Assembly (NCBI GenBank): GCA_051362555.1
Contig: CM120647.1
Location: 15,538,651 to 15,602,650 of the forward strand
Length of the DNA stretch: 64,000 bases
Origin: Lingula anatina
Lineage: Eukaryota > Animalia > Brachiopoda
Direction of reading: 5' to 3'
Shown: positions 1 to 64,000 of the stretch, piece by piece
How positions within the stretch are numbered: position 1 is the stretch's first letter
Layout: each line of letters begins with the position of its first letter
Notes under the pieces: generated by a model
What the model was told of the DNA's origin: nothing
Database searches by the model: none
The model's input: only the letters and a program-made list of their open reading frames with translations
Made by a program: the position numbers and the translations under genes

Positions 1-628
1 TATATTTTACAAATTCTGTGAATATTCTCGCTTTTCTCACGATCTGATTTTCTCAATATCCAGTGGTCTATTTTCAATAAGATGACAAATAAAATATAGT
101 AAAAATTAAGATTTCTAAAATATTAATTATGAGTAAAATAAAATAAAAGCTAAAAACAACAATAATTTAATTAAAAAATATTAAATTAGTTTAAGGTAAA
201 TGCGCAGTTCTTTGAAGATGTTGTACGAAAGATGTGAATACGTCTGGTCTATTACAAATACATCTATGCTTGTATTTATCTTTTTAGTTCGATATTAGAG
301 AGTTAGATTTAATTAAAATAATGAAACAATGTAAATTAAATTAAGTTGAGGTTATCACTTGTATGTAAACAAATTGGAATATTACCACGACAAAAAGGGT
401 AATGGTGACAAAATTGTTTAGGTTGAAAAATGAGAGAGCGCTTCTGATTTTAGACGTTGCTTTGACAAATGATAATGGTTTTGTTGCATAGCACCGTGTA
501 CAAATGATTGAGGAAAAGGAACTGAGACTGTAATCTAGGCAGACGTTATCTCAGCTGGAGTGAAATTTAGTAGGTCGTAACTTGATTAAAAGAGGTCTTG
601 ATCAAAATCACACCATTGTTTATACATA

Positions 629-2288
629 CAGACTTGACATTTAATATGGAATATTTCAGTTTCGAAGGTATGCCTAGGTGAAAATGCGTTCTTTTTTCAC
701 AAACTCCGATCTCATATAAGATATGTGAATGGAGAAGTGTGTAGTCAGGTGTGTCGCTACCAATTAACTGAACACCAGGTTTGTTGCGCTGCTGCATTAT
801 GTAATATGCAGTGATTTAATTTGGTAGTGCTCCTTTGGGCAGGTCAAGGCTTGGTTTTGGCAAAGCATGGTTCTGTCAAAAAACTCTCCATATGTCGGCA
901 ACTACTGCATAGAAGAATTTGAAATTTTGCATGCAAGTGGTCGGGTTTGCAGTGTGTAAAATGAGCTATGCAGTGCTTTACAAATTTGTTAATCTGTGGC
1001 AGAATGGCACGAAAAAGACAGGCATTGCCAGACAGATAATTGTGCCAAACGAAACGGTCCGCACAGTTTTATAGAGTAATGCCCAGACTGATGTACCTAC
1101 ACAGAGGCCACACCCTATGTATTGAAATCTTACCACCAGGGTACAGGACCCATTGTCTTTCGGGATATGCTGTTGCAACTAAACAAAAGCCACCTAGTCT
1201 GTTCAGAATGAGGGGTAAATTGCCACCAAAACGCATTTTTCAAGGCCCTTAGCGAACACCAAACTGGTTTTAGCAGGTTAGAATACCAGACGACCTCCGA
1301 GGAACCCACTATAAACAGCAAAACATCGTTGTATGTTTCTCTATTGAATTGGAGACCTTGACTGTTTCTGGGCTGAACACTGAAATCTCGTGGCTTTCTT
1401 TATTGAGGTCAGATTTCACCTGTACCGCTCAACAGTCAAAACAGAGTTTACAGACATCCAGAAGAGGCCAACGACGAAGCGTGTGCCGCGTCTTAAGTGA
1501 CTAAGGTCATTAACAGCGTCAGTATATGGAGTGGATACCACATTGGTGCCAAAACACCAATGGTAGTCATCGACGAAAACCTGAACCAGATCAAATAAAG
1601 AAATAATCTGGGAACCACTTGGCTATCATTTGATAGGGGACAACTTAAGAACAATTTTATGTTGCACGGTGAGATTGCCGGTTCACACAGAGCACTTTTA
1701 ATAGCAGTTTACTTACAGAACCAAGGGAATGAGCAGCTACCTTGGTCATAAAAATCGCCATATTTGAACCACATAGACAATATGTGGGTAGGCCATTTCT
1801 CTCTGAATCAATGGACTACATGTCCTACAACAAAACTGGACCAAATTGGGCAGATTTTGACCGATGCCTGGAAAGTTATTCCAGATTGAACTTGAAAAAC
1901 CTTTCCCAAGGTATGCCTTGCCACTTGACAGCGCTGGTAGCAGCCGGAAGAAGTCAGGCATAACAGCGACCGTTACTGTGACTAGACACTGACATGAGGG
2001 TCCTTTGTGGAGCGTTTAACTCTTTTACAGACAATAATTTGGAAAATATGGAGGTCCAAAATATCCCTTTTAATGGTTGTCGTATGACATAGAATAGGCA
2101 ATGTGTTTTTGTTTGCTCCTCTGGCGAATTCCATTAATGAACTGATGCCACAATGACATCAAAGAGATAATTAAAAGTTATAAAAACACGATTTTAATCC
2201 TTATTTTCATTTATCAGTATGCAAAATAGGAAAAAAACAATTGAAAAATGATTTGGAAAAAAATATTCCATATTAAATGTCAAGTCTG
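629..2288 (+). mobile_element. Decayed Tc1/mariner transposon inserted in intron 1 of peptide copy A
   Basis: 28-bp TIRs CAGACTTGACATTTAATATGGAATATTT (629-656 / 2261-2288) flanked by TA on both sides. Broken transposase motifs (…TPMVVIDENLNQ…; QLPWS*KSPYLNHIDNMW, resembling WPxxSPDLNPIENLW). Confidence 0.85.
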
Positions 2289-2820
2289 TACATTACAGCA
2301 TCCAACTAAATAAAGTGCAGTGTTCAGTAATTCAAAATTTGCAGATAGGCAGATGTGAGTGCTAACTGACAGTGGTATTTTGATTCCTTTTGAAATACAA
2401 AGTGAAACGTATAATTCTGCCTAAATTTGTATTTCCATAAATTATCTTGACACTGTCAAGATAGAAAATATCTCAATATATATGCAAAACCATTTTAGTA
2501 TCGTCTATGAGGAATGTCTGTTCTTTGTATTTCACTCTCAAAAATAAGCTAAAACAGCCAAAAAGATTATTTGTCACTACCGACAAATACCGGTAAGAAA
2601 TTGAATGGAATGGAGACCAGAAAATGTATTTGGAGTTCACTATAGCGTGGATAGTGCCACGCATTACCCACTCCTAAGAAAAATTTTAAATAACGCACAT
2701 TTTAAGTTCCGCTATGTTGCTTTCCTTCATTAACATTTGAATTGAGAAATTATGCGTAAAATAAATGCATATGGACTTTCAGTAACACGTTTATATTTTG
2801 CATTTTTATTTTGATATTAG

Positions 2821-3638
2821 ACACAGCCGGACAAGGTATAGCGCGTGCTACGTGCTCCTGCTGTGGCCAAATTTGTCATACCGACCATGGGACTTGCTAC
2901 TGCGTCGGAAAGCCCCCAAATTGCCGCTGTGGTGCCAGCGATTACACAAAATAAATGGTGCTGTGATCACATTGTTCATGCCAGTATTTTCACTAATATA
3001 TATTCAGACCAGCTTCTTGTTTAACATAAATATGTTGATAACTGTGCTTATCTGAGACTGATAAAACCTATTAGTAAATTCCACAAGTCAATTTGGTGAT
3101 ATTGTTGTTAGAGATTATTAGAAGGAATCAATGGCTCATTTAAACAAAGTTTACTGACTCCACAGAAAAGTTTTTTTTTTTTTTGATAACAAATTAAGTT
3201 TGCCCAAATGCATTAGTTTAAAGACCGAAATAGAAAACCGAGATAAACGTTTCTTGATTTTTTTTTTCAAGAAAGAAAGAGAGAGAGTAGAGAAAATGAG
3301 AGTGAGCTGGGACACAGAAAGCCATGGTGTGTGTGTGTGTGTGTGTGTGTGTGAGAGATTATATTATCTAATGCAACCACATTATGTTCATTCAAGTAAC
3401 TGAGTAGAACAAATGCATATTGAATAATATATGGTCAGTTTAATGCAACGGTTTATTATTTTACAGTTTAAAATTACATTTTTTGTTTTGTTTTCAGAAT
3501 AGCCACCCGTCGAAAGTAACCATGACCAGTTGGACATACGGAAGAAAACAGGAAATTAGTCCCTCAGCTAAATGTACAGCTGCTGTATTTGGACTTTTTT
3601 TGGGAATTTTGAATTCAAAAATAAGTTGCCATAATAAA
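2821..3638 (+). pseudogene. 8-Cys secreted peptide copy A (exon 2 at 2821-2954, terminal exon from 3498; TATA box and signal-peptide exon deleted at ~518)
   Basis: Exon 2 reads DTAGQGIARATCSCCGQICHTDHGTCYCVGKPPNCRCGASDYTK*. Alignment to copy B shows promoter sequence joined directly to intron 1 at ~518/519. AATAAA at 3633. Confidence 0.8.
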
Positions 3639-4155
3639 GTTTGTAGTAAATGGGCTGTATTTACTGCATCGTCAAAGCTCAGAATTTATTTTCTTTGTTG
3701 TTGTTAGAAATCGTTTGAATGCTTAGTACGTTTATTACACCGATGGGCAATGCACTTGAATTTAGAGGTCTATCATTTATTTCATTAACATGAATGAAAA
3801 AGTAACCTTACCAAGCTTTATTGAAATCAAAAGCACTAACTTAAGTTATAGTAACGATTAGTAATTTGCGCACAGGTTGGTCATATCAAAAAATAAAAAT
3901 AAAATAATTACAGTTATCACATTATATATCAAGAAATAATGCTAGGTGATAACTCTTTGAAAATGACATTACAAGAAACGAAAAAAATATACTATTGCAA
4001 ATTATATGTACGTGCTGTCGAACACTGGTAAAACGTTTGCAGATGTTTTCTTCTGGTTTTTTTCACATTCTCTCATTAATATAAAATCATATAAGTCAAA
4101 AGCAATACAAAGATAATGCCTTTTGTTTTCCTTGGTACAGGTACATATAACTTAC

Positions 4156-4300
4156 AGTTGGTGCATGTTTTCATGCACTTCCCAAGTGACGTTTTTGCTC
4201 CAATTCAACCACTGCACTGCTCTTGTGAGACACGTTTTCCGCGAAGTCTACAAGACCATGTCGCCACCTCTAGGCCGTACTGTCCACATCCCTTTGAACC
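4156..4300 (-). pseudogene. Remnant TSP1-like exon of the minus-strand TSP1-EGF gene
   Basis: Reads GSKGCGQYGLEVATWSCRLRGKRVSQEQCSG*IGAKTSLGKCMKTCTN, followed by a GTAAGT donor. Homologous blocks at ~11050-11200, 15465-15627 and 36135-36298. Confidence 0.55.
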
Positions 4301-4590
4301 GCCTTCACTTTATCCATTAAAAATTTGGTGCCCGTCTTCAATTTTGCCATATAAAGACATAAGAAGTCGTTCCGAATGTATTTGAGATACATCTGTGCTA
4401 AAAAGCCCGAAAGCTCCGTGGATTTGTGACTTTAAGAACAGTTTTTAAATCATAAACGTATGTATGTAGTTTGCTCTAATTTAAGGAACACCGAAAGATA
4501 TACACGTTGCCCCTTTTCAACGAGGCGTTCAATCTGAGCAGAAAATCAGCACATGTGCTGTTTGTTATAATTTATATAAATAGCAATGCA

Positions 4591-5553
4591 CAGACTTGAC
4601 TTTTAATGTGGGATATTTCAAAGATAAACCTAGATAAAAATGCATTATTTTTTTTTCCGAAAACACCCGTTCTCATATAAGATATGTGAATAGAGAGGCG
4701 CTACCAATTAATTGATTACTATGCCTGTTGCACTGCTGTATTATGTAATATCCAGTGGATATTGGATGGTGCTCCTTTGGGTAGGTCAAAACACCGCTTT
4801 GGCAAAGCATGGTTCTGTCAAAAAAATTATCCATATGTCGGCAACTACTATATAGAAGCTACAAGAGATTGGATTTGCAGTGCATAAAATGAGCTAAGCA
4901 GTGCTTTACAAAATTGTTGATCTGTAGCAGAATTTTGCGAAAAGGCAAACATTGGCAGACAGATTGTTGCTCCAAAAGGAACAGTCTGCACAGTTTAACA
5001 GAGTAATGTCCAGACTGGTGTACCTACACAGAGGCTACGGCCAATTTATCAAAATCTTACCAGAAGGATACAGGAACCACTGTCTTTCGGGATATGCTGC
5101 TGCAAATAAACAAATAGCACCCAGTCCGTTCATGAGGGGTAAATTGCCACCAAAACGCGTTTTTCAAGGACGATAGTGGACACTAAATTGCTTTTAACAG
5201 GTTACTGGTTTTAACAAGTTAGAATACCAGGCGACCTCCGAGGAACCCACTGTGAACAGTAAAACACCGTCGTCTGTTTCTCTAATGAATTGGAGCCCAT
5301 GGCCGTTTCTGGGTAGAACACTGAAACCACGTACGAGGCTTATTTTACTGAGGTCAGATTTCACCTGAACTACTCAACTAGCCAGAAGAAGCTTACGACG
5401 AAGCTTGTGCCGCGTCTAAAGTGACAAAAGTCGTTGACAGCATCAGTATATGGAGTGGATACCATATTGGTGCCAAAACACCAATGGTAGTCATCGGCGA
5501 AAACCTGAACTAGATCAAATAAAGGAATAATCTGGGAACCACTTGACTATCAT
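4591..5553 (+). mobile_element. 3'-truncated copy of the Tc1/mariner element at 629-2288
   Basis: Starts with a degenerate left TIR (CAGACTTGACTTTTAATGTGGGATATTT) and is colinear with 629-1630; no right end. Confidence 0.8.
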
Positions 5554-6340
5554 TGTCACCACTTTCCCACAACCCTCACAACCGCTCACAACTTTGTGCA
5601 TGTAACAGCTATAGCGTGTCCATAAAGCAGCATCTAATAGATGCTTCCATGTGTTTCAAAACGAGTGTCTTTACACCGACCTGTATTTAATGCTACATAA
5701 ACAAACCAATTAAAAATACACGATAATTACCCTTCTGCACGACGCTTGGAAACTGAATTAACACACGCAATGGCCGTTAAACCTTATTTTTTTATATTAG
5801 GAAACTAATTTTACTGGAAATATCAGAACTTTTCCATAAATCCCAGACTTTTTATCATGTTTTGTAAATAGAATCAGGCAATATAATATTTTTAAGTTGA
5901 AAACGGGTTCATAAATTATGAAGTCCCGTTGGTGATCGTTTTAAGGCATATCTGCTGAAATTACCACCGAGTTTAATCTTGAGTTTTATAATTGTTAAAC
6001 ATGCGCCACTTGTCTTTGACATTTAGAAACTTAATTGTTTACATACCACCCCAGATGCGGAGCACAATAATGTAACGAGGACAGATGGTTAGCACCTCTA
6101 GCGGGCGTTAATTAACTGTTTATAAACATAATAAATAGACTAATTTCCATGCAATTTGTAATTTTCTTTATCATGTACGTGGTAGATTTATTTACTAGAA
6201 AGTGACATCTTCCTCGCCAATCAACAGTAAATGTTTTAGAATAAATCTACAACAACAACAACAAAGGGTTGACTTTATTTTCGAATTTGTTCCGTGTGTA
6301 TTCAAAATAGAAGAAAGCAAGTACACTTAAAAAAGAAGTG

Positions 6341-6343
<3 letters not shown>

Positions 6344-6381
<38 letters not shown>
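6344..6381. repeat. (GT)n microsatellite
   Basis: Direct inspection. Confidence 0.95.
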
Positions 6382-6382
<1 letters not shown>

Positions 6383-7105
6383 TGGTGCACTGCTGGTAGA
6401 CTTTGAACAAGCAGGTAATATCTGTCGTTAGAAGACGGTTTAACAAATGGTTATTGCTTTATTAAGTTGAGTTGTGTAATAATGTTAAAGGAAATGTTTG
6501 AAACAAAATATATTGTTGGGACAATATCTCATGTCGACGTTATTCTGTATATTTCCTTGTTGAAGACTGATAATTTTTGCTCGATAACAGAGATAATTCA
6601 AAAGGAAAACTGGAGTGAATTATCTAAATTTTGAAAGTTTTAGGCATATTTTACAAATTCTGTGAATTTTCTCGCTTTTCTCACGATCTGGTTTTCTCAA
6701 TATCCAGAGGTCGATTTTCAATAAGATGAGAAATAAGATATAGTGAAAATTTAATTCCAAAATTATAAATTATGAGTAAAATAAAATGAAAGCTAAAAAC
6801 AACAATAATTAAATAAAAATAATCTTAAATTAGTTTTAGGTAAATGCACAGTTCTTTGAAGATGTTGTACGAAAGATGTGAATACGTCTGGTCTATTACA
6901 AATACATCTTTGCTTGCCTTTATCTTATTAGTTCGATGTCAGAGAGTAAAATTTAATTAAAATAATGAAACTATGCATATTAAATTAAGTTGAGGTTATC
7001 ACTTGTATGTAAAACAAATTGGAATATTACCACGACAAAAAGGGTAATGGTGACAAAATTGTTTAGGTTGAAAAATGAGAGAGCGCTTCTGCTTTTAGAC
7101 GTTGC

Positions 7106-7269
7106 TTTGACAAATGATAATGGTTTTGTTGCATAACACCGTGTACAAATGATTGAGGAAAAGTTGGAAACAGAAAATACCTTCCTGGGTCCATATTTCA
7201 TGACAATTTTATTCTGTGTTTCCTTAATGAAGATTGATAGGGATTTGCTTGCACTGAAACGTATAAATA
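7106..7269 (+). promoter_or_regulatory. Proximal promoter of peptide gene B: conserved ~100-bp module plus TATA box (TATAAATA 7262-7269)
   Basis: The same module and TATA box lie ~80-90 bp before the ATG in copies D, E, F and G. The module contains TTGCATAA (C/EBP-like). Confidence 0.7.
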
Positions 7270-7340
7270 GCGGCTTGGGTTGCACATCTCATCGTAGAGA
7301 ACTGATCCAGTCTCCTGCTACGACAACTTCCATTGGAACG

Positions 7341-9088
7341 ATGAAGTCGTGCGCTCTTCTTGTGCTCTTTTTGCTCTTTGTTGCTGTTGTCATAGAAGGT
7401 GAGAGACACAAAGTATTTAATTAAAAGTATTTAATAATGACTTGAAGTGTAAAATCTGAAGCGAAGAAAAGGGGTACGTCAGAACTGAGATCGTAATCTA
7501 GGCAGACGTTATCTCCGCTAGGGGGAAATTTAAATGTTACATTAGTATGTCCTAATTTGACCAAAAGAGTTCGTGATCAAAATCACACCCAATAAGATAT
7601 ACATAAATTACAGCATCCAACTAAATAAAGTGCAGTGTTCAGTAATTTAAATTAGCAGATAGGCAGTTGTGAGTGCTTACTGACAGTGGTATTTTGCATC
7701 CCTTTGAAACACAAAGTGAAACGTTTAATTCTGCCTTAATTTGTATTTCCATAAATTATCTTGACACTGTCAAGATAGAAAATAGCTCAATATATATGCA
7801 AAACCATTTTAGTATCTTCTATAAGGAATGTCTGTTCTTTTTTTTTTCACTTTCAAAAATAAGCTAAAACAGCCAAAAAGATTATTTGTCACTACCGACA
7901 AATACCGGTAAGAAATTGAATGGAATGGAGACCAGAAAAATGTATTTGTAGTTCACAAAGGCATGGATAGTGCCACGCATTACCCACTCCTAAGCAAATT
8001 TGGAAAGAACGCAAATTTTAAGTTCCACTATGTTGCTTTCCTTCATTAACATTTGAATTGAGAAATTACGCTTAAAATAAATGCATATGGACTTTCAGTA
8101 ACACTTTTATATTTTGCATTTTTTATTTTGATATTAGACACAGCCGGACAAGGTATAGCGCGTGCTACATGCACCTGCTGTGGCCAGATATGTCATACCG
8201 ACAGTGGGACTTGCAGGTGCGGCGGAGTTGCACCCAACTGCTACTGTATTGCAATTGATTACACAACAAGGTAAACGGTGTTGTGATGAAATTGTTCATA
8301 GCAGTATTTTCACAAATACATTTTTAGACCAGATACTTGTTACACTTGAAAATATGTTGATTTTTAGTAACTTCAGCAAGTCAATTTGGTAATAATATTG
8401 TGAGAAATTATGAGAATGAATTAATGGCTGATAAAAGCACCACCACATATAACCTTTTTAATAACTAATACATTTTGCCCAAAGTTAGTAGTTTATAGAC
8501 CAAAAAAGAACAAGATACACGGTCTTTTAAATCATTTAGAGAGAGAGAGAAATTGCGGGAGGGATGGGGAGTGCTGTATGTTATATACTCTGATACTCAT
8601 ATGTGGTGTTTATCTCCTTTCACTTTTGTGAATTTATCTAATGCAAACTATTGGTTTCATTAATGTGCATTCAAATAAGTATATAGAAAAAATTGGTTTC
8701 AAACTAATGTGCATTCAAATAAGTATATAGAAAAAATGAATATCGTGTTGTAAATAATCAGTTAGAGATCATCCCCAGAGGCTATCGTACTAACTTTGGA
8801 TCAACCTATCAACTTAGGTGGCTTAGGTGTCTCACATGCCCACTGGAGCTGTTAGAGGGTAATTTACTATCGTTTAGCGGCTTCAGTAGGCGTGCCAGAC
8901 ATAAGTCGTTTAAGCTAAGCGCAATTCAGCGACAAAACCCTTGGAGATGGATCGATCCGGTTAGATTGATCTAGGCATGGGAACCCAGTCTTCAATACAA
9001 TGTTCATTATATAGCGGTATACATTAAAGTTTTTTTTTTTTTTGTTGTTGTTGTTTTCAGAGGACCCCCTTCTCCAGCGACTCCATAA
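7341..9088 (+). CDS. 8-Cys secreted peptide precursor, copy B (exon 1 7341-7398; exon 2 8138-8274 if its stop is used, or spliced at 8270 to exon 3 9061-9088)
   Basis: MKSCALLVLFLLFVAVVIE|DTAGQGIARATCTCCGQICHTDSGTCRCGGVAPNCYCIAIDYTTR(* or GPPSPATP*). Canonical GT-AG phase-1 intron, TATA upstream, AATAAA downstream, conserved across paralogs. Confidence 0.85.
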
Positions 9089-9975
9089 CCAGTGAAAATA
9101 CGGAAGAAAACAGGAAACTTCTCACTCAGCTAAATGTAAAGCTGCTGTATTATACTTTTTTTTGTGAATTTTGAGTTCAACAATAAATGGTCATAATAAA
9201 GAATGTAGTAAATACGCTGTATTTACTGCATTGTCAAAGCTCTAATTTTACTGCCTTTGTCGTTGTTGGAAATCGATTGAATGCTTAATATGTGTATTAA
9301 GCCAATGGGTCATTAGCATTAATATTAGAGGCTCTATCATTTATTTCGTAAAAATGGATGAAAAAGTAAATTCATCAAGTTCGCTTTATTAAAACGGAAT
9401 GCATATATATTACCCTCAGATGTAGTTATGGTGGGGCAATTTTGTGCACAGGTTAGTCATATCAAATTTTTTGGGGCCATTGTTTTGATATTTATTAAAA
9501 ATGTATTTATGTATCATTAAAACAATGGCTACTGGCTCCGCAGAAAAAAAAATAAAAACATTTTTTTTCATAACAATTACCGTTTGCCGAAAGGCATAAG
9601 TTTAATGACCAAAGCTAAAAAGAGTGAGCCATGGTGTGCATGCGTGCGTGTGTTCGAGTGATAAATAAATAATTAGCCTACGATACACTTACTTAATGAA
9701 ATTATAATCGCAAATATTTGCTAGGACCAAAAGATGTGAAGTATTTTCGATGACATTTTTTAAAACAATTTGTGTTACTGAAATAAGGGAGATATCTTGC
9801 TTATATAAGTGACATAAGATATCACCCGGAATTCTGACAAAACTATAATGATAATATTAAAAAATATGAAGCATATTTATCATATTTAGTAGTCTGATTC
9901 TTCATATATACGTGCATATTTATTTTTATCTGTGTTCTTGCTTCTGCATTAAATTTGATAAACTGATTCACATAC

Positions 9976-10240
9976 CAACAGACTGGTTTATCATCGTCGT
10001 AAAATACGCAGGGGCTTCCATTGTTACATTGTAGAAGAGGAGGATCCAGAGATATTTTCTGAAAGTCTTCTAAATTATTTTTGTTGGTCCATCCTACATT
10101 TTTGACCGTCTACTGACAGAAAAATAGATACCCGTCAATCTAAACTTGAAAATCTGACCTTTTTTCCGAAAGACCAAGAAGACTGACTAAATCCGCCCCT
10201 GTTTTAAGTATTAGCTTCCCCCTAACCAAGGGTTTCTCTT
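9976..10240 (-). pseudogene. Remnant EGF exon of the minus-strand gene, interrupted by a ~170-bp insertion
   Basis: KRNPWLGGS…LQCNNGSPCVFYDDDKPVC followed by a GTATGT donor. Confidence 0.6.
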
Positions 10241-10315
10241 CTAACTACATATGATATTAAGAAATAATATTATAAGATAATTTGATGCAAATGACACTTG
10301 AAGAAACGGACTATT

Positions 10316-10448
10316 TAATGGTCTCTCCGCCTCTCATACGGCTCCCCACGCGTCGTCCCTCGACCGGTTGAATTGAGAAGAGATTTAATTAGTGTGCCCC
10401 TGCAGAGACGACGCACGCGGAGGCATGTGAGAGGCGGAAAGACAATTA
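10316..10448. repeat. Imperfect ~45-bp inverted repeat (hairpin/MITE-like)
   Basis: TAATGGTCTCTCCGCCTCTCATACGGCTCC…CGTCGTC pairs with GACGACGCACGCGGAGGCATGTGAGAGGCGGAAAGACAATTA. Confidence 0.65.
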
Positions 10449-12534
10449 AAGGATTACGCGGTTTTTCTTTCATGTAGGTCCGACATATTTAGGTCTAGTC
10501 CTTGCTAGACCTCGGCTCTTCTCGATGTAAATGCTCTCTATTTGACCCAAATCCTGTAAAATTCAGTTTAGAATTCAGGTCTACCTTAAAAAAGAAATCA
10601 TTGTTCTGAACTATTAGCAATGTCATTTTGTGACAACAACGATGCAAGCATTCATAAAATGGAAGTCTATTTATATACCAGACAAAATGTTCCGTTAATT
10701 AATGAATAAAGAAATATTAAAAAAGGGAAAAGCACTCTAAAAATGCAAACCTCACATCTTCCCCCATAATTGGACTCAGTTGCCATGAGTCATGTTAAAT
10801 ATGACATCTAGAATAAAATCGCTGGTGAAAATGGTGAAAATGGTGAACAGATGTGAGATCATCATTTGTAAACAAACACATGGGATTTAGGGTGATTAAA
10901 TTTGTACACACACAATACAAAATGTTTTGCATTATTTCATTTTTATTGGCATTTTGTCATACACCTACCGAAAATCGAGGACGGTAGCACTGCATGGAGC
11001 GTTATGATTCCTTCAACACGTGCTGCTGTTATAAGCAGTTGGAATGATTTGTGCTCCACTCTGCGTATTAAAAGTTTGCCTCAATTTCACTGCCACGGTA
11101 TTTGGCCGCCTCCTGTTTTTGGCGATGCCTACAAGAGCGTGTTGCAACCACTAGGCCGTATTGCCCACGACTCTTATAACCGTTGACACCTTTGTGCATG
11201 TTACAGCTATAACATGCCCATAAAGCACGATCTAAAAGGATATTTCTGCGAGACGTTTCCAGTTGTTTCAAAATAAGTGTCTTTACAACACGATGCATGT
11301 AATGCTATTTAAGCACATAATGCTTAAAGAGACAATTTGCCTTTTGCACGACGTTTCGTATCTGATTTAGGTAGCAAAATAAACGTTAAACCTTAGTCTA
11401 TACATAAGAACAATATTTACTGTAAATTTCGAATTTTTATTTTATTTTGTAAATGAAAAAAAATACTGTAAATTTCAAACCTTGTCTATAAATTCCAAAT
11501 TTATTTATATTTTGTAATTGGAATGTGGAAATATGAATATTTTATAAGTTGAAAACGTGTTCACAAATTGTGACGTTGTCACGTTGGTGATCGATTCAAG
11601 GCATATCTCCTGACAATTCCAAGGAAAGTGAACTTAGGCTTTATAATGGTCTAACGAATTACTTTTCTTTGAAATTTTGAAACTAAATTGCCTATATTTC
11701 ATCTCGGATGCGGAGCACAATACTGTAATGAGGACAGATAGCATCTCTATAGCAGGCGTTAATTAACTGTCTGTAAACAAAAAAAAAATACTAATTTCGA
11801 TTGAATTTGCAATTTACTACAACGAAAAAAACGGGTCGACTTTTTATTTTCAAAATTGTCCCGTGTCTATTAAAAAATAAAGGAAGCATGTACACTTGTA
11901 GAAAAAAAAACAAGTGCAAAAATAAATGTGCTGGTAGATTGCATTAAAAAGGAAGGGCTTTGAAGAAACTAGTGATACTTGTCACTAAAAGACGCTTTAA
12001 CAAATGGTTATTGTTTTATTACGTTGAGTTGTCTAATAATGATTAAGGAAATGTTTGAAAAGAAAATACCTTGCTAGGACCATATCTCATGTCGACGTTA
12101 TTCTGTATGTTTCGTTGTTGAAGACTGATATTTTTTGCTTGGTAACAGAGAAAAACAAATGGAAAACTGGGGTGAATTTTCTTCATTTTGAAAGTTTAAG
12201 ACATATTTTGGAAAAGCTGTGAATTTTCTCGCTTGCGATTTAAAGATAATACATTGCGGCACGATATGGTTTTCACAATTACCAGGGGTCGATATTCGAT
12301 AAGATAAGATATAAAATATAATAAAAAATTAAAATTCCAAAATTGTAAGTTATGAGTAAAACCAAATAAAGGCTAACAACATTAATAATTAAATTAACAA
12401 ACTATTTATTAAGTTTAAGGTTAATGCACAGCTCTTTATAGATGTACGAAAGATTTGAATACGACTGGTTTAATGCAAATGCATCTTTGCGTGCTTTTAT
12501 CTTATGCGTACCAGTTCGATATTAAAAAGTTCTA

Positions 12535-12848
12535 ACCCGCATGAAATTGTAGTAGTATCGAAGTAGCAAAAAAGCATTAACACAGTAGTGGTGTGGAGCA
12601 TATTTGCAGTAGAAATGCAGCATAGCCTACTGCAATTCTACTCCAAAAAGTACATAGGTTTGTACAGAGAGGAGCATTAATGCAGTAGATTAGCAGCATG
12701 ATAGAAGCATGTTTCAAATATGCTAATTAGCTCCCAAATCGAAGCAGATTTGAAGCATGTTTGCAGTATGATTGCAGTAGTCTACTGCGGTTTGCAGTAT
12801 GGTTGCAGTCGTCTACTGCGCTGGAGTATCTACTGCATTTTCTTGCGG
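12535..12848. mobile_element. Non-autonomous DNA element (MITE) with TGCAGTAG-type internal repeats, inserted in the upstream region of copy C
   Basis: Ends CCCGCATGAAATTGTAGTAG / CTACTGCATTTTCTTGCGG, flanked by TA. Absent from paralogous spacers. Confidence 0.6.
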
Positions 12849-13139
12849 TAGATTCCCATTTTTTTAATGCAAATTTAAATAACGAAATAATGAAAATTAA
12901 TTTAAGTTGTGGATATCACTTGCATGTAATAAGATTGGATTTCTACCACGATAAAAAGGGTAATGGTGGCAAAAGTATTTAGTTTAGGAACTAAAAGATG
13001 TAGAAAAAAGAGAGAGAGAGAGAGTGCTTCTGCTTTTAGACGTCGCTTTGACAAATGATAATGATTTTCTTGAGTAACACCGTGTATAAATGATTAAGGA
13101 AAAGTTATATATTTTTCGTTTTTTTTTATTTTGATATAG

Positions 13140-13854
13140 ACACAGCCGGGCAAATTGCATTGCGTGCTTCATGCACCTGCTGTGGTCACAGGCGTAGCAG
13201 CGACCATGGGAGTTGCAGGTGCGGCGGAGTTGCACCCAACTGCTACTGTATTGCAATTGATCACACAACAAGGTAAAAAAGGTGTTGTGATGAGATTGTT
13301 CATAGCAGTATTTTCACAAATACATTTTTAGACCAGATACTTGTTACACATAAAAAAAAATGTTGATTTTTGTCCGAACCTTAGACTGCTAGCCGATTTG
13401 CAAATTCTGGAAGTCATTTTTTTATATCGTTGTGAGAAATCATGGGAGTGAATTAACAGATTATAAAAAACGCCACCACATAAAACTTTTTTTAAAAACA
13501 AATACAGCTTGCCCAAAGTTAATTTTAGATACGAGATGAACGGTTTTGTAAATTTTTTGAGAGAGTGGAAGAGAGAGGGAGAAAGAGAGTCGGGGTAGGG
13601 AGGGCGGGCGGTTGAAGGAGAATTAGAACCAGGTTGTACGTGTGTATGTTATATTATACTCTGATTGTAATATGTGGCGTTTATTTCCATTCACTTTTGT
13701 GATATAATCTAATGAAAGCTACACAATGTGCAATCAAATAAGTACATAAAAAATGGATATCGTTTTGAAAATGGCCAGCCTAATGCAATGGTTCATTGCT
13801 TAACAGTATATAATAATATGTTTTGTTTGCAGAGGACCCCTTTCTCGAGGTTAA
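13140..13854 (+). pseudogene. 8-Cys peptide copy C (exon 2 13140-13276, exon 3 from 13833; TATA, exon 1 and most of intron 1 deleted at ~13106; Cys4 changed to Arg)
   Basis: DTAGQIALRASCTCCGHRRSSDHGSCRCGGVAPNCYCIAIDHTTR*. The promoter module is fused directly to the exon-2 acceptor region. Confidence 0.8.
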
Positions 13855-14757
13855 GCAGGACCAGTTGAACATACGGAAGAAAACAGGAAACTATTCTATT
13901 AGCTAAATAAAAAGCTGCTGTATTTGGACTTTTTTTTAGTGAATTTTGAGTTCAACAATAAGTGGTCATAATAAAGATTGTAGTAAATATGCGGAATTAC
14001 TACTTTATCAAAGCTCCAATTTTACCACTTTTGTCGTTGTTGGAAATCGTTTGAATGATAATACGTATATTAAACCAATGGACAATGCACTAAAATTTAG
14101 AGGCCCTAGTTTTATTTCATAAACATAATTGAAAAAAGTAAATATGTCATTTTTGCTGTGTAAGAATCAAATGCATTTACTTCAGTTATAGTTAAGGTGG
14201 TTCAATTTTGTGGGCATGTTAGTCTTATCAAAAATGAATCAATACATGGCCTGCGATAAACTTCCATTATGAAATTCTAGTTGCCAATATTCACTAGGAC
14301 AGAAGGATGTTAATTATTTTCGATCAAAATCCGTTAACAACTTGTAATACTTAAATTAATGATAAATCTTGCTAAACAGAAAACTCGCCAAAGCATTTCG
14401 AGTACCAAAATTTTCCAAAATGCAGATATTTAATTTAATACAGAATTTTTTATCATTTGTTAAATTGTTGGCATATAAATACTGACTACAGTAATATTCC
14501 TTGCATTCTTATCTTCTTCTTTAATGTGATGTCCAAACAAATTAAACTCTATTAACCCAAGTGTCTCGTGATTGAAGACCAAAAGGTAAAAGGGAAAATA
14601 ATTTTGTCAAAAACATTTCATTTTTTTTTTAGAAATTCAACTCAATTTACTTAGGAAAATTCTACTTTGTTGCAATAACACACCGAAAATATGACAGGTT
14701 GCAAGGTTTTGGGCTATAGCCATCCGGGGATTTGCAGTAGTCGTCAAACAAGGTAGT

Positions 14758-15627
14758 CTAGCACGTGCCACACTTTTTACGGTATTCATTGGACAGCCGC
14801 GTCATGCACTGTTTTTCAGCGAAACCACTTCTACAGCTGCGGCAGAAATTTAAAAAAAAGTATGATAAACAGTTTTTTTATATGTGCTTTTACTAATAAC
14901 CTGGAGTTCTGACAAAAATAGAACGACGCTATTAAAATAATGAAGCGGCGAGCATATATAGAACTCTGATTCTTTATATATACATGCATAATTATTTTAT
15001 CTGTGTTCTAGTTTCTGCATTATAAAAAAATGACTATCATACCTACAGACTGGTTTATCATCGTCGTAAAGGACAAAGGTGCCTCTATTAGTACATTGTA
15101 GCCCCCCCCCCCCCCCCCCCAACCATGGATATCTCTTCTTACATATTGCTTCTTATTCAAAATGAAAGATGAAATGTTATATGTCAAAAGAAAATGAACA
15201 AACAAACAAATAGATAAATATATAAATGACATGTAATATCAAAAAATAACATTAAAATATTATTTGATGCAAATGACAATTGAAGAAACGGAAAAAAATA
15301 CACTAGTACATAGATACATGCTGTCAAACACTGACAAAGAGTTTGTCAACGTGTCAGCACATTTTGCAGTATTTTTCCCTGTTTTTTTCACATTCTCACA
15401 CTAATTTGAAGCCTTACATTTATAACGCCTGCTGTTTTCGTCGGTACCTGTGCACGAAACTTACAACTGGCACATGTTTTAATGCACTTCCCAAGTGACG
15501 TTTTTGCTTCGATTCCACCACTGCCCCACTCTTCTGAGGCATGTTTTCCGCGAAGCATGCAAGACCGTGTCGCCACCTCTAGGCCGAGGCCGTACTACCC
15601 TCAGAACAGTTGACACCTTTGCAATAC
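14758..15627 (-). pseudogene. Minus-strand TSP1-like/EGF gene remnant (exons ~15627-15465, 15151-15043, 14836-14758)
   Basis: The last two exons splice in frame: …KKRYPWLGGGGGGLQCTNRGTFVLYDDDKPVC|SCRSGFAEKQCMTRLSNEYRKKCGTC*. Two EGF cysteines are lost and the TSP1-like exon is frameshifted. Confidence 0.65.
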
Positions 15628-15780
15628 CTGTGAGGTGTACAAGAGCTCCAGGCGGCTTACATCTTGTGAGGCTTTAGCATGTGTTGCGTAATAAAAGTAC
15701 ACCTTTATTGAGTAATTTTTAACTCTGAAATCTTGTAAAAGATGTATTATCTGAACATGCTGCCATCAAAGTCTGTCTCA

Positions 15781-15817
<37 letters not shown>

Positions 15818-18227
15818 GTACACCGGAATGACTGGTTACATATAGTCTAAGACGGAAGTAATAATGTGAAGACGACATTTGTATTGCGTCAAAGAAAATA
15901 ACTCAATACCTTTTTTATTTGATGCACTGTTTTATGGAATCACAAAGAGCATTACGCTGGGACCATATTTCACTGTAATATATAGAATATGTTTCAACGC
16001 TGATTATTATTCAAAAGAAAATTAAACAATCTGTTTTAATCCGATTATTAGGAGAGGTAAAAAAAAAAAAAAACAATAGTTACATATCTGAGTATGTATA
16101 CAATTGGCGTCTGGAGTTCAAAATGAAACCCCCAGTGAATTATTTATATTTTGAAAGTAATAAGCACATATTACCAGTCAGAAAATTAGCGATTTGCCAA
16201 ATGCATGCCTTTTATAGCAGTGTTTGATGTGTGTCAAATACAGCGTCGTGTAATTTTTACTCAATATTCAGAGAATCTTCTACCGCTTCCTTTTACACTT
16301 CCTTGACACCCTACTCGGCATCACTAGGCTAGGGACCTGTCCAGAACTTTGAATCAAAATGGTGGCATGCTTACAAATGTAACGCGTGATCGGAAAATGT
16401 TACAAAAACACTATTTTCTGACATTTCAAAGTACCCAAACAAAATATTTCTAGATAACAATTAGCAGTGGTTCCATTTGATCGTATAACAGGTAAATTTC
16501 TCAGCTAAGCATTCGACTTATAAGCTCTGTTAAGCAACCTGTGAGCGTTTTTGGCTGTTTTAACAGCTTTCTAGATTGACGACATAAGTGAATCGGTTTC
16601 AAACTAAAGCTCTGTTCACAACTAAGTTGATCCGTGTGTTATCTTAGCTTGGGATCAAAAATGGCGCGACCCACAAGAAAACTTGTTGCCAAAATGCCTT
16701 TGCTGGGCCAGATACTGGAGTGGGTGACCCATGTTCCTTCTCCAGATTATTTAACCCATCCGCCCTTTGACAGGTTTTGCTTTTAGTCCTGCTGAGTGTT
16801 CACGCACCCTCCTCGCTGGACAAGCCCAGTGGGGGGGAGATGGTTTAGCCGCCGACAACCCGACCATGGAACAGGCATTACTGGTTTACATGTTACCACT
16901 TGCTTAGCATTTCTAGCAGGCGTTAATTAACTGTTTTAAACCAAACAAATTGACTAATTTCCATTGAATTTGCTATTTTGTTTATCATGTACGTGGTAAA
17001 TTCATTAGCCAGAAGATAGAATCCTCCTCACCAATCAACAGCAGATGTTTAAAAATGAACTGTAGTAAAATTATCATTGTGTGTAAGTGACAGTTTTATT
17101 ACAACAAAGAAAAAGGGTCGTTTTTATTTTTGATATTATTCCGTGTCTATTAAAGATAGAAGGAAGCATGTACACTAGTAGAAAAAAGAAATGCAGATAT
17201 AAATGTGCTCGAGGAATGCATTAAACAAGAAGGACTTTGAACAAGCAGGTGATACTTGTCATTACAACTAATGGTAATTGCTTTATTACGTTAAGTTGTG
17301 TAAAAATGATTAAGGAAATGTTTGGTATAGAAAATACCTTGTAAGGACCATATCTCATTTCGACGGTATACCGTATGTGTCTTTGTTGAAGACTGATAAT
17401 ATTTGCCTGGTAACAGAGAGAATTCAAAAGGAAAACTGGAGTGAATTATCTTAATTTTGAAAGTTTTATGCATATTTTAGAAATCTTGCGAATATTATCA
17501 CGTGTTCTAAAGATAATGCATGACGGCACGATCTGATTTTCTCAATATACAGGGTTCTATTTTCAGTAATAAAAGAAATAAAATATAGTAAAAATTAAAA
17601 TTCCAAATTTGTAACTTATCGGTAAAATAAAATGAAAGTTAAAAACAACAATAAGTAAATATCTTTATTTAGTTTAAGGTAAATGCACAGCTCTTTCTAG
17701 ATGATGTACGAAAAATTTGAATGCGACTGGTCTATTGCAAATGGGTCTTTGCGTGTTTTTATCTTATGCGTACCAGTTCGATATTAGTGAGTTAGATTCC
17801 CTTTTTAGAATGTACATTTTAATAATGAAACAATGCAAATTAAATTAAGTTTTGGTTATCACTTGTATGTAATTAAATTGGATTTTTACCACGACAAAAT
17901 GGGAAATGGTTGCAGAAATGTTTAGGTTAGGAAATAAAAGAAGGAGAAAAAGAAAAAAAAAATGAGAGAACGCTTCTGCTTTTAGACGTCGCTTTGACAA
18001 ATGATAATGATTTTGTTGCATAACACCGTGTACAAATGATTAAGGAAAAGTTGGAAACAGAAAAAACCTTCCTGGGACCATATTTCATGACAATTTTATT
18101 CTGTGTTTCCTTGCTGAAGATTGATAGGGATTTGCTTGCACTGAAACGTATAAATAGCGACTTGGGTTGCAAATCTCATCGTAGAGAACTGATCCAGTCT
18201 CCTGCTACGACAACTTCCTTTGGGACA

Positions 18228-19728
18228 ATGAAGTCTTGCGCTCTTCTTGTGCTCTTGGTGCTCTTTGTTGCTGTTGTCATAGAAGGTGAGAGACACAAAG
18301 TATTTAATTAAAAGTATTTAATAATGACTTTAAGTGTAACATCTGAAGCGAAGAAAAGGGGTACGTCAGAACTGAAATCGTAATCTAGGCAGACGTTATC
18401 TCCGCTAGGGGGAAATTTAATCTTAAATGTTACATTAGTATGTCGTAATTTGACCACAAGAGGTCGTGATCAAAATCACACCCAATAAGATTGTAAAATT
18501 GTTGAAACATAAATTACAGCTTCCAACTAAATAAAGTGCAATGTTCAGTAATTCAAAATTAGCAGATAGGCAGTTGTGAGTGCTTACTGACAGTGGTATT
18601 TTGCTTGCTTTTGAAACACAAAGTGAAACGTATAATTCTGCCTTAATTTGTATTTCCATAAATTATCTTAACACTGTCAAGATAGAAAATATCTCAATAT
18701 ATATGTAAAACCATTTTAGTATCTTCTATGAGGAATGTCTGCTCTTTGTATTTCACTCTCAAAAATAAGCTAAAACAGCCAAATAGATTATTTGTCACTA
18801 CCGACAAATACCGCTAAAAATTGAATGCAATGGAGACCAGAAAAATGTATTTGGAGTTCACAAAGGCATGGATAGTGCCACGCATTACCCACTCCTAAGC
18901 AAATATGGAAAGAACGCAAATTTTAAGTTCCACTATGTTGCTTTCCTTCATTATCATTTGAATTGAGAAATAAATGCATAAAGACTTTCAGTAACACCTT
19001 TATATTTTGCATTTTTTATTTTGATATTAGACACAGCCGGACAAGGTATAGCGCGTGCTACATGCACCTGCTGTGGTCATATTTGTCATACCGACAGTGG
19101 GATTTGCAGGTGCGGCGGAGTTGCACCCAACTGCTACTGTATTGCAATTGATCATACAACAAGGTAAACGGAGTTGTGATGAAATTGTTCATAGCAGTAT
19201 TTTCACAAATACATTTTTAGAACAGATACTTGTTACACGTAAAAAATGTTGGTTATTGTCCGAACCTTAGACTGCTAAGCCGATTTGTAAATTTTGCAAG
19301 TCAATCTCTATGATATTGTTGCGAGAAATCGTGAGATTGAATAAAAAGATTATAAAAAGCACCACAGCATAAAACTTTTAATAACAAATACAGTTTGCCC
19401 AAATTTAATAGTTTAGATACGAGATGAACGGTTTTGTAAAGTTTTAGAGAGAGAAGGAGAAAGAAGGAGAGAGAGGGAGAAAGAGAGGTCGGGGTAGGGA
19501 GGGGGAGGTTGAAGGAAAATTAGAACCAGCTTGTATGTGTGCATGTCATATTTCCATTCACGCTTGTGATATAATCTAATGAAAGCTATATAATGTGCAA
19601 TCAAATAAGTAAATAGAAAAAAAAATGGATATCTTTTCGTAAATGGTCAGTTAAATGCAATGGTTTATTTTTTAACAGTTAATAACAACAATATTTTTGT
19701 TTTCAGAAAACCCCCAGGTCGAGGGTAG
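18228..19728 (+). CDS. 8-Cys secreted peptide precursor, copy D (exon 1 18228-18285; exon 2 19031-19163, or to 19167 if its stop is used; exon 3 19707-19728)
   Basis: MKSCALLVLLVLFVAVVIE|DTAGQGIARATCTCCGHICHTDSGICRCGGVAPNCYCIAIDHTTR(* or KPPGRG*). GT-AG introns, TATA box, AATAAA at 19843. Confidence 0.85.
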
Positions 19729-20632
19729 GCATGACCAGTTGAATATAAAGAAGAAAACAGGAAACTAATCATTCAGCTAAATGTAAAGCTGCTGTATTTG
19801 GACATTTTTTTGTGAATTTTGAGTTCAACAATAAGTGGTCATAATAAAGATTGTAGTAAATATGCTGTATTTACTACTTTATCAAAGCTCCAATTTTACC
19901 ACTTTTGTCGTTGTTGGAAATCGTTTGAATGATAATACGTATATTAAACCAATGAACAATGCACTAAAATTTAGAGGCCCTAGTTTTATTTCATAAACAT
20001 AATTGAAAAAAGTAAATATATCACTTTCGCTGTGTAAGAATCAAATGCATTTACTTCAGTTATAGTTAAGGTGGTTCAGTTTTGTGGGCATGTTAGTCTT
20101 ATCAAAAATGAATCAATACATGGCCTGCGATAAACTTCCATTATGAAATTCTAGTAGCCAATATTCACTAGGACAGAAGGATGTTAATTATTTTCGATCA
20201 AAATCCGTTAACAACTTGTAATACTTAAATTAATGATAAATCTTGCTAAACAGAAAACTCGCCAAAGCATTTCGAGTACCAAAATTTTCCAAAATGCAGA
20301 TATTTAATTTGATATAGAATTTTTTATCATTTGTTAAATTGTTGGCATATAAATACTGACTACAGTAATATTCCTTGCATCCTTATCTTCTTCTTTAATG
20401 TGATGTCCAAACAAATTAAACTCTATTAACCCAAGTGTCTCGTGATTGAAGACCAAAAGGTAAAAGGGAAAATAATTTTGTCAAAAACATTTCATTTTTT
20501 TTTTTAGAAATTCAGCTCAATTTACTTAGGAAAATTCTACTTTGTTGAAATAACACACCGAAAATATGATAGGTTGCAAGGTTTTGGGCTATAGCCATCC
20601 GGGCATTTGCAGTAGTCGTCAATCAAGGTAGT

Positions 20633-21342
20633 CTAGCACGTGCCACACTTTTTACGGTATTCATTGGACAGCCGCGTCATGCACTGTTTTCCAGCGAAAC
20701 CACTTCTACAGCTGCGGCAGAAATTAAAAAAAAGTATGATAAACAGTTTTTTTATATGTGCTTTTAGTAATAACCTGGAATTCTGACAAAAATAGAACGA
20801 CGCTATTAAAATAATGAAGCGGCGAGCATATATAGTACTCTTATTCTTTATATATACATGCATTATTATTTTATCTGAGTTCTAGTTTCTGCATTATAAA
20901 AAAAACATGACTATCATACCTACAGACTGGATTATCATCGTCGTAAAGGACAAAGGTGCCTCTATTAGTACATTGTAGGCACCCCCCCCCCCCCAACCAT
21001 GGATATCTCTTCTTACATATTGCTTCTTATTCAAAATGAAAGATGAAATGTTATATGTTAAAAGAAAATTAACAAACAAACAAATAGATAAATATATAAA
21101 TGCAAATGACAATTGAAGAAACGGAAAAAATACACTAGTACATAGATACATGCTGTCAAACACTGACAAAGAGTTTGTCAACGTGTCAGCACATTTTGCA
21201 GTGTTTTTCCCTGTTTTTTCACATTCTCACACTAATTTGAAGCCTTATTATTTAAAAGCAGTACATTTATAACGCCTGCTGTTTTCGTCGATACCTGTGC
21301 ACGAAACTTACAACTGGCACATGTTTTAATGCACTTCCCAAG
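20633..21342 (-). pseudogene. Minus-strand TSP1-like/EGF gene remnant (exons 21025-20920 and 20711-20633; TSP1-like exon mostly deleted)
   Basis: …KKRYPWLGGGGCLQCTNRGTFVLYDDDNPVC|SCRSGFAGKQCMTRLSNEYRKKCGTC*. Confidence 0.65.
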
Positions 21343-21467
21343 CTTACATCTTGTGAGGCTTTAGCATGTGTTGCGTAATAAAAGTACACCTTTATTGAGT
21401 AATTTTTAACTCTGAAATCTTGTAAAAGATGTATTATCTGAACATGCTGCCATCAAAGTCTGTCTCA

Positions 21468-21525
<58 letters not shown>
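21468..21525. repeat. (AAT)n microsatellite (shorter paralog at 15781-15817)
   Basis: Direct inspection. Confidence 0.95.
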
Positions 21526-23935
21526 GTACACCGGAATGACTGGTTACATATAGTCTAAGACGGAAGTAATAATGTGAAGACGACATTTGTATTGCGTCAA
21601 AGAAAATAACTCAATACCTTTTTTATTTGATGCACTGTTTTATGGAATCACAAAGAGTATTACGCTGGGACCATATTTCACTGTAATATATAGAATATGT
21701 TTCAACGCTGACTATTATTCAAAAGAAAAATAAACAAACTGTTTTAATCCGATTATTAGGAGAGGTAAAAAAAAAAAAAAAAGCAATAGTTACATGTCTG
21801 AGTACGTATACAATTGGCGTCTGGACTTCAAAATGAAACCCCCAGTGAATTATTTATATTTTGAAAGTAATAAGCACATATTACCAGTCAGAGAATTAGC
21901 GATTTTCCAAATGCATGCCTTTTATAGCAGTGTTTGATGTGTGTCAAATACAGCGTCGTGTAACTTTTACTCAATATTCAGAGAATCTTCTACCGCTTCC
22001 TTTTACACTTCCTTGACACCCTACTCGGCATCACTAGGCTAGGGACCTGTCCAGAACTTTGAATCAAAATGGCGGCATGCTTACAAATGTAACGCGTGAT
22101 CGGAAAATGTTACAAAAACACTATTTTCTGACATTTCAAAGCACCCAAACAAAATATTTCTAGATAACAATTAGCAGTGGTTCCATTTGATCGTATAACA
22201 GGTAAATTTCTCAGCTAAGCATTCGACTTATAAGCTCTGTTAAGCAACCTGTGAGCGTTTTTGGCTGTTTTAACAGCTTTCTAGATTGACGACATAAGTG
22301 AATCGGTTTCAAACTAAAGCTCTGTTCACAACTAAGTTGATCCGTGTGTTATCTTAGCTTGGGATCAAAAATGGCGCGACCCACAAGAAAACTTGTTGCC
22401 AAAATGCCCATGCTGGGCCAGATACTGGAGTGGGTGACCCATGTTCCTTCTCCAGATTATTTAACCCATCCGCCCTTTGACAGGTTTTGCTTTTAGTCCT
22501 GCTGAGTGTTCACGCACCCTCCTCGCTGGACAAGCCCAGTGGGGGGAGATGGTTTAGCCGCCGACAACCCGACCATGGAACAGGCATTACTGGTTTACAT
22601 GTTACCACTTGCTTAGCATTTCTAGCAGGCGTTAATTAACTGTTTTAAACCAAACAAATTGACTAATTTCCATTGAATTTGCTATTTTGTTTATCATGTA
22701 CGTGGTAAATTCATTAGCCAGAAGTTAGAATCCTCCTCACCAATCAACAGCAGATGTTTAAAAATGAACTGTAGTAAAATTATCATTGTGTGTAAGTGAC
22801 AGTTTTATTACAACGAAGAAAAAGGGTCGTTTTTATTTTTGATATTATTCCGTGTCTATTAAAGATAGAAGGAAGCATGTACACTAGTAGAAAAAAGAAA
22901 TGCAGATATAAATGTGCTCGAGTTATGCATTAAACAAGAAGGACTTTGAACAAGCAGGTGATACTTGTCATTACAACAAATGGTAATTGCTTTATTACGT
23001 TAAGTTGTGTAAAAATGATTAAGGAAATGTTTGGTATAGAAAATACCTTGTAAGGACCATATCTCATTTCGACGGAATTCCGTATGTGTCCTTGTTGAAG
23101 ACTGATAATATTTGCCTGGTAACAGAGAGAATTCAAAAGGAAAACTGGAGTGAATTATCTTAATTTTGAAAGTTTTATGCATATTTTAGAAATCTTGCGA
23201 ATATTATCACGTGTTCTAAAGATAATGCATGACGGCACGATCTGATTTTCTCAATATACAGGGTTCGATTTTCAGTAATATAAGAAATAAAATATAGTAA
23301 AAATTAAAATTCCAAATTTGTAACTTATCGGTAAAATAAAATGAAAGTTAAAAACAACAATAAGTAAATATCTTTATTTAGTTAAAGGTAAATGCACAGC
23401 TCTTTCTAGATGATGTACGAAAATTTTGAATGCGACTGGTCTATTGCAAATGGGTCTTTGCGTGTTTTTATCTTATGCGTACCAGTTCGATATTAGTGAG
23501 TTAGATTCCCTTTTTAGAATGTACATTTTAATAATGAAACAATGCAAATTAAATTAAGTTTTGGTTATCAGTTGTATGTTATTAAATTTGATTTTTACCA
23601 CGACAAAATGGGAAATGGTTGCAGAAATGTTTAGGTTAGGAAATAAAAGAAGGAGAAAAAGAAAAAAAAATGAGAGAACGCTTCTGCTTTTAGACGTCGC
23701 TTTGACAAATGATAATGATTTTGTTGCATAACACCGTGTACAAATGATTAAGGAAAAGTTGGAAACAGAAAAAACCTTCCTGGGACCATATTTCATGACA
23801 ATTTTATTCTGTGTTTCCTTGCTGAAGATTGATAGGGATTTGCTTGCACTGAAACGTATAAATAGCGACTTGGGTTGCAAATCTCATCGTAGAGAACTGA
23901 TCCAGTCTCCTGCTACGACAACTTCCTTTGGGACA

Positions 23936-25436
23936 ATGAAGTCTTGCGCTCTTCTTGTGCTCTTGGTGTTCTTTGTTGCTGTTGTCATAGAAGGTGAGAG
24001 ACACAAAGTATTTAATTAAAAGTATTTAATAATGACTTGAAGTGTAAAATCTGAAGCGAAGAAAAGGGGTACGTCAGAACTGAAATCGTAATCTAGGCAG
24101 ACGTTATCTCCGCTAGGGGGAAATTTAATCTTAAATGTTACATTAGTATGTCGTAATTTGACCACAAGAGGTCGTGATCAAAATCACACCCAATAAGATT
24201 GTAAAATTGTTGAAACATAAATTACAGCTTCCAACTAAATAAAGTGCAATGTTCAGTAATTCAAAATTAGCAGATAGGCAGTTGTGAGTGCTTACTGACA
24301 GTGGTATTTTGCTTGCTTTTGAAACACAAAGTGAAACGTATAATTCTGCCTTAATTTGTATTTCCATAAATTATCTTAACACTGTCAAGATAGAAAATAT
24401 CTCAATATATATGTAAAACCATTTTAGTATCTTCTATGAGGAATGTCTGCTCTTTGTATTTCACTCTCAAAAATAAGCTAAAACAGCCAAATAGATTATT
24501 TGTCACTACCGACAAATACCGCTAAAAATTGAATGCAATGGAGACCAGAAAAATGTATTTGGAGTTCACAAAGGCATGGATAGTGCCACGCATTATCCAC
24601 TCCTAAGCAAATTTGGAAAGAACGCAAATTTTAAGTTCCACTATGTTGCTTTCCTTCATTATCATTTGAATTGAGAAATAAATGCATATGGACTTTCAGT
24701 AACACGTTTATATTCTGCATTTTTTATTTTGATATTAGACACAGCCGGACAAGGTATAGCGCGTGCTACATGCACCTGCTGTGGTCATATTTGTCATACC
24801 GACAGTGGGATTTGCAGGTGCGGCGGAGTTGCACCCAACTGCTACTGTATTGCAATTGATCATACAACAAGGTAAACGGAGTTGTGATGAAATTGTTCAT
24901 AGCAGTATTTTCACAAATACATTTTTAGAACAGATACTTGTTACACGTAAAAAAAATGTTGATTATTGTCCGAACCTTAGACTGCTAAGCCGATTTGTAA
25001 ATTTTGCAAGTCAATTTCTATGATATTGTTGTGAAAAATCATGAGATTGAATAAAGAGATTATAAAAAGCACCACAGCATAAAACTTTTAATAACAAATA
25101 CAGTTTGCCCAAATTTAATAGTTTAGATACGAGATGAACGGTTTTGTAAAGTTTTAGAGAGAGAAGGAGAGAGAAGGAGAGAGAGGGAGAAAGAGAGGTC
25201 GGGGTAGGGAGGGGGAGGTTGAAGGAAAATTAGAACCAGCTTGTATGTGTGCATGTCATATTTCCATTCACGCTTGTGATATAATCTAATGAAAGCTATA
25301 TAATGTGCAATCAAATAAGTAAATAGAAAAAAACGGATATCTTTTTGTAAATGGTCAGTTAAATGCAATGGTTTATTGTTTAACAGTTTATAACAACAAT
25401 ATTTTTGTTTTCAGAAAACCCCCAGGTCGAGGGTAG
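23936..25436 (+). CDS. 8-Cys secreted peptide precursor, copy E (exon 1 23936-23993; exon 2 24739-24871, or to 24875; exon 3 25415-25436)
   Basis: Mature region identical to copy D; signal peptide MKSCALLVLLVFFVAVVIE; canonical splice sites. Confidence 0.85.
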
Positions 25437-25729
25437 GCATGACCAGTTGAACATGTGGAAGAAAACAGGAAACTAGTCACTCAGCTAAATGTAAAGCTGC
25501 TGTATTTGGACATTTTTTTTTTTTTTTTTTTTTTTTTGTGAATTTTGAGTTCAACAAGAAGTGGTCATAATAAAGATTGTAGTAAATACGCCGTATTTAC
25601 TGCATTATCAAAGCTCTAATTTTACTGCTTTTGTCGTTGTTGAAAATAGGATTGAATGCTTAATACGTATATTGAAAAGTAGAGGCTCTATCATTTATTT
25701 TATAAAGATGAATGAAAAAGTAAACTTTA

Positions 25730-26575
25730 TATAATAATCTTTATTGAGCACTAAAATGCATACATATTACATTTCACAGGCTCTCTACACTAGTCATAAC
25801 AAATTAGCAACAATTATACAAATCTATACAAATACGTATTGAATGTTTACTGGGAAGCAGCACAGAATAAAACGACTATTGCTATTGGTGGGTGTGTCGT
25901 TTTTTCAAACTTTCAGTTATATAAAGATATAATGTTCTCAAACATGATTCACTTTTTGGACTGAGCAGCCACTGAATTTTTTCATGATCTGTTTTCTGCT
26001 CAGGAGTTATCATTAATCTAATTCTTCTGTCACTATGTTCTTCACATTTCAGTAAAAAGTGGATCTCTGTTTCAATTTTATTACAGTGGGGGCACTTGCG
26101 ATTTTCAGTAGGGGTTTTAGGAGACGTATACCGGCCACGTTCAATTTCTAATTCGTGGTCACTAATCCGCATTTTTGCAATAGTCTTCATTTCTGATGGG
26201 GTGACTTTCATTAATAGATATTTTTCAGGGGGGTAAGTTTTTTTAAGTAATCTGTATGTCCTGAGTTTACTGTGGTTATCACTTTCCAGGTCTTTCCAAA
26301 ATAGTTCCTCAATTTTATTGTTGATAGCATCTCTTAGGTTTTCAAAGTTATCTAGTGTTTCTGTATCAGTTTTATGGCCCAGACCCCAACACTGAATAAA
26401 TGTTCTTATTGATTCAGACCAACAGGGTCCTTTTTCTTTTTGCTCCTGTTCATAAATGTTTTTGACCAATCTGTTGGAAGGTAGCTCTTTTAGTCTGGCG
26501 CTGTATCTCTGTGTCTGTTTTGCAATATCAAAATAGAGTGGAAATCTTCCAAATTCAGAAATGCTTATAGCCAAT
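25730..26575 (-). mobile_element. 5'-truncated non-LTR retrotransposon (ORF2 C-terminus plus 3' UTR)
   Basis: ORF 25882-26574: SKLRTYRLLKK…KMRISDHELEIERGRY…CPHCNKIETEIHFLLKC (CCHC zinc region of LINE ORF2). AATAAA plus an (ATT)-like tail at ~25730-25746. Confidence 0.8.
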
Positions 26576-26749
26576 ATTTGTGTTACTTAAATTAATGACA
26601 AATCCTGCTACACACAAATAAAAAACTTGCCAAAGCATTTCTAGTTCCAAGTGTTTGCTGCACTATGATCTAGAATTTCAGCTTAATTTATTTAGAAAAA
26701 TTTACTTTGTTGCACTAACACATCAAAAAAAAAAAAAAAATGTCGTTGT

Positions 26750-26880
26750 CCGCACGTGCGGCCACTTTTAAGCCTGGGTCCTAACCCAACCTACGGGCAT
26801 CTACGGCCAAAAAATTGGGAAACGCGGGATTTTTGTTTGAGGGACACGTCTATTTCCACCGAAATCACCCCTACAGCTGC
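26750..26880 (-). pseudogene. Disrupted terminal exon of the minus-strand EGF gene
   Basis: Acceptor TTTTTGCCGCAG, then CRGDFGGNRR…, homologous to 14758-14836. Confidence 0.5.
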
Positions 26881-26989
26881 GGCAAAAATAAAAACAAAAG
26901 TATGATGAACCAGTTTTTATATACCGTAAGTCCTTTGCGATGGGCCATGTAGTAAAACTGCGTAGAAAAAAAGCATGAAATCCCAGGTT

Positions 26990-28140
26990 TACTTTCAACT
27001 TTATTCAATTGATAAAGGCCACCGGTCCATAGCAAATACATCACAAGGTTCACATCATTTTTCTCTAGCAATCAAACCATGATAAATAAATCTAGCAAGG
27101 TTGTTCAGAGCATCAGGATTTTTTGTCTTCATCATAGTAATATAACAATTTGAAGATGTATTGTTAGTATTCAAATTAGGAATGAACCGAGCTTTCAATG
27201 CCTCATAACGTGGACAAACTAGTAAAAAATGCTTCTCGTCTTCAATTCCATAAATATTTTTGTCTAAGCAATATTTACACAATTTATTTTTTTGTAAATT
27301 TTCATGTCTACCAGTTTCTATTGCAAGTCTATGATTTGAAGCCCTGAATCTTGAAAATGCTACTCTGTATTTCTTAATATTAACATCAAATAAATATTTT
27401 TCAGGTTCTAACAAACTCTTAAATGATGCATAGTCTTCACAAAGTTTTGGAGTATTTTGTATACTTTCAACCCAATTTTGTCTAGTACAGTCCTTCAGCC
27501 AAAGTAAAAACTGGCTTAAAAAGGTATTTATATCACCCACGTCTTGTGCTATCCATGCATTACCAAAACCATACATATGAATTATTTGTTTCACTTTAGT
27601 CACCCAGTTAGCCCTTCAATGTTCATTTAGTGTACGGAACATATTATAGCAAGATCTGGGGTACCTCTCTGGTTCCATCCTAATCAATTTCAGCCAATAC
27701 TTAATACATCGTATGGTGTAAACTGGATACAATGGTAATCTACCAGTTTCTCCGAGGACCACGACATTTGAAGTCCTTGAACTCAGCCCCCAAAAAGCTG
27801 AGAATATCAGCCCTTGGTACTTATAATGGCTAAAAATTTCTACCTCCTTATTATTTAGGAGCCATTTTTTCATGTTTATTTAAATAACCACCTCGTCTGA
27901 ATACGATGACTTTTGTTTTTTCTATGTTGATCATCATGCCATATTTTTTGCAGAAGTTTTCTAGTTTTACTATAAGCTTTTGCAAGCTACCAACCGTGTC
28001 ACTTATTTCTACTGCATCGTCTGCAAAGAGCAAATGTGAGATGTTTGGTGCATCTTCATTTACAAAAATCCCTTTACAGTTTTAATCATCTCTTAACATA
28101 TATACAAATTCATTTAGAAATAAAGAAAACATAAATGAAA
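26990..28140 (-). mobile_element. Decayed non-LTR retrotransposon fragment (RT C-terminus and zinc-knuckle region)
   Basis: Frameshifted ORFs 27851-28033 (LFADD), 27616-27873 (LGETGRLPL) and 27055-27603 (FRASNHRLAIETGRH…CKYC…EDEKHFLLVC). Confidence 0.85.
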
Positions 28141-28266
28141 AAAAAAAAAAAAACATATATGAAGTCCCCAGTTGTTATATATGTAATACTGGTGATAACT
28201 CGATATCTAAGCCTAGTGTATGTAATAAATAGATAATTACTATAATCAATTAAAAGGACGAACATA

Positions 28267-29756
28267 AAGGGTTGCTACTTAATATGGAATATTATTTTTT
28301 GGCGAGTAAATTTTCTACAAATATTTATTTTCTCTCTAACTACTTTAAATCCAAAATTGGGGTGTGACTCCATGTGTAGCCAGGTGTGTTACCTAATTAC
28401 CACACAGCTCTCGAAACAATTGATGCATGCAGTTGCATGTTCTGTGGTCAGAAATGTGAGGGGTGGTCTTTTCGGCAATTTCTGTCCTTGTATAAAAACG
28501 CATGGGTTTGGCCAATTTTTGGAGAGTATTCAGAGAAGCAACAAAGGGATCGCTCTGAAACTTGACAGGTACCTTAGAGAAGATATGGTTCGACAGCAAA
28601 GCAACGCAGCTTACTATGGGATTCTTGCTCTCAGAGAAAAAGGACAGAAACGGACAGCCATTGCCAGGCAATGCAATATTTATCAGGAACCGTTAGTAAA
28701 GCCTTCCAAAGAAAGGGGCACCTACTCCAATACCTTGACCAGGGTGTCTTCGTATCACAACAAGAAGACATGGTCGCCTTCTCCTTAGAGTGGACCGTGC
28801 TGGTCGTACAAAGACAACCAGTGTCCTCAGAAAAGAGGTCCCTCGTGAAGAAGATATTACTGCAATCTGGTCATTTTGCACGAAGACCAGTAGGGAAACC
28901 ACGTGTCGGCCGACGTGTATGAGAGGCATAAAACGATGATTGTATACTGCCTAGGGTGCAAGCAGGGGGTGGTAACGTCTCTGTTTGGGGAGCATTTCGT
29001 GCCGGTGCTGAGAACCAGTTGGTTTTTCTAGGCGGCAACCTCAACTAAGGTTCCTACAGAGACATTCTACAGCAAACAATCCTTCGATTTGTAAGAGTCA
29101 TCTTCAAGAACAACTTTGTGTACCAAGACTACTGCGCAACCCCTCATCGAGCTCTCAGAACCACTGTTTTTCTTCTAAACCAATGGGTTCAGCAACTGCC
29201 CTGGCCTACAAACTCCCCAGACATGAACCCAATTGAAAACCTGTGGGCGGAAGTAACTCAGAGAATTAATAACTATGGTCATCGGACGGTAAATAATGAT
29301 GAATTGCGACAGGCAAATATCACTGCGTGGAATGATATCCCCATCCAAACTCTAAAAAAACTTGTCACAGAAGGATGAGGGCGCTGCAAGCGGCTGCTGG
29401 AGGTCATACCTGCTATTGATGACTTTTCATGGTTTCCTGTAATGCACTCTTTGCTTGTGCAACATATCACTGTCCAGAAGCTATCATTTTCTTTAATATC
29501 TTAGCTTAAAATTAATACCGACATCAAACTGTTGATATGGTTTTCTGGGGGTGTTCGTTTCTTTTAAATGACAACTTATGTCAGATTTGATATTATTGAC
29601 GAAAATATCTCACAACAGAAGACTCGATATTTTTATCACTCAATGACATGCTTTTTTGATGAATCAAGCCGCCCCCTTCCAAAAAAAAAAAAAAAAATTG
29701 ATCAGCACTCAAAAATAACAATGATAAAAAATATTCCATATTAAGTAGTAACCCTG
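28267..29756 (+). mobile_element. Decayed Tc1/mariner transposon (second family)
   Basis: TIRs (C/A)AGGGTT(G/A)CTACTTAATATGGAATATT flanked by TA. Transposase remnants MVRQQS…TAIARQCNI, GGGNVSVWGAF, YQDYCATPHRA, LPWPTNSPDMNPIENLW. Confidence 0.85.
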
Positions 29757-30409
29757 TAAGTAGGTCCAACATGCAGCCATACACGCCTTGTATATATATA
29801 TACATAATAAAATATATATATATATAATCTGAGCCGGAGATCAAATATGGCGCGACCCACTTAAAAACTTGCCACCTAAATCCCCACGGGTAATCCATTA
29901 GGGGGTCATGAAGCCTATTTATGTCTGTAACAGTTTTTTTTTTTACCAATAAACAAAGTGAAGATTATAGATTTCAAATGAAAGACAATGGATTACGTAA
30001 CGGTCATTTTTTTGTTCTGGTTTCAAATAAGATTCAAGGGATAATAACTCTACGTTTTGGCCAAAAAATGAATTTCCTGGAGTAAACAACAATATTCCCA
30101 TACTTACCAATGAAGCCATTTTTACATTCAAAGTTAGTCCCTCTTTTTTTTCTAAAAGGTTTGGGTTTTTTAAACCTCTTAAGATATTTTAACACTGTAT
30201 AGCCATTAATGGAGGCCACGGGGTCTAAAGACAAGCTCAGATATCAGAATAATATCTATAAATGCCGTTTTTGTGGTAAATCAGAATATATTATATTTCT
30301 ATGAGTTATTTACAATGTTTTTATTGTGAAATATAGATCTTATGCGAATAGTTGTTATCCCTTTAAAATAAAAGAATTAAAGATACCAATAATGAATAAA
30401 GCATTTGAA

Positions 30410-31289
30410 AACTACGATGCAAGGTCGCTCAATGGACGCAGAGAGGACGCGCAGGCATCGCCGACTTCGCAGAGAGGCACAAGCAAGGCTTTTGTTGCAA
30501 AATGAAAACCCAAAGATAGTCCAGTGTTCGACACGAATAATGTTATTTTTCACTCTCAAACGGGGCCGTGCTGAAATATTTTTCACCCGACAGGAATTCT
30601 TAGGGCAACAGCGGTCTCATATCAGCCTCCAATTGTTTTTTCCCTAAAATTCATGAACCGATCCATTTTTTTGAAGGTAATTATAAAACGAATATTTTGC
30701 CTTTTTACAAGATGCAGTAATTGTCAAAACTTTTTGCAGAATACGTCATCTGAAAACGGATTCAAACATTTGATGTTGTATCAGTCATACTTTCTCGTTA
30801 TCAGCGCCTGTCCATCCTTCTTATAAGGATAACAATGAGCATCTGGCTGATTATAACAGTCCATGCAGACCTTGCCTCACTGTAGTTTAAAAAAAGTTTA
30901 TTCCCATTCATTTGTTTTGTTTTCTAGAAATGTTTTAAATTGGATGACCTGCTTAGAACCGATGAAAAAATATGAGTTAGAACATATCGACAGACGCCCA
31001 AACAACGCTCATCGGTCAAGCAGGATCGTAGAATGAATCGTGATAGCCGATGAAGGTACAGAGGACGCAGCAAGAATGCTCAATGGTCGCTCAAACAACG
31101 CAATGGACGCCGTGGGATGCACAGGGGAGGCAGGCCGGTCGCTCAATGGATGCACAGGTTGCTCGCAGTTTTACAGATAAAATCAAGATTCGGTCGTTCA
31201 AAGGACGCATAGCGACCGTTGAGTGTCCTGATCACATTTTTGATCGCAGAAAGGACGCGGAAAGGACGCCGTCCAGTGTAAAGGGGCCT
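30410..31289. mobile_element. Probable non-autonomous DNA-transposon fragment (Harbinger-like end)
   Basis: Repeated GGTCGCTCAATGGACGCA motifs and a terminus …CAGTGTAAAGGGGCCT followed by TTA. The other end was not found. Confidence 0.4.
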
Positions 31290-31467
31290 TTACATGTTAC
31301 CACTAGCAGGCAAAACCTGACCTGACTTGCTTAGCATTTCTAGCGGTCGTTATTTAATTGTTTTTAAACTAAACAAACTAATTAATTTCAACTCAATTTG
31401 CAATGTTGTTTATCATGTACGTGGTAAATTCCTTAGCTAGAAGGTATAATCCTCCTCACCATTCAAC

Positions 31468-31991
31468 TTACTTACTTAGGACCTCCTGTCCAACGTAGGA
31501 CATTGGGCGGCAAACTTTTTCCAACTTGTCCGATCGGCAGCGGCCGTCTCTATCTCCTCCCACCTGATGTTGCCTCTTTGCCGATCATTCTGGAAGGTTC
31601 TCCTCCAGGTTATCCTCGGTCTACCTCGTTTGCGCTTGCCTCCCGGTGGTACCCAAGTCATAGCCGTTTTTGCATGCCTCTCAGTTGGTAATCGAATAAT
31701 GTGTCCTGCTAATTTTATCCGACGAATGGTGACTGTTTCATGCAATGGTCTTGGCTTTGCCTTCCTAAGCACTTCTTCATTGGTGATATGGTCTGTGTAT
31801 GAAATCTTCATTATTCGACGTAGGCACCTCTGATGAAAAACATCCAATCTTTTGTTCACTTTCACAGTGCTTTTCCATTTTTCGCTAGCAAAAAGTACAG
31901 TCGGTAGTACTACTGCGTTATAAAGGCGTGTCTTCAGTTGTGTGCTTATTGTTGTCGATTTCCAAATATTGTTCATTCCTCTATTCTTCAT
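31468..31991 (-). mobile_element. 5'-truncated RTE-clade LINE with target-site duplication
   Basis: ORF 31476-31991 (KTRLYNAVVLPTVLF…LDVFHQRCLRRI…GKRKRGRPRITW), (GTAA)n tail, TSD TCACCA(T/A)TCAAC at 31456-31467 / 31992-32003. The empty site is visible in paralogous units. Confidence 0.85.
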
Positions 31992-33201
31992 TCACCAATC
32001 AACAGCAGATGTTTAAAAATGAATTGTAGTAAAATTATCATTGTGTGTAAGTGACGGTTTTATTACAAAGACGAAAAAGGGTCGTTTTTATTTTTGATAT
32101 TATTCAGTGTGTATTAAAGACAGAAGGAAGCATGTGCACTTGTAGAAAAAAGAAATGCAGATATAAATGTGCTCGTAGAATGCATTAAACAGGAAGGACT
32201 ATTAACAAGCAGGTAGTATTTGTCATTACAACAAAAGATAATTATTTTATTACGTTGAGTTGTGTAATAATGATTAAGGACATGTTTGAAACAGAAAATA
32301 CCTTGTTGGGACCATATCTCATGTCGACGTTATTCCGTATGTGTCCTTGTTGAAGACTGATGATATTTGCCTGGTAGCAGAGAGAATACAAATGGAAAAC
32401 TGGGGTGAATTATCTTAATTTTGAAAGTTTTAGGCATATTTTAGAAATGTTGCGAATATTATCACATGTGATCTAAAGATAATACATGACGGCACGATCT
32501 AATTTTCTCAAAATCCAGGGTTCCGTTTTCAGTAAGATAAGAAATAAAATATAGTGAAAATTAAAAGTCCAAATTTGTAACTTATGGGTAAAATAAAATG
32601 AAAGTTAAAAACAACAATAATTAATTTTTAAAAAAATCTTTATTTAGTTTAAGGTAAATGCACAGCTCTTTTTTGATGATGCACGAAATATTTGAATACG
32701 ACTGGTCTATTGCAAATGAATCTTTGCGTGCTTTTATCTTATGCGTACCGGTTCGATATTAGAGAGTTAGATTCCCTTTTTAGAATGTAAATTTAAATAA
32801 TGAAAAAATGCAAATTAAATTAAGTTTTGGTTATCAGTTGTATGTAATAAAATTGGATTTTTACCACGACAAAATGGGTAATGGTTGCAGAAATGTTTAG
32901 GTTAGGAACTAAAAAAAGGAGAAAAAGAAAAAAAAATGAGAGAGCGCTTCTGCTTTTAGACGTTGCTTTGACAAATGATAATGATTTTGTTGCATAACAC
33001 CGTGAACAAATGATTAAGGAAAAGTTGGAAACAGAAAATACCTTCCTGGGACCATATTTCATGACAATTTTATTCTGTGTTTCCTTGCTGAAGATTGATA
33101 GGGATTTGCTTGCACTGAAACGTATAAATAGCGGCTTGGGTTGCAAACCTCATCGTAGAGAACTGATTCAGTCTCCTGCTACGACAACTTCCTTTGGAAC
33201 A

Positions 33202-34618
33202 ATGAAGTCTTGCGCTCTTCTTGTGCTCTTGGTGCTCTTTGCCACTGTTGTCATAGAAGTTAAGAGACACAAAGTATTTATAAAGACTTGAAGCTTAAAT
33301 ACTGACGCAAAGAAAAACAGTACGTCAGAACTGAGACAGTAATCTAGGTAGATGGTATATCCGATTGGGCGAGGTTTAATTAGAAATGATACATCAGTAT
33401 GCTGTAACTTGACCAAAAGACGTCGTGATCAAAATCAAACCGAATAAGATACAGTAAAAATGGAAAATAGTGTATACATAAATTACTGCATCCAACTAAA
33501 TAAAGTGGAGTGTTAAGTAATGCAATAATTGCAGATAGGCAGTTGTGAGTGCTTACTGAGATTGTTATTTTGCTTCCTTTTGAAACACACAGTGAAACTA
33601 ATTATTGTGCCTTAATTTCTATTTCCATAAATTATATTGGTCCTGTTAAGTTAGAAAATATCTTAATATATATCCATTTTAGTCTTTTCTATGTGGGTTG
33701 TCTTTCTTTAGATCACTCTCAAAATATGCTAAAAAAAATCCAAAAGATTATTTGTAATTACCAACAAATTCCAGTTAGAAATTGAATGGTTCTAGACCAG
33801 GAGTTCAGAAAGGGCATAGATTGCGACATGCATTGTTAACATCATTCCTTAGCAAAATTAGAAACAACACTCCTTTTAAGATCCACTTTTTTACTTTCTT
33901 TCATTAATATTTGAAGTTAGAAGCTACACGCACAATAAATGACCATGGACTTTTAGTATTACTCTTATATTTCCATCTTTTATTTTGAAATAGATACAGC
34001 CGGGCAAATGATAGCGCGTGCTTCATGCGTCTGCTGTGGTCACAGATGTAGCAGCGACCATGGGATTTGCAGGTGCGGCGGAGTTGCACCCAACTGCTAC
34101 TGTATTGCAATTGATCACACAACAAGGTAAAAGGTGTTGTGATGAGATTGTTCATATCAGTATTTTCACAAATACATTCTAGACCGAATACTTGTTACAC
34201 ATAAAAAACAAATGCTGATTATTGTCCGAACCTTAGACTGCTAGCCGATTTGTAAATTCTGCAAGTCAATTTTTATGATATTGTTGAGATGAACGGTTTT
34301 GTAAATCTTTAGAGAGAGAAGGAGAGAGAAGGAGAAAGAGGGAGAAAGAGAGGTCAGGGTAGGGAGGGTGAGGTTGAAGGAGAATTAGAACCAGGCTGTA
34401 CGTGTGAATGCCATATACTCTGATTGTCATATGAAGCATTTATTTCTATTCACTTTTGTGATATAATCTAATGAAAGCTATACAATGTTCAATCAAATAA
34501 GTAAATAGAAAAATTGGATATCTTTTTGTAAATGGTCAGTTTAATGCAATGGTTCATTGCTTAACAGTTTATAATAACAATATTTTTTGTTTGCAGAAGA
34601 CCCCCTCCTGGACGGTAA
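33202..34618 (+). pseudogene. 8-Cys peptide copy F; both coding exons intact (33202-33259; 33994-34130) but the intron-1 donor GT is mutated to TT
   Basis: GAAG|TTAAG versus GAAG|GTGAG in paralogs. Exon 2 reads DTAGQMIARASCVCCGHRCSSDHGICRCGGVAPNCYCIAIDHTTR. Confidence 0.7.
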
Positions 34619-35186
34619 ACATGACCAGTTGAACATAAAGAAGAAAACAGGAAACTAATCACTCAGCTAAATGTAAAGCTGTTGTATTTGGACATTTTTG
34701 TGTGAATTTTTAGTTCAACAATAAGTGGTCATAATAAAGAGTATAGTAAATACGCTGTATTTACTGCATTGTCAAAGCTCTAATTTTACTGCGTTTGTCG
34801 TTGTTGAAAATCGTTTGAATCCTTAATACGTATATTACACCAAAAGGCAATGCATTAAATTTAGAGGCCCAAGTTTTATTTCATAAACATGAATGAAAAA
34901 AGTAGACTTATCAATTCCGTTTTATTATAATCGAATGCATTAACTTCAGTTATAGTTAGGGTGGGACATTTTTGTGCACAGGTTAGTCATATCAAAAATA
35001 AATAAATAATAGATAGCCTACGATAAACTTGTTTTATGGAATTCTAGTAGCCAATACTAAATAGGACCAAAATATGTTAAGTGTTTTTGATCAAAAATTT
35101 TAAACAACTTGTGATACTTAAATTAATGAGGAATCTTGCTACACAGAAAACTCGCCAAAGCATTTCGAGTATCAAAATGTTTCCTG

Positions 35187-35189
<3 letters not shown>

Positions 35190-35264
<75 letters not shown>
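35190..35264. repeat. (TA)n microsatellite
   Basis: Direct inspection. Confidence 0.95.
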
Positions 35265-35271
<7 letters not shown>

Positions 35272-35548
35272 CATTTGTTAAATTGCTGGCATATTAATAA
35301 TGACTACCGTAATATTCCTTGTATTTTTTAATTCTTTAATGTGAATTCCAAAAAAAAACATTATTCATCCCAGTGCCTCGTGATTAAAGACTAAGAAGAG
35401 GGAAACTAAGTTTGTCAATAATATTTCATTTATTTAAAAACTAATCTCAATTTATTTAGAAAAAAACTCCACTTTGTTTCAATAACACATCGAAAGTATG
35501 ATAATTAAGTTTCAAAGTTTTGGGCTGTAGTCGTCAATCAAGGTCATT

Positions 35549-36298
35549 ACGCACGTTCCACCTTTGACACACTTTTTATGGCATTCATCGGACAGCCGCG
35601 TCATGTACCGCTTTCCACCGAAACCACTTCTACATATGTAGTAGTCTGTTTTTTAAATATACATGCATATTTACTTTCATCTGTGTTTTAGTTTCTACAT
35701 AATATTTGAAAAACTGACTAACGTCAGTAAAAGACGCAGGTGCCTTCATTATAACATTGTAGGCAACAGCCTCCCCCTAACCATGGATATCTCTTCTTAA
35801 ACTCCACATCTTATTCAAAAGGAAAGATAAAATCGTATGTTAAAAGATGTAGTTTCAATATATAAATGAATAAATAAATAAATAATACGTAATGTCAAGA
35901 GGTAATATGAAAAAATGATTTGATGCAAATGACACTTGAAGAAACGGAGAATTATACTAGTACATATACATGCTGTCGAACACTGACAAAGAGTTTGTCA
36001 ACGTGTCAGCACATTTTGCAGTGGTTTTACTGGTTCTTTTTTCACATTATCACACCAATTCAAAGTCTTATTAGTCAAAAACAATACTTTAATGAAACCT
36101 TCTATATTTCTTGGTACATGTACATGTTACGTACAGTTGGTGCATGTTTTCATGCACTTCCCAAGAGACGCTTTTGCTCCAATTCCACCTCCGCACTGCT
36201 TTTCTGAGACACGTTGTCAGCGAAGCCTTCAAGACCGTGTCGCCACCTCTAGGCCGTACTGCCCACATCCCTCAGAATCGCTGACGCCTTTGTGAGAG
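35549..36298 (-). pseudogene. Minus-strand TSP1-like/EGF gene remnant (three exons with stops and deletions)
   Basis: SEGCGQYGLEVATRS*RLR*QRVSEKQCGGGIGAKASLGKCMKTCTN | VEFKKRYPWLGGGCCLQCYNEGTCVFY | CRSGFGGKRYMTRLSDECHKKC…. Confidence 0.65.
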
Positions 36299-38012
36299 CT
36301 GTGAGGTGTCCAAGAGCTCCAGGCAGCGTAAAGCTTGTGAGACTTTGGCTTGTGTTTCGTAATAAAAGTGCACTGAAAAGAATAAAATGAAATAAGAACA
36401 CGGTAGTGTTATACATTTTGTCTTGATCAAATCTAAAATCAAAGAAGAGAAGCTAGATTACATGTAGTAACAATGGTACAGTAAAGCAATAAATCTAGAT
36501 GATAAATGCCCACCCATTTTAGAAGGCGGGAGTGAAAGTAGACACATTGGAGACTCCAAAATCATGGACATACTTATGCTTCATTACCGTCATTTGGCTC
36601 TTTTGATCTCTTCCAACAAAAACACTTACCATACCTGAGATGATCTGGTTTTACCCATTCCCAGGGTTGAACGTTATGTAACCTTCCGACTCAGAGAATA
36701 TATTCATGTTCAGGGCACCTAATGTAAATATAGCCTGCCAGCACTCAGGTTTAGTAACATTATTTACCGGTCGAGCATCATTAGAAGGACATGAGCAGAA
36801 TAGAATAAAAACAACTTTAAGCCCGTGTACATGTATACAGATGTAATTCACAGACTTTTGTATCATTATTCACGCTAAATAGATTTGATGCACGCAGGAA
36901 TTAGTTCGGTTCCCTTTAAAAATCAGGCCTCTCAGATAGAGAGGGGGAGAGACCCCGGAGAGACCGCTGACACTGCTCCTGCCTGCGTGCCGAACCTGTA
37001 GCCCGTAAGCAAGAATAAAGACTTTAAATCTTAACACTGGCTGCTGCGTTGTTCCGTTGATTGCTCGCGATACCGAGAAAACAGTATCCAACCACGGTTA
37101 CAAAATAGTGTGAGTAAACACTTTTGCTTTTTGACAAATGATTATGATTTTATTGCGTAATGCTTTGTATAAATGACTAAGGATACGTTTGAAACAGAAA
37201 ACATCTTGCTGCGACCATATTTCATTGTAATTTATAGTATATGTTTCCGTACTGACGATTGTTCGAAAGAAAAATAAACAAACTGTATTAATCCGATTAT
37301 TGGGAGAGGAAGAAAACTAATAGATAGTAAGTAGTAAGCACGTATTACCAGTCAGAAAATTAGCGATATGCCAAGTGCATGTCTTTTATAGCAGTGTTTG
37401 ATGTGTGTCAAACACAGCGTTATGTGAATTTTTTACTCAATATTCAAATGCAATGAATCTTATTAGATTTCTGTAAAAGACAAACACGGCAAATCGGTCT
37501 GGTTTTCACAATGGATGACAGGGGAGACTTTTAATAAGATAAGAAATGAAATAAAATTAATTAAAATACTGATTAATTAAAATAAAAATAAATTATAAAT
37601 GAAATATGATAAAACTAAAAGTTGAGGAAATTAAGGAAAAAAAAAATTTTGAACAAAATTTCATTTACTTCAGTTGAAGTTAAAGAAATTAACAGATGTG
37701 AATGCAAATTTTATCTTGTATGTGACAATTAGATACCAGAGAGTAAGATTGCTTTCATCAAATAAGACGCTTTGACAAATGATAATGATTTTATTGCATA
37801 ACGCTGCGTGTTTATGATTCAGGAAAAGTTTGAAACAGAAAAGATCTTGCTGGGACCATATTTCATGGTGATCTGTTTTTGTTTACTGGCTGGAGATAAA
37901 CAGTCATTTGTTTGCACAGAAGTGTATAAATAGCGCCTTGGGATGCGTAAGATAGCAAGTCTCTTAGAAAAGAAGATTTCATTCTTCTGCTAGGACAACT
38001 TCCATTGGAACA

Positions 38013-39111
38013 ATGAAGTCGTGCGCTCTTCTTGTGCTCTTGGTGCTCTTTGCCACTGTTGTCATAGAAGGTGAGTGATATGAAGCACTTAAGATGATAT
38101 GAAAAGTAAGAGTAAAGAAATAACTCACAATTGAGACCGAGATCCAGGCAGACAGTACCTCCGCTTAAGCGAGATTTATTTAGAAATGTTACATTTTACG
38201 AAACCTGACCAGAAGAGGCCGTGGCTAGAAAGGCATCAAATAAGATATTCTTAAAATGTAACATATATGATACATAAATTATAGCATCCAAGGGAATGAC
38301 GTGACAGTATTCGGTAATTCAAACATTGCAGATAGGCAGTTGTGAATGCTTAATATAATGGGTCAATCCTATGCTTTTTAAACGTTACTTGACACAAACA
38401 AGTGTACATTCATTTACATTTCTATAAATCATTTTGATACTGTTGTTAAAAGATAGCTTGATAGGTGTTCAAAATAATTTTATTCTTTTTTTTACACGGT
38501 GAATCTGTTCGTTGCAGATCATTCTCAGAAATTAGTTAAATCCAAACAAATGTTTTTTTTTTTCTTTTCTTTGTCACCAGCCAAAAATGATACTAAGAAA
38601 TTTCAAGGGACCTTGACCAGGAAAATGTGACTGGAGTTCAAACTGGTGCCGCGAGTTTTGTTTCGTGTTACTTGACTTCACTAGCATTTGGATTTAGCAA
38701 TTTCATGCAAAATAAATCCCCGTGGACTTTAAGTAACATGCTCATTGTTACCCTTTATTATTTATATTTTATATAGAAACATCCAGCCAACCTAACCCTG
38801 CAGTGTTTGCAACCGCTGTGGCATGTATGTCAAAGCGTGAAATTGAACACATGGACTTGAACAATAAATATTTGTTCCTCTCTGTAAATTTATATCATTA
38901 GCATCTAGAAATTTCACTTAAAATACTTTCCTTGTGTCTTTCAAAAATATGCTAATCTTTGCCATTCATTTTTCAAATAGATACATCCGGGCAACCTAAC
39001 CCTCCATTTTGCAACTGCTGTGGTCACAGGTGTCCCATCTTTCATGGGAGATGCTTTTGTTCCGGAAGACCTCCAAACTGCCACTGTCCTGCGAAAGATC
39101 TCCCAAAATAA
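38013..39111 (+). CDS. 8-Cys secreted peptide precursor, copy G (exon 1 38013-38070; exon 2 38981-39111; 3' UTR exon from 39694), 62 aa
   Basis: MKSCALLVLLVLFATVVIE|DTSGQPNPPFCNCCGHRCPIFHGRCFCSGRPPNCHCPAKDLPK*. TATA 37925-37932, GTGAGT donor, AATAAA at 39822. Confidence 0.87.
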
Positions 39112-39388
39112 AAAGGTGCTGTGTTCAGAGTGTACAAAGAAAATGCAAATCCACAGAAGAGACCTGTTTCACATAAAAGATACTATTATTGTGCCACACG
39201 GTGATTATTAAAACCAAGTAGTAAATTCCGCAAGTCAATCGGGTGACATTGTCTTGAGAGTGAATTATAATAATGGCTCATAAAGCAAAGGAAAACTGGG
39301 ATACTGGCATCACAGAAAACTTCTTTAATGCCCGACGGTATAAGTATAAAAATCGAAAATAAAAACGTGAGGAACGGTCTTTTCAATT

Positions 39389-39391
<3 letters not shown>

Positions 39392-39434
<43 letters not shown>

Positions 39435-39495
39435 GGAGAGAGGGAGAGAGAGAGGGAGAGAGAGAGGAAGGAGAAGGGTGGGAGGAAAGGGAGAG
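39392..39495. repeat. (GA)n/polypurine tract in intron 2 (a related tract is present in intron 2 of every peptide copy)
   Basis: Direct inspection. Confidence 0.9.
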
Positions 39496-40078
39496 AACCA
39501 GGTTGCGCTTGCGTATGTCATATGTTTCTATAGGCATTTATTTCCATTTTATTTTGTGATATAAGCTAATGCAAGTTATATAATAAACATTCAAATAAGT
39601 GAATAAAAAATGAAAACAGTAGCTGTAAATGGTCAATTTAATGCAACGGTTCATTATTTAACAGTTTATAATTACAATATATTTTGTTTTCAGAATAGCC
39701 TCCGTTGAGATGAAGTATGACCAGTTGAACTAGGGAACAAAACAGATAACAAGTCACTCAGCTTAATGTAAAGCTGCTGTATTTGGACTTTGTTTGTGAA
39801 TTTTGAATTTTAAGTAGTCACAATAAAGTTTGTAGTAAATACGCCGTATTTACTGCATTGTTAAAGCTCGAATTCTACTGTCTTTGTCGATGTTGGTATG
39901 CTTCATACGCACATTGCACAAATTACCCATCTCTGTGAAATGTTGAGGCTCTTTCATTTATTTCATAAACATGAATAGAAAAGTAAACTTGTCAAGTTCG
40001 CTTCATTAGAATTAAATGCATTATCATCAGTCATAGGCTAGGACAATTTTACCCACACGTTAGAAGTAAGCCACATGA

Positions 40079-40121
<43 letters not shown>

Positions 40122-40653
40122 AAAGCCTATGAGACACCCTTTTTTGAAATTCTTATAGCCAATTTTCAATTAGAACTAAATCTTTTCAGTATTTTCAAAC
40201 AATTATACACCATATGTTAAATAAATTCATCAGAAATATTGCTACACAATTTAAAAAATTAAGGTTGGACGGCTATGCCGTGCACATGAGTCTTAATGTT
40301 TCTTACAGTAAAGTTCAGATCATTCCATTTTCATGGAATATAGTGCCGCCAAAGCATTTCGAGTATCAAAATGTTTCCTGTTTTATTAATATAGATTCTT
40401 ACTCATTATTTGTCAAATTCCTTGTAAATGGTGCCTACAGTTGTATTTCTGACACTTTTAAGCTACTCTTTTGATGTCATGTACAAAGATTTTACTGTAT
40501 TCTCAATGTTTTTTGATTAAATACTTAACAGAAATAAAAAGTTTGCCAAACAAATTAAATTTTTAAAAGAAATACAGCTCTACATGTAATAATTTTGTTG
40601 CAATTTGATATCGAAAAAAAAGTTTTCAATTGAACTTAAACATAAACGTGTGT

Positions 40654-40654
<1 letters not shown>

Positions 40655-40712
<58 letters not shown>
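40655..40712. repeat. (AAT)n microsatellite
   Basis: Direct inspection. Confidence 0.95.
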
Positions 40713-40713
<1 letters not shown>

Positions 40714-41079
40714 TGTAACGAAAATGCAGACATCCAATAAAAACAATATTACTTTCTACAAGCTCAGTGGGCTGCCATTCTGAACCAAGTTACGGGTAGG
40801 TCCGTGATTTTCAACAAATTACGACGCCTTGTATTGGTGAGTGATAACAAGTGGCTTAAACCTGAGTCACTACTCATTCAACCACCAGCACACATTTGCG
40901 TGAAGAATTCTTAAGAACTAAACATTTACTTGCAAAACAATGAAATAATTAAATGCAAATTATTAAAACTTATCAAACACAAAAAAAAAAAAATAATAAA
41001 AAAAATAAAAATTAAAATTAAAAAAAATCAGCAAACCGATGCTTATTAAGTTCAGTTGATGGAGCTTTCAAATACGAGC

Positions 41080-41443
41080 AGTAGTGAAGGTGCACTTGGG
41101 CCCAAACTGTTTTGAAACCATAGCAACAACAACATAGCAACCATTTTGGGCGCAAACTGTTTAGAAACCATAGCAATAACAACATAGCAACCATTTTGGG
41201 CGCAAACTGTTTAGAAACCATAGCAACAACAACATAGCAACCATTTTGGGCGCAAACTGTTTAGAAACAATTGCAGCAACAACATAGCAACCACTTTGAG
41301 CGCAAACTATGATGAAACCATAGCAACAGTTTTAAAATTAAAAATCAAACTCTTTTATAGCAGCCTTAGTGCATCTGCACTAAGGTTGAGGGATGTAAAT
41401 AGCCGGTGACAATGGAGAGTGGAATGCCACGAACAATTGGGGT
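41080..41443 (+). repeat. Left TIR of the Maverick, containing ~4.6 tandem 50-bp units (41101-41328)
   Basis: Reverse complement of 56362-56725 with about four mismatches counted by eye. Confidence 0.95.
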
Positions 41444-42017
41444 GTTGCTGTAGACGCAAAGGTTATATAGCGTTTGTGTGAATGGGGGTGCATGCGTAAT
41501 AATAACAACGGTCACGCGTCTTAATAAAAGAGAACGAACAACGATCGTCTCGTGACAACACTGCCTGTTGTTTGTTTATTATTATTAGGCTTGTAACCCA
41601 CCACCACCCAAGTGCAGAAATTACGACTCAAACTGTTTATAGCGACACCGTTTAAACAAACACCTAGGTTATTGAAATCATACTTTAGACTAGGCAACAT
41701 CTCTTCAAACAACTCAATGTTAGTTTTCTTTAAAATCCATAAGGTAGTGTCGTAACGCTGTACGGTTGAATTTGTCTCTTTGAGTATTGAAATATGAAAG
41801 TCTTTGTATCTTTTTTGATTGAAGATTCCTCTTGATCGTCTTCAAACAATAGAGCTTAAGCAAAGAAACAACGCCTTATATGTAAATGCGAATTTCTTTA
41901 ATAATGCCCTAATATGTAAATGCAAATTCTTTAATATTGCACTAAAAGGAATGAAATTAAATTTAAACAACTTAAACAATAGAACCTAGAAAACAAAACA
42001 AGTCCAAGTTAGTTTCT

Positions 42018-45000
42018 TTAAAATCCATAAGGTAGTGTCGTAACGCCGTCCGGTTGAATTTGTCTCTTTGTGTATTGGAATCTGTAAGTCTTTGTCTCTT
42101 TTATGGAATGGAGAGTTTTTGATTGAGGGTTTCTCTTGATCGTATTAGAAGATACAACAACATTACTTGGCCCCGTGCCGTGAACCATGTTCAACATGGT
42201 TTCATAGTTAACAGTTTGAGCTGATGTATAGTTCAGACTGATGCCTTTTACCTTACAAACGGTCTTCCCATTTTTCGTAACGTAGGCATAATTCTTTGGC
42301 CCCCCAGACACGAAGTGGGTTATGTAATCGTTCTGGTCTAGTTCATCGGTGAAGTCGCCCAAATATGACCCCATGATGGAGTTTAAATACTTTTCTGTTT
42401 CGGGGTTTCCGTCATCGAGGAAAATGATTGAATCCGTATCAAAATACAACACTTTTTCATTTAGGACTTCCAATGCCTCATATAATACCATCCGTGCATG
42501 TGCAGTTGTGTATGCTGCAACGATCACGTTCGTATTTGACGATTGAGGCTCAAATCCGCTGTGATGTTGATATTGGACTTCAACCATATCATCGTTCAGG
42601 AAAAGTACATTTGTGACGTCTAGAGATCTGTTCAGCAGTATGTTAAAGTACATCTCTACGTCACTGACGTATTTGGACTGGACCATGTTGGTTCTTTGTC
42701 CGAATTTACCTGAAAAGATAGTTCGATCACAATGACATAAATTTTTATATGCGTGCACGATAGTGTACAACGCTCAACATCGGCTGCATTGTAACTTTAA
42801 AACAATGGAAAAATTACTGGGTAACAAACAAATAAAAGAAGGATGCCACCTACCCCAAAAACTGTTTAACATCAATTTTGAGAGAGCTCTTAAGCCTGGG
42901 TTCTTCTCTATGTTTTCCAGGTTCAAATGTATCCCTTCTTTTTCAGCATATTGGTGGACGTAACTTTGTTTTTTCTCGGGTGTCTCGCAACTTGAAGGGT
43001 ATCCGCTGGCCTCTTGTTTAAGTTTGAGGAAAGTGTCGATGTACTCAGCGAATAAACCACCCTCTTGGCGTTCGGGATTGTACGTGCTGGTAAAACGATA
43101 GTGCCATACTTCGTGGAAACGAACTATGGTGTACCCTTTTGAGACCGCCTTTTTTAATTCTGCAGAAACCCACGTACCTGTTAAGCTACGTTCTGTATTA
43201 GTATGGCGACATGCTTTTTGTTCACAGTTAGTAGCACACGTTCTACACAGAGTGAATACTAACTTTTTGTTAATCCTGAGTGGTAATACAGGATGGAAGA
43301 GCTTTCTCGGGGGAAGAACGGTACAAAGTATCAGTCCTTCGTAGTCGTCAAGGTCACCAAAATTTTCAGTAATAATTTCGGGGTGCTGTAGGGGATATGG
43401 TTTGTATTTGTTAACAAAAGGATAAAGGCTACATACATCAATGTATCTTATCTTTTCATTTCGATTCGTTTGACAAAATAACTTGATAGCATTTGTTCGT
43501 CCACCGTAAAAAGCTTCTCGGGGGTCAATTCTTTCTTGAATTTCTACACCGTTAACGAAATGCAACACTTCAGCGTTTTCTTTCACGAACCGGTCAAAAT
43601 CGCATTCCCATATTTCTTCGTAGTTCATTCCAAGGTTCTCTAAATACGTTTGTTTTCGCACCGTTTTTTCGAAAAGCGCACTCATAGACAATTTACTTAT
43701 TGGATTTTGATAATCAGAGGAATAGCACCGCGGGCAGCCGTGATAGAAACAACCGTGAAACTCATAGACTGTGTTTGTTGCAGCGGCCCAGCCGTCAACC
43801 CTGTACATCCCAAATCGTTTTTCTCCACCGTTGTGCGAGTGTTGTATGAAAACATCATCGCGGTTTGCGACGTAACCTAACCATTTTCGTGCTTTTGCTG
43901 ATGTTTTGTGTTTTATTACATAGCCGCCTCGTGGAATTATACCGATTGTATCTGCCTTTAAAAAAAGGGTTCGATATACCAAATTACAGGCACCGGCTAT
44001 CGTAATTGCTGAATGGAAAACCTCAATTTTTTGTCCCTTTTGTTCCGTAATATCTATAAATATTTGTCTAAATTTGAGACAAGCTTTGCGCAGTATAACA
44101 ACGTCCATGATACAATAAATAAGTAACTCGTTTTGAAAATCGAACGTATGTTCTTTTGTCACCTGCTCATTGTACCACACAAAGAATTTTTTCCTTGCGT
44201 CTGACGACATTGATGCAACGCCATAGTAGTGTGCGGGAGGCATGTTTCCAACGTAATTTTGATTTTCAGGTGTGTTAAAAAGATGAGGGAAATACCCCTT
44301 ACATAAAGATCGATTCAATCCAAAGGCATCGGGTAACTTACTGAGTGCCATCGGAAGAAAATTGAACGAATCAATGATACTGATTTTGCCTACGCTTATG
44401 GAAAGGACTTTACTTCCTCGCATTATCACCTTGGGCTTTATGCCCTGATCGCGCAACCATGCAAGGATGTAATAAGAATCGTAACCGCTGTTATAATGCG
44501 CAATGGCAACGGCTCCGTCATCGATAGGTTCTCCTTGTAGTCCGTCTTGCGGAAACATTTGTTCAGAACCAAAAAGCCATTCGCAAAAATTATCACGACA
44601 ATCGGACCCTTTAAAAATGTGTTCTCGATCTCCGCATCTTTCACAGACGCTTTCGGAGGTCACCTCGGAATCTAAACAGTAAAGACATACCCTGTGTGCC
44701 ACAACTAAATTAGCTTCGTGCAAACCATTGTTAGTCTGCATGGCTTCAAAGTCAAAGAAAATAAATGGCCGTCTTGTACTGTTATTAAGATTTTTCTTTT
44801 TTCTCTTTTTACGTGTAGAGGTTGACGGGTGATCTGTTTCTTCTTCGGATGTCGAAGACGCTTGCTCGGACTCGTCATTTTCACGAACGTTTTGGAAAAG
44901 AAAACTTTTAGACTGTTTCTTTAAGGGTTGCATGTAGCACAGATGGCCTTTTCGCACCTGTCTTTTGCAAGTCTCGCATTTGTATGAAAAACAAATGTGC

Positions 45001-46613
45001 GTCTTTTTGTTTTGCCTGTTGACAAATGCATGGCATATTTCGCAAGCGAAAAATAACTGGCATGTTGAGATGCCCTTTTCGTTCGTTGCGAGGTGATTGC
45101 GGTAACAGTGAGCAGAGACAAAAAATCTGTTGCACGATCTGCATGGGGTCCAATTTTGCAATTCACATTTGGACGTACCCCTGCAATATGGACAGCTATT
45201 TGCACACATGTGCAAATATTTATTATTGTATCCTTTTCCACATTTCGTGCAAAAAAAAGCTGTCGACAAAAACCCAGTCACTGACGATATGACATCGAAA
45301 TGACGTTTATAGTAAAACAGGAATATTTGTTTTTGCCTGGACGGTCCTTTAAAAATTGCACTCATAAAATGCTCTCCCGAATACACAAAAATTTGGTAAT
45401 CGGTGATAAAATCTTGGAAAGCTTTTACCTCCGGTAAACCGCAAGGTCCCTCGGGTACATTTGCTAGCCTATGTAACTCTTTGGCTAATTTGAGCTGTTC
45501 GTAACAGTTGCGGTTAAGTATCGTTTTTAAATTGGGTACTTTCTCTAACTTTGCTTTTGCAACAACGAGTGCTCTCGCTAAACAAAGCTGATCGTTCGCG
45601 CCATTATGAATTTGAACAATGGAACGTTTTCTTTGTAACCATTGTTTCATTCCCATTGATTCGCGACGAACCCTCCCCGACCCCGGTTCTGGAAGTTGAA
45701 TATGGCACACTGTCAATACTATTGTGGAATCTAGGCGAAATTCTTCGTGCGATTGGATTACTCTCATTAATTCGTGAAGAAAAAGCGAAGTTGTAAGCTC
45801 TGAAACTCGAACGAAACGAATAGAAATGGGGTGATCTAGAGACGTAGATTGCATAACCACTCTAATGAGATCGTCCGGGCTCATAGCTCTCGTGATTTCG
45901 GAAAAAATGCTATCAAATATTTTGTGCACCAGTTCTATTGCAGAATTAAGCGGAGCATGTTCGAGGTGTTGAAATGCTAGATCGTAATCGGTACAAGTTG
46001 TGGCAAATTTTTTATTTTTACGTTCTTTCACATTTGTTATCACATAATAATCATTTGGGTTAAAATTACCATCAAATTCACCGACCATTCCTTCGCTATC
46101 TGTAGGGGCTCCCCCTCCCCACAAACCATTTTCACCTACACCATCATCATTACTTTGGTTAAGAAACGATACAATATCGTCTAAATCACTGTCGTCAGGG
46201 GGTAAAAGCGCCGTGTCTAAGTTATTAAAAAGATCGTCTATCACGTTGTCGTCAAGAAGATTGGTGCCACTGACTCCGTTTTCTGCTTTTTTGTCGGGAT
46301 CTAAAGGCTCAACCTCTCCCCACAACCCGTTTTCACATGCAGCGTCATTAGTTTGTTCGTCCTGATTAAGTAACTCTGTCAAATCATCCAAAGCACTTTC
46401 GCTCGAGGGTGGAAATTCCGTGTCTAAATCTCTAAAAAGACCGTCTATCACGTCACTGTCACTATCGGATTTGGCGCGCTTAGCGTTTACGCTACCGTTG
46501 TCGTTGTCAGAGAAAACAGAATCGGTAACACTATCTTCCCCAAGCTCTGTTAAACTACGGGATCTTTTTGGACTACTACTAGTGCTACTGCAAGTATTGC
46601 TATTACTATTCAT
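42018..46613 (-). CDS. polB: Protein-primed family B DNA polymerase, spliced (46613-42854 + 42709-42018; ~1483 aa)
   Basis: Exonuclease motifs FFDFEA and HYNSGYD; polymerase motifs YIDVCSLYP, KLMLNSFWG|KFGQ (restored by removing a 144-nt GT-AG intron), YFDTDS and GPKNY; OTU-like motifs DQLCLARAL…HFD; nuclease-like insert VDG…YEFHGCFYHGC. Confidence 0.93.
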
Positions 46614-46618
46614 ATCTA

Positions 46619-46993
46619 TCACTTTTTACGTTCTGCAATACTACTTAATCGTTTGGCGTATTTATCTAACAAATACTGGCCGTACACTCTAAATAGTAGT
46701 GTTTGATCTTTTCTAGGCAGTGCTTGATACTTACTACTTAAACGGTAGGCAAAAAAATCTAACAAATATTGTCCGTGCACTTCAAATAATTCTACTTGCT
46801 CTTTTCTAGGCAGTGTGTGATATTTTTTTTCTAAATAATCGCATATAGCGTTTTCTAAATGACTATATGATAAATCTAATGCTATTGTTAGTAGTTGTCC
46901 TAAATTGTAATGATCTAAAATTTTAACCACTATGTCCGAACTAAGGACGGTCAAGGGGAACGGGTTCTCTTTCCATACGCTATCGTCGTACAT
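46619..46993 (-). CDS. Maverick accessory protein, 124 aa, with an F-box-like N-terminus and a 31-aa internal repeat
   Basis: PLTVLSSDIVVKILDHYNLGQLL resembles the F-box consensus; KYxxLPRKxQxxLFxVxGQYLLDxxAxRLSS occurs twice; preceded by a spliced leader and TATA box. Confidence 0.6.
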   Translation of the reverse strand: MYDDSVWKENPFPLTVLSSDIVVKILDHYNLGQLLTIALDLSYSHLENAICDYLEKKYHTLPRKEQVELFEVHGQYLLDFFAYRLSSKYQALPRKDQTLLFRVYGQYLLDKYAKRLSSIAERKK

Positions 46994-48110
46994 TCCCTAA
47001 ACACAGAAAAAAAAAATCGAAATGGTCAAAATGTTCTATATGATATCTGTAATGCAAATTTTAATAAAATTCTGTCCTTACTCGTTGAATCCACTAAATT
47101 ATGACTTACCTGTTTGCTAAATTCGGCTGGAGGAGAACGTAGTTTAGTTTCAGCGCTGCCTGGGAAAAGCAATATACTGAAGTAATGTAAAATCGCTCTT
47201 TTTATAAGAAAATTTGTGAGTGACAGCAAACTCAAAGGACTACATGTTATATAGTATCGGACGATCTTGTTCTTGACCAATCGGAAAAATAATTGGTAAG
47301 ACCCACCCCCTTTTTCTTGTAAGAACGAAGTACAAATTTTGACTTGGTCCGCAGCCAAGGAAAATATTATTTTTCGTTATAAATCCGCATTAGCGAAGTT
47401 AAGACGAACGTTTCAGAAAATTAAGAATATTATGCAATTTTTCCTCGTTTTGTTCCGTGGGTGAAAAAATTCTTTGAACGAGCATCGAAGTACTAAATTT
47501 GGTTTGATCCGTATCCAAGGGAAATATTATTTCTCGTTATAAATCTGTATAAGCTAAGCTTAGTCCATCGTTTTCAGATTCTGAGACCTTTTGTTTATAG
47601 CATTGTGAGAAATTTGACACAGGTCCTAAATTTAGAATTCGGTCGAAGAAAGCTGGACAAATAATATGATCGTTAGGCAGACTTGGGAAACATTTTAATC
47701 CGGTTCAAACCCCAAGTGCCTGATAGCCTAAATACTACCTTTCAACTAGACGCTTCAATTCATTAGAGTTCAAAAGAGCCGTTTATCTTGAACATCAATG
47801 GCAATAAGTTTTTAAATACCACCCAATACGCTGTTACACCACATTAAATACACGTTATTCACTGATTAAATTGGTGACCGAAATTTGAAACAGTCTACTG
47901 CTTAATACAACATGGAAAATCAGAAGTGGATTGTCTTGATATAACTTGATCAATCTGTCAATAAAGGTGCACATATATCACGTGATGTAAACAATAGCAA
48001 AGACAAACGAGTTTTTTTGTTTTTATTTCTTTCAAAGTTAGTCAAAAATGTTGATATAAATGAACGTGTAACAGACAACATGTGTCACTTTACTTTCTTA
48101 ATAGTCTGAA

Positions 48111-48764
48111 ATGTATGAGTTGAGACTTAAACATCCCTTTACAGCTTTGGTAGCGGGGCCCACTGGATCAGGTAAAACAGTATGGGTAAAAAAACTCTTG
48201 GTCAATGCTCAAGCGATGATTTTTCCCCCACCTCAGAAGATCGTGTATTGTTACGACATATGGCAATCGCTGTACGCCGAAATGCAGAGTGAATACCCTG
48301 ATACGATTACGTTCCTTAAAGGCATTCCGTCCGATTTAGATGACGCAAGTTTTTTTAATCCTCTAACAAATAATCTCATTGTACTGGATGATCTGTACGC
48401 TGAGGGGGGAGATGATACTCGAATACGAGACCTTTTCACAAAGGGCTCTCATCATCGTAATGTCAGTGTTCTGCTGATTTCACAAAACTTATTTCCCAAG
48501 GAAAAACATGCCAGAACTATATCGCTGAACTGTCATTACTTAGTTTTGTTCAAGAATCCTAGAGACTCTTTGCAAGTCAAAACGTTGGGAATACAAATGT
48601 ACCCGAACGACGTTAAGGAATTTCTAAATGTTTATAAAGAGGTTACATCCGATGCACACGCTTATTTGTTAATAGACCTCACGCAAGCTTGCCCGGATCA
48701 GATTCGTCTACGCACAAATATATTTCCCGGAGAAACTCATTACGCTTACATGCGTCTAGCGTGA
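48111..48764 (+). CDS. A32-like (FtsK/HerA superfamily) genome-packaging ATPase
   Basis: Walker A GPTGSGKT, Walker B LIVLDD, and GSHHRNVSVLLISQ and RTISLN motifs typical of Polinton ATPases. Confidence 0.93.
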   Translation: MYELRLKHPFTALVAGPTGSGKTVWVKKLLVNAQAMIFPPPQKIVYCYDIWQSLYAEMQSEYPDTITFLKGIPSDLDDASFFNPLTNNLIVLDDLYAEGGDDTRIRDLFTKGSHHRNVSVLLISQNLFPKEKHARTISLNCHYLVLFKNPRDSLQVKTLGIQMYPNDVKEFLNVYKEVTSDAHAYLLIDLTQACPDQIRLRTNIFPGETHYAYMRLA

Positions 48765-48784
48765 GTGTTAACGGTGGCTGTAAC

Positions 48785-49105
48785 ATGAAAGCTGAGACCA
48801 GGAAGATATTTAACGTTCATGTAAAGTTGCTTTCATCAGCTGACAAGAAATTGATAAAAGCTGTCATAGAGAATTCTCCCTACGACCTCGTTCGAATCTT
48901 ATGTAATTACGCTGCTAATTTACTGTACAACAAGCATATTAAACTGAACTCGAAGGACAAATTGTTGTTACGCCGAAATAGGTACACCATCCTTCAACTG
49001 GCTGATAAGAGAGTCTCCATACAAAGAAAGAAAAGGCTTTTGTTACGAAACATTTCTGCTGTTAAAGCAATATTAAACCCTGCATCAAAACATGTCAGTC
49101 TTTAA
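48785..49105 (+). CDS. Conserved basic Polinton protein (106 aa), probable virion core component
   Basis: DLVRILCNYAANLL…LADKRVSIQRKKRLL matches the recalled pattern of the small basic ORF that follows the ATPase in animal Mavericks. ATG at 48785. Confidence 0.65.
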   Translation: MKAETRKIFNVHVKLLSSADKKLIKAVIENSPYDLVRILCNYAANLLYNKHIKLNSKDKLLLRRNRYTILQLADKRVSIQRKKRLLLRNISAVKAILNPASKHVSL

Positions 49106-49779
49106 AAAAATGGTATTAATTAGCGAAGGTGAATTAAACGCCTTGAAACAGAGGGTAAACAGCAATTATTCACCTCTACGGGAAGAGACACTGCAGTTGC
49201 AAAATGAAATGACAAAGACTATGCAAAGAAGTGACATACCTTTTGACCAAAAAATGAAAATGTACAATGATTTGCAAGTGCAATATTTGAAGATTGCACG
49301 GAAGAAGGACCCGGTTGCCGTGGTGGTGCAGAATTCGTCAGTGTCTTCAGACACACGCCCTCTGCAAAACTCGCCTCTCAGCCCTACCATCAAGACAGAA
49401 AAACCTCCCGTCAGACTTAACGAAGAAATATTAGACTCGGTTCCGCAAAAGATGAGAAGGAAGGCTGAAGTAGTGTTGAGATATGTCTAAAAATCCTAAT
49501 GTGTTGTCATATAATGAACAGGGGGAGTTAAAATTCAACGGTAGAGTCGTTCAGGGGACAAATGTAATAGATTTGGTCCACGATTTATATGTACCGCGCA
49601 AGAGTTTCAACCCACCTGGGCTTTCTCTCTTTTTACAAGGTTTAAAACGTATTAATGTGCCGTTAAGTAACATCATGAACATAAAGCGCCGTAAACAGCT
49701 TATGACGGGGGACGCATCTTCCAGTCAAACCCAGAGAGGTTCGGGAAAAAATTTCAAGTCAAAATTCAACATATATTGA
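49092..49779 (+). pseudogene. Conserved Polinton hypothetical protein split by a frameshift at ~49483 (ORFs 49092-49490 and 49483-49779)
   Basis: ILDSVPQKMRRKAEVVLRY / MSKNPNVLSYNEQGELKFNGRVVQGTNVIDLV read as one continuous domain; ends near QRGSG. Confidence 0.6.
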
Positions 49780-49845
49780 AAGAAAACATTACAATAAGGC
49801 ATATTGTTACAATATAATTACTTTATTTTAGTTGAATAAATGTGT

Positions 49846-50373
49846 TCAGTACATAATTCGAAGTGATTTCTTTGATCGACACGCTTGGAAACTCGTATTT
49901 ACAATGCAGGGTATGGTAAAATTTGTATTTACATAATCATACACCAATATATCGTTGAATTGCTTATCGTTAGTAAAACTTCTTAGAATCTGATCTAATT
50001 TCTTCCCGCGAGAACGGTTCATTACGTAATATATACAGTACTGTCCACACACTTTGGTATACTCGCTCTGTAATGTTCTGGTGTTAAATGTCCAGGCAGA
50101 TCTAGAGTTTTTGTCTAAAAAACGTTTAAAAGCGTCATTATAATAATACGGAGCACTGCCGTAGGAGTCAAAAAATTCCCCACTTCCGTTTTCATCAAAG
50201 TAAAAGGCGACCCAATGTTGTCCGGGCTTGTAATGTGGATCTGTATTACAAATAAAACAGGCGGGAAAATGCTGTATTTTTTCTGGCAACGTGTCCGATG
50301 CAAACACTCCCTGAAAACGAGTACTTGTACTTGCGTCAGCCTTAAGAATATACTCAATCTGTCTGGTATTCAT
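49846..50373 (-). CDS. Adenain-like cysteine maturation protease
   Basis: PGQHWVAF, FFDSYG and LQS…VCGQYC catalytic motifs. Confidence 0.93.
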   Translation of the reverse strand: MNTRQIEYILKADASTSTRFQGVFASDTLPEKIQHFPACFICNTDPHYKPGQHWVAFYFDENGSGEFFDSYGSAPYYYNDAFKRFLDKNSRSAWTFNTRTLQSEYTKVCGQYCIYYVMNRSRGKKLDQILRSFTNDKQFNDILVYDYVNTNFTIPCIVNTSFQACRSKKSLRIMY

Positions 50374-50375
50374 TT

Positions 50376-51683
50376 TCAATATTCGACGTAAACGCTGCGG
50401 CGTTGATCTATCTTAATGACAGAATCGAATTCTGCCATTACAATTAATACACTATTTGAAACAGCCTTCCCAAACTCCATGGAAATATTAAGGCTCCCTT
50501 GTTTAGTTGGTGTCACGTAATTTTCAAAACTTTTATCTGATGTCAGGTCAAAGCCAAACAGGGTGTACCCGTACAAGTAGTCCATTCTATCAAAACCCAC
50601 ATTTTCTTCTCCGGTTGCTGCACCAACGGATTTTAATAGGTCGAAGTAAGGCCTAATGCAACCAAAGCCTCCGTTTACGTTAAAATCTAGATTGTAAGGT
50701 TTAAAAGGTATTTGCTCCCCTGCCACCGTTAAGCGTAGCTGTCTCAAATCATTGTTTTTAAAATTAAACGGGTTTTTTTCATAATCGCCGCTAAAAGCAT
50801 CATCGTCAACAAGTCCAAGGACAATGCGTTTCGGCATTTTTCCGATGAAATCATTGTCTAAATTTACATTTCTGTTTCCATTTGGAAAATTGATGACTTT
50901 TAATTCTCTTCGAGCCATGGGATAACACGCCACATGTTTGGTTAAAATACTCTCGTGGGCCAACTTAAGCCTATCAGACACCTTGACTCTCCTTACAAAT
51001 AGAGATATGTTATTGATAAAAAACTTCTCGTCTTTTTCCTGTGTTTCCGACATCAAACAAAATGCCTGCGGTGTTCTCCTCAATTTTATTCGCATGTCTA
51101 TGTTATTTAGGAGTAGTTTATCTTGGTTTGCCAAATCGAATTTCAGTCGTCCGTACATCTCCACGCTTCTACTGCGTTGAAACCATCGGTAGCGATCTGA
51201 CAGTCCATCATTTCCGGGGTCACCGTCGACATCTGTAGCGTTCATTTGTCCTGGCGTGTCTTGGTACCACATCTCACTCCTCATCCACGTTTCTTTAGCA
51301 TTTTTCCCATAATACAATAAATTTTCTAGATATGCTCGATAGGGATAGGTGTTTTGACTCAGGGTTATCAAATGATCGTTCAGCTCTATGTCCACGGATG
51401 AGAATAACGAGTGAAGCGTGTTGTTCACGACGCATGTATTTTGACCAATATTGATATCACTTCCGTCTGCCTTCACGACTTTTCCATCCACGAACAGGTT
51501 TATATGAGACGGATCAATATATTCGTCGGGCGTGCCTTTGATGACAAATTCGACGACTTGGGATTCCTGATTTATAAAAGTAACCGGTCTTACTTCTTCG
51601 ACCGAGTCTGCTAAAATATCTGACTGGTAATTTCTAAAATTCGTGAATAAATCCAGTTCTGTCTTCACGATTGGGTCACCCAT
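50376..51683 (-). CDS. Major capsid protein (double jelly-roll), 435 aa
   Basis: KTELDLF, NNTLHSLFSSVDIELND, YPYRAYLENLL, MPKRIVLGLV, NPFNF and GYTLFGFDLT motifs of the Maverick MCP. Confidence 0.88.
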   Translation of the reverse strand: MGDPIVKTELDLFTNFRNYQSDILADSVEEVRPVTFINQESQVVEFVIKGTPDEYIDPSHINLFVDGKVVKADGSDINIGQNTCVVNNTLHSLFSSVDIELNDHLITLSQNTYPYRAYLENLLYYGKNAKETWMRSEMWYQDTPGQMNATDVDGDPGNDGLSDRYRWFQRSRSVEMYGRLKFDLANQDKLLLNNIDMRIKLRRTPQAFCLMSETQEKDEKFFINNISLFVRRVKVSDRLKLAHESILTKHVACYPMARRELKVINFPNGNRNVNLDNDFIGKMPKRIVLGLVDDDAFSGDYEKNPFNFKNNDLRQLRLTVAGEQIPFKPYNLDFNVNGGFGCIRPYFDLLKSVGAATGEENVGFDRMDYLYGYTLFGFDLTSDKSFENYVTPTKQGSLNISMEFGKAVSNSVLIVMAEFDSVIKIDQRRSVYVEY

Positions 51684-51685
51684 GT

Positions 51686-52051
51686 CTAAAAGTTTGTATT
51701 TCGTGTCTTTGTTGGACGCGTCCGCTTTGTCTTCTTTACTTTAGTGCTTCTGGTCACTTTAGGTGTGCTATGTTTTTTTATAGCCATAGAGTTTAAAGCT
51801 TTCCTCACGACGTCACCGTTAACATACAATTTAGCCTTTGATGCAGGTCTCTTAATAGCTTTTCTTTTTACAACAGATCGTTGTGTATTCTTTGGACTGG
51901 TAGACCTTTTTACTTGGAGTATTTCACCGTGTCGGGATGGAATTAATCTACTCCCCCCTCTCTGAGTTCGTGAACCATGGAATTTGTTAATAGAACTCCC
52001 ACCTGCCTGTGCCTCGTATCTTTTCAATAGTGCTACGTAAACCGGATCCAT
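51686..52051 (-). CDS. Small Lys/Arg-rich putative DNA-condensing core protein with QxGG protease sites
   Basis: QAGG and QRGG near the N-terminus, highly basic tail, located between the two capsid genes. Confidence 0.7.
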   Translation of the reverse strand: MDPVYVALLKRYEAQAGGSSINKFHGSRTQRGGSRLIPSRHGEILQVKRSTSPKNTQRSVVKRKAIKRPASKAKLYVNGDVVRKALNSMAIKKHSTPKVTRSTKVKKTKRTRPTKTRNTNF

Positions 52052-52053
52052 GG

Positions 52054-52785
52054 TTACAGTAAACTTTTTCGACGAAAATGAAGTGTCGCAATAGCCTTCC
52101 CGCTATCAAAATGCACAAGTTCACCAGTGTCACAACTTATATCTATTCGAATAGTATCGATCTCACGCCGATTCAAAGGGATGTAAATAGGCGAATCAAA
52201 TGTCTTTGTTACAACTTCGTCCTGTCTACCATTGATGCCTACGATCCTCAGTAAATTTGCAGACGCGTCTCCCACCAACTGGTTTTGTATGATATCAGCG
52301 TATACGTAGAGAGCATTTAAACCTAGCGTCATGTTTGGGGGGTGAGGGGCTATAGTGTCCGATGTAACCCGAGTATCCTTTAACCAACCTAACATTTTTC
52401 CGATATCGTCGGTAAAATTAATACTCGCACCTGAACGTAAATGAACCGTCACTCTTCTTAAAGTGATATTATAGCCGAGTGTCACGTTCGACTGACCCAG
52501 TTTAATCATGCCGTCATGGATCGCCGTTATAAGATCGTTTACCGTAGGATAATATCCTCCTTGAACGAGTAAAGTTTGTGTTCCGTGGCCGTCGAAATAA
52601 GTTATGGAACTGTCTTTTAAATTTTTCCACGTTTTCGGATATTGCAGCTCGACTAATGCGACTTCGTAGTCACCATCTAAACGCAAAGTCGATGACAATT
52701 TTGTTTGAAATGACTCAGGTCTATTGTTAGGAAAATACTTGAAGCTGCTGTTGGAAGGTAAGATAACATGAAAAGACGACGCCAT
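52054..52785 (-). CDS. Minor capsid (penton, single jelly-roll) protein
   Basis: FHVILPSNSS…YEVALVELQYP…LYVYADII…VGD…LLRIV…TLHFRR. ATG at 52785. Confidence 0.88.
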   Translation of the reverse strand: MASSFHVILPSNSSFKYFPNNRPESFQTKLSSTLRLDGDYEVALVELQYPKTWKNLKDSSITYFDGHGTQTLLVQGGYYPTVNDLITAIHDGMIKLGQSNVTLGYNITLRRVTVHLRSGASINFTDDIGKMLGWLKDTRVTSDTIAPHPPNMTLGLNALYVYADIIQNQLVGDASANLLRIVGINGRQDEVVTKTFDSPIYIPLNRREIDTIRIDISCDTGELVHFDSGKAIATLHFRRKSLL

Positions 52786-52822
52786 CGTTTCAAATGATGC
52801 TGTGGACAAAGTGAAAAATCAC

Positions 52823-53902
52823 TTATACTTTTTTCAAATCCGCTGCTCTCACCCAGCTGTTAAATTCCTGTGAGTATCCTTCCCATTTCACAAGAATCTG
52901 TTTGGATTTACCCTTGCCTCTAGATTTAATTATTTTCTCAATACGATACACGTCGTCTGTTTTTAAAACTTTAATCATTTCAGGCTCGTACATAACACCT
53001 GCTATTTGTTCCCCATTGTAATCCATCACTTTGTAAACGGGGGGTGTTCTATCAATACGTCGTGTTATGGTAAACAATTCCTGTGTCCAACCCCGTTCAT
53101 ATCCTTTGGCAAAAGGGGACCTGTACGTACTCAACCTCACAGTATCACCAACTTTGAATTTAAACTTTATCTTTCTTTTTTCTTGTCTATGTAAGTTATT
53201 CCATACGATATCGGCATTTCCAGGGTTTACATCGACAGGACGCATTTTTATACTACGATGTACTGCATGATTATAACCATTCATCAATTTGGCTAAAACT
53301 GTCACATACGTTAATGTGTTATTAGCTGTGAAGTATCTATACATTTTCGATTTAAAAGTTCGATTCCATCTCTCTATTACTGACGATTTTCTTTCACTTT
53401 TTGTATTGAAAAAATGAATTTTTTGTTCTCTGAGAAAAGCTTGAAATTTCCTATTGGTAAACTCTGTTCCAGCATCCGTTTGAAGCGTATTAGGTTTTCT
53501 TCCTTCGCCTAAAACTTTCTTAAATGCCCTCAAAACGCTTTCCGTACTCTTTGACTTCATAGGAACTGCCCAAGCATATTTAGAAAACACATCTATGACG
53601 GTCAAAATGAATTTCATTCCTTTGTTGTATTTTGATAATTTGCTTAAATCGACTAAATCTGCCTGCCATTGGTCATCAATGTAACTGACAACGACACGGT
53701 TTGTTTTAAAATGTTTTCTCGCAGGGGCATGCAATGTGTAAGTATCTTGGTTGGATAAAAAATCTCTTATTTGATCGATACCAATATTCTTGTTGTCTTT
53801 TTTAACCGCACGGTACAGTTTTGAAACGCCGCCGTAGCTGGCTGGATTGTTCGCATCGTAATATATTTCGTTTAGGTACGTTTTTGTCTTTTCGTTTTTC
53901 AT
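52823..53902 (-). CDS. int: Retroviral-like DDE integrase with C-terminal chromodomain
   Basis: WQADLVD, IDVFSKY, LQTDAGTEF, IERWNRTFK; chromodomain YRIEKII…LVKWEGYSQEFNSWV. Confidence 0.95.
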   Translation of the reverse strand: MKNEKTKTYLNEIYYDANNPASYGGVSKLYRAVKKDNKNIGIDQIRDFLSNQDTYTLHAPARKHFKTNRVVVSYIDDQWQADLVDLSKLSKYNKGMKFILTVIDVFSKYAWAVPMKSKSTESVLRAFKKVLGEGRKPNTLQTDAGTEFTNRKFQAFLREQKIHFFNTKSERKSSVIERWNRTFKSKMYRYFTANNTLTYVTVLAKLMNGYNHAVHRSIKMRPVDVNPGNADIVWNNLHRQEKRKIKFKFKVGDTVRLSTYRSPFAKGYERGWTQELFTITRRIDRTPPVYKVMDYNGEQIAGVMYEPEMIKVLKTDDVYRIEKIIKSRGKGKSKQILVKWEGYSQEFNSWVRAADLKKV

Positions 53903-53907
53903 CCTGG

Positions 53908-54135
53908 TTACAAAGAGGATTTACGTGACTGATTCTTTTTATTCACACAGCAAAGCAGGTTTTTTATGTGCTTCCAAAGTTTCGACAATGCATTAGATGG
54001 CGACGCTTTTTCTGGAGCAATGATTCCATCCGCTTGGTCAGATTTTACAGTAACATCAGCTTTTCCGTGACAACACACAATAAGAAATCTTATATCTCCA
54101 CATTCGAGTCCAGCAGATGGACCTACACCAGCCAT
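53908..54135 (-). CDS. Small Maverick hypothetical protein (75 aa)
   Basis: ATG-initiated and exactly fills the gap between the IAP and integrase genes in the same orientation; amphipathic segment ALSKLWKHIKNLLCC. Confidence 0.5.
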   Translation of the reverse strand: MAGVGPSAGLECGDIRFLIVCCHGKADVTVKSDQADGIIAPEKASPSNALSKLWKHIKNLLCCVNKKNQSRKSSL

Positions 54136-54193
54136 TATATCTTAACTCTTTGCATGCACAACGTTAAATGGTTTAAAAACAAATAAACGGCTT

Positions 54194-54673
54194 TTAAAAT
54201 AGAGAATAGTACTTCGGCGCTGGCGGCCATGGCTCTGCTTCGGTAAGGCTGTGGAGCAGCGTCTTAACGGTACTGGGAACGCGCACAGAAGTCGATTTAT
54301 TACTGGATACGACAAAGAGATTAACAAACTCTTTGCGTTTTTCGGGTGTTAGTGGAACATTGAAACGATTCTTTAATCTCCCCTCTACAGAATTCATGGT
54401 GCAGTGAGGGTTGTGTCTCTCGTGCTCGGGGTCTACCGCGTCTCTCAACGGATCCCAATTTTTCAGGCTTAAACGACAATAAAAACACTTGACGGTATCG
54501 TCAGTGAATGCAGTGTCAGGGTCCCTGTAAAACCCACCGATAGCTAATGGAATAGGATTGATGAGAACTTTACCCGGCCAGTTGATGAAGCTTAATATTC
54601 TTTGTTCTTCATTTGCAAAGGGTACTAGGTAATCTACGTGATCACCGTCTACAGAAACGTCGTAATCATCCAT
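54194..54673 (-). CDS. Single-BIR-domain inhibitor-of-apoptosis-like protein
   Basis: RILSFINWP…LAIGGFY…DTVKCFYCRLSLKNWDP…EHERHNPHC (CxxC-H-C BIR signature); TATA-like GATATAAAAG ~55 bp upstream. Confidence 0.88.
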   Translation of the reverse strand: MDDYDVSVDGDHVDYLVPFANEEQRILSFINWPGKVLINPIPLAIGGFYRDPDTAFTDDTVKCFYCRLSLKNWDPLRDAVDPEHERHNPHCTMNSVEGRLKNRFNVPLTPEKRKEFVNLFVVSSNKSTSVRVPSTVKTLLHSLTEAEPWPPAPKYYSLF

Positions 54674-55099
54674 TCTCACTTGTGCGTTAGATCGGTTGAA
54701 AATGACTATCTTTGTTTCACTTTCTCGCTTTTATATCAAAGTCTCAGTTGTATATTAAATTAAAAAGTTGACCAATCAATTTCTATTACGTGTAAAATCA
54801 CATAAACAACAAACGCATCATTTCTACCTAATTTTTTTTTTTATTTATTCACTTTTTTTTCAAACACAATACACATCTAGCCAAACAGCAATACAAGTAC
54901 TTAATAGCAAAATACTCTTTGTTGTCATCCATACATTTACAGCTCTGTACAAGGAGTAAAGCAAAATGAAATCAAATTCACAGCAGTGCAGTTACTCTAT
55001 AATAGCACTCTATTGTCATCGTCCACGTGTTTACAGTTCCGCACAATCAAATATGTATACAATGGCCAACAAAAATACACGCGTGCAGCTACCTTGTAT

Positions 55100-55966
55100 T
55101 CACAATTCGGCGCAAACAATGTCATAGACGTCATAGACGGCTCTTTCAATCTCCGACTTAAACTCGGCGTCATGATCGAAATTTTCAACCTCGTCTCGAA
55201 TGTCTTCCATAAGTTCTACAGACATAATGATGGAGTATATGTAGGGGTTTGCGGATTCGTTCAACCTTCGCTTGACTTTTCTGTAGGCGTCCATCACAAC
55301 CTTGGGTGAAATTATGTTTTTAGCTTTTTCGAAGTACGCACACACTCCGTACGTCCAATCAGCCATGCACCCCTCAAAATGCTGTTTCTGGGAGCCATGA
55401 TCTATGATGCAGCCATGACAATACTTTCGAAGCAGATCAAAAATTTTTCGCACAATGAAATTAATCATGATAAGCTTAACAACAGTTATGTCATACTGTA
55501 CATTTTCAGCGTCTTGTTCTTTAGCCATTTGTTTCTTCTTCTTCTTATCCTCTCTCATCGGTGAAGGGGAACGCGTCCTCTTCGTCATTTTCTTATCCAT
55601 GTCCAAAGCGTCATCTATATTTGACGTATTGGACAACAGAGATTCCCAACTGAGTTTGTCGAATGCTATGTCATACAAAGCATCACTGGCGGATGTGTAG
55701 GTCAACACCACGCGATAATCATTGATGAACCCGTCAAAGTTCACATTTACCGCATATCTATCGCCGAAGCTCACATCTTGTCGTCTACTCGCAGTAATCG
55801 CCTCTTCTATTCGTGGAATTTCTTCTTTAAACTTTCCCCAGGCGTCCAATGACATGCGTATCTTGCTTCTAGAAGTGGGATCACTAAAGACCACCAAATC
55901 GTTACCTTGTAAGTTTTTGCAAACTGTTATAAGTTTGCCACCTTGTAACTTTATAAAAGTTGCCAT
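55100..55966 (-). CDS. Putative tandem PC4-like ssDNA-binding protein with C-terminal Cys/His motif (288 aa from ATG)
   Basis: IRMSLDAWGKFKEEIPRIEEAI and IAFDKLSWESLLSNTSNIDDAL resemble the PC4 C-terminal helix; basic NLS-like stretch; CHGCIIDHGSQKQHFEGC. Confidence 0.65.
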   Translation of the reverse strand: MATFIKLQGGKLITVCKNLQGNDLVVFSDPTSRSKIRMSLDAWGKFKEEIPRIEEAITASRRQDVSFGDRYAVNVNFDGFINDYRVVLTYTSASDALYDIAFDKLSWESLLSNTSNIDDALDMDKKMTKRTRSPSPMREDKKKKKQMAKEQDAENVQYDITVVKLIMINFIVRKIFDLLRKYCHGCIIDHGSQKQHFEGCMADWTYGVCAYFEKAKNIISPKVVMDAYRKVKRRLNESANPYIYSIIMSVELMEDIRDEVENFDHDAEFKSEIERAVYDVYDIVCAEL

Positions 55967-56084
55967 TTTATCAGATTTCACAACTTTCAGCTGCGAGTGA
56001 AGCTCTCTCAAACAACGCAACCTTAAATACTCTCTTCTTTGCGCACCAGACAGCAATCATTCGTACGCTAAGACAATACGATCA

Positions 56085-56275
56085 ACAGACTGATCTGTAG
56101 CATTGCTACGTGAGACAATGCAATAAACAAATTGAGGCATAGGATTGCCACGAGAAACAGACTGATCTGTAGCATTGCTACGTGAGACAATGCAATAAAC
56201 AAATTGAGGCATCGGATTGCCACGAGAAACAGACTGATCCGTAGCATTGCTACGTGCGACATTACAATAAACAAC
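56085..56275. repeat. 72-bp tandem repeat (~2.7 units) in the right subterminal region of the Maverick
   Basis: Units start at 56085, 56157 and 56229; each contains the palindrome GTAGCA-T-TGCTAC. Confidence 0.92.
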
Positions 56276-56361
56276 TTTCGCCATAGGGCGGTCAGTACCA
56301 TAACACTCTACGTGCCAGCCATCATTGTTCGTTCTCTTTTAATAAGACGCGTGACCTTTGT

Positions 56362-56725
56362 ACCCCAATTGTTCGTGGCATTCCACTCTCCATTGTCACC
56401 GGCTATTTACATCCCTCAACCTTAGTGCAGATGCACTAAGGCTGCTATAAAAGAGTTTGATTTTTAATTTTAAAACTGTTGCTATGGTTTCATCATAGTT
56501 TGCGCCCAAAGTGGTTGCTATGTTGTTGTTGCAATTGTTTCTAAACAGTTTGCGCCCAAAATGGTTGCTATGTTGTTGTTGCTATGGTTTCTAAACAGTT
56601 TGCGCCCAAAATGGTTGCTATGTTGTTATTGCTAGGGTTTCTAAACAGTTTGCGCCCAAAATGGTTGCTATGTTGCTGTTGCTATGGTTTCAAAACAGTT
56701 TGGGCCCAAGTGCACCTTCACTACT
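56362..56725 (-). repeat. Right TIR of the Maverick
   Basis: Reverse complement of 41080-41443. Confidence 0.95.
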
Positions 56726-56954
56726 ACGAGCTGCCGTTTTTATTCTTTAATTCTTAATTTTTTTATTCTATATGTGCTACCCTTTCAGATATCAGTTAGT
56801 TTTCTCAATTAAATAGAATGATACTATTAAACAAAATTTAATAAAGCGGCGCGCTTATATAGTAGTCTCATTATCTATATATATATATACATGTACATTT
56901 ATTTTCATTTGTGTTCTAACTTCTGCATTGTGTTTGGTGAGCTGACTTACATAC

Positions 56955-57060
56955 CTACAAACTGGTTCACCATCGTCGTTAAAGACACAGGTGCCTCCAT
57001 TGTTACATTGAAGGTAACAGTCTCCCCCTAACCACGAGTATCTTTTCTTTAACTTTTCAT
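56955..57060 (-). pseudogene. Best-preserved EGF exon of the minus-strand gene (flanking exons missing)
   Basis: 106-nt AG…GT exon reading EKLKKRYSWLGGDCYLQCNNGGTCVFNDDGEPVC. Confidence 0.7.
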
Positions 57061-57137
57061 CTTATTTTTCATGACAGATGAAATCGTTAATCAAAAGAAC
57101 AAAATTTTCAAAAAAAATGATATTACAAAAAATAAAT

Positions 57138-58545
57138 TGGAATATTTTAGTTTCAATGGTATGCCTAGGCAAAAAAAAAATAAATAAATAAAAAATATCA
57201 TATAAGATATGTGATTGGAGAAGAGTATAATCAGGTGTGCTGATACCAATTAACAGACTACCATGCCTTTAACCTGCTGCACTGCGTAATATGCAGTGAT
57301 TTAATTGGGTAGTGTTACTTTGGGCTGGTCAAAGCTTGGTTTTGGTGAGCATGGTTCTCTCCTATCCAGGGAATAAATCAGCTTATCCAGAGGATAAAGT
57401 TGTCAGCTCGAAATAGATGGGATAAATCTGCAATCATGCTCTTAAATCATCAAAAATTGCTAACCTGATCGCTTTGGGAGTTAATCCTTTGAGATTTCAC
57501 AGGCGTAGAATGATTAGAAAGAAAATTTTAGAAGATGTGTGTTTGTTGTTGATGCTTTAAGTGATACAGAATCAATAGATTACATAACAGACTTTATCAA
57601 AGTTGACATCGCGCCTGCTACGAACAGAACCCATGCAATCTCCGTGAGAGACCAATTATATTTTATTTTACTAAAACATACATTTTAAATCGACGAAAAA
57701 ATACTACACTGAATCTGCCAAATGTACCAAGTCAGCCATTTTGTAAGAAAGTATGTCACGACTTTGCCCTTTAACTGTAAATCTCTGAAATAAGTTCTCC
57801 ACTAAGAGGCTTGCTATCTTACGCAACCCAAGCCGTTATTTATACGATTCTGTGCGAACAAAGGCCATTCATTCTTCAGCAAAGAAACATACAAAGTGAG
57901 GCATAACTAATGCAACGTAATGTGTTTTTGACACTGACACTAAAATATCCTATAGATATTTTTCCCATTATTTTAATGAATGTACCATCTTGAAATATAC
58001 TTAAAATATTGTTTAAAATGGGTAATTTTTTTTTCCAAATATGGTATAGATCACTTTTTTGTTAGCAAATATCAAGGCTTTTGTAATGTTTATAGCAACC
58101 AACTGCATTATGGGAATGTCTTTTTTCCAAATATGGTATTGGATAAATTTTTATCCACTGGATTACTATCATGCTGTTTTTCCAGCCTTTCTGAAACACA
58201 AATGTATACAGTGGATAACTGTCCAGATGATACATGTAAGAGATATATACCATGGGTGGTGTTATCCATAGGATAGCCTATCCAGCCTTGATGAAACCGG
58301 GCCCTGGATACAGGACTCACTGTCCTTACTGAAATGCTGCTGCCATTAAAAAAAGACCGCCCATTTCTTCTGAATGAGGGGTAAATTGCCATCAGAACGC
58401 GTATAACAAGGCCCTTAGCGAACACCAGACTGATTTGGCAGGCTATAATACCAGCCGACCTCTGAGGAAGCCAAATGGAAAGCATTGTCGTATGATAATG
58501 GAATGAGAACCATGGCCGTTTCTTGGTAGAACAATGAAAATGCTT
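57138..58545 (+). mobile_element. Fragments of the Tc1 family seen at 629-2288 (57138-57357 and ~58360-58545), interrupted by other insertions
   Basis: Colinear similarity to 650-875 and 1200-1390. Confidence 0.65.
57781..57893 (-). promoter_or_regulatory. Inverted orphan copy of the peptide-gene core promoter (TATAAATA at 57844-57837)
   Basis: Its reverse complement aligns with 60030-60135 and 37880-37970. Confidence 0.7.
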
Positions 58546-60169
58546 GACTTTGGAAGACGTTTTGACAAATGATAATTGGTTTATTGCGTAACGCTGTTAA
58601 TAAATGATTAAGGAAACTGAAAATACCTTACTGGGACCATATTTCATTTTAATTCACTCTGTATGTTTCTTTGTTTTAAAGTTTAAGTAAACGAAATTGT
58701 AGGCACATATAACAAGGCAGGAAATAAGCAAAATAACAAATTCTTGCCTTTTGCAGCGATATTTGATGTGTGCTAAATTCAGTTTCATGTGCAGGTTTCC
58801 AAAAGCAGTGACTCTTCTAGATGTCTGTAAAAGACAAACCCAACGACTGTGTCTGTTTTTTTTTTTTTTTTTTTATGAAGTGCAGGGGATGAAATGCATA
58901 ATCAGAAAAACAACAGAAACATAAGAAAGAAACCTGATAACGTTCACGTTATTCAGTGTTAAGATCAATTTTCTACAGTATGTGCAGCGTTTTGTTAAAT
59001 AAAGTTGCTTTGACAAATGGTGATGATTTTATTGCGTAACGCTGTATATAAATGGTTAAGGAAATGTTTGAAACAAAAATATCTTGCTGGGACCATATTT
59101 CATCGTGGTTTGTATTATATCCTTATTTTACATCACTGCCGACTACTATTTGAAAAAAAAGCTGTTTAAATCCGATCTTTAGGAGAGTAGAAGACCAATA
59201 GATTCATAAATGAGTACATGAGCTGTTGCTGATATCAATAGTTCAAAATGAAAACTCCAGTAAATTACATATTATTTGAAGATATAGGCATATATCATCA
59301 GGCAGAAAATTAGCAATAGGACATATGCATGTCTTTGTTTGATATTTGGTGTGTATCAAATGCAGCGCCATGTACAATAATCAAATGCAAATAATCTTCT
59401 AGCTTTCTAAATGACAAAATGCTGAAACTTGGTCTGGCCTTTAATAAGATAAGAAAAGAAATATAGAGAATAAAAATTATTGAAAAAATTAAAAAGTAAT
59501 AAAAAAATAATAAAAAAACTAAAGAATAAAAAAATAGAGAGAAAACGAAATGTCGCCTAAACCTTTTGACCAACATTTCATTTATTTCAGTTTTAGATAT
59601 TTAGTTGGCACTCAAACATTCAACAAATGATTTTAAGACGGTAGGTGTTTTGCATTAAGGTAAATATTTAGTGAGCTGCAGGAGCTACTTTTCAAATTTC
59701 TAAATTGTTTACTTTATAGTTAGTTTTTAGAGAGAAAGATTGCTTTCATCAAACGAGTAAACTTTTTTGAATATTAATTGAAAAAAAAAACAAATATTGT
59801 AGTGACTCTTGTCTTGTCGTCGATTAAGATAAAACCATAATTCCAAAGTAATTTGTGTTAAAAACTAAAGAAAGAGAAAAAGAATAAAAAAAGGGGTGCA
59901 CGTGTGCTGTTGGAAGACGCTTTGATAAATGATAATGATTCCATTGCATAACACTGTCTATTAATGATTGAGGAAATTTTTGAAACAGGAAATATCTTAT
60001 TGGGACCATATTTCATGGCGATAATATTTTGTGTGTTTCCTTGCAGAAGATTGCATGGCCTTTGTTCCAATAGAATCGCTTAAATGGCGGCTTGGGTTGC
60101 GTAAGTCTCTTAGTGGATAACTTATTTCAGAGATTTCAATATTTTGCTAGGACTGCTTCATTGGAGAAA

Positions 60170-60793
60170 ATGAAGTCGTGCGCCGTTCTTGTGCTTTTGG
60201 TGCTGTTTGCCACTGTTGCCATAGAAGGTAAGTGATACTTCCATAATAACATGCATTATGTATGGGCAACGCATTGGTCTGTAAGCTTGTAGTGAAGTTA
60301 TTAACTTGACATACCCGGTTTTCAAAAAAATACTTATTGAAAAACCTGACAAACCCAGCCGTTTTTCTCCTTCAAGCAAAATGGTGCATTCTCATGCCAC
60401 CCTCATCCCCCCCCCCCCCTACACACAGCTGTAAAGAATGGTAAAGAATCTTGATCACGAACATGTAGATGGGGTTCGGAAAGGGGCATCAGCCGTTTCG
60501 GGAATAACTAGGATCATTATTAAGTGAAGATTGAAAGAACCTGGATTTTATTTCCATTGTGCTACTTCACAAATATTTGAATCTAGAACTTTCACGAAAA
60601 TTAATATTCCAATGGTCTTTCGGTAACATGTTTATCTTTATATTTTTTATTTTATGTAGACTCAGCCGGGCAAAGTACACCGTTTGTGACGTGCGACTGC
60701 TGTGGTCATATTTGTGGAAGCGTTCATGGGAGATGCTACTGCGTCGGAAAATACCCCAACTGCCGCTGTGGTGCAATCGATCACCCAAAATAA
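60170..60793 (+). CDS. 8-Cys secreted peptide precursor, copy H (exon 1 60170-60227; exon 2 60660-60793; 3' UTR exon from 63666), 63 aa
   Basis: MKSCAVLVLLVLFATVAIE|DSAGQSTPFVTCDCCGHICGSVHGRCYCVGKYPNCRCGAIDHPK*. GTAAGT donor, AATAAA at 63789, TATA box degenerate. Confidence 0.85.
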
Positions 60794-60938
60794 AAGGTGC
60801 TGTGATGACATTGCTCAAGGCAGTTTTTTCAATAATACATATTCTGACCAGCTATCTGTATACAAAAAGTTGTTGAATACTGTGCTAATTTGAGACTGCT
60901 AAACTTATAAGTCAATTCTACAAGTCAATTTGGTGGTA

Positions 60939-63106
60939 CCTGTGTAACATGAAAATCTGACCCCCATGAAAATCTGACACCCCCAGTCAGATTTTCATAA
61001 TTTTTCTTTTTGAGTATAGAACTGTGATCTTGTAGTATGTAAAATGAAGGATACAGTGCACTTTTTTGTAGTTTGCAGGTGAAAATTTTCATGAAAAAAT
61101 AAGAAAATTAAAAATGTGCACACAATGAAAATCTGGTTCCCCCTCCACAAAACTTCATAAATCTTATTTTATTTTGAGTATATGACTGTGATCTTGTAGT
61201 ATGTAAAATGGAGGATACATTGGCACTTTTTTTTTTTTTGTAGTTTGCAGGTGAAAATCTTCATGAAAAAATAAAATTAAAAATGTGCACATAATGGAAA
61301 TCTGACTCCCCCATGAAAATTTGACTCCCCCTCCACAAATATTCCTAAATTTTAATTTATTTTGAGTATATGACTGTGATCTTGTAGTATGTAAAATGGA
61401 GGATACATTGGCACTTTTTTGTAGTTTGCAGGTGAAAATTTTCATGAAAAAATAAGAAAATTAAAAATGTGCACTTAACCGCCCATTGTCTCCCCTATGA
61501 AAAAGCTATCTATTTAACATTTGATGATCATTTCAACACCTTTTCTTAACTTTTACTATATGAAGATTATATTGGAAATATTTAAAAGTTTGATAGTAAA
61601 ATATTGGGTGAAAAAGAAAAAAAAAAACATGAAAAATAAGAAAATTAAAAATGTGCATTTTATCACCCAATAACTCCCCATTGAAAAAGCTATCTATTTA
61701 ATATTTGATGATCATTTCAACACCTTTCCTTTTAGGATACTTTATGAAAAATATATTGCAAATATTTTAAAGTTTGATGATAAAATTGTGAGTGAAAGAA
61801 TGAAAAAGAAATCATGAAAATCTTCATTTCTATACCCTCGAGATTTGGACTCCCATGAAGAAAAGGACCTATTTTATATTCAGTCAACATACCATTGCTT
61901 TCCACATAGTTTGCATAGAGATGAATATTTTGTTTTTATTTGAAAGTTTGATGGTGAAAATTTTGGTGAATATTTTTAAAACAAGTATCCATCTTACTTC
62001 CTGTAGGTTTTGCACTCTGTAAAAACGCTACATTTTTTACTCAAGAAATTGGCCCATCGCCTTTTTATTTAATTCTTCTTATATAGCATACGCAACTAAA
62101 CACTTGCTGTTGTTTTCCCATTATTTTCCCCAAAGCTGAATGAAAAATGGGGATTAATTAAGCAAAGAGGATAATAAGTATGCATTCTTGCGGCCATAGG
62201 ACTTTGACGACCCAACTTACAAATCAATTGTTTATATTTAATATTTGAATATTTTTTCTTTTAAGCTACGACATATGAATAAGCTACCACCAAGCATGTC
62301 ACATCCCTATCACATTTGAAAGTTTGGTGGTGAAAACCTTTGTCAAAATTGAGAATGTTTTCAAAAGGCATTCATCTTACTACCTGTAGGATTTGGATTG
62401 ACATTTTCTACATTTCTTTTTTTCGCATTAGATAATTTCAGTGCTCAAGGTCCTACCTGTGGCACTTGGTTAATTGCAATTAGGTAGCTGCCAGGGCTGT
62501 GAGATGTTTGGTAGTAGCCTTGTGATCTCAAGTTGATTGCAATAAAGCAATGACCACAGGCATTCCAGTGCTCCAGGCCTTACCTGTGGTACTTGGTAAA
62601 TTGCAATTAGGGGGAGTCAAATTTTCGTGGGGGAGTCAGATTTTCATTGTGTGCACATTTTTAATTTTCTTATTTTTTCATGAAAATTTTCAGCTGCAAA
62701 CTACAAAAAAGTGCCAATGTATCCTCCATTTTACATACTACAAGATCACAGTCATATACTCAAATAAAATGAGATTTAGGCATTTTTGTTGGAAGGAGTC
62801 AAATGTTCACGGGGGAGTCAGATTTTCATTATGTGCACATTTTTAATTTTCTTATTTTTTCATGAAAATTTACACCTGCAAACTATAAAAAAAGTGCCAA
62901 TGTATCCTCCATTATGCATACTACAAGATCATAGTAATTTACTCAAATAAAATTAGATTAATGAATGTTTTTTGAGGGGGAGTCAAATTTTCATGGGGGG
63001 AGTCACATTTTCATTATGAAAATCTTTCATGGGAGTCAGATTTTCATAATGAAAAGCTGACTGGGGAGTCATATTTTAGGGGAGTCAGATTTTCATGGTA
63101 CATCTG
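60939..63106. mobile_element. Foldback-type non-autonomous DNA transposon in intron 2 of copy H
   Basis: TA on both sides; ~500-bp inverted arms (60939-61475 / 62609-63106) built from ~170-190-bp subrepeats and CATGAAAATCTGACTCCCC motifs; no coding capacity. Confidence 0.85.
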
Positions 63107-63326
63107 TATTGTTGTGAGAAATTGTGAGAGTGATAATGGCTCATAAAAACAAGGGATACTAGCACCATAGAAAAATTTTTAAACTAACAAATACAGTTTG
63201 CTCAAAGTTATCAATTGATGAACAAGATGAACGGTCTTTTCAATTTTTTTAGAAAGGGAAAGAGAGAGAAAGAGAAAGACATGGTGTCTGTTCGTGCATG
63301 TGTCAGTGCGTGTGGGTTTGTTTGTT

Positions 63327-63358
<32 letters not shown>

Positions 63359-63568
63359 TGTGTAGGTAAGGGGAGGTGGGAGGAGAAGGAGAGAACCAGG
63401 TTGTGTGTGCGCATGTCATATACTCCGATTGTCGATACTCCGATTCTTTTTGATATAATCTAATGCAACCTTTGTGATGTGCATTCAAATAAGCAAATTC
63501 AAAAAAATCCATCTGTATTCTAAATGGTCAGTTTAATGCAGCGGTTTATTATTTTTCAGTTTATACTT

Positions 63569-63571
<3 letters not shown>

Positions 63572-63657
<86 letters not shown>
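63572..63657. repeat. (TA)n microsatellite just upstream of the exon-3 acceptor of copy H
   Basis: Direct inspection. Confidence 0.95.
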
Positions 63658-63660
<3 letters not shown>

Positions 63661-64000
63661 TTCAGAATAGTCTCCAGTCGAGAGGAAGCATGACCAGTTG
63701 GAAAATAGGAAACTTGTTACTCAGCTAAATGTAAAGCTGCTGCATTTGGATTTTTTTGTGAATTTTGTGTTCAACAATAAGTGGTCATAATAAAAATTGT
63801 ATTAAAATACGCTGTATTTACTGTATAGTAAACGTTTTAAACATTTGTTGTTGTTGGAAATGGTATGAATGCTTTCTACGCCTCTGCTAGCGTATAAAAA
63901 AAAAAATAATAGAAAAAAAATTGGAATACCAATGTTTCTTGACCAATGTAGATCATTCCACATGGAATACGGTTCTGCCAAAGCACATAAAGTATCAATT

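Follow-up and report, generated by a model that had tools for sequence, protein, structure and literature searches.

What does a tandem array of small cysteine-rich exons encode in the Lingula anatina genome, and what are its products for? The window analysed, a stretch of 64,000 nt, contains eight copies of such an exon (exon 2), all on the + strand, as the sequence-only reading had proposed. We regard them as parts of tandem three-exon Lingula genes for predicted secreted eight-cysteine peptides, which are likely, at about even confidence, to serve host defence, with variable loops that bind foreign targets. The copies and one large insertion are arranged as follows, with positions counted from the first letter of the window.

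2821..3638, + strand: copy 1, broken; exon 2 from 2821, first Cys 2853, stop 2952-2954; exon 3 from 3498; AATAAA 3633
7262..9200, + strand: copy 2, intact; TATA 7262; exon 1 coding 7341-7398; exon 2 8138-8270, first Cys 8170; exon 3 from 9061, with coding tail; AATAAA 9182 and 9195
13140..13975, + strand: copy 3, broken; exon 2 13140-13272 with 7 Cys, first Cys 13172; exon 3 from 13833
18149..19848, + strand: copy 4, intact; TATA 18149; exon 1 coding 18228-18285; exon 2 19031-19163, first Cys 19063; exon 3 from 19707; AATAAA 19843
23857..25574, + strand: copy 5, intact; TATA 23857; exon 1 coding 23936-23993; exon 2 24739-24871, first Cys 24771; exon 3 from 25415; AATAAA 25569
33123..34738, + strand: copy 6, probably broken; TATA 33123; exon 1 coding 33202-33259; exon 2 33994-34126 with 8 Cys, first Cys 34026; exon 3 from 34597
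37925..39827, + strand: copy 7, intact, divergent; TATA 37925; exon 1 coding 38013-38070; exon 2 from 38981, first Cys 39010, stop 39109-39111; exon 3 from 39694; AATAAA 39822
41080..56725, no strand assigned: Polinton/Maverick insertion between copies 7 and 8
60080..63794, + strand: copy 8, coding sequence intact; degenerate TATA 60080; exon 1 coding 60170-60227; exon 2 from 60660, first Cys 60692, stop 60791-60793; exon 3 from 63666; AATAAA 63789

Five of the eight copies (2, 4, 5, 7 and 8) are considered intact, because copies 1 and 3 have no exon 1 and exon 1 of copy 6 no longer has its GT donor. The TATA box and exon 1 of copy 1 are deleted, with the junction at 518/519, and copy 3 is missing the greater part of intron 1 along with its TATA box and exon 1. 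A signal exon and a TATA box had been ascribed to all eight copies; the former is present in six, being deleted in copies 1 and 3, and the canonical TATAAATAG occurs in five, with a degenerate version in copy 8 and none in the two copies with deletions. Exon 3, described earlier as a polyA exon, also codes for a short tail in copies 2-6, where a donor located just 5' of the genomic stop allows exon 3 to encode 6-8 further residues. Intron 2 of copy 8 is enlarged by repeats. The Polinton/Maverick insertion interrupts the cluster and is no member of the peptide family.

Transcripts were sought in four RNA runs chosen by species label (X1, X3, X4 and X7). In X7, 625 reads from 11 million records were assigned to the family, and 218 reads cross the predicted intron 1, skipping exactly 745 nt with GT..AG ends, which bears out the phase-1 intron proposed earlier and the joining of exon 1 to exon 2. 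No family exon reads were found in X1 or X3, nor in X4, although X4 is uninformative as a test; expression of the family is thus strong but restricted to one run of the four. The coding tail of exon 3 is supported by 54 X7 reads that depart from the genome at the second donor, before the genomic stop, and by a RefSeq model whose last nine residues are those of copy 2. None of the 625 reads is at least 99% alike to copy 5, and the spliced reads do not stem from the loci of the window, since the reads also carry several fixed letters that agree with no copy among the eight. Splicing of exon 1 to exon 2 was therefore observed for the family in variants from outside the window, and expression of the eight loci themselves is putative.

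The family had been described as hidden, which is too strong, as two RefSeq models exist, though one is fused and the other N-terminally extended. A profile search of 1.84 billion representative proteins returned five matches, and only two, both uncharacterized Lingula anatina models, were kept; the other three, to repeats in a sushi-like repeat protein, a repetitive bacterial-like protein and a Symbiodinium protein, were dropped as chance. LOC106168921 (XP_013403637.1) belongs to the same family, but the model fuses two precursors through a 5' UTR. This two-peptide model was rejected, as no joint into the 5' UTR is found among those listed in X7. Its second half is 98% identical to copy 2, including the exon-3 tail. 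LOC106168922 (XP_013403638.1), also of this family, has a short last loop, and its model begins upstream of the TATA box and has an N-terminal extension. As a query, it matched only itself and LOC106168921. The latter was the one match in a window-alignment search of 182 longer candidates, and the same search with candidates of 24-79 residues gave no match. No identical window copy was found for the first half of XP_013403637.1, for XP_013403638.1 or for the X7 read variants; judged by these comparisons, the gene repertoire differs between sources. Faulty public gene models of this kind would conceal the family from peptide screens.

The absence of a characterised relative, suggested earlier as a possibility, agrees with the profile, Pfam and PDB-sequence searches. 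The eight copies had no Pfam match up to E 10 except D_CNTX at E 0.6 in one of them, and six Pfam matches of query P0001 were all sub-threshold. Against PDB sequences, the profile and copy 8 gave no match, and the values for copies 7 and 2 (E 1.8-1.9) are noise. Metagenome contigs contained 393 pattern matches, none of which was confirmed. A possible likeness to laminin-EGF and antistasin spacing was supported by no search. The literature covered holds no description of the family, nor any under its accessions; Gerdol et al. 2018 (Dev Comp Immunol 82:7) lay outside that scope and may mention the genes. As far as the sequence searches reach, what is already known amounts to the two uncharacterized RefSeq models, and no named relative of the family was found.

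The cysteine spacing C-1-CC-3-C-6-C-1-C-6-C-1-C (inter-Cys 1,0,3,6,1,6,1) is kept in seven of the eight copies, copy 3 having seven Cys, and the eight-Cys pattern was matched seven times in the window and never in 100 shuffles. The frame once called invariant holds for those seven copies, but its PN loop is not family-wide, as XP_013403638.1 has a last loop of two residues. The predicted mature peptides comprise 39-49 residues with eight Cys, including one CC pair and none before the core, a net charge of +0.8 to +3.9, and 1-3 His each. The leader is hydrophobic (mean hydropathy 3.1-3.6) and is followed by an invariant G-Q. Signal cleavage follows a rule of small residues at -3/-1, which the (T/S)-(A/S)-G sites fit; removal of the signal peptide after residue 23 would leave an N-terminal Gln, which may be converted to pyroglutamate, and in some copies basic residues may be the sites where the exon-3 tail is trimmed. 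Given the CxCC and CxC motifs and the His residues, the peptides could also belong to the shell matrix or bind metals, in which case Cys and His would act as ligands and the Cys would not form disulfides. We judge this highly improbable: the signal peptide implies an oxidising pathway, and the Lingula shell-matrix list of PMC13425148, whose entries are given as RefSeq ids, contains neither of the two accessions, although such proteomics can miss small disulfide-rich peptides.

AlphaFold models of two lead sequences both display four strands and no helix (mean pLDDT 72, core pLDDT 74-84, pTM 0.30-0.39). The trimmed model matched two granulin-like chains weakly (Z 2.6 and 2.4). Against the C-terminal domain of alphaD-conotoxin VxXXB (7TXF), Z was 2.6 and the rmsd 2.1, with 28/30 aligned; against the granulin-like fragment of rice oryzain beta (1FWO), the match covered 32/35 residues, with an rmsd of 2.0-2.1 over both chains. 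The longer model had no match with Z of at least 2 in VIA-align, Foldseek gave neither model a match with E of 0.001 or below, and residues 98-150 of P0001 gave no feature match in the ESM Atlas, every TM being below 0.5. The models hint at a fold of two disulfide-linked beta-hairpins in a granulin-like stack, with four strands and four disulfides predicted. In the mini-granulin fold, two parallel disulfides run across the sandwich, and the disulfides of TxVIIB were mispaired by AlphaFold (PMC11035057).

CS-alpha-beta defensins consist of one alpha-helix packed on two antiparallel strands. The hint towards this class in the sequence-only reading is disfavoured because a helix is absent from both predicted models, which consist of four strands, and because such structural matches as were obtained are weak and to granulin-like chains. 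Up to E 10, no Pfam defensin profile was matched, although short Cys-rich peptides are often missed this way. According to PMC7168163, mussel defensins, mytilins and myticins resemble the Lingula family in their signal peptide, eight Cys, C-terminal extensions in some members and organization as a variable multigene family; the same paper gives a net charge of 0 to +11 for the Perna defence peptides and a disulfide array of C1-C5, C2-C6, C3-C7 and C4-C8 for CS-alpha-beta defensins. By contrast, the Lingula peptides have a CC pair near the N-terminus, a lower charge, a short non-acidic tail, no predicted helix and no profile match.

Toxins, growth factors and protease inhibitors can also have a granulin-like fold (PMC10133702), which is therefore no pointer to defence. 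Granulins act as growth and wound-healing factors, as outlined in PMC10133702, and the predicted fold, with expression in one RNA run of four, would suit endogenous granulin-like signals for wound repair or pedicle regeneration, or else peptides for reproductive recognition. This we consider unlikely: no sequence or Pfam match to granulin was found, and the granulin module is a ladder of six disulfides built from 12 Cys, its half-module having 6 Cys (PMC11035057), as opposed to eight Cys with one CC pair here. Rapid turnover and mosaicism would moreover be unusual for the ligand of a single receptor, though not for gamete proteins.

AlphaD-conotoxins block nicotinic receptors allosterically, and the C-terminal domain of one of them is the best structural match. 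The peptides might thus be anti-predator or deterrent agents that act on animal ion channels or receptors and are convergent with mini-granulin conotoxins, as would also suit the conserved signal and variable mature exon. We find this very unlikely, since the match is weak, a plant granulin fragment ranks level with it, and sequence similarity to toxin families does not go beyond the single D_CNTX match. Lingula is eaten by people, and brachiopods are filter feeders that are not known to have a venom apparatus. The mini-granulin peptides (7TXF, 1FWO) share the predicted four strands and two hairpins, but the Lingula family differs in Cys number and spacing, has no detected sequence similarity to them (Z only 2.4-2.6) and lacks an N-terminal dimer domain. 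AlphaD-conotoxins are 11 kDa homodimers with a Cys-linked N-terminal domain, according to PMC10133702, whereas the predicted mature Lingula peptides have 39-49 residues and no Cys ahead of the core.

Comparison of the copies demonstrated a mosaic ancestry within exon 2. The DNA segment from C5 to C8 has 0/33 differences in all 10 pairs among copies 2-6, while that from C1 to C5 has 11-12/45 differences (up to 27%) between the 2/4/5 and 3/6 groups. Exon 2 of copy 1 switches parent at 2885/2886, being copy-2-like before this point (140/147 informative sites) and mixed, copy-8-like after it (36/62 informative sites); the maximum chi-square is 75.8 (permutation p 0.0005). Because the last hairpin is identical in copies 2-6 with divergent first halves, and copy 1 is mosaic, recombination appears to exchange hairpins between copies. 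In the last hairpin, C-x-C-x6-C-x-C, P-N is preceded by a variable residue that is basic or hydrophobic; this feature and the apparent exchange of the hairpin as a unit are compatible with secreted protease inhibitors, in which the variable C6-C7 loop would be the reactive site against microbial, parasite or host proteases; leech antistasins are among the granulin-fold proteins listed in PMC10133702. We hold this to be quite unlikely, as no inhibitor family was matched in Pfam or PDB-sequence searches and the C6-C7 loop of one RefSeq member is just two residues long. The Bowman-Birk consensus is a nine-residue ring, C-T-P1-S-x-P-x-x-C; the Lingula ring has eight residues, with no Thr or Ser in those places.

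Three of the eight copies are broken, and copy 5 (97% alike to copy 4 over 4.3 kb, with an identical exon-2 peptide) is its recent duplicate; this gene loss and duplication support the birth-and-death mode of a Cys-rich, predicted-secreted family, as first suggested. In the seven intact pairs that include copy 7 or 8, the core dN is 3-9 times the signal dN. The exon-2 dN/dS check proposed earlier did not show positive selection by pairwise counts: dN exceeds dS in only three of ten intact pairs, all of copy 8 against 2, 4 or 5 and not independent.

Toxins and reproductive proteins, too, can combine duplication with variability of the mature region. Under the preferred reading of host defence, the peptides would be released into body fluid or mucus, and their variable loops are probably reshuffled by recombination between copies. 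Their charge is low for a lytic peptide, which counts against lytic defence; instead of lysing membranes, they would bind a defined target on microbes or parasites. Hepcidin has a prodomain with a furin site and three CC pairs; the Lingula peptides have no prodomain and one CC pair. Of the 390 lophotrochozoan antimicrobial peptides in a curated list, four are from brachiopods and none is from Lingula; all four are rhynchonelliform big defensins, 78-87 residues long, that contain 6 Cys and are hydrophobic in their N-terminal part (PMC10414684). Compared by eye, these are Cys-rich defence candidates of the same phylum, but their spacing is unrelated to that of the Lingula family.

A further reading, possible but doubtful, is that these brachiopod-specific peptides serve in defence and are built on a granulin-like scaffold with four disulfides that is so far undescribed, and that hairpins swapped between paralogs within one exon give each animal or population its own combinatorial repertoire. 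The family constitutes a set of 39-49-residue candidates for synthesis, with a Cys spacing unmatched in the libraries searched, and the apparent half-exon exchange represents a concrete route to peptide diversity.

The eight-cysteine pattern was matched seven times in a six-frame scan of the window, with an eighth copy carrying seven cysteines, all on the forward strand; 100 shuffles of the window gave 0 matches. The inter-cysteine spacing is 1,0,3,6,1,6,1, and each copy lies in a repeat unit of ~5–9 kb, the units having promoter, intron and 3' sequence in common. The peptide family is real, and the gene models of the sequence-only reading needed correction. Its eight paralogs stand as eight exon-2 copies (copies 1–8, in order along the window), with the full frame in all except copy 3. 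A TATA box and signal exon had been assigned to all eight; exon 1 is found in six (58 coding nt ending in phase 1, with a 19-residue hydrophobic leader), whereas in copies 1 and 3 both elements were removed by deletions of ~320 and ~930 nt, respectively. Copy 6 has lost the exon-1 GT donor, and five of the eight copies (2, 4, 5, 7 and 8) are intact. Exon 3 had been taken for a polyA exon only, which is incorrect for copies 2–6, where a donor lies immediately 5' of the apparent stop and exon 3 supplies 6–8 extra residues; copies 1, 7 and 8 have their stop within exon 2.

Deletion junctions, from alignment to the copy-2 unit
518/519, junction upstream of copy 1
about 13094–13106, junction upstream of copy 3

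The two deletions start at nearly one upstream point (copy-2 equivalent 7163–7165) and end differently, which suggests a fragile site. The orphan exon-2 copies left at 2821 and 13140 have intact acceptors and open frames, and could, given read-through transcripts, act as alternative exons spliced to an exon 1 further upstream. The start of copy-7 exon 2 has a decayed, frameshifted duplicate inside intron 1 (38777–38850).

RNA reads from four of the nine runs under the species label were compared with the copy-5 region (23600–25100). Run X7 gave 625 reads, nearly all within the two exons; 218 cross a 745-nt GT..AG intron, which upholds the proposed phase-1 intron. Read starts lie near 23899, 42 nt past the TATA box, and 54 reads depart from the genome at the exon-2 donor. 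From X1 came 3 reads and from X3 7, all outside the exons, and X4, with none, counts as no test. None of the 625 X7 reads is at least 99% alike to the region, all 511 reads covering 23976 differ there from copies 2, 4 and 5, and the letters at 24788–24791 match none of the eight copies. The reads therefore establish the exon structure for the family; for the eight loci of the window it is predicted. Other paralogs, or a divergent population with the same species label, may be the source of the X7 reads.

Searching 1.84 billion proteins with a profile returned five hits, including two true relatives, RefSeq models from Lingula anatina that are both uncharacterized. XP_013403637.1 shares 98% identity with copy 2 over its second half, which exactly matches the translated 5' UTR and exon-3 tail of that copy and thus places the window in Lingula anatina or a very near form. 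Neither the first half of XP_013403637.1 nor XP_013403638.1 is matched by an identical copy in the window. At 7296–7340, and in copies 4–6, a 5' UTR AG is followed by an open frame running into the start codon. XP_013403637.1 joins two precursors via the equivalent AG, a joint absent among the X7 joints listed. No relative was found in Pfam, PDB sequences, the ESM Atlas or metagenome contigs. The family may extend beyond Lingula, since the collections searched include few unannotated small animal genes. In the accessible portions of the literature, neither a Lingula entry nor a CCG motif occurs in a lophotrochozoan library of 390 peptides (PMC10414684, supplement 1), the supplement of PMC13425148 lacks both RefSeq accessions, that of PMC4595640 lacks the peptide motifs, and PMC7203481, PMC11891777 and preprint 10.1101/2023.02.02.526830 hold nothing specific to the family. 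The string C-CC-C-C-C-C-C in the available parts of PMC4494067, PMC7551347 and PMC8004829 belongs to longer frameworks. The kind, a secreted cysteine-rich multigene family, is familiar; no named relative was found, and the Lingula family appears undescribed in the mostly open-access literature searched.

Among distant intact copies, core dN is 0.30–0.46 versus 0.05–0.16 for the signal; core dS is likewise high (0.24–0.72), and dN exceeds dS in only three of ten intact pairs. Mosaicism, tested in 10 triplets (all reported), is the clearer evolutionary signal. The 33-nt segment from the fifth to the eighth cysteine is identical in copies 2–6, whereas the segment from the first to the fifth differs at 11–12 of 45 positions between copies 2/4/5 and copies 3/6, and copy 6 is 27–29% different from 2/4/5 in intron 1. 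Copy 1 is closest to 2/4/5 in intron 1 (6–7% difference, versus 45% from copy 8) and to copy 8 in the last segment (5/33 differences, versus 13/33 from 2/4/5), and has its stop position and exon-3 start in common with copies 7 and 8. The fourth and fifth cysteines flank the break. We infer probable recombination or gene conversion between copies, since selection alone would neither erase synonymous differences nor reverse the nearest relative; the mosaic copies could also be an assembly chimera.

The break coincides with the boundary of two predicted hairpins. AlphaFold was run twice, with copy 2 (8 rows) or copy 8 (9 rows) as lead sequence, and both times predicted four strands, the same in each model, without a helix (mean pLDDT 72–73, pTM 0.30–0.39). 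Foldseek matched neither model and VIA-align did not match the copy-2-led one; the other, trimmed one matched 2 of 48,161 chains with VIA-align: at Z 2.6 the C-terminal domain of alphaD-conotoxin VxXXB, and at Z 2.4 a fragment of rice oryzain beta that is granulin-like. The accessible text of PMC10133702 assigns the VxXXB domain to the mini-granulin fold, common to granulin A, antistasin and EGF-like domains; that of PMC11035057 defines this fold as two stacked hairpins and cautions that AlphaFold disulfide assignment can be wrong. A granulin-like fold is a lead rather than a result, and the predicted fold would imply no function.

The precursor, of 62–72 residues, would enter the secretory pathway and lose 23 residues by cleavage after (T/S)-(A/S)-G, exposing Gln; the paired-basic tails of copies 4–6 would perhaps be trimmed. 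Function we can only infer, and host defence through target binding has about an even chance, because fast turnover, loops that vary between fixed cysteines, repertoires that differ and expression that is strong but restricted best fit an arms race. An endogenous or reproductive signal is unlikely, a protease inhibitor somewhat more so, a deterrent toxin more doubtful again, and a shell or metal role highly improbable. Peptide net charge (+0.8 to +3.9) is lower than in Trichomya mytilins (+7 to +10) and inside the range of Perna mytilins (0 to +11), according to the available part of PMC7168163.

Other sequences also lie between the copies. Fragments resembling non-LTR retrotransposon ORFs lie on the reverse strand between copies 5 and 6 (25882–27615 and 31476–31991), with nothing above the Pfam cut-off.

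Large insertion, from terminal inverted repeats, target duplication and ORF matches
41080–56725, Polinton/Maverick element

The element has 364-nt terminal inverted repeats (99%), AGTAGT termini and a 6-bp target duplication. Its ORFs match DNA polymerase B (broken across two frames near 42773), A32 ATPase, integrase with a chromo domain, and the BIR domain of apoptosis inhibitors; a match to adenoviral-type protease is below the cut-off. Between it and copy 8 lies an inverted piece of promoter and 5' region (57795–57896), and copy-8 intron 2 is expanded by nested inverted and tandem repeats (60948–63093).
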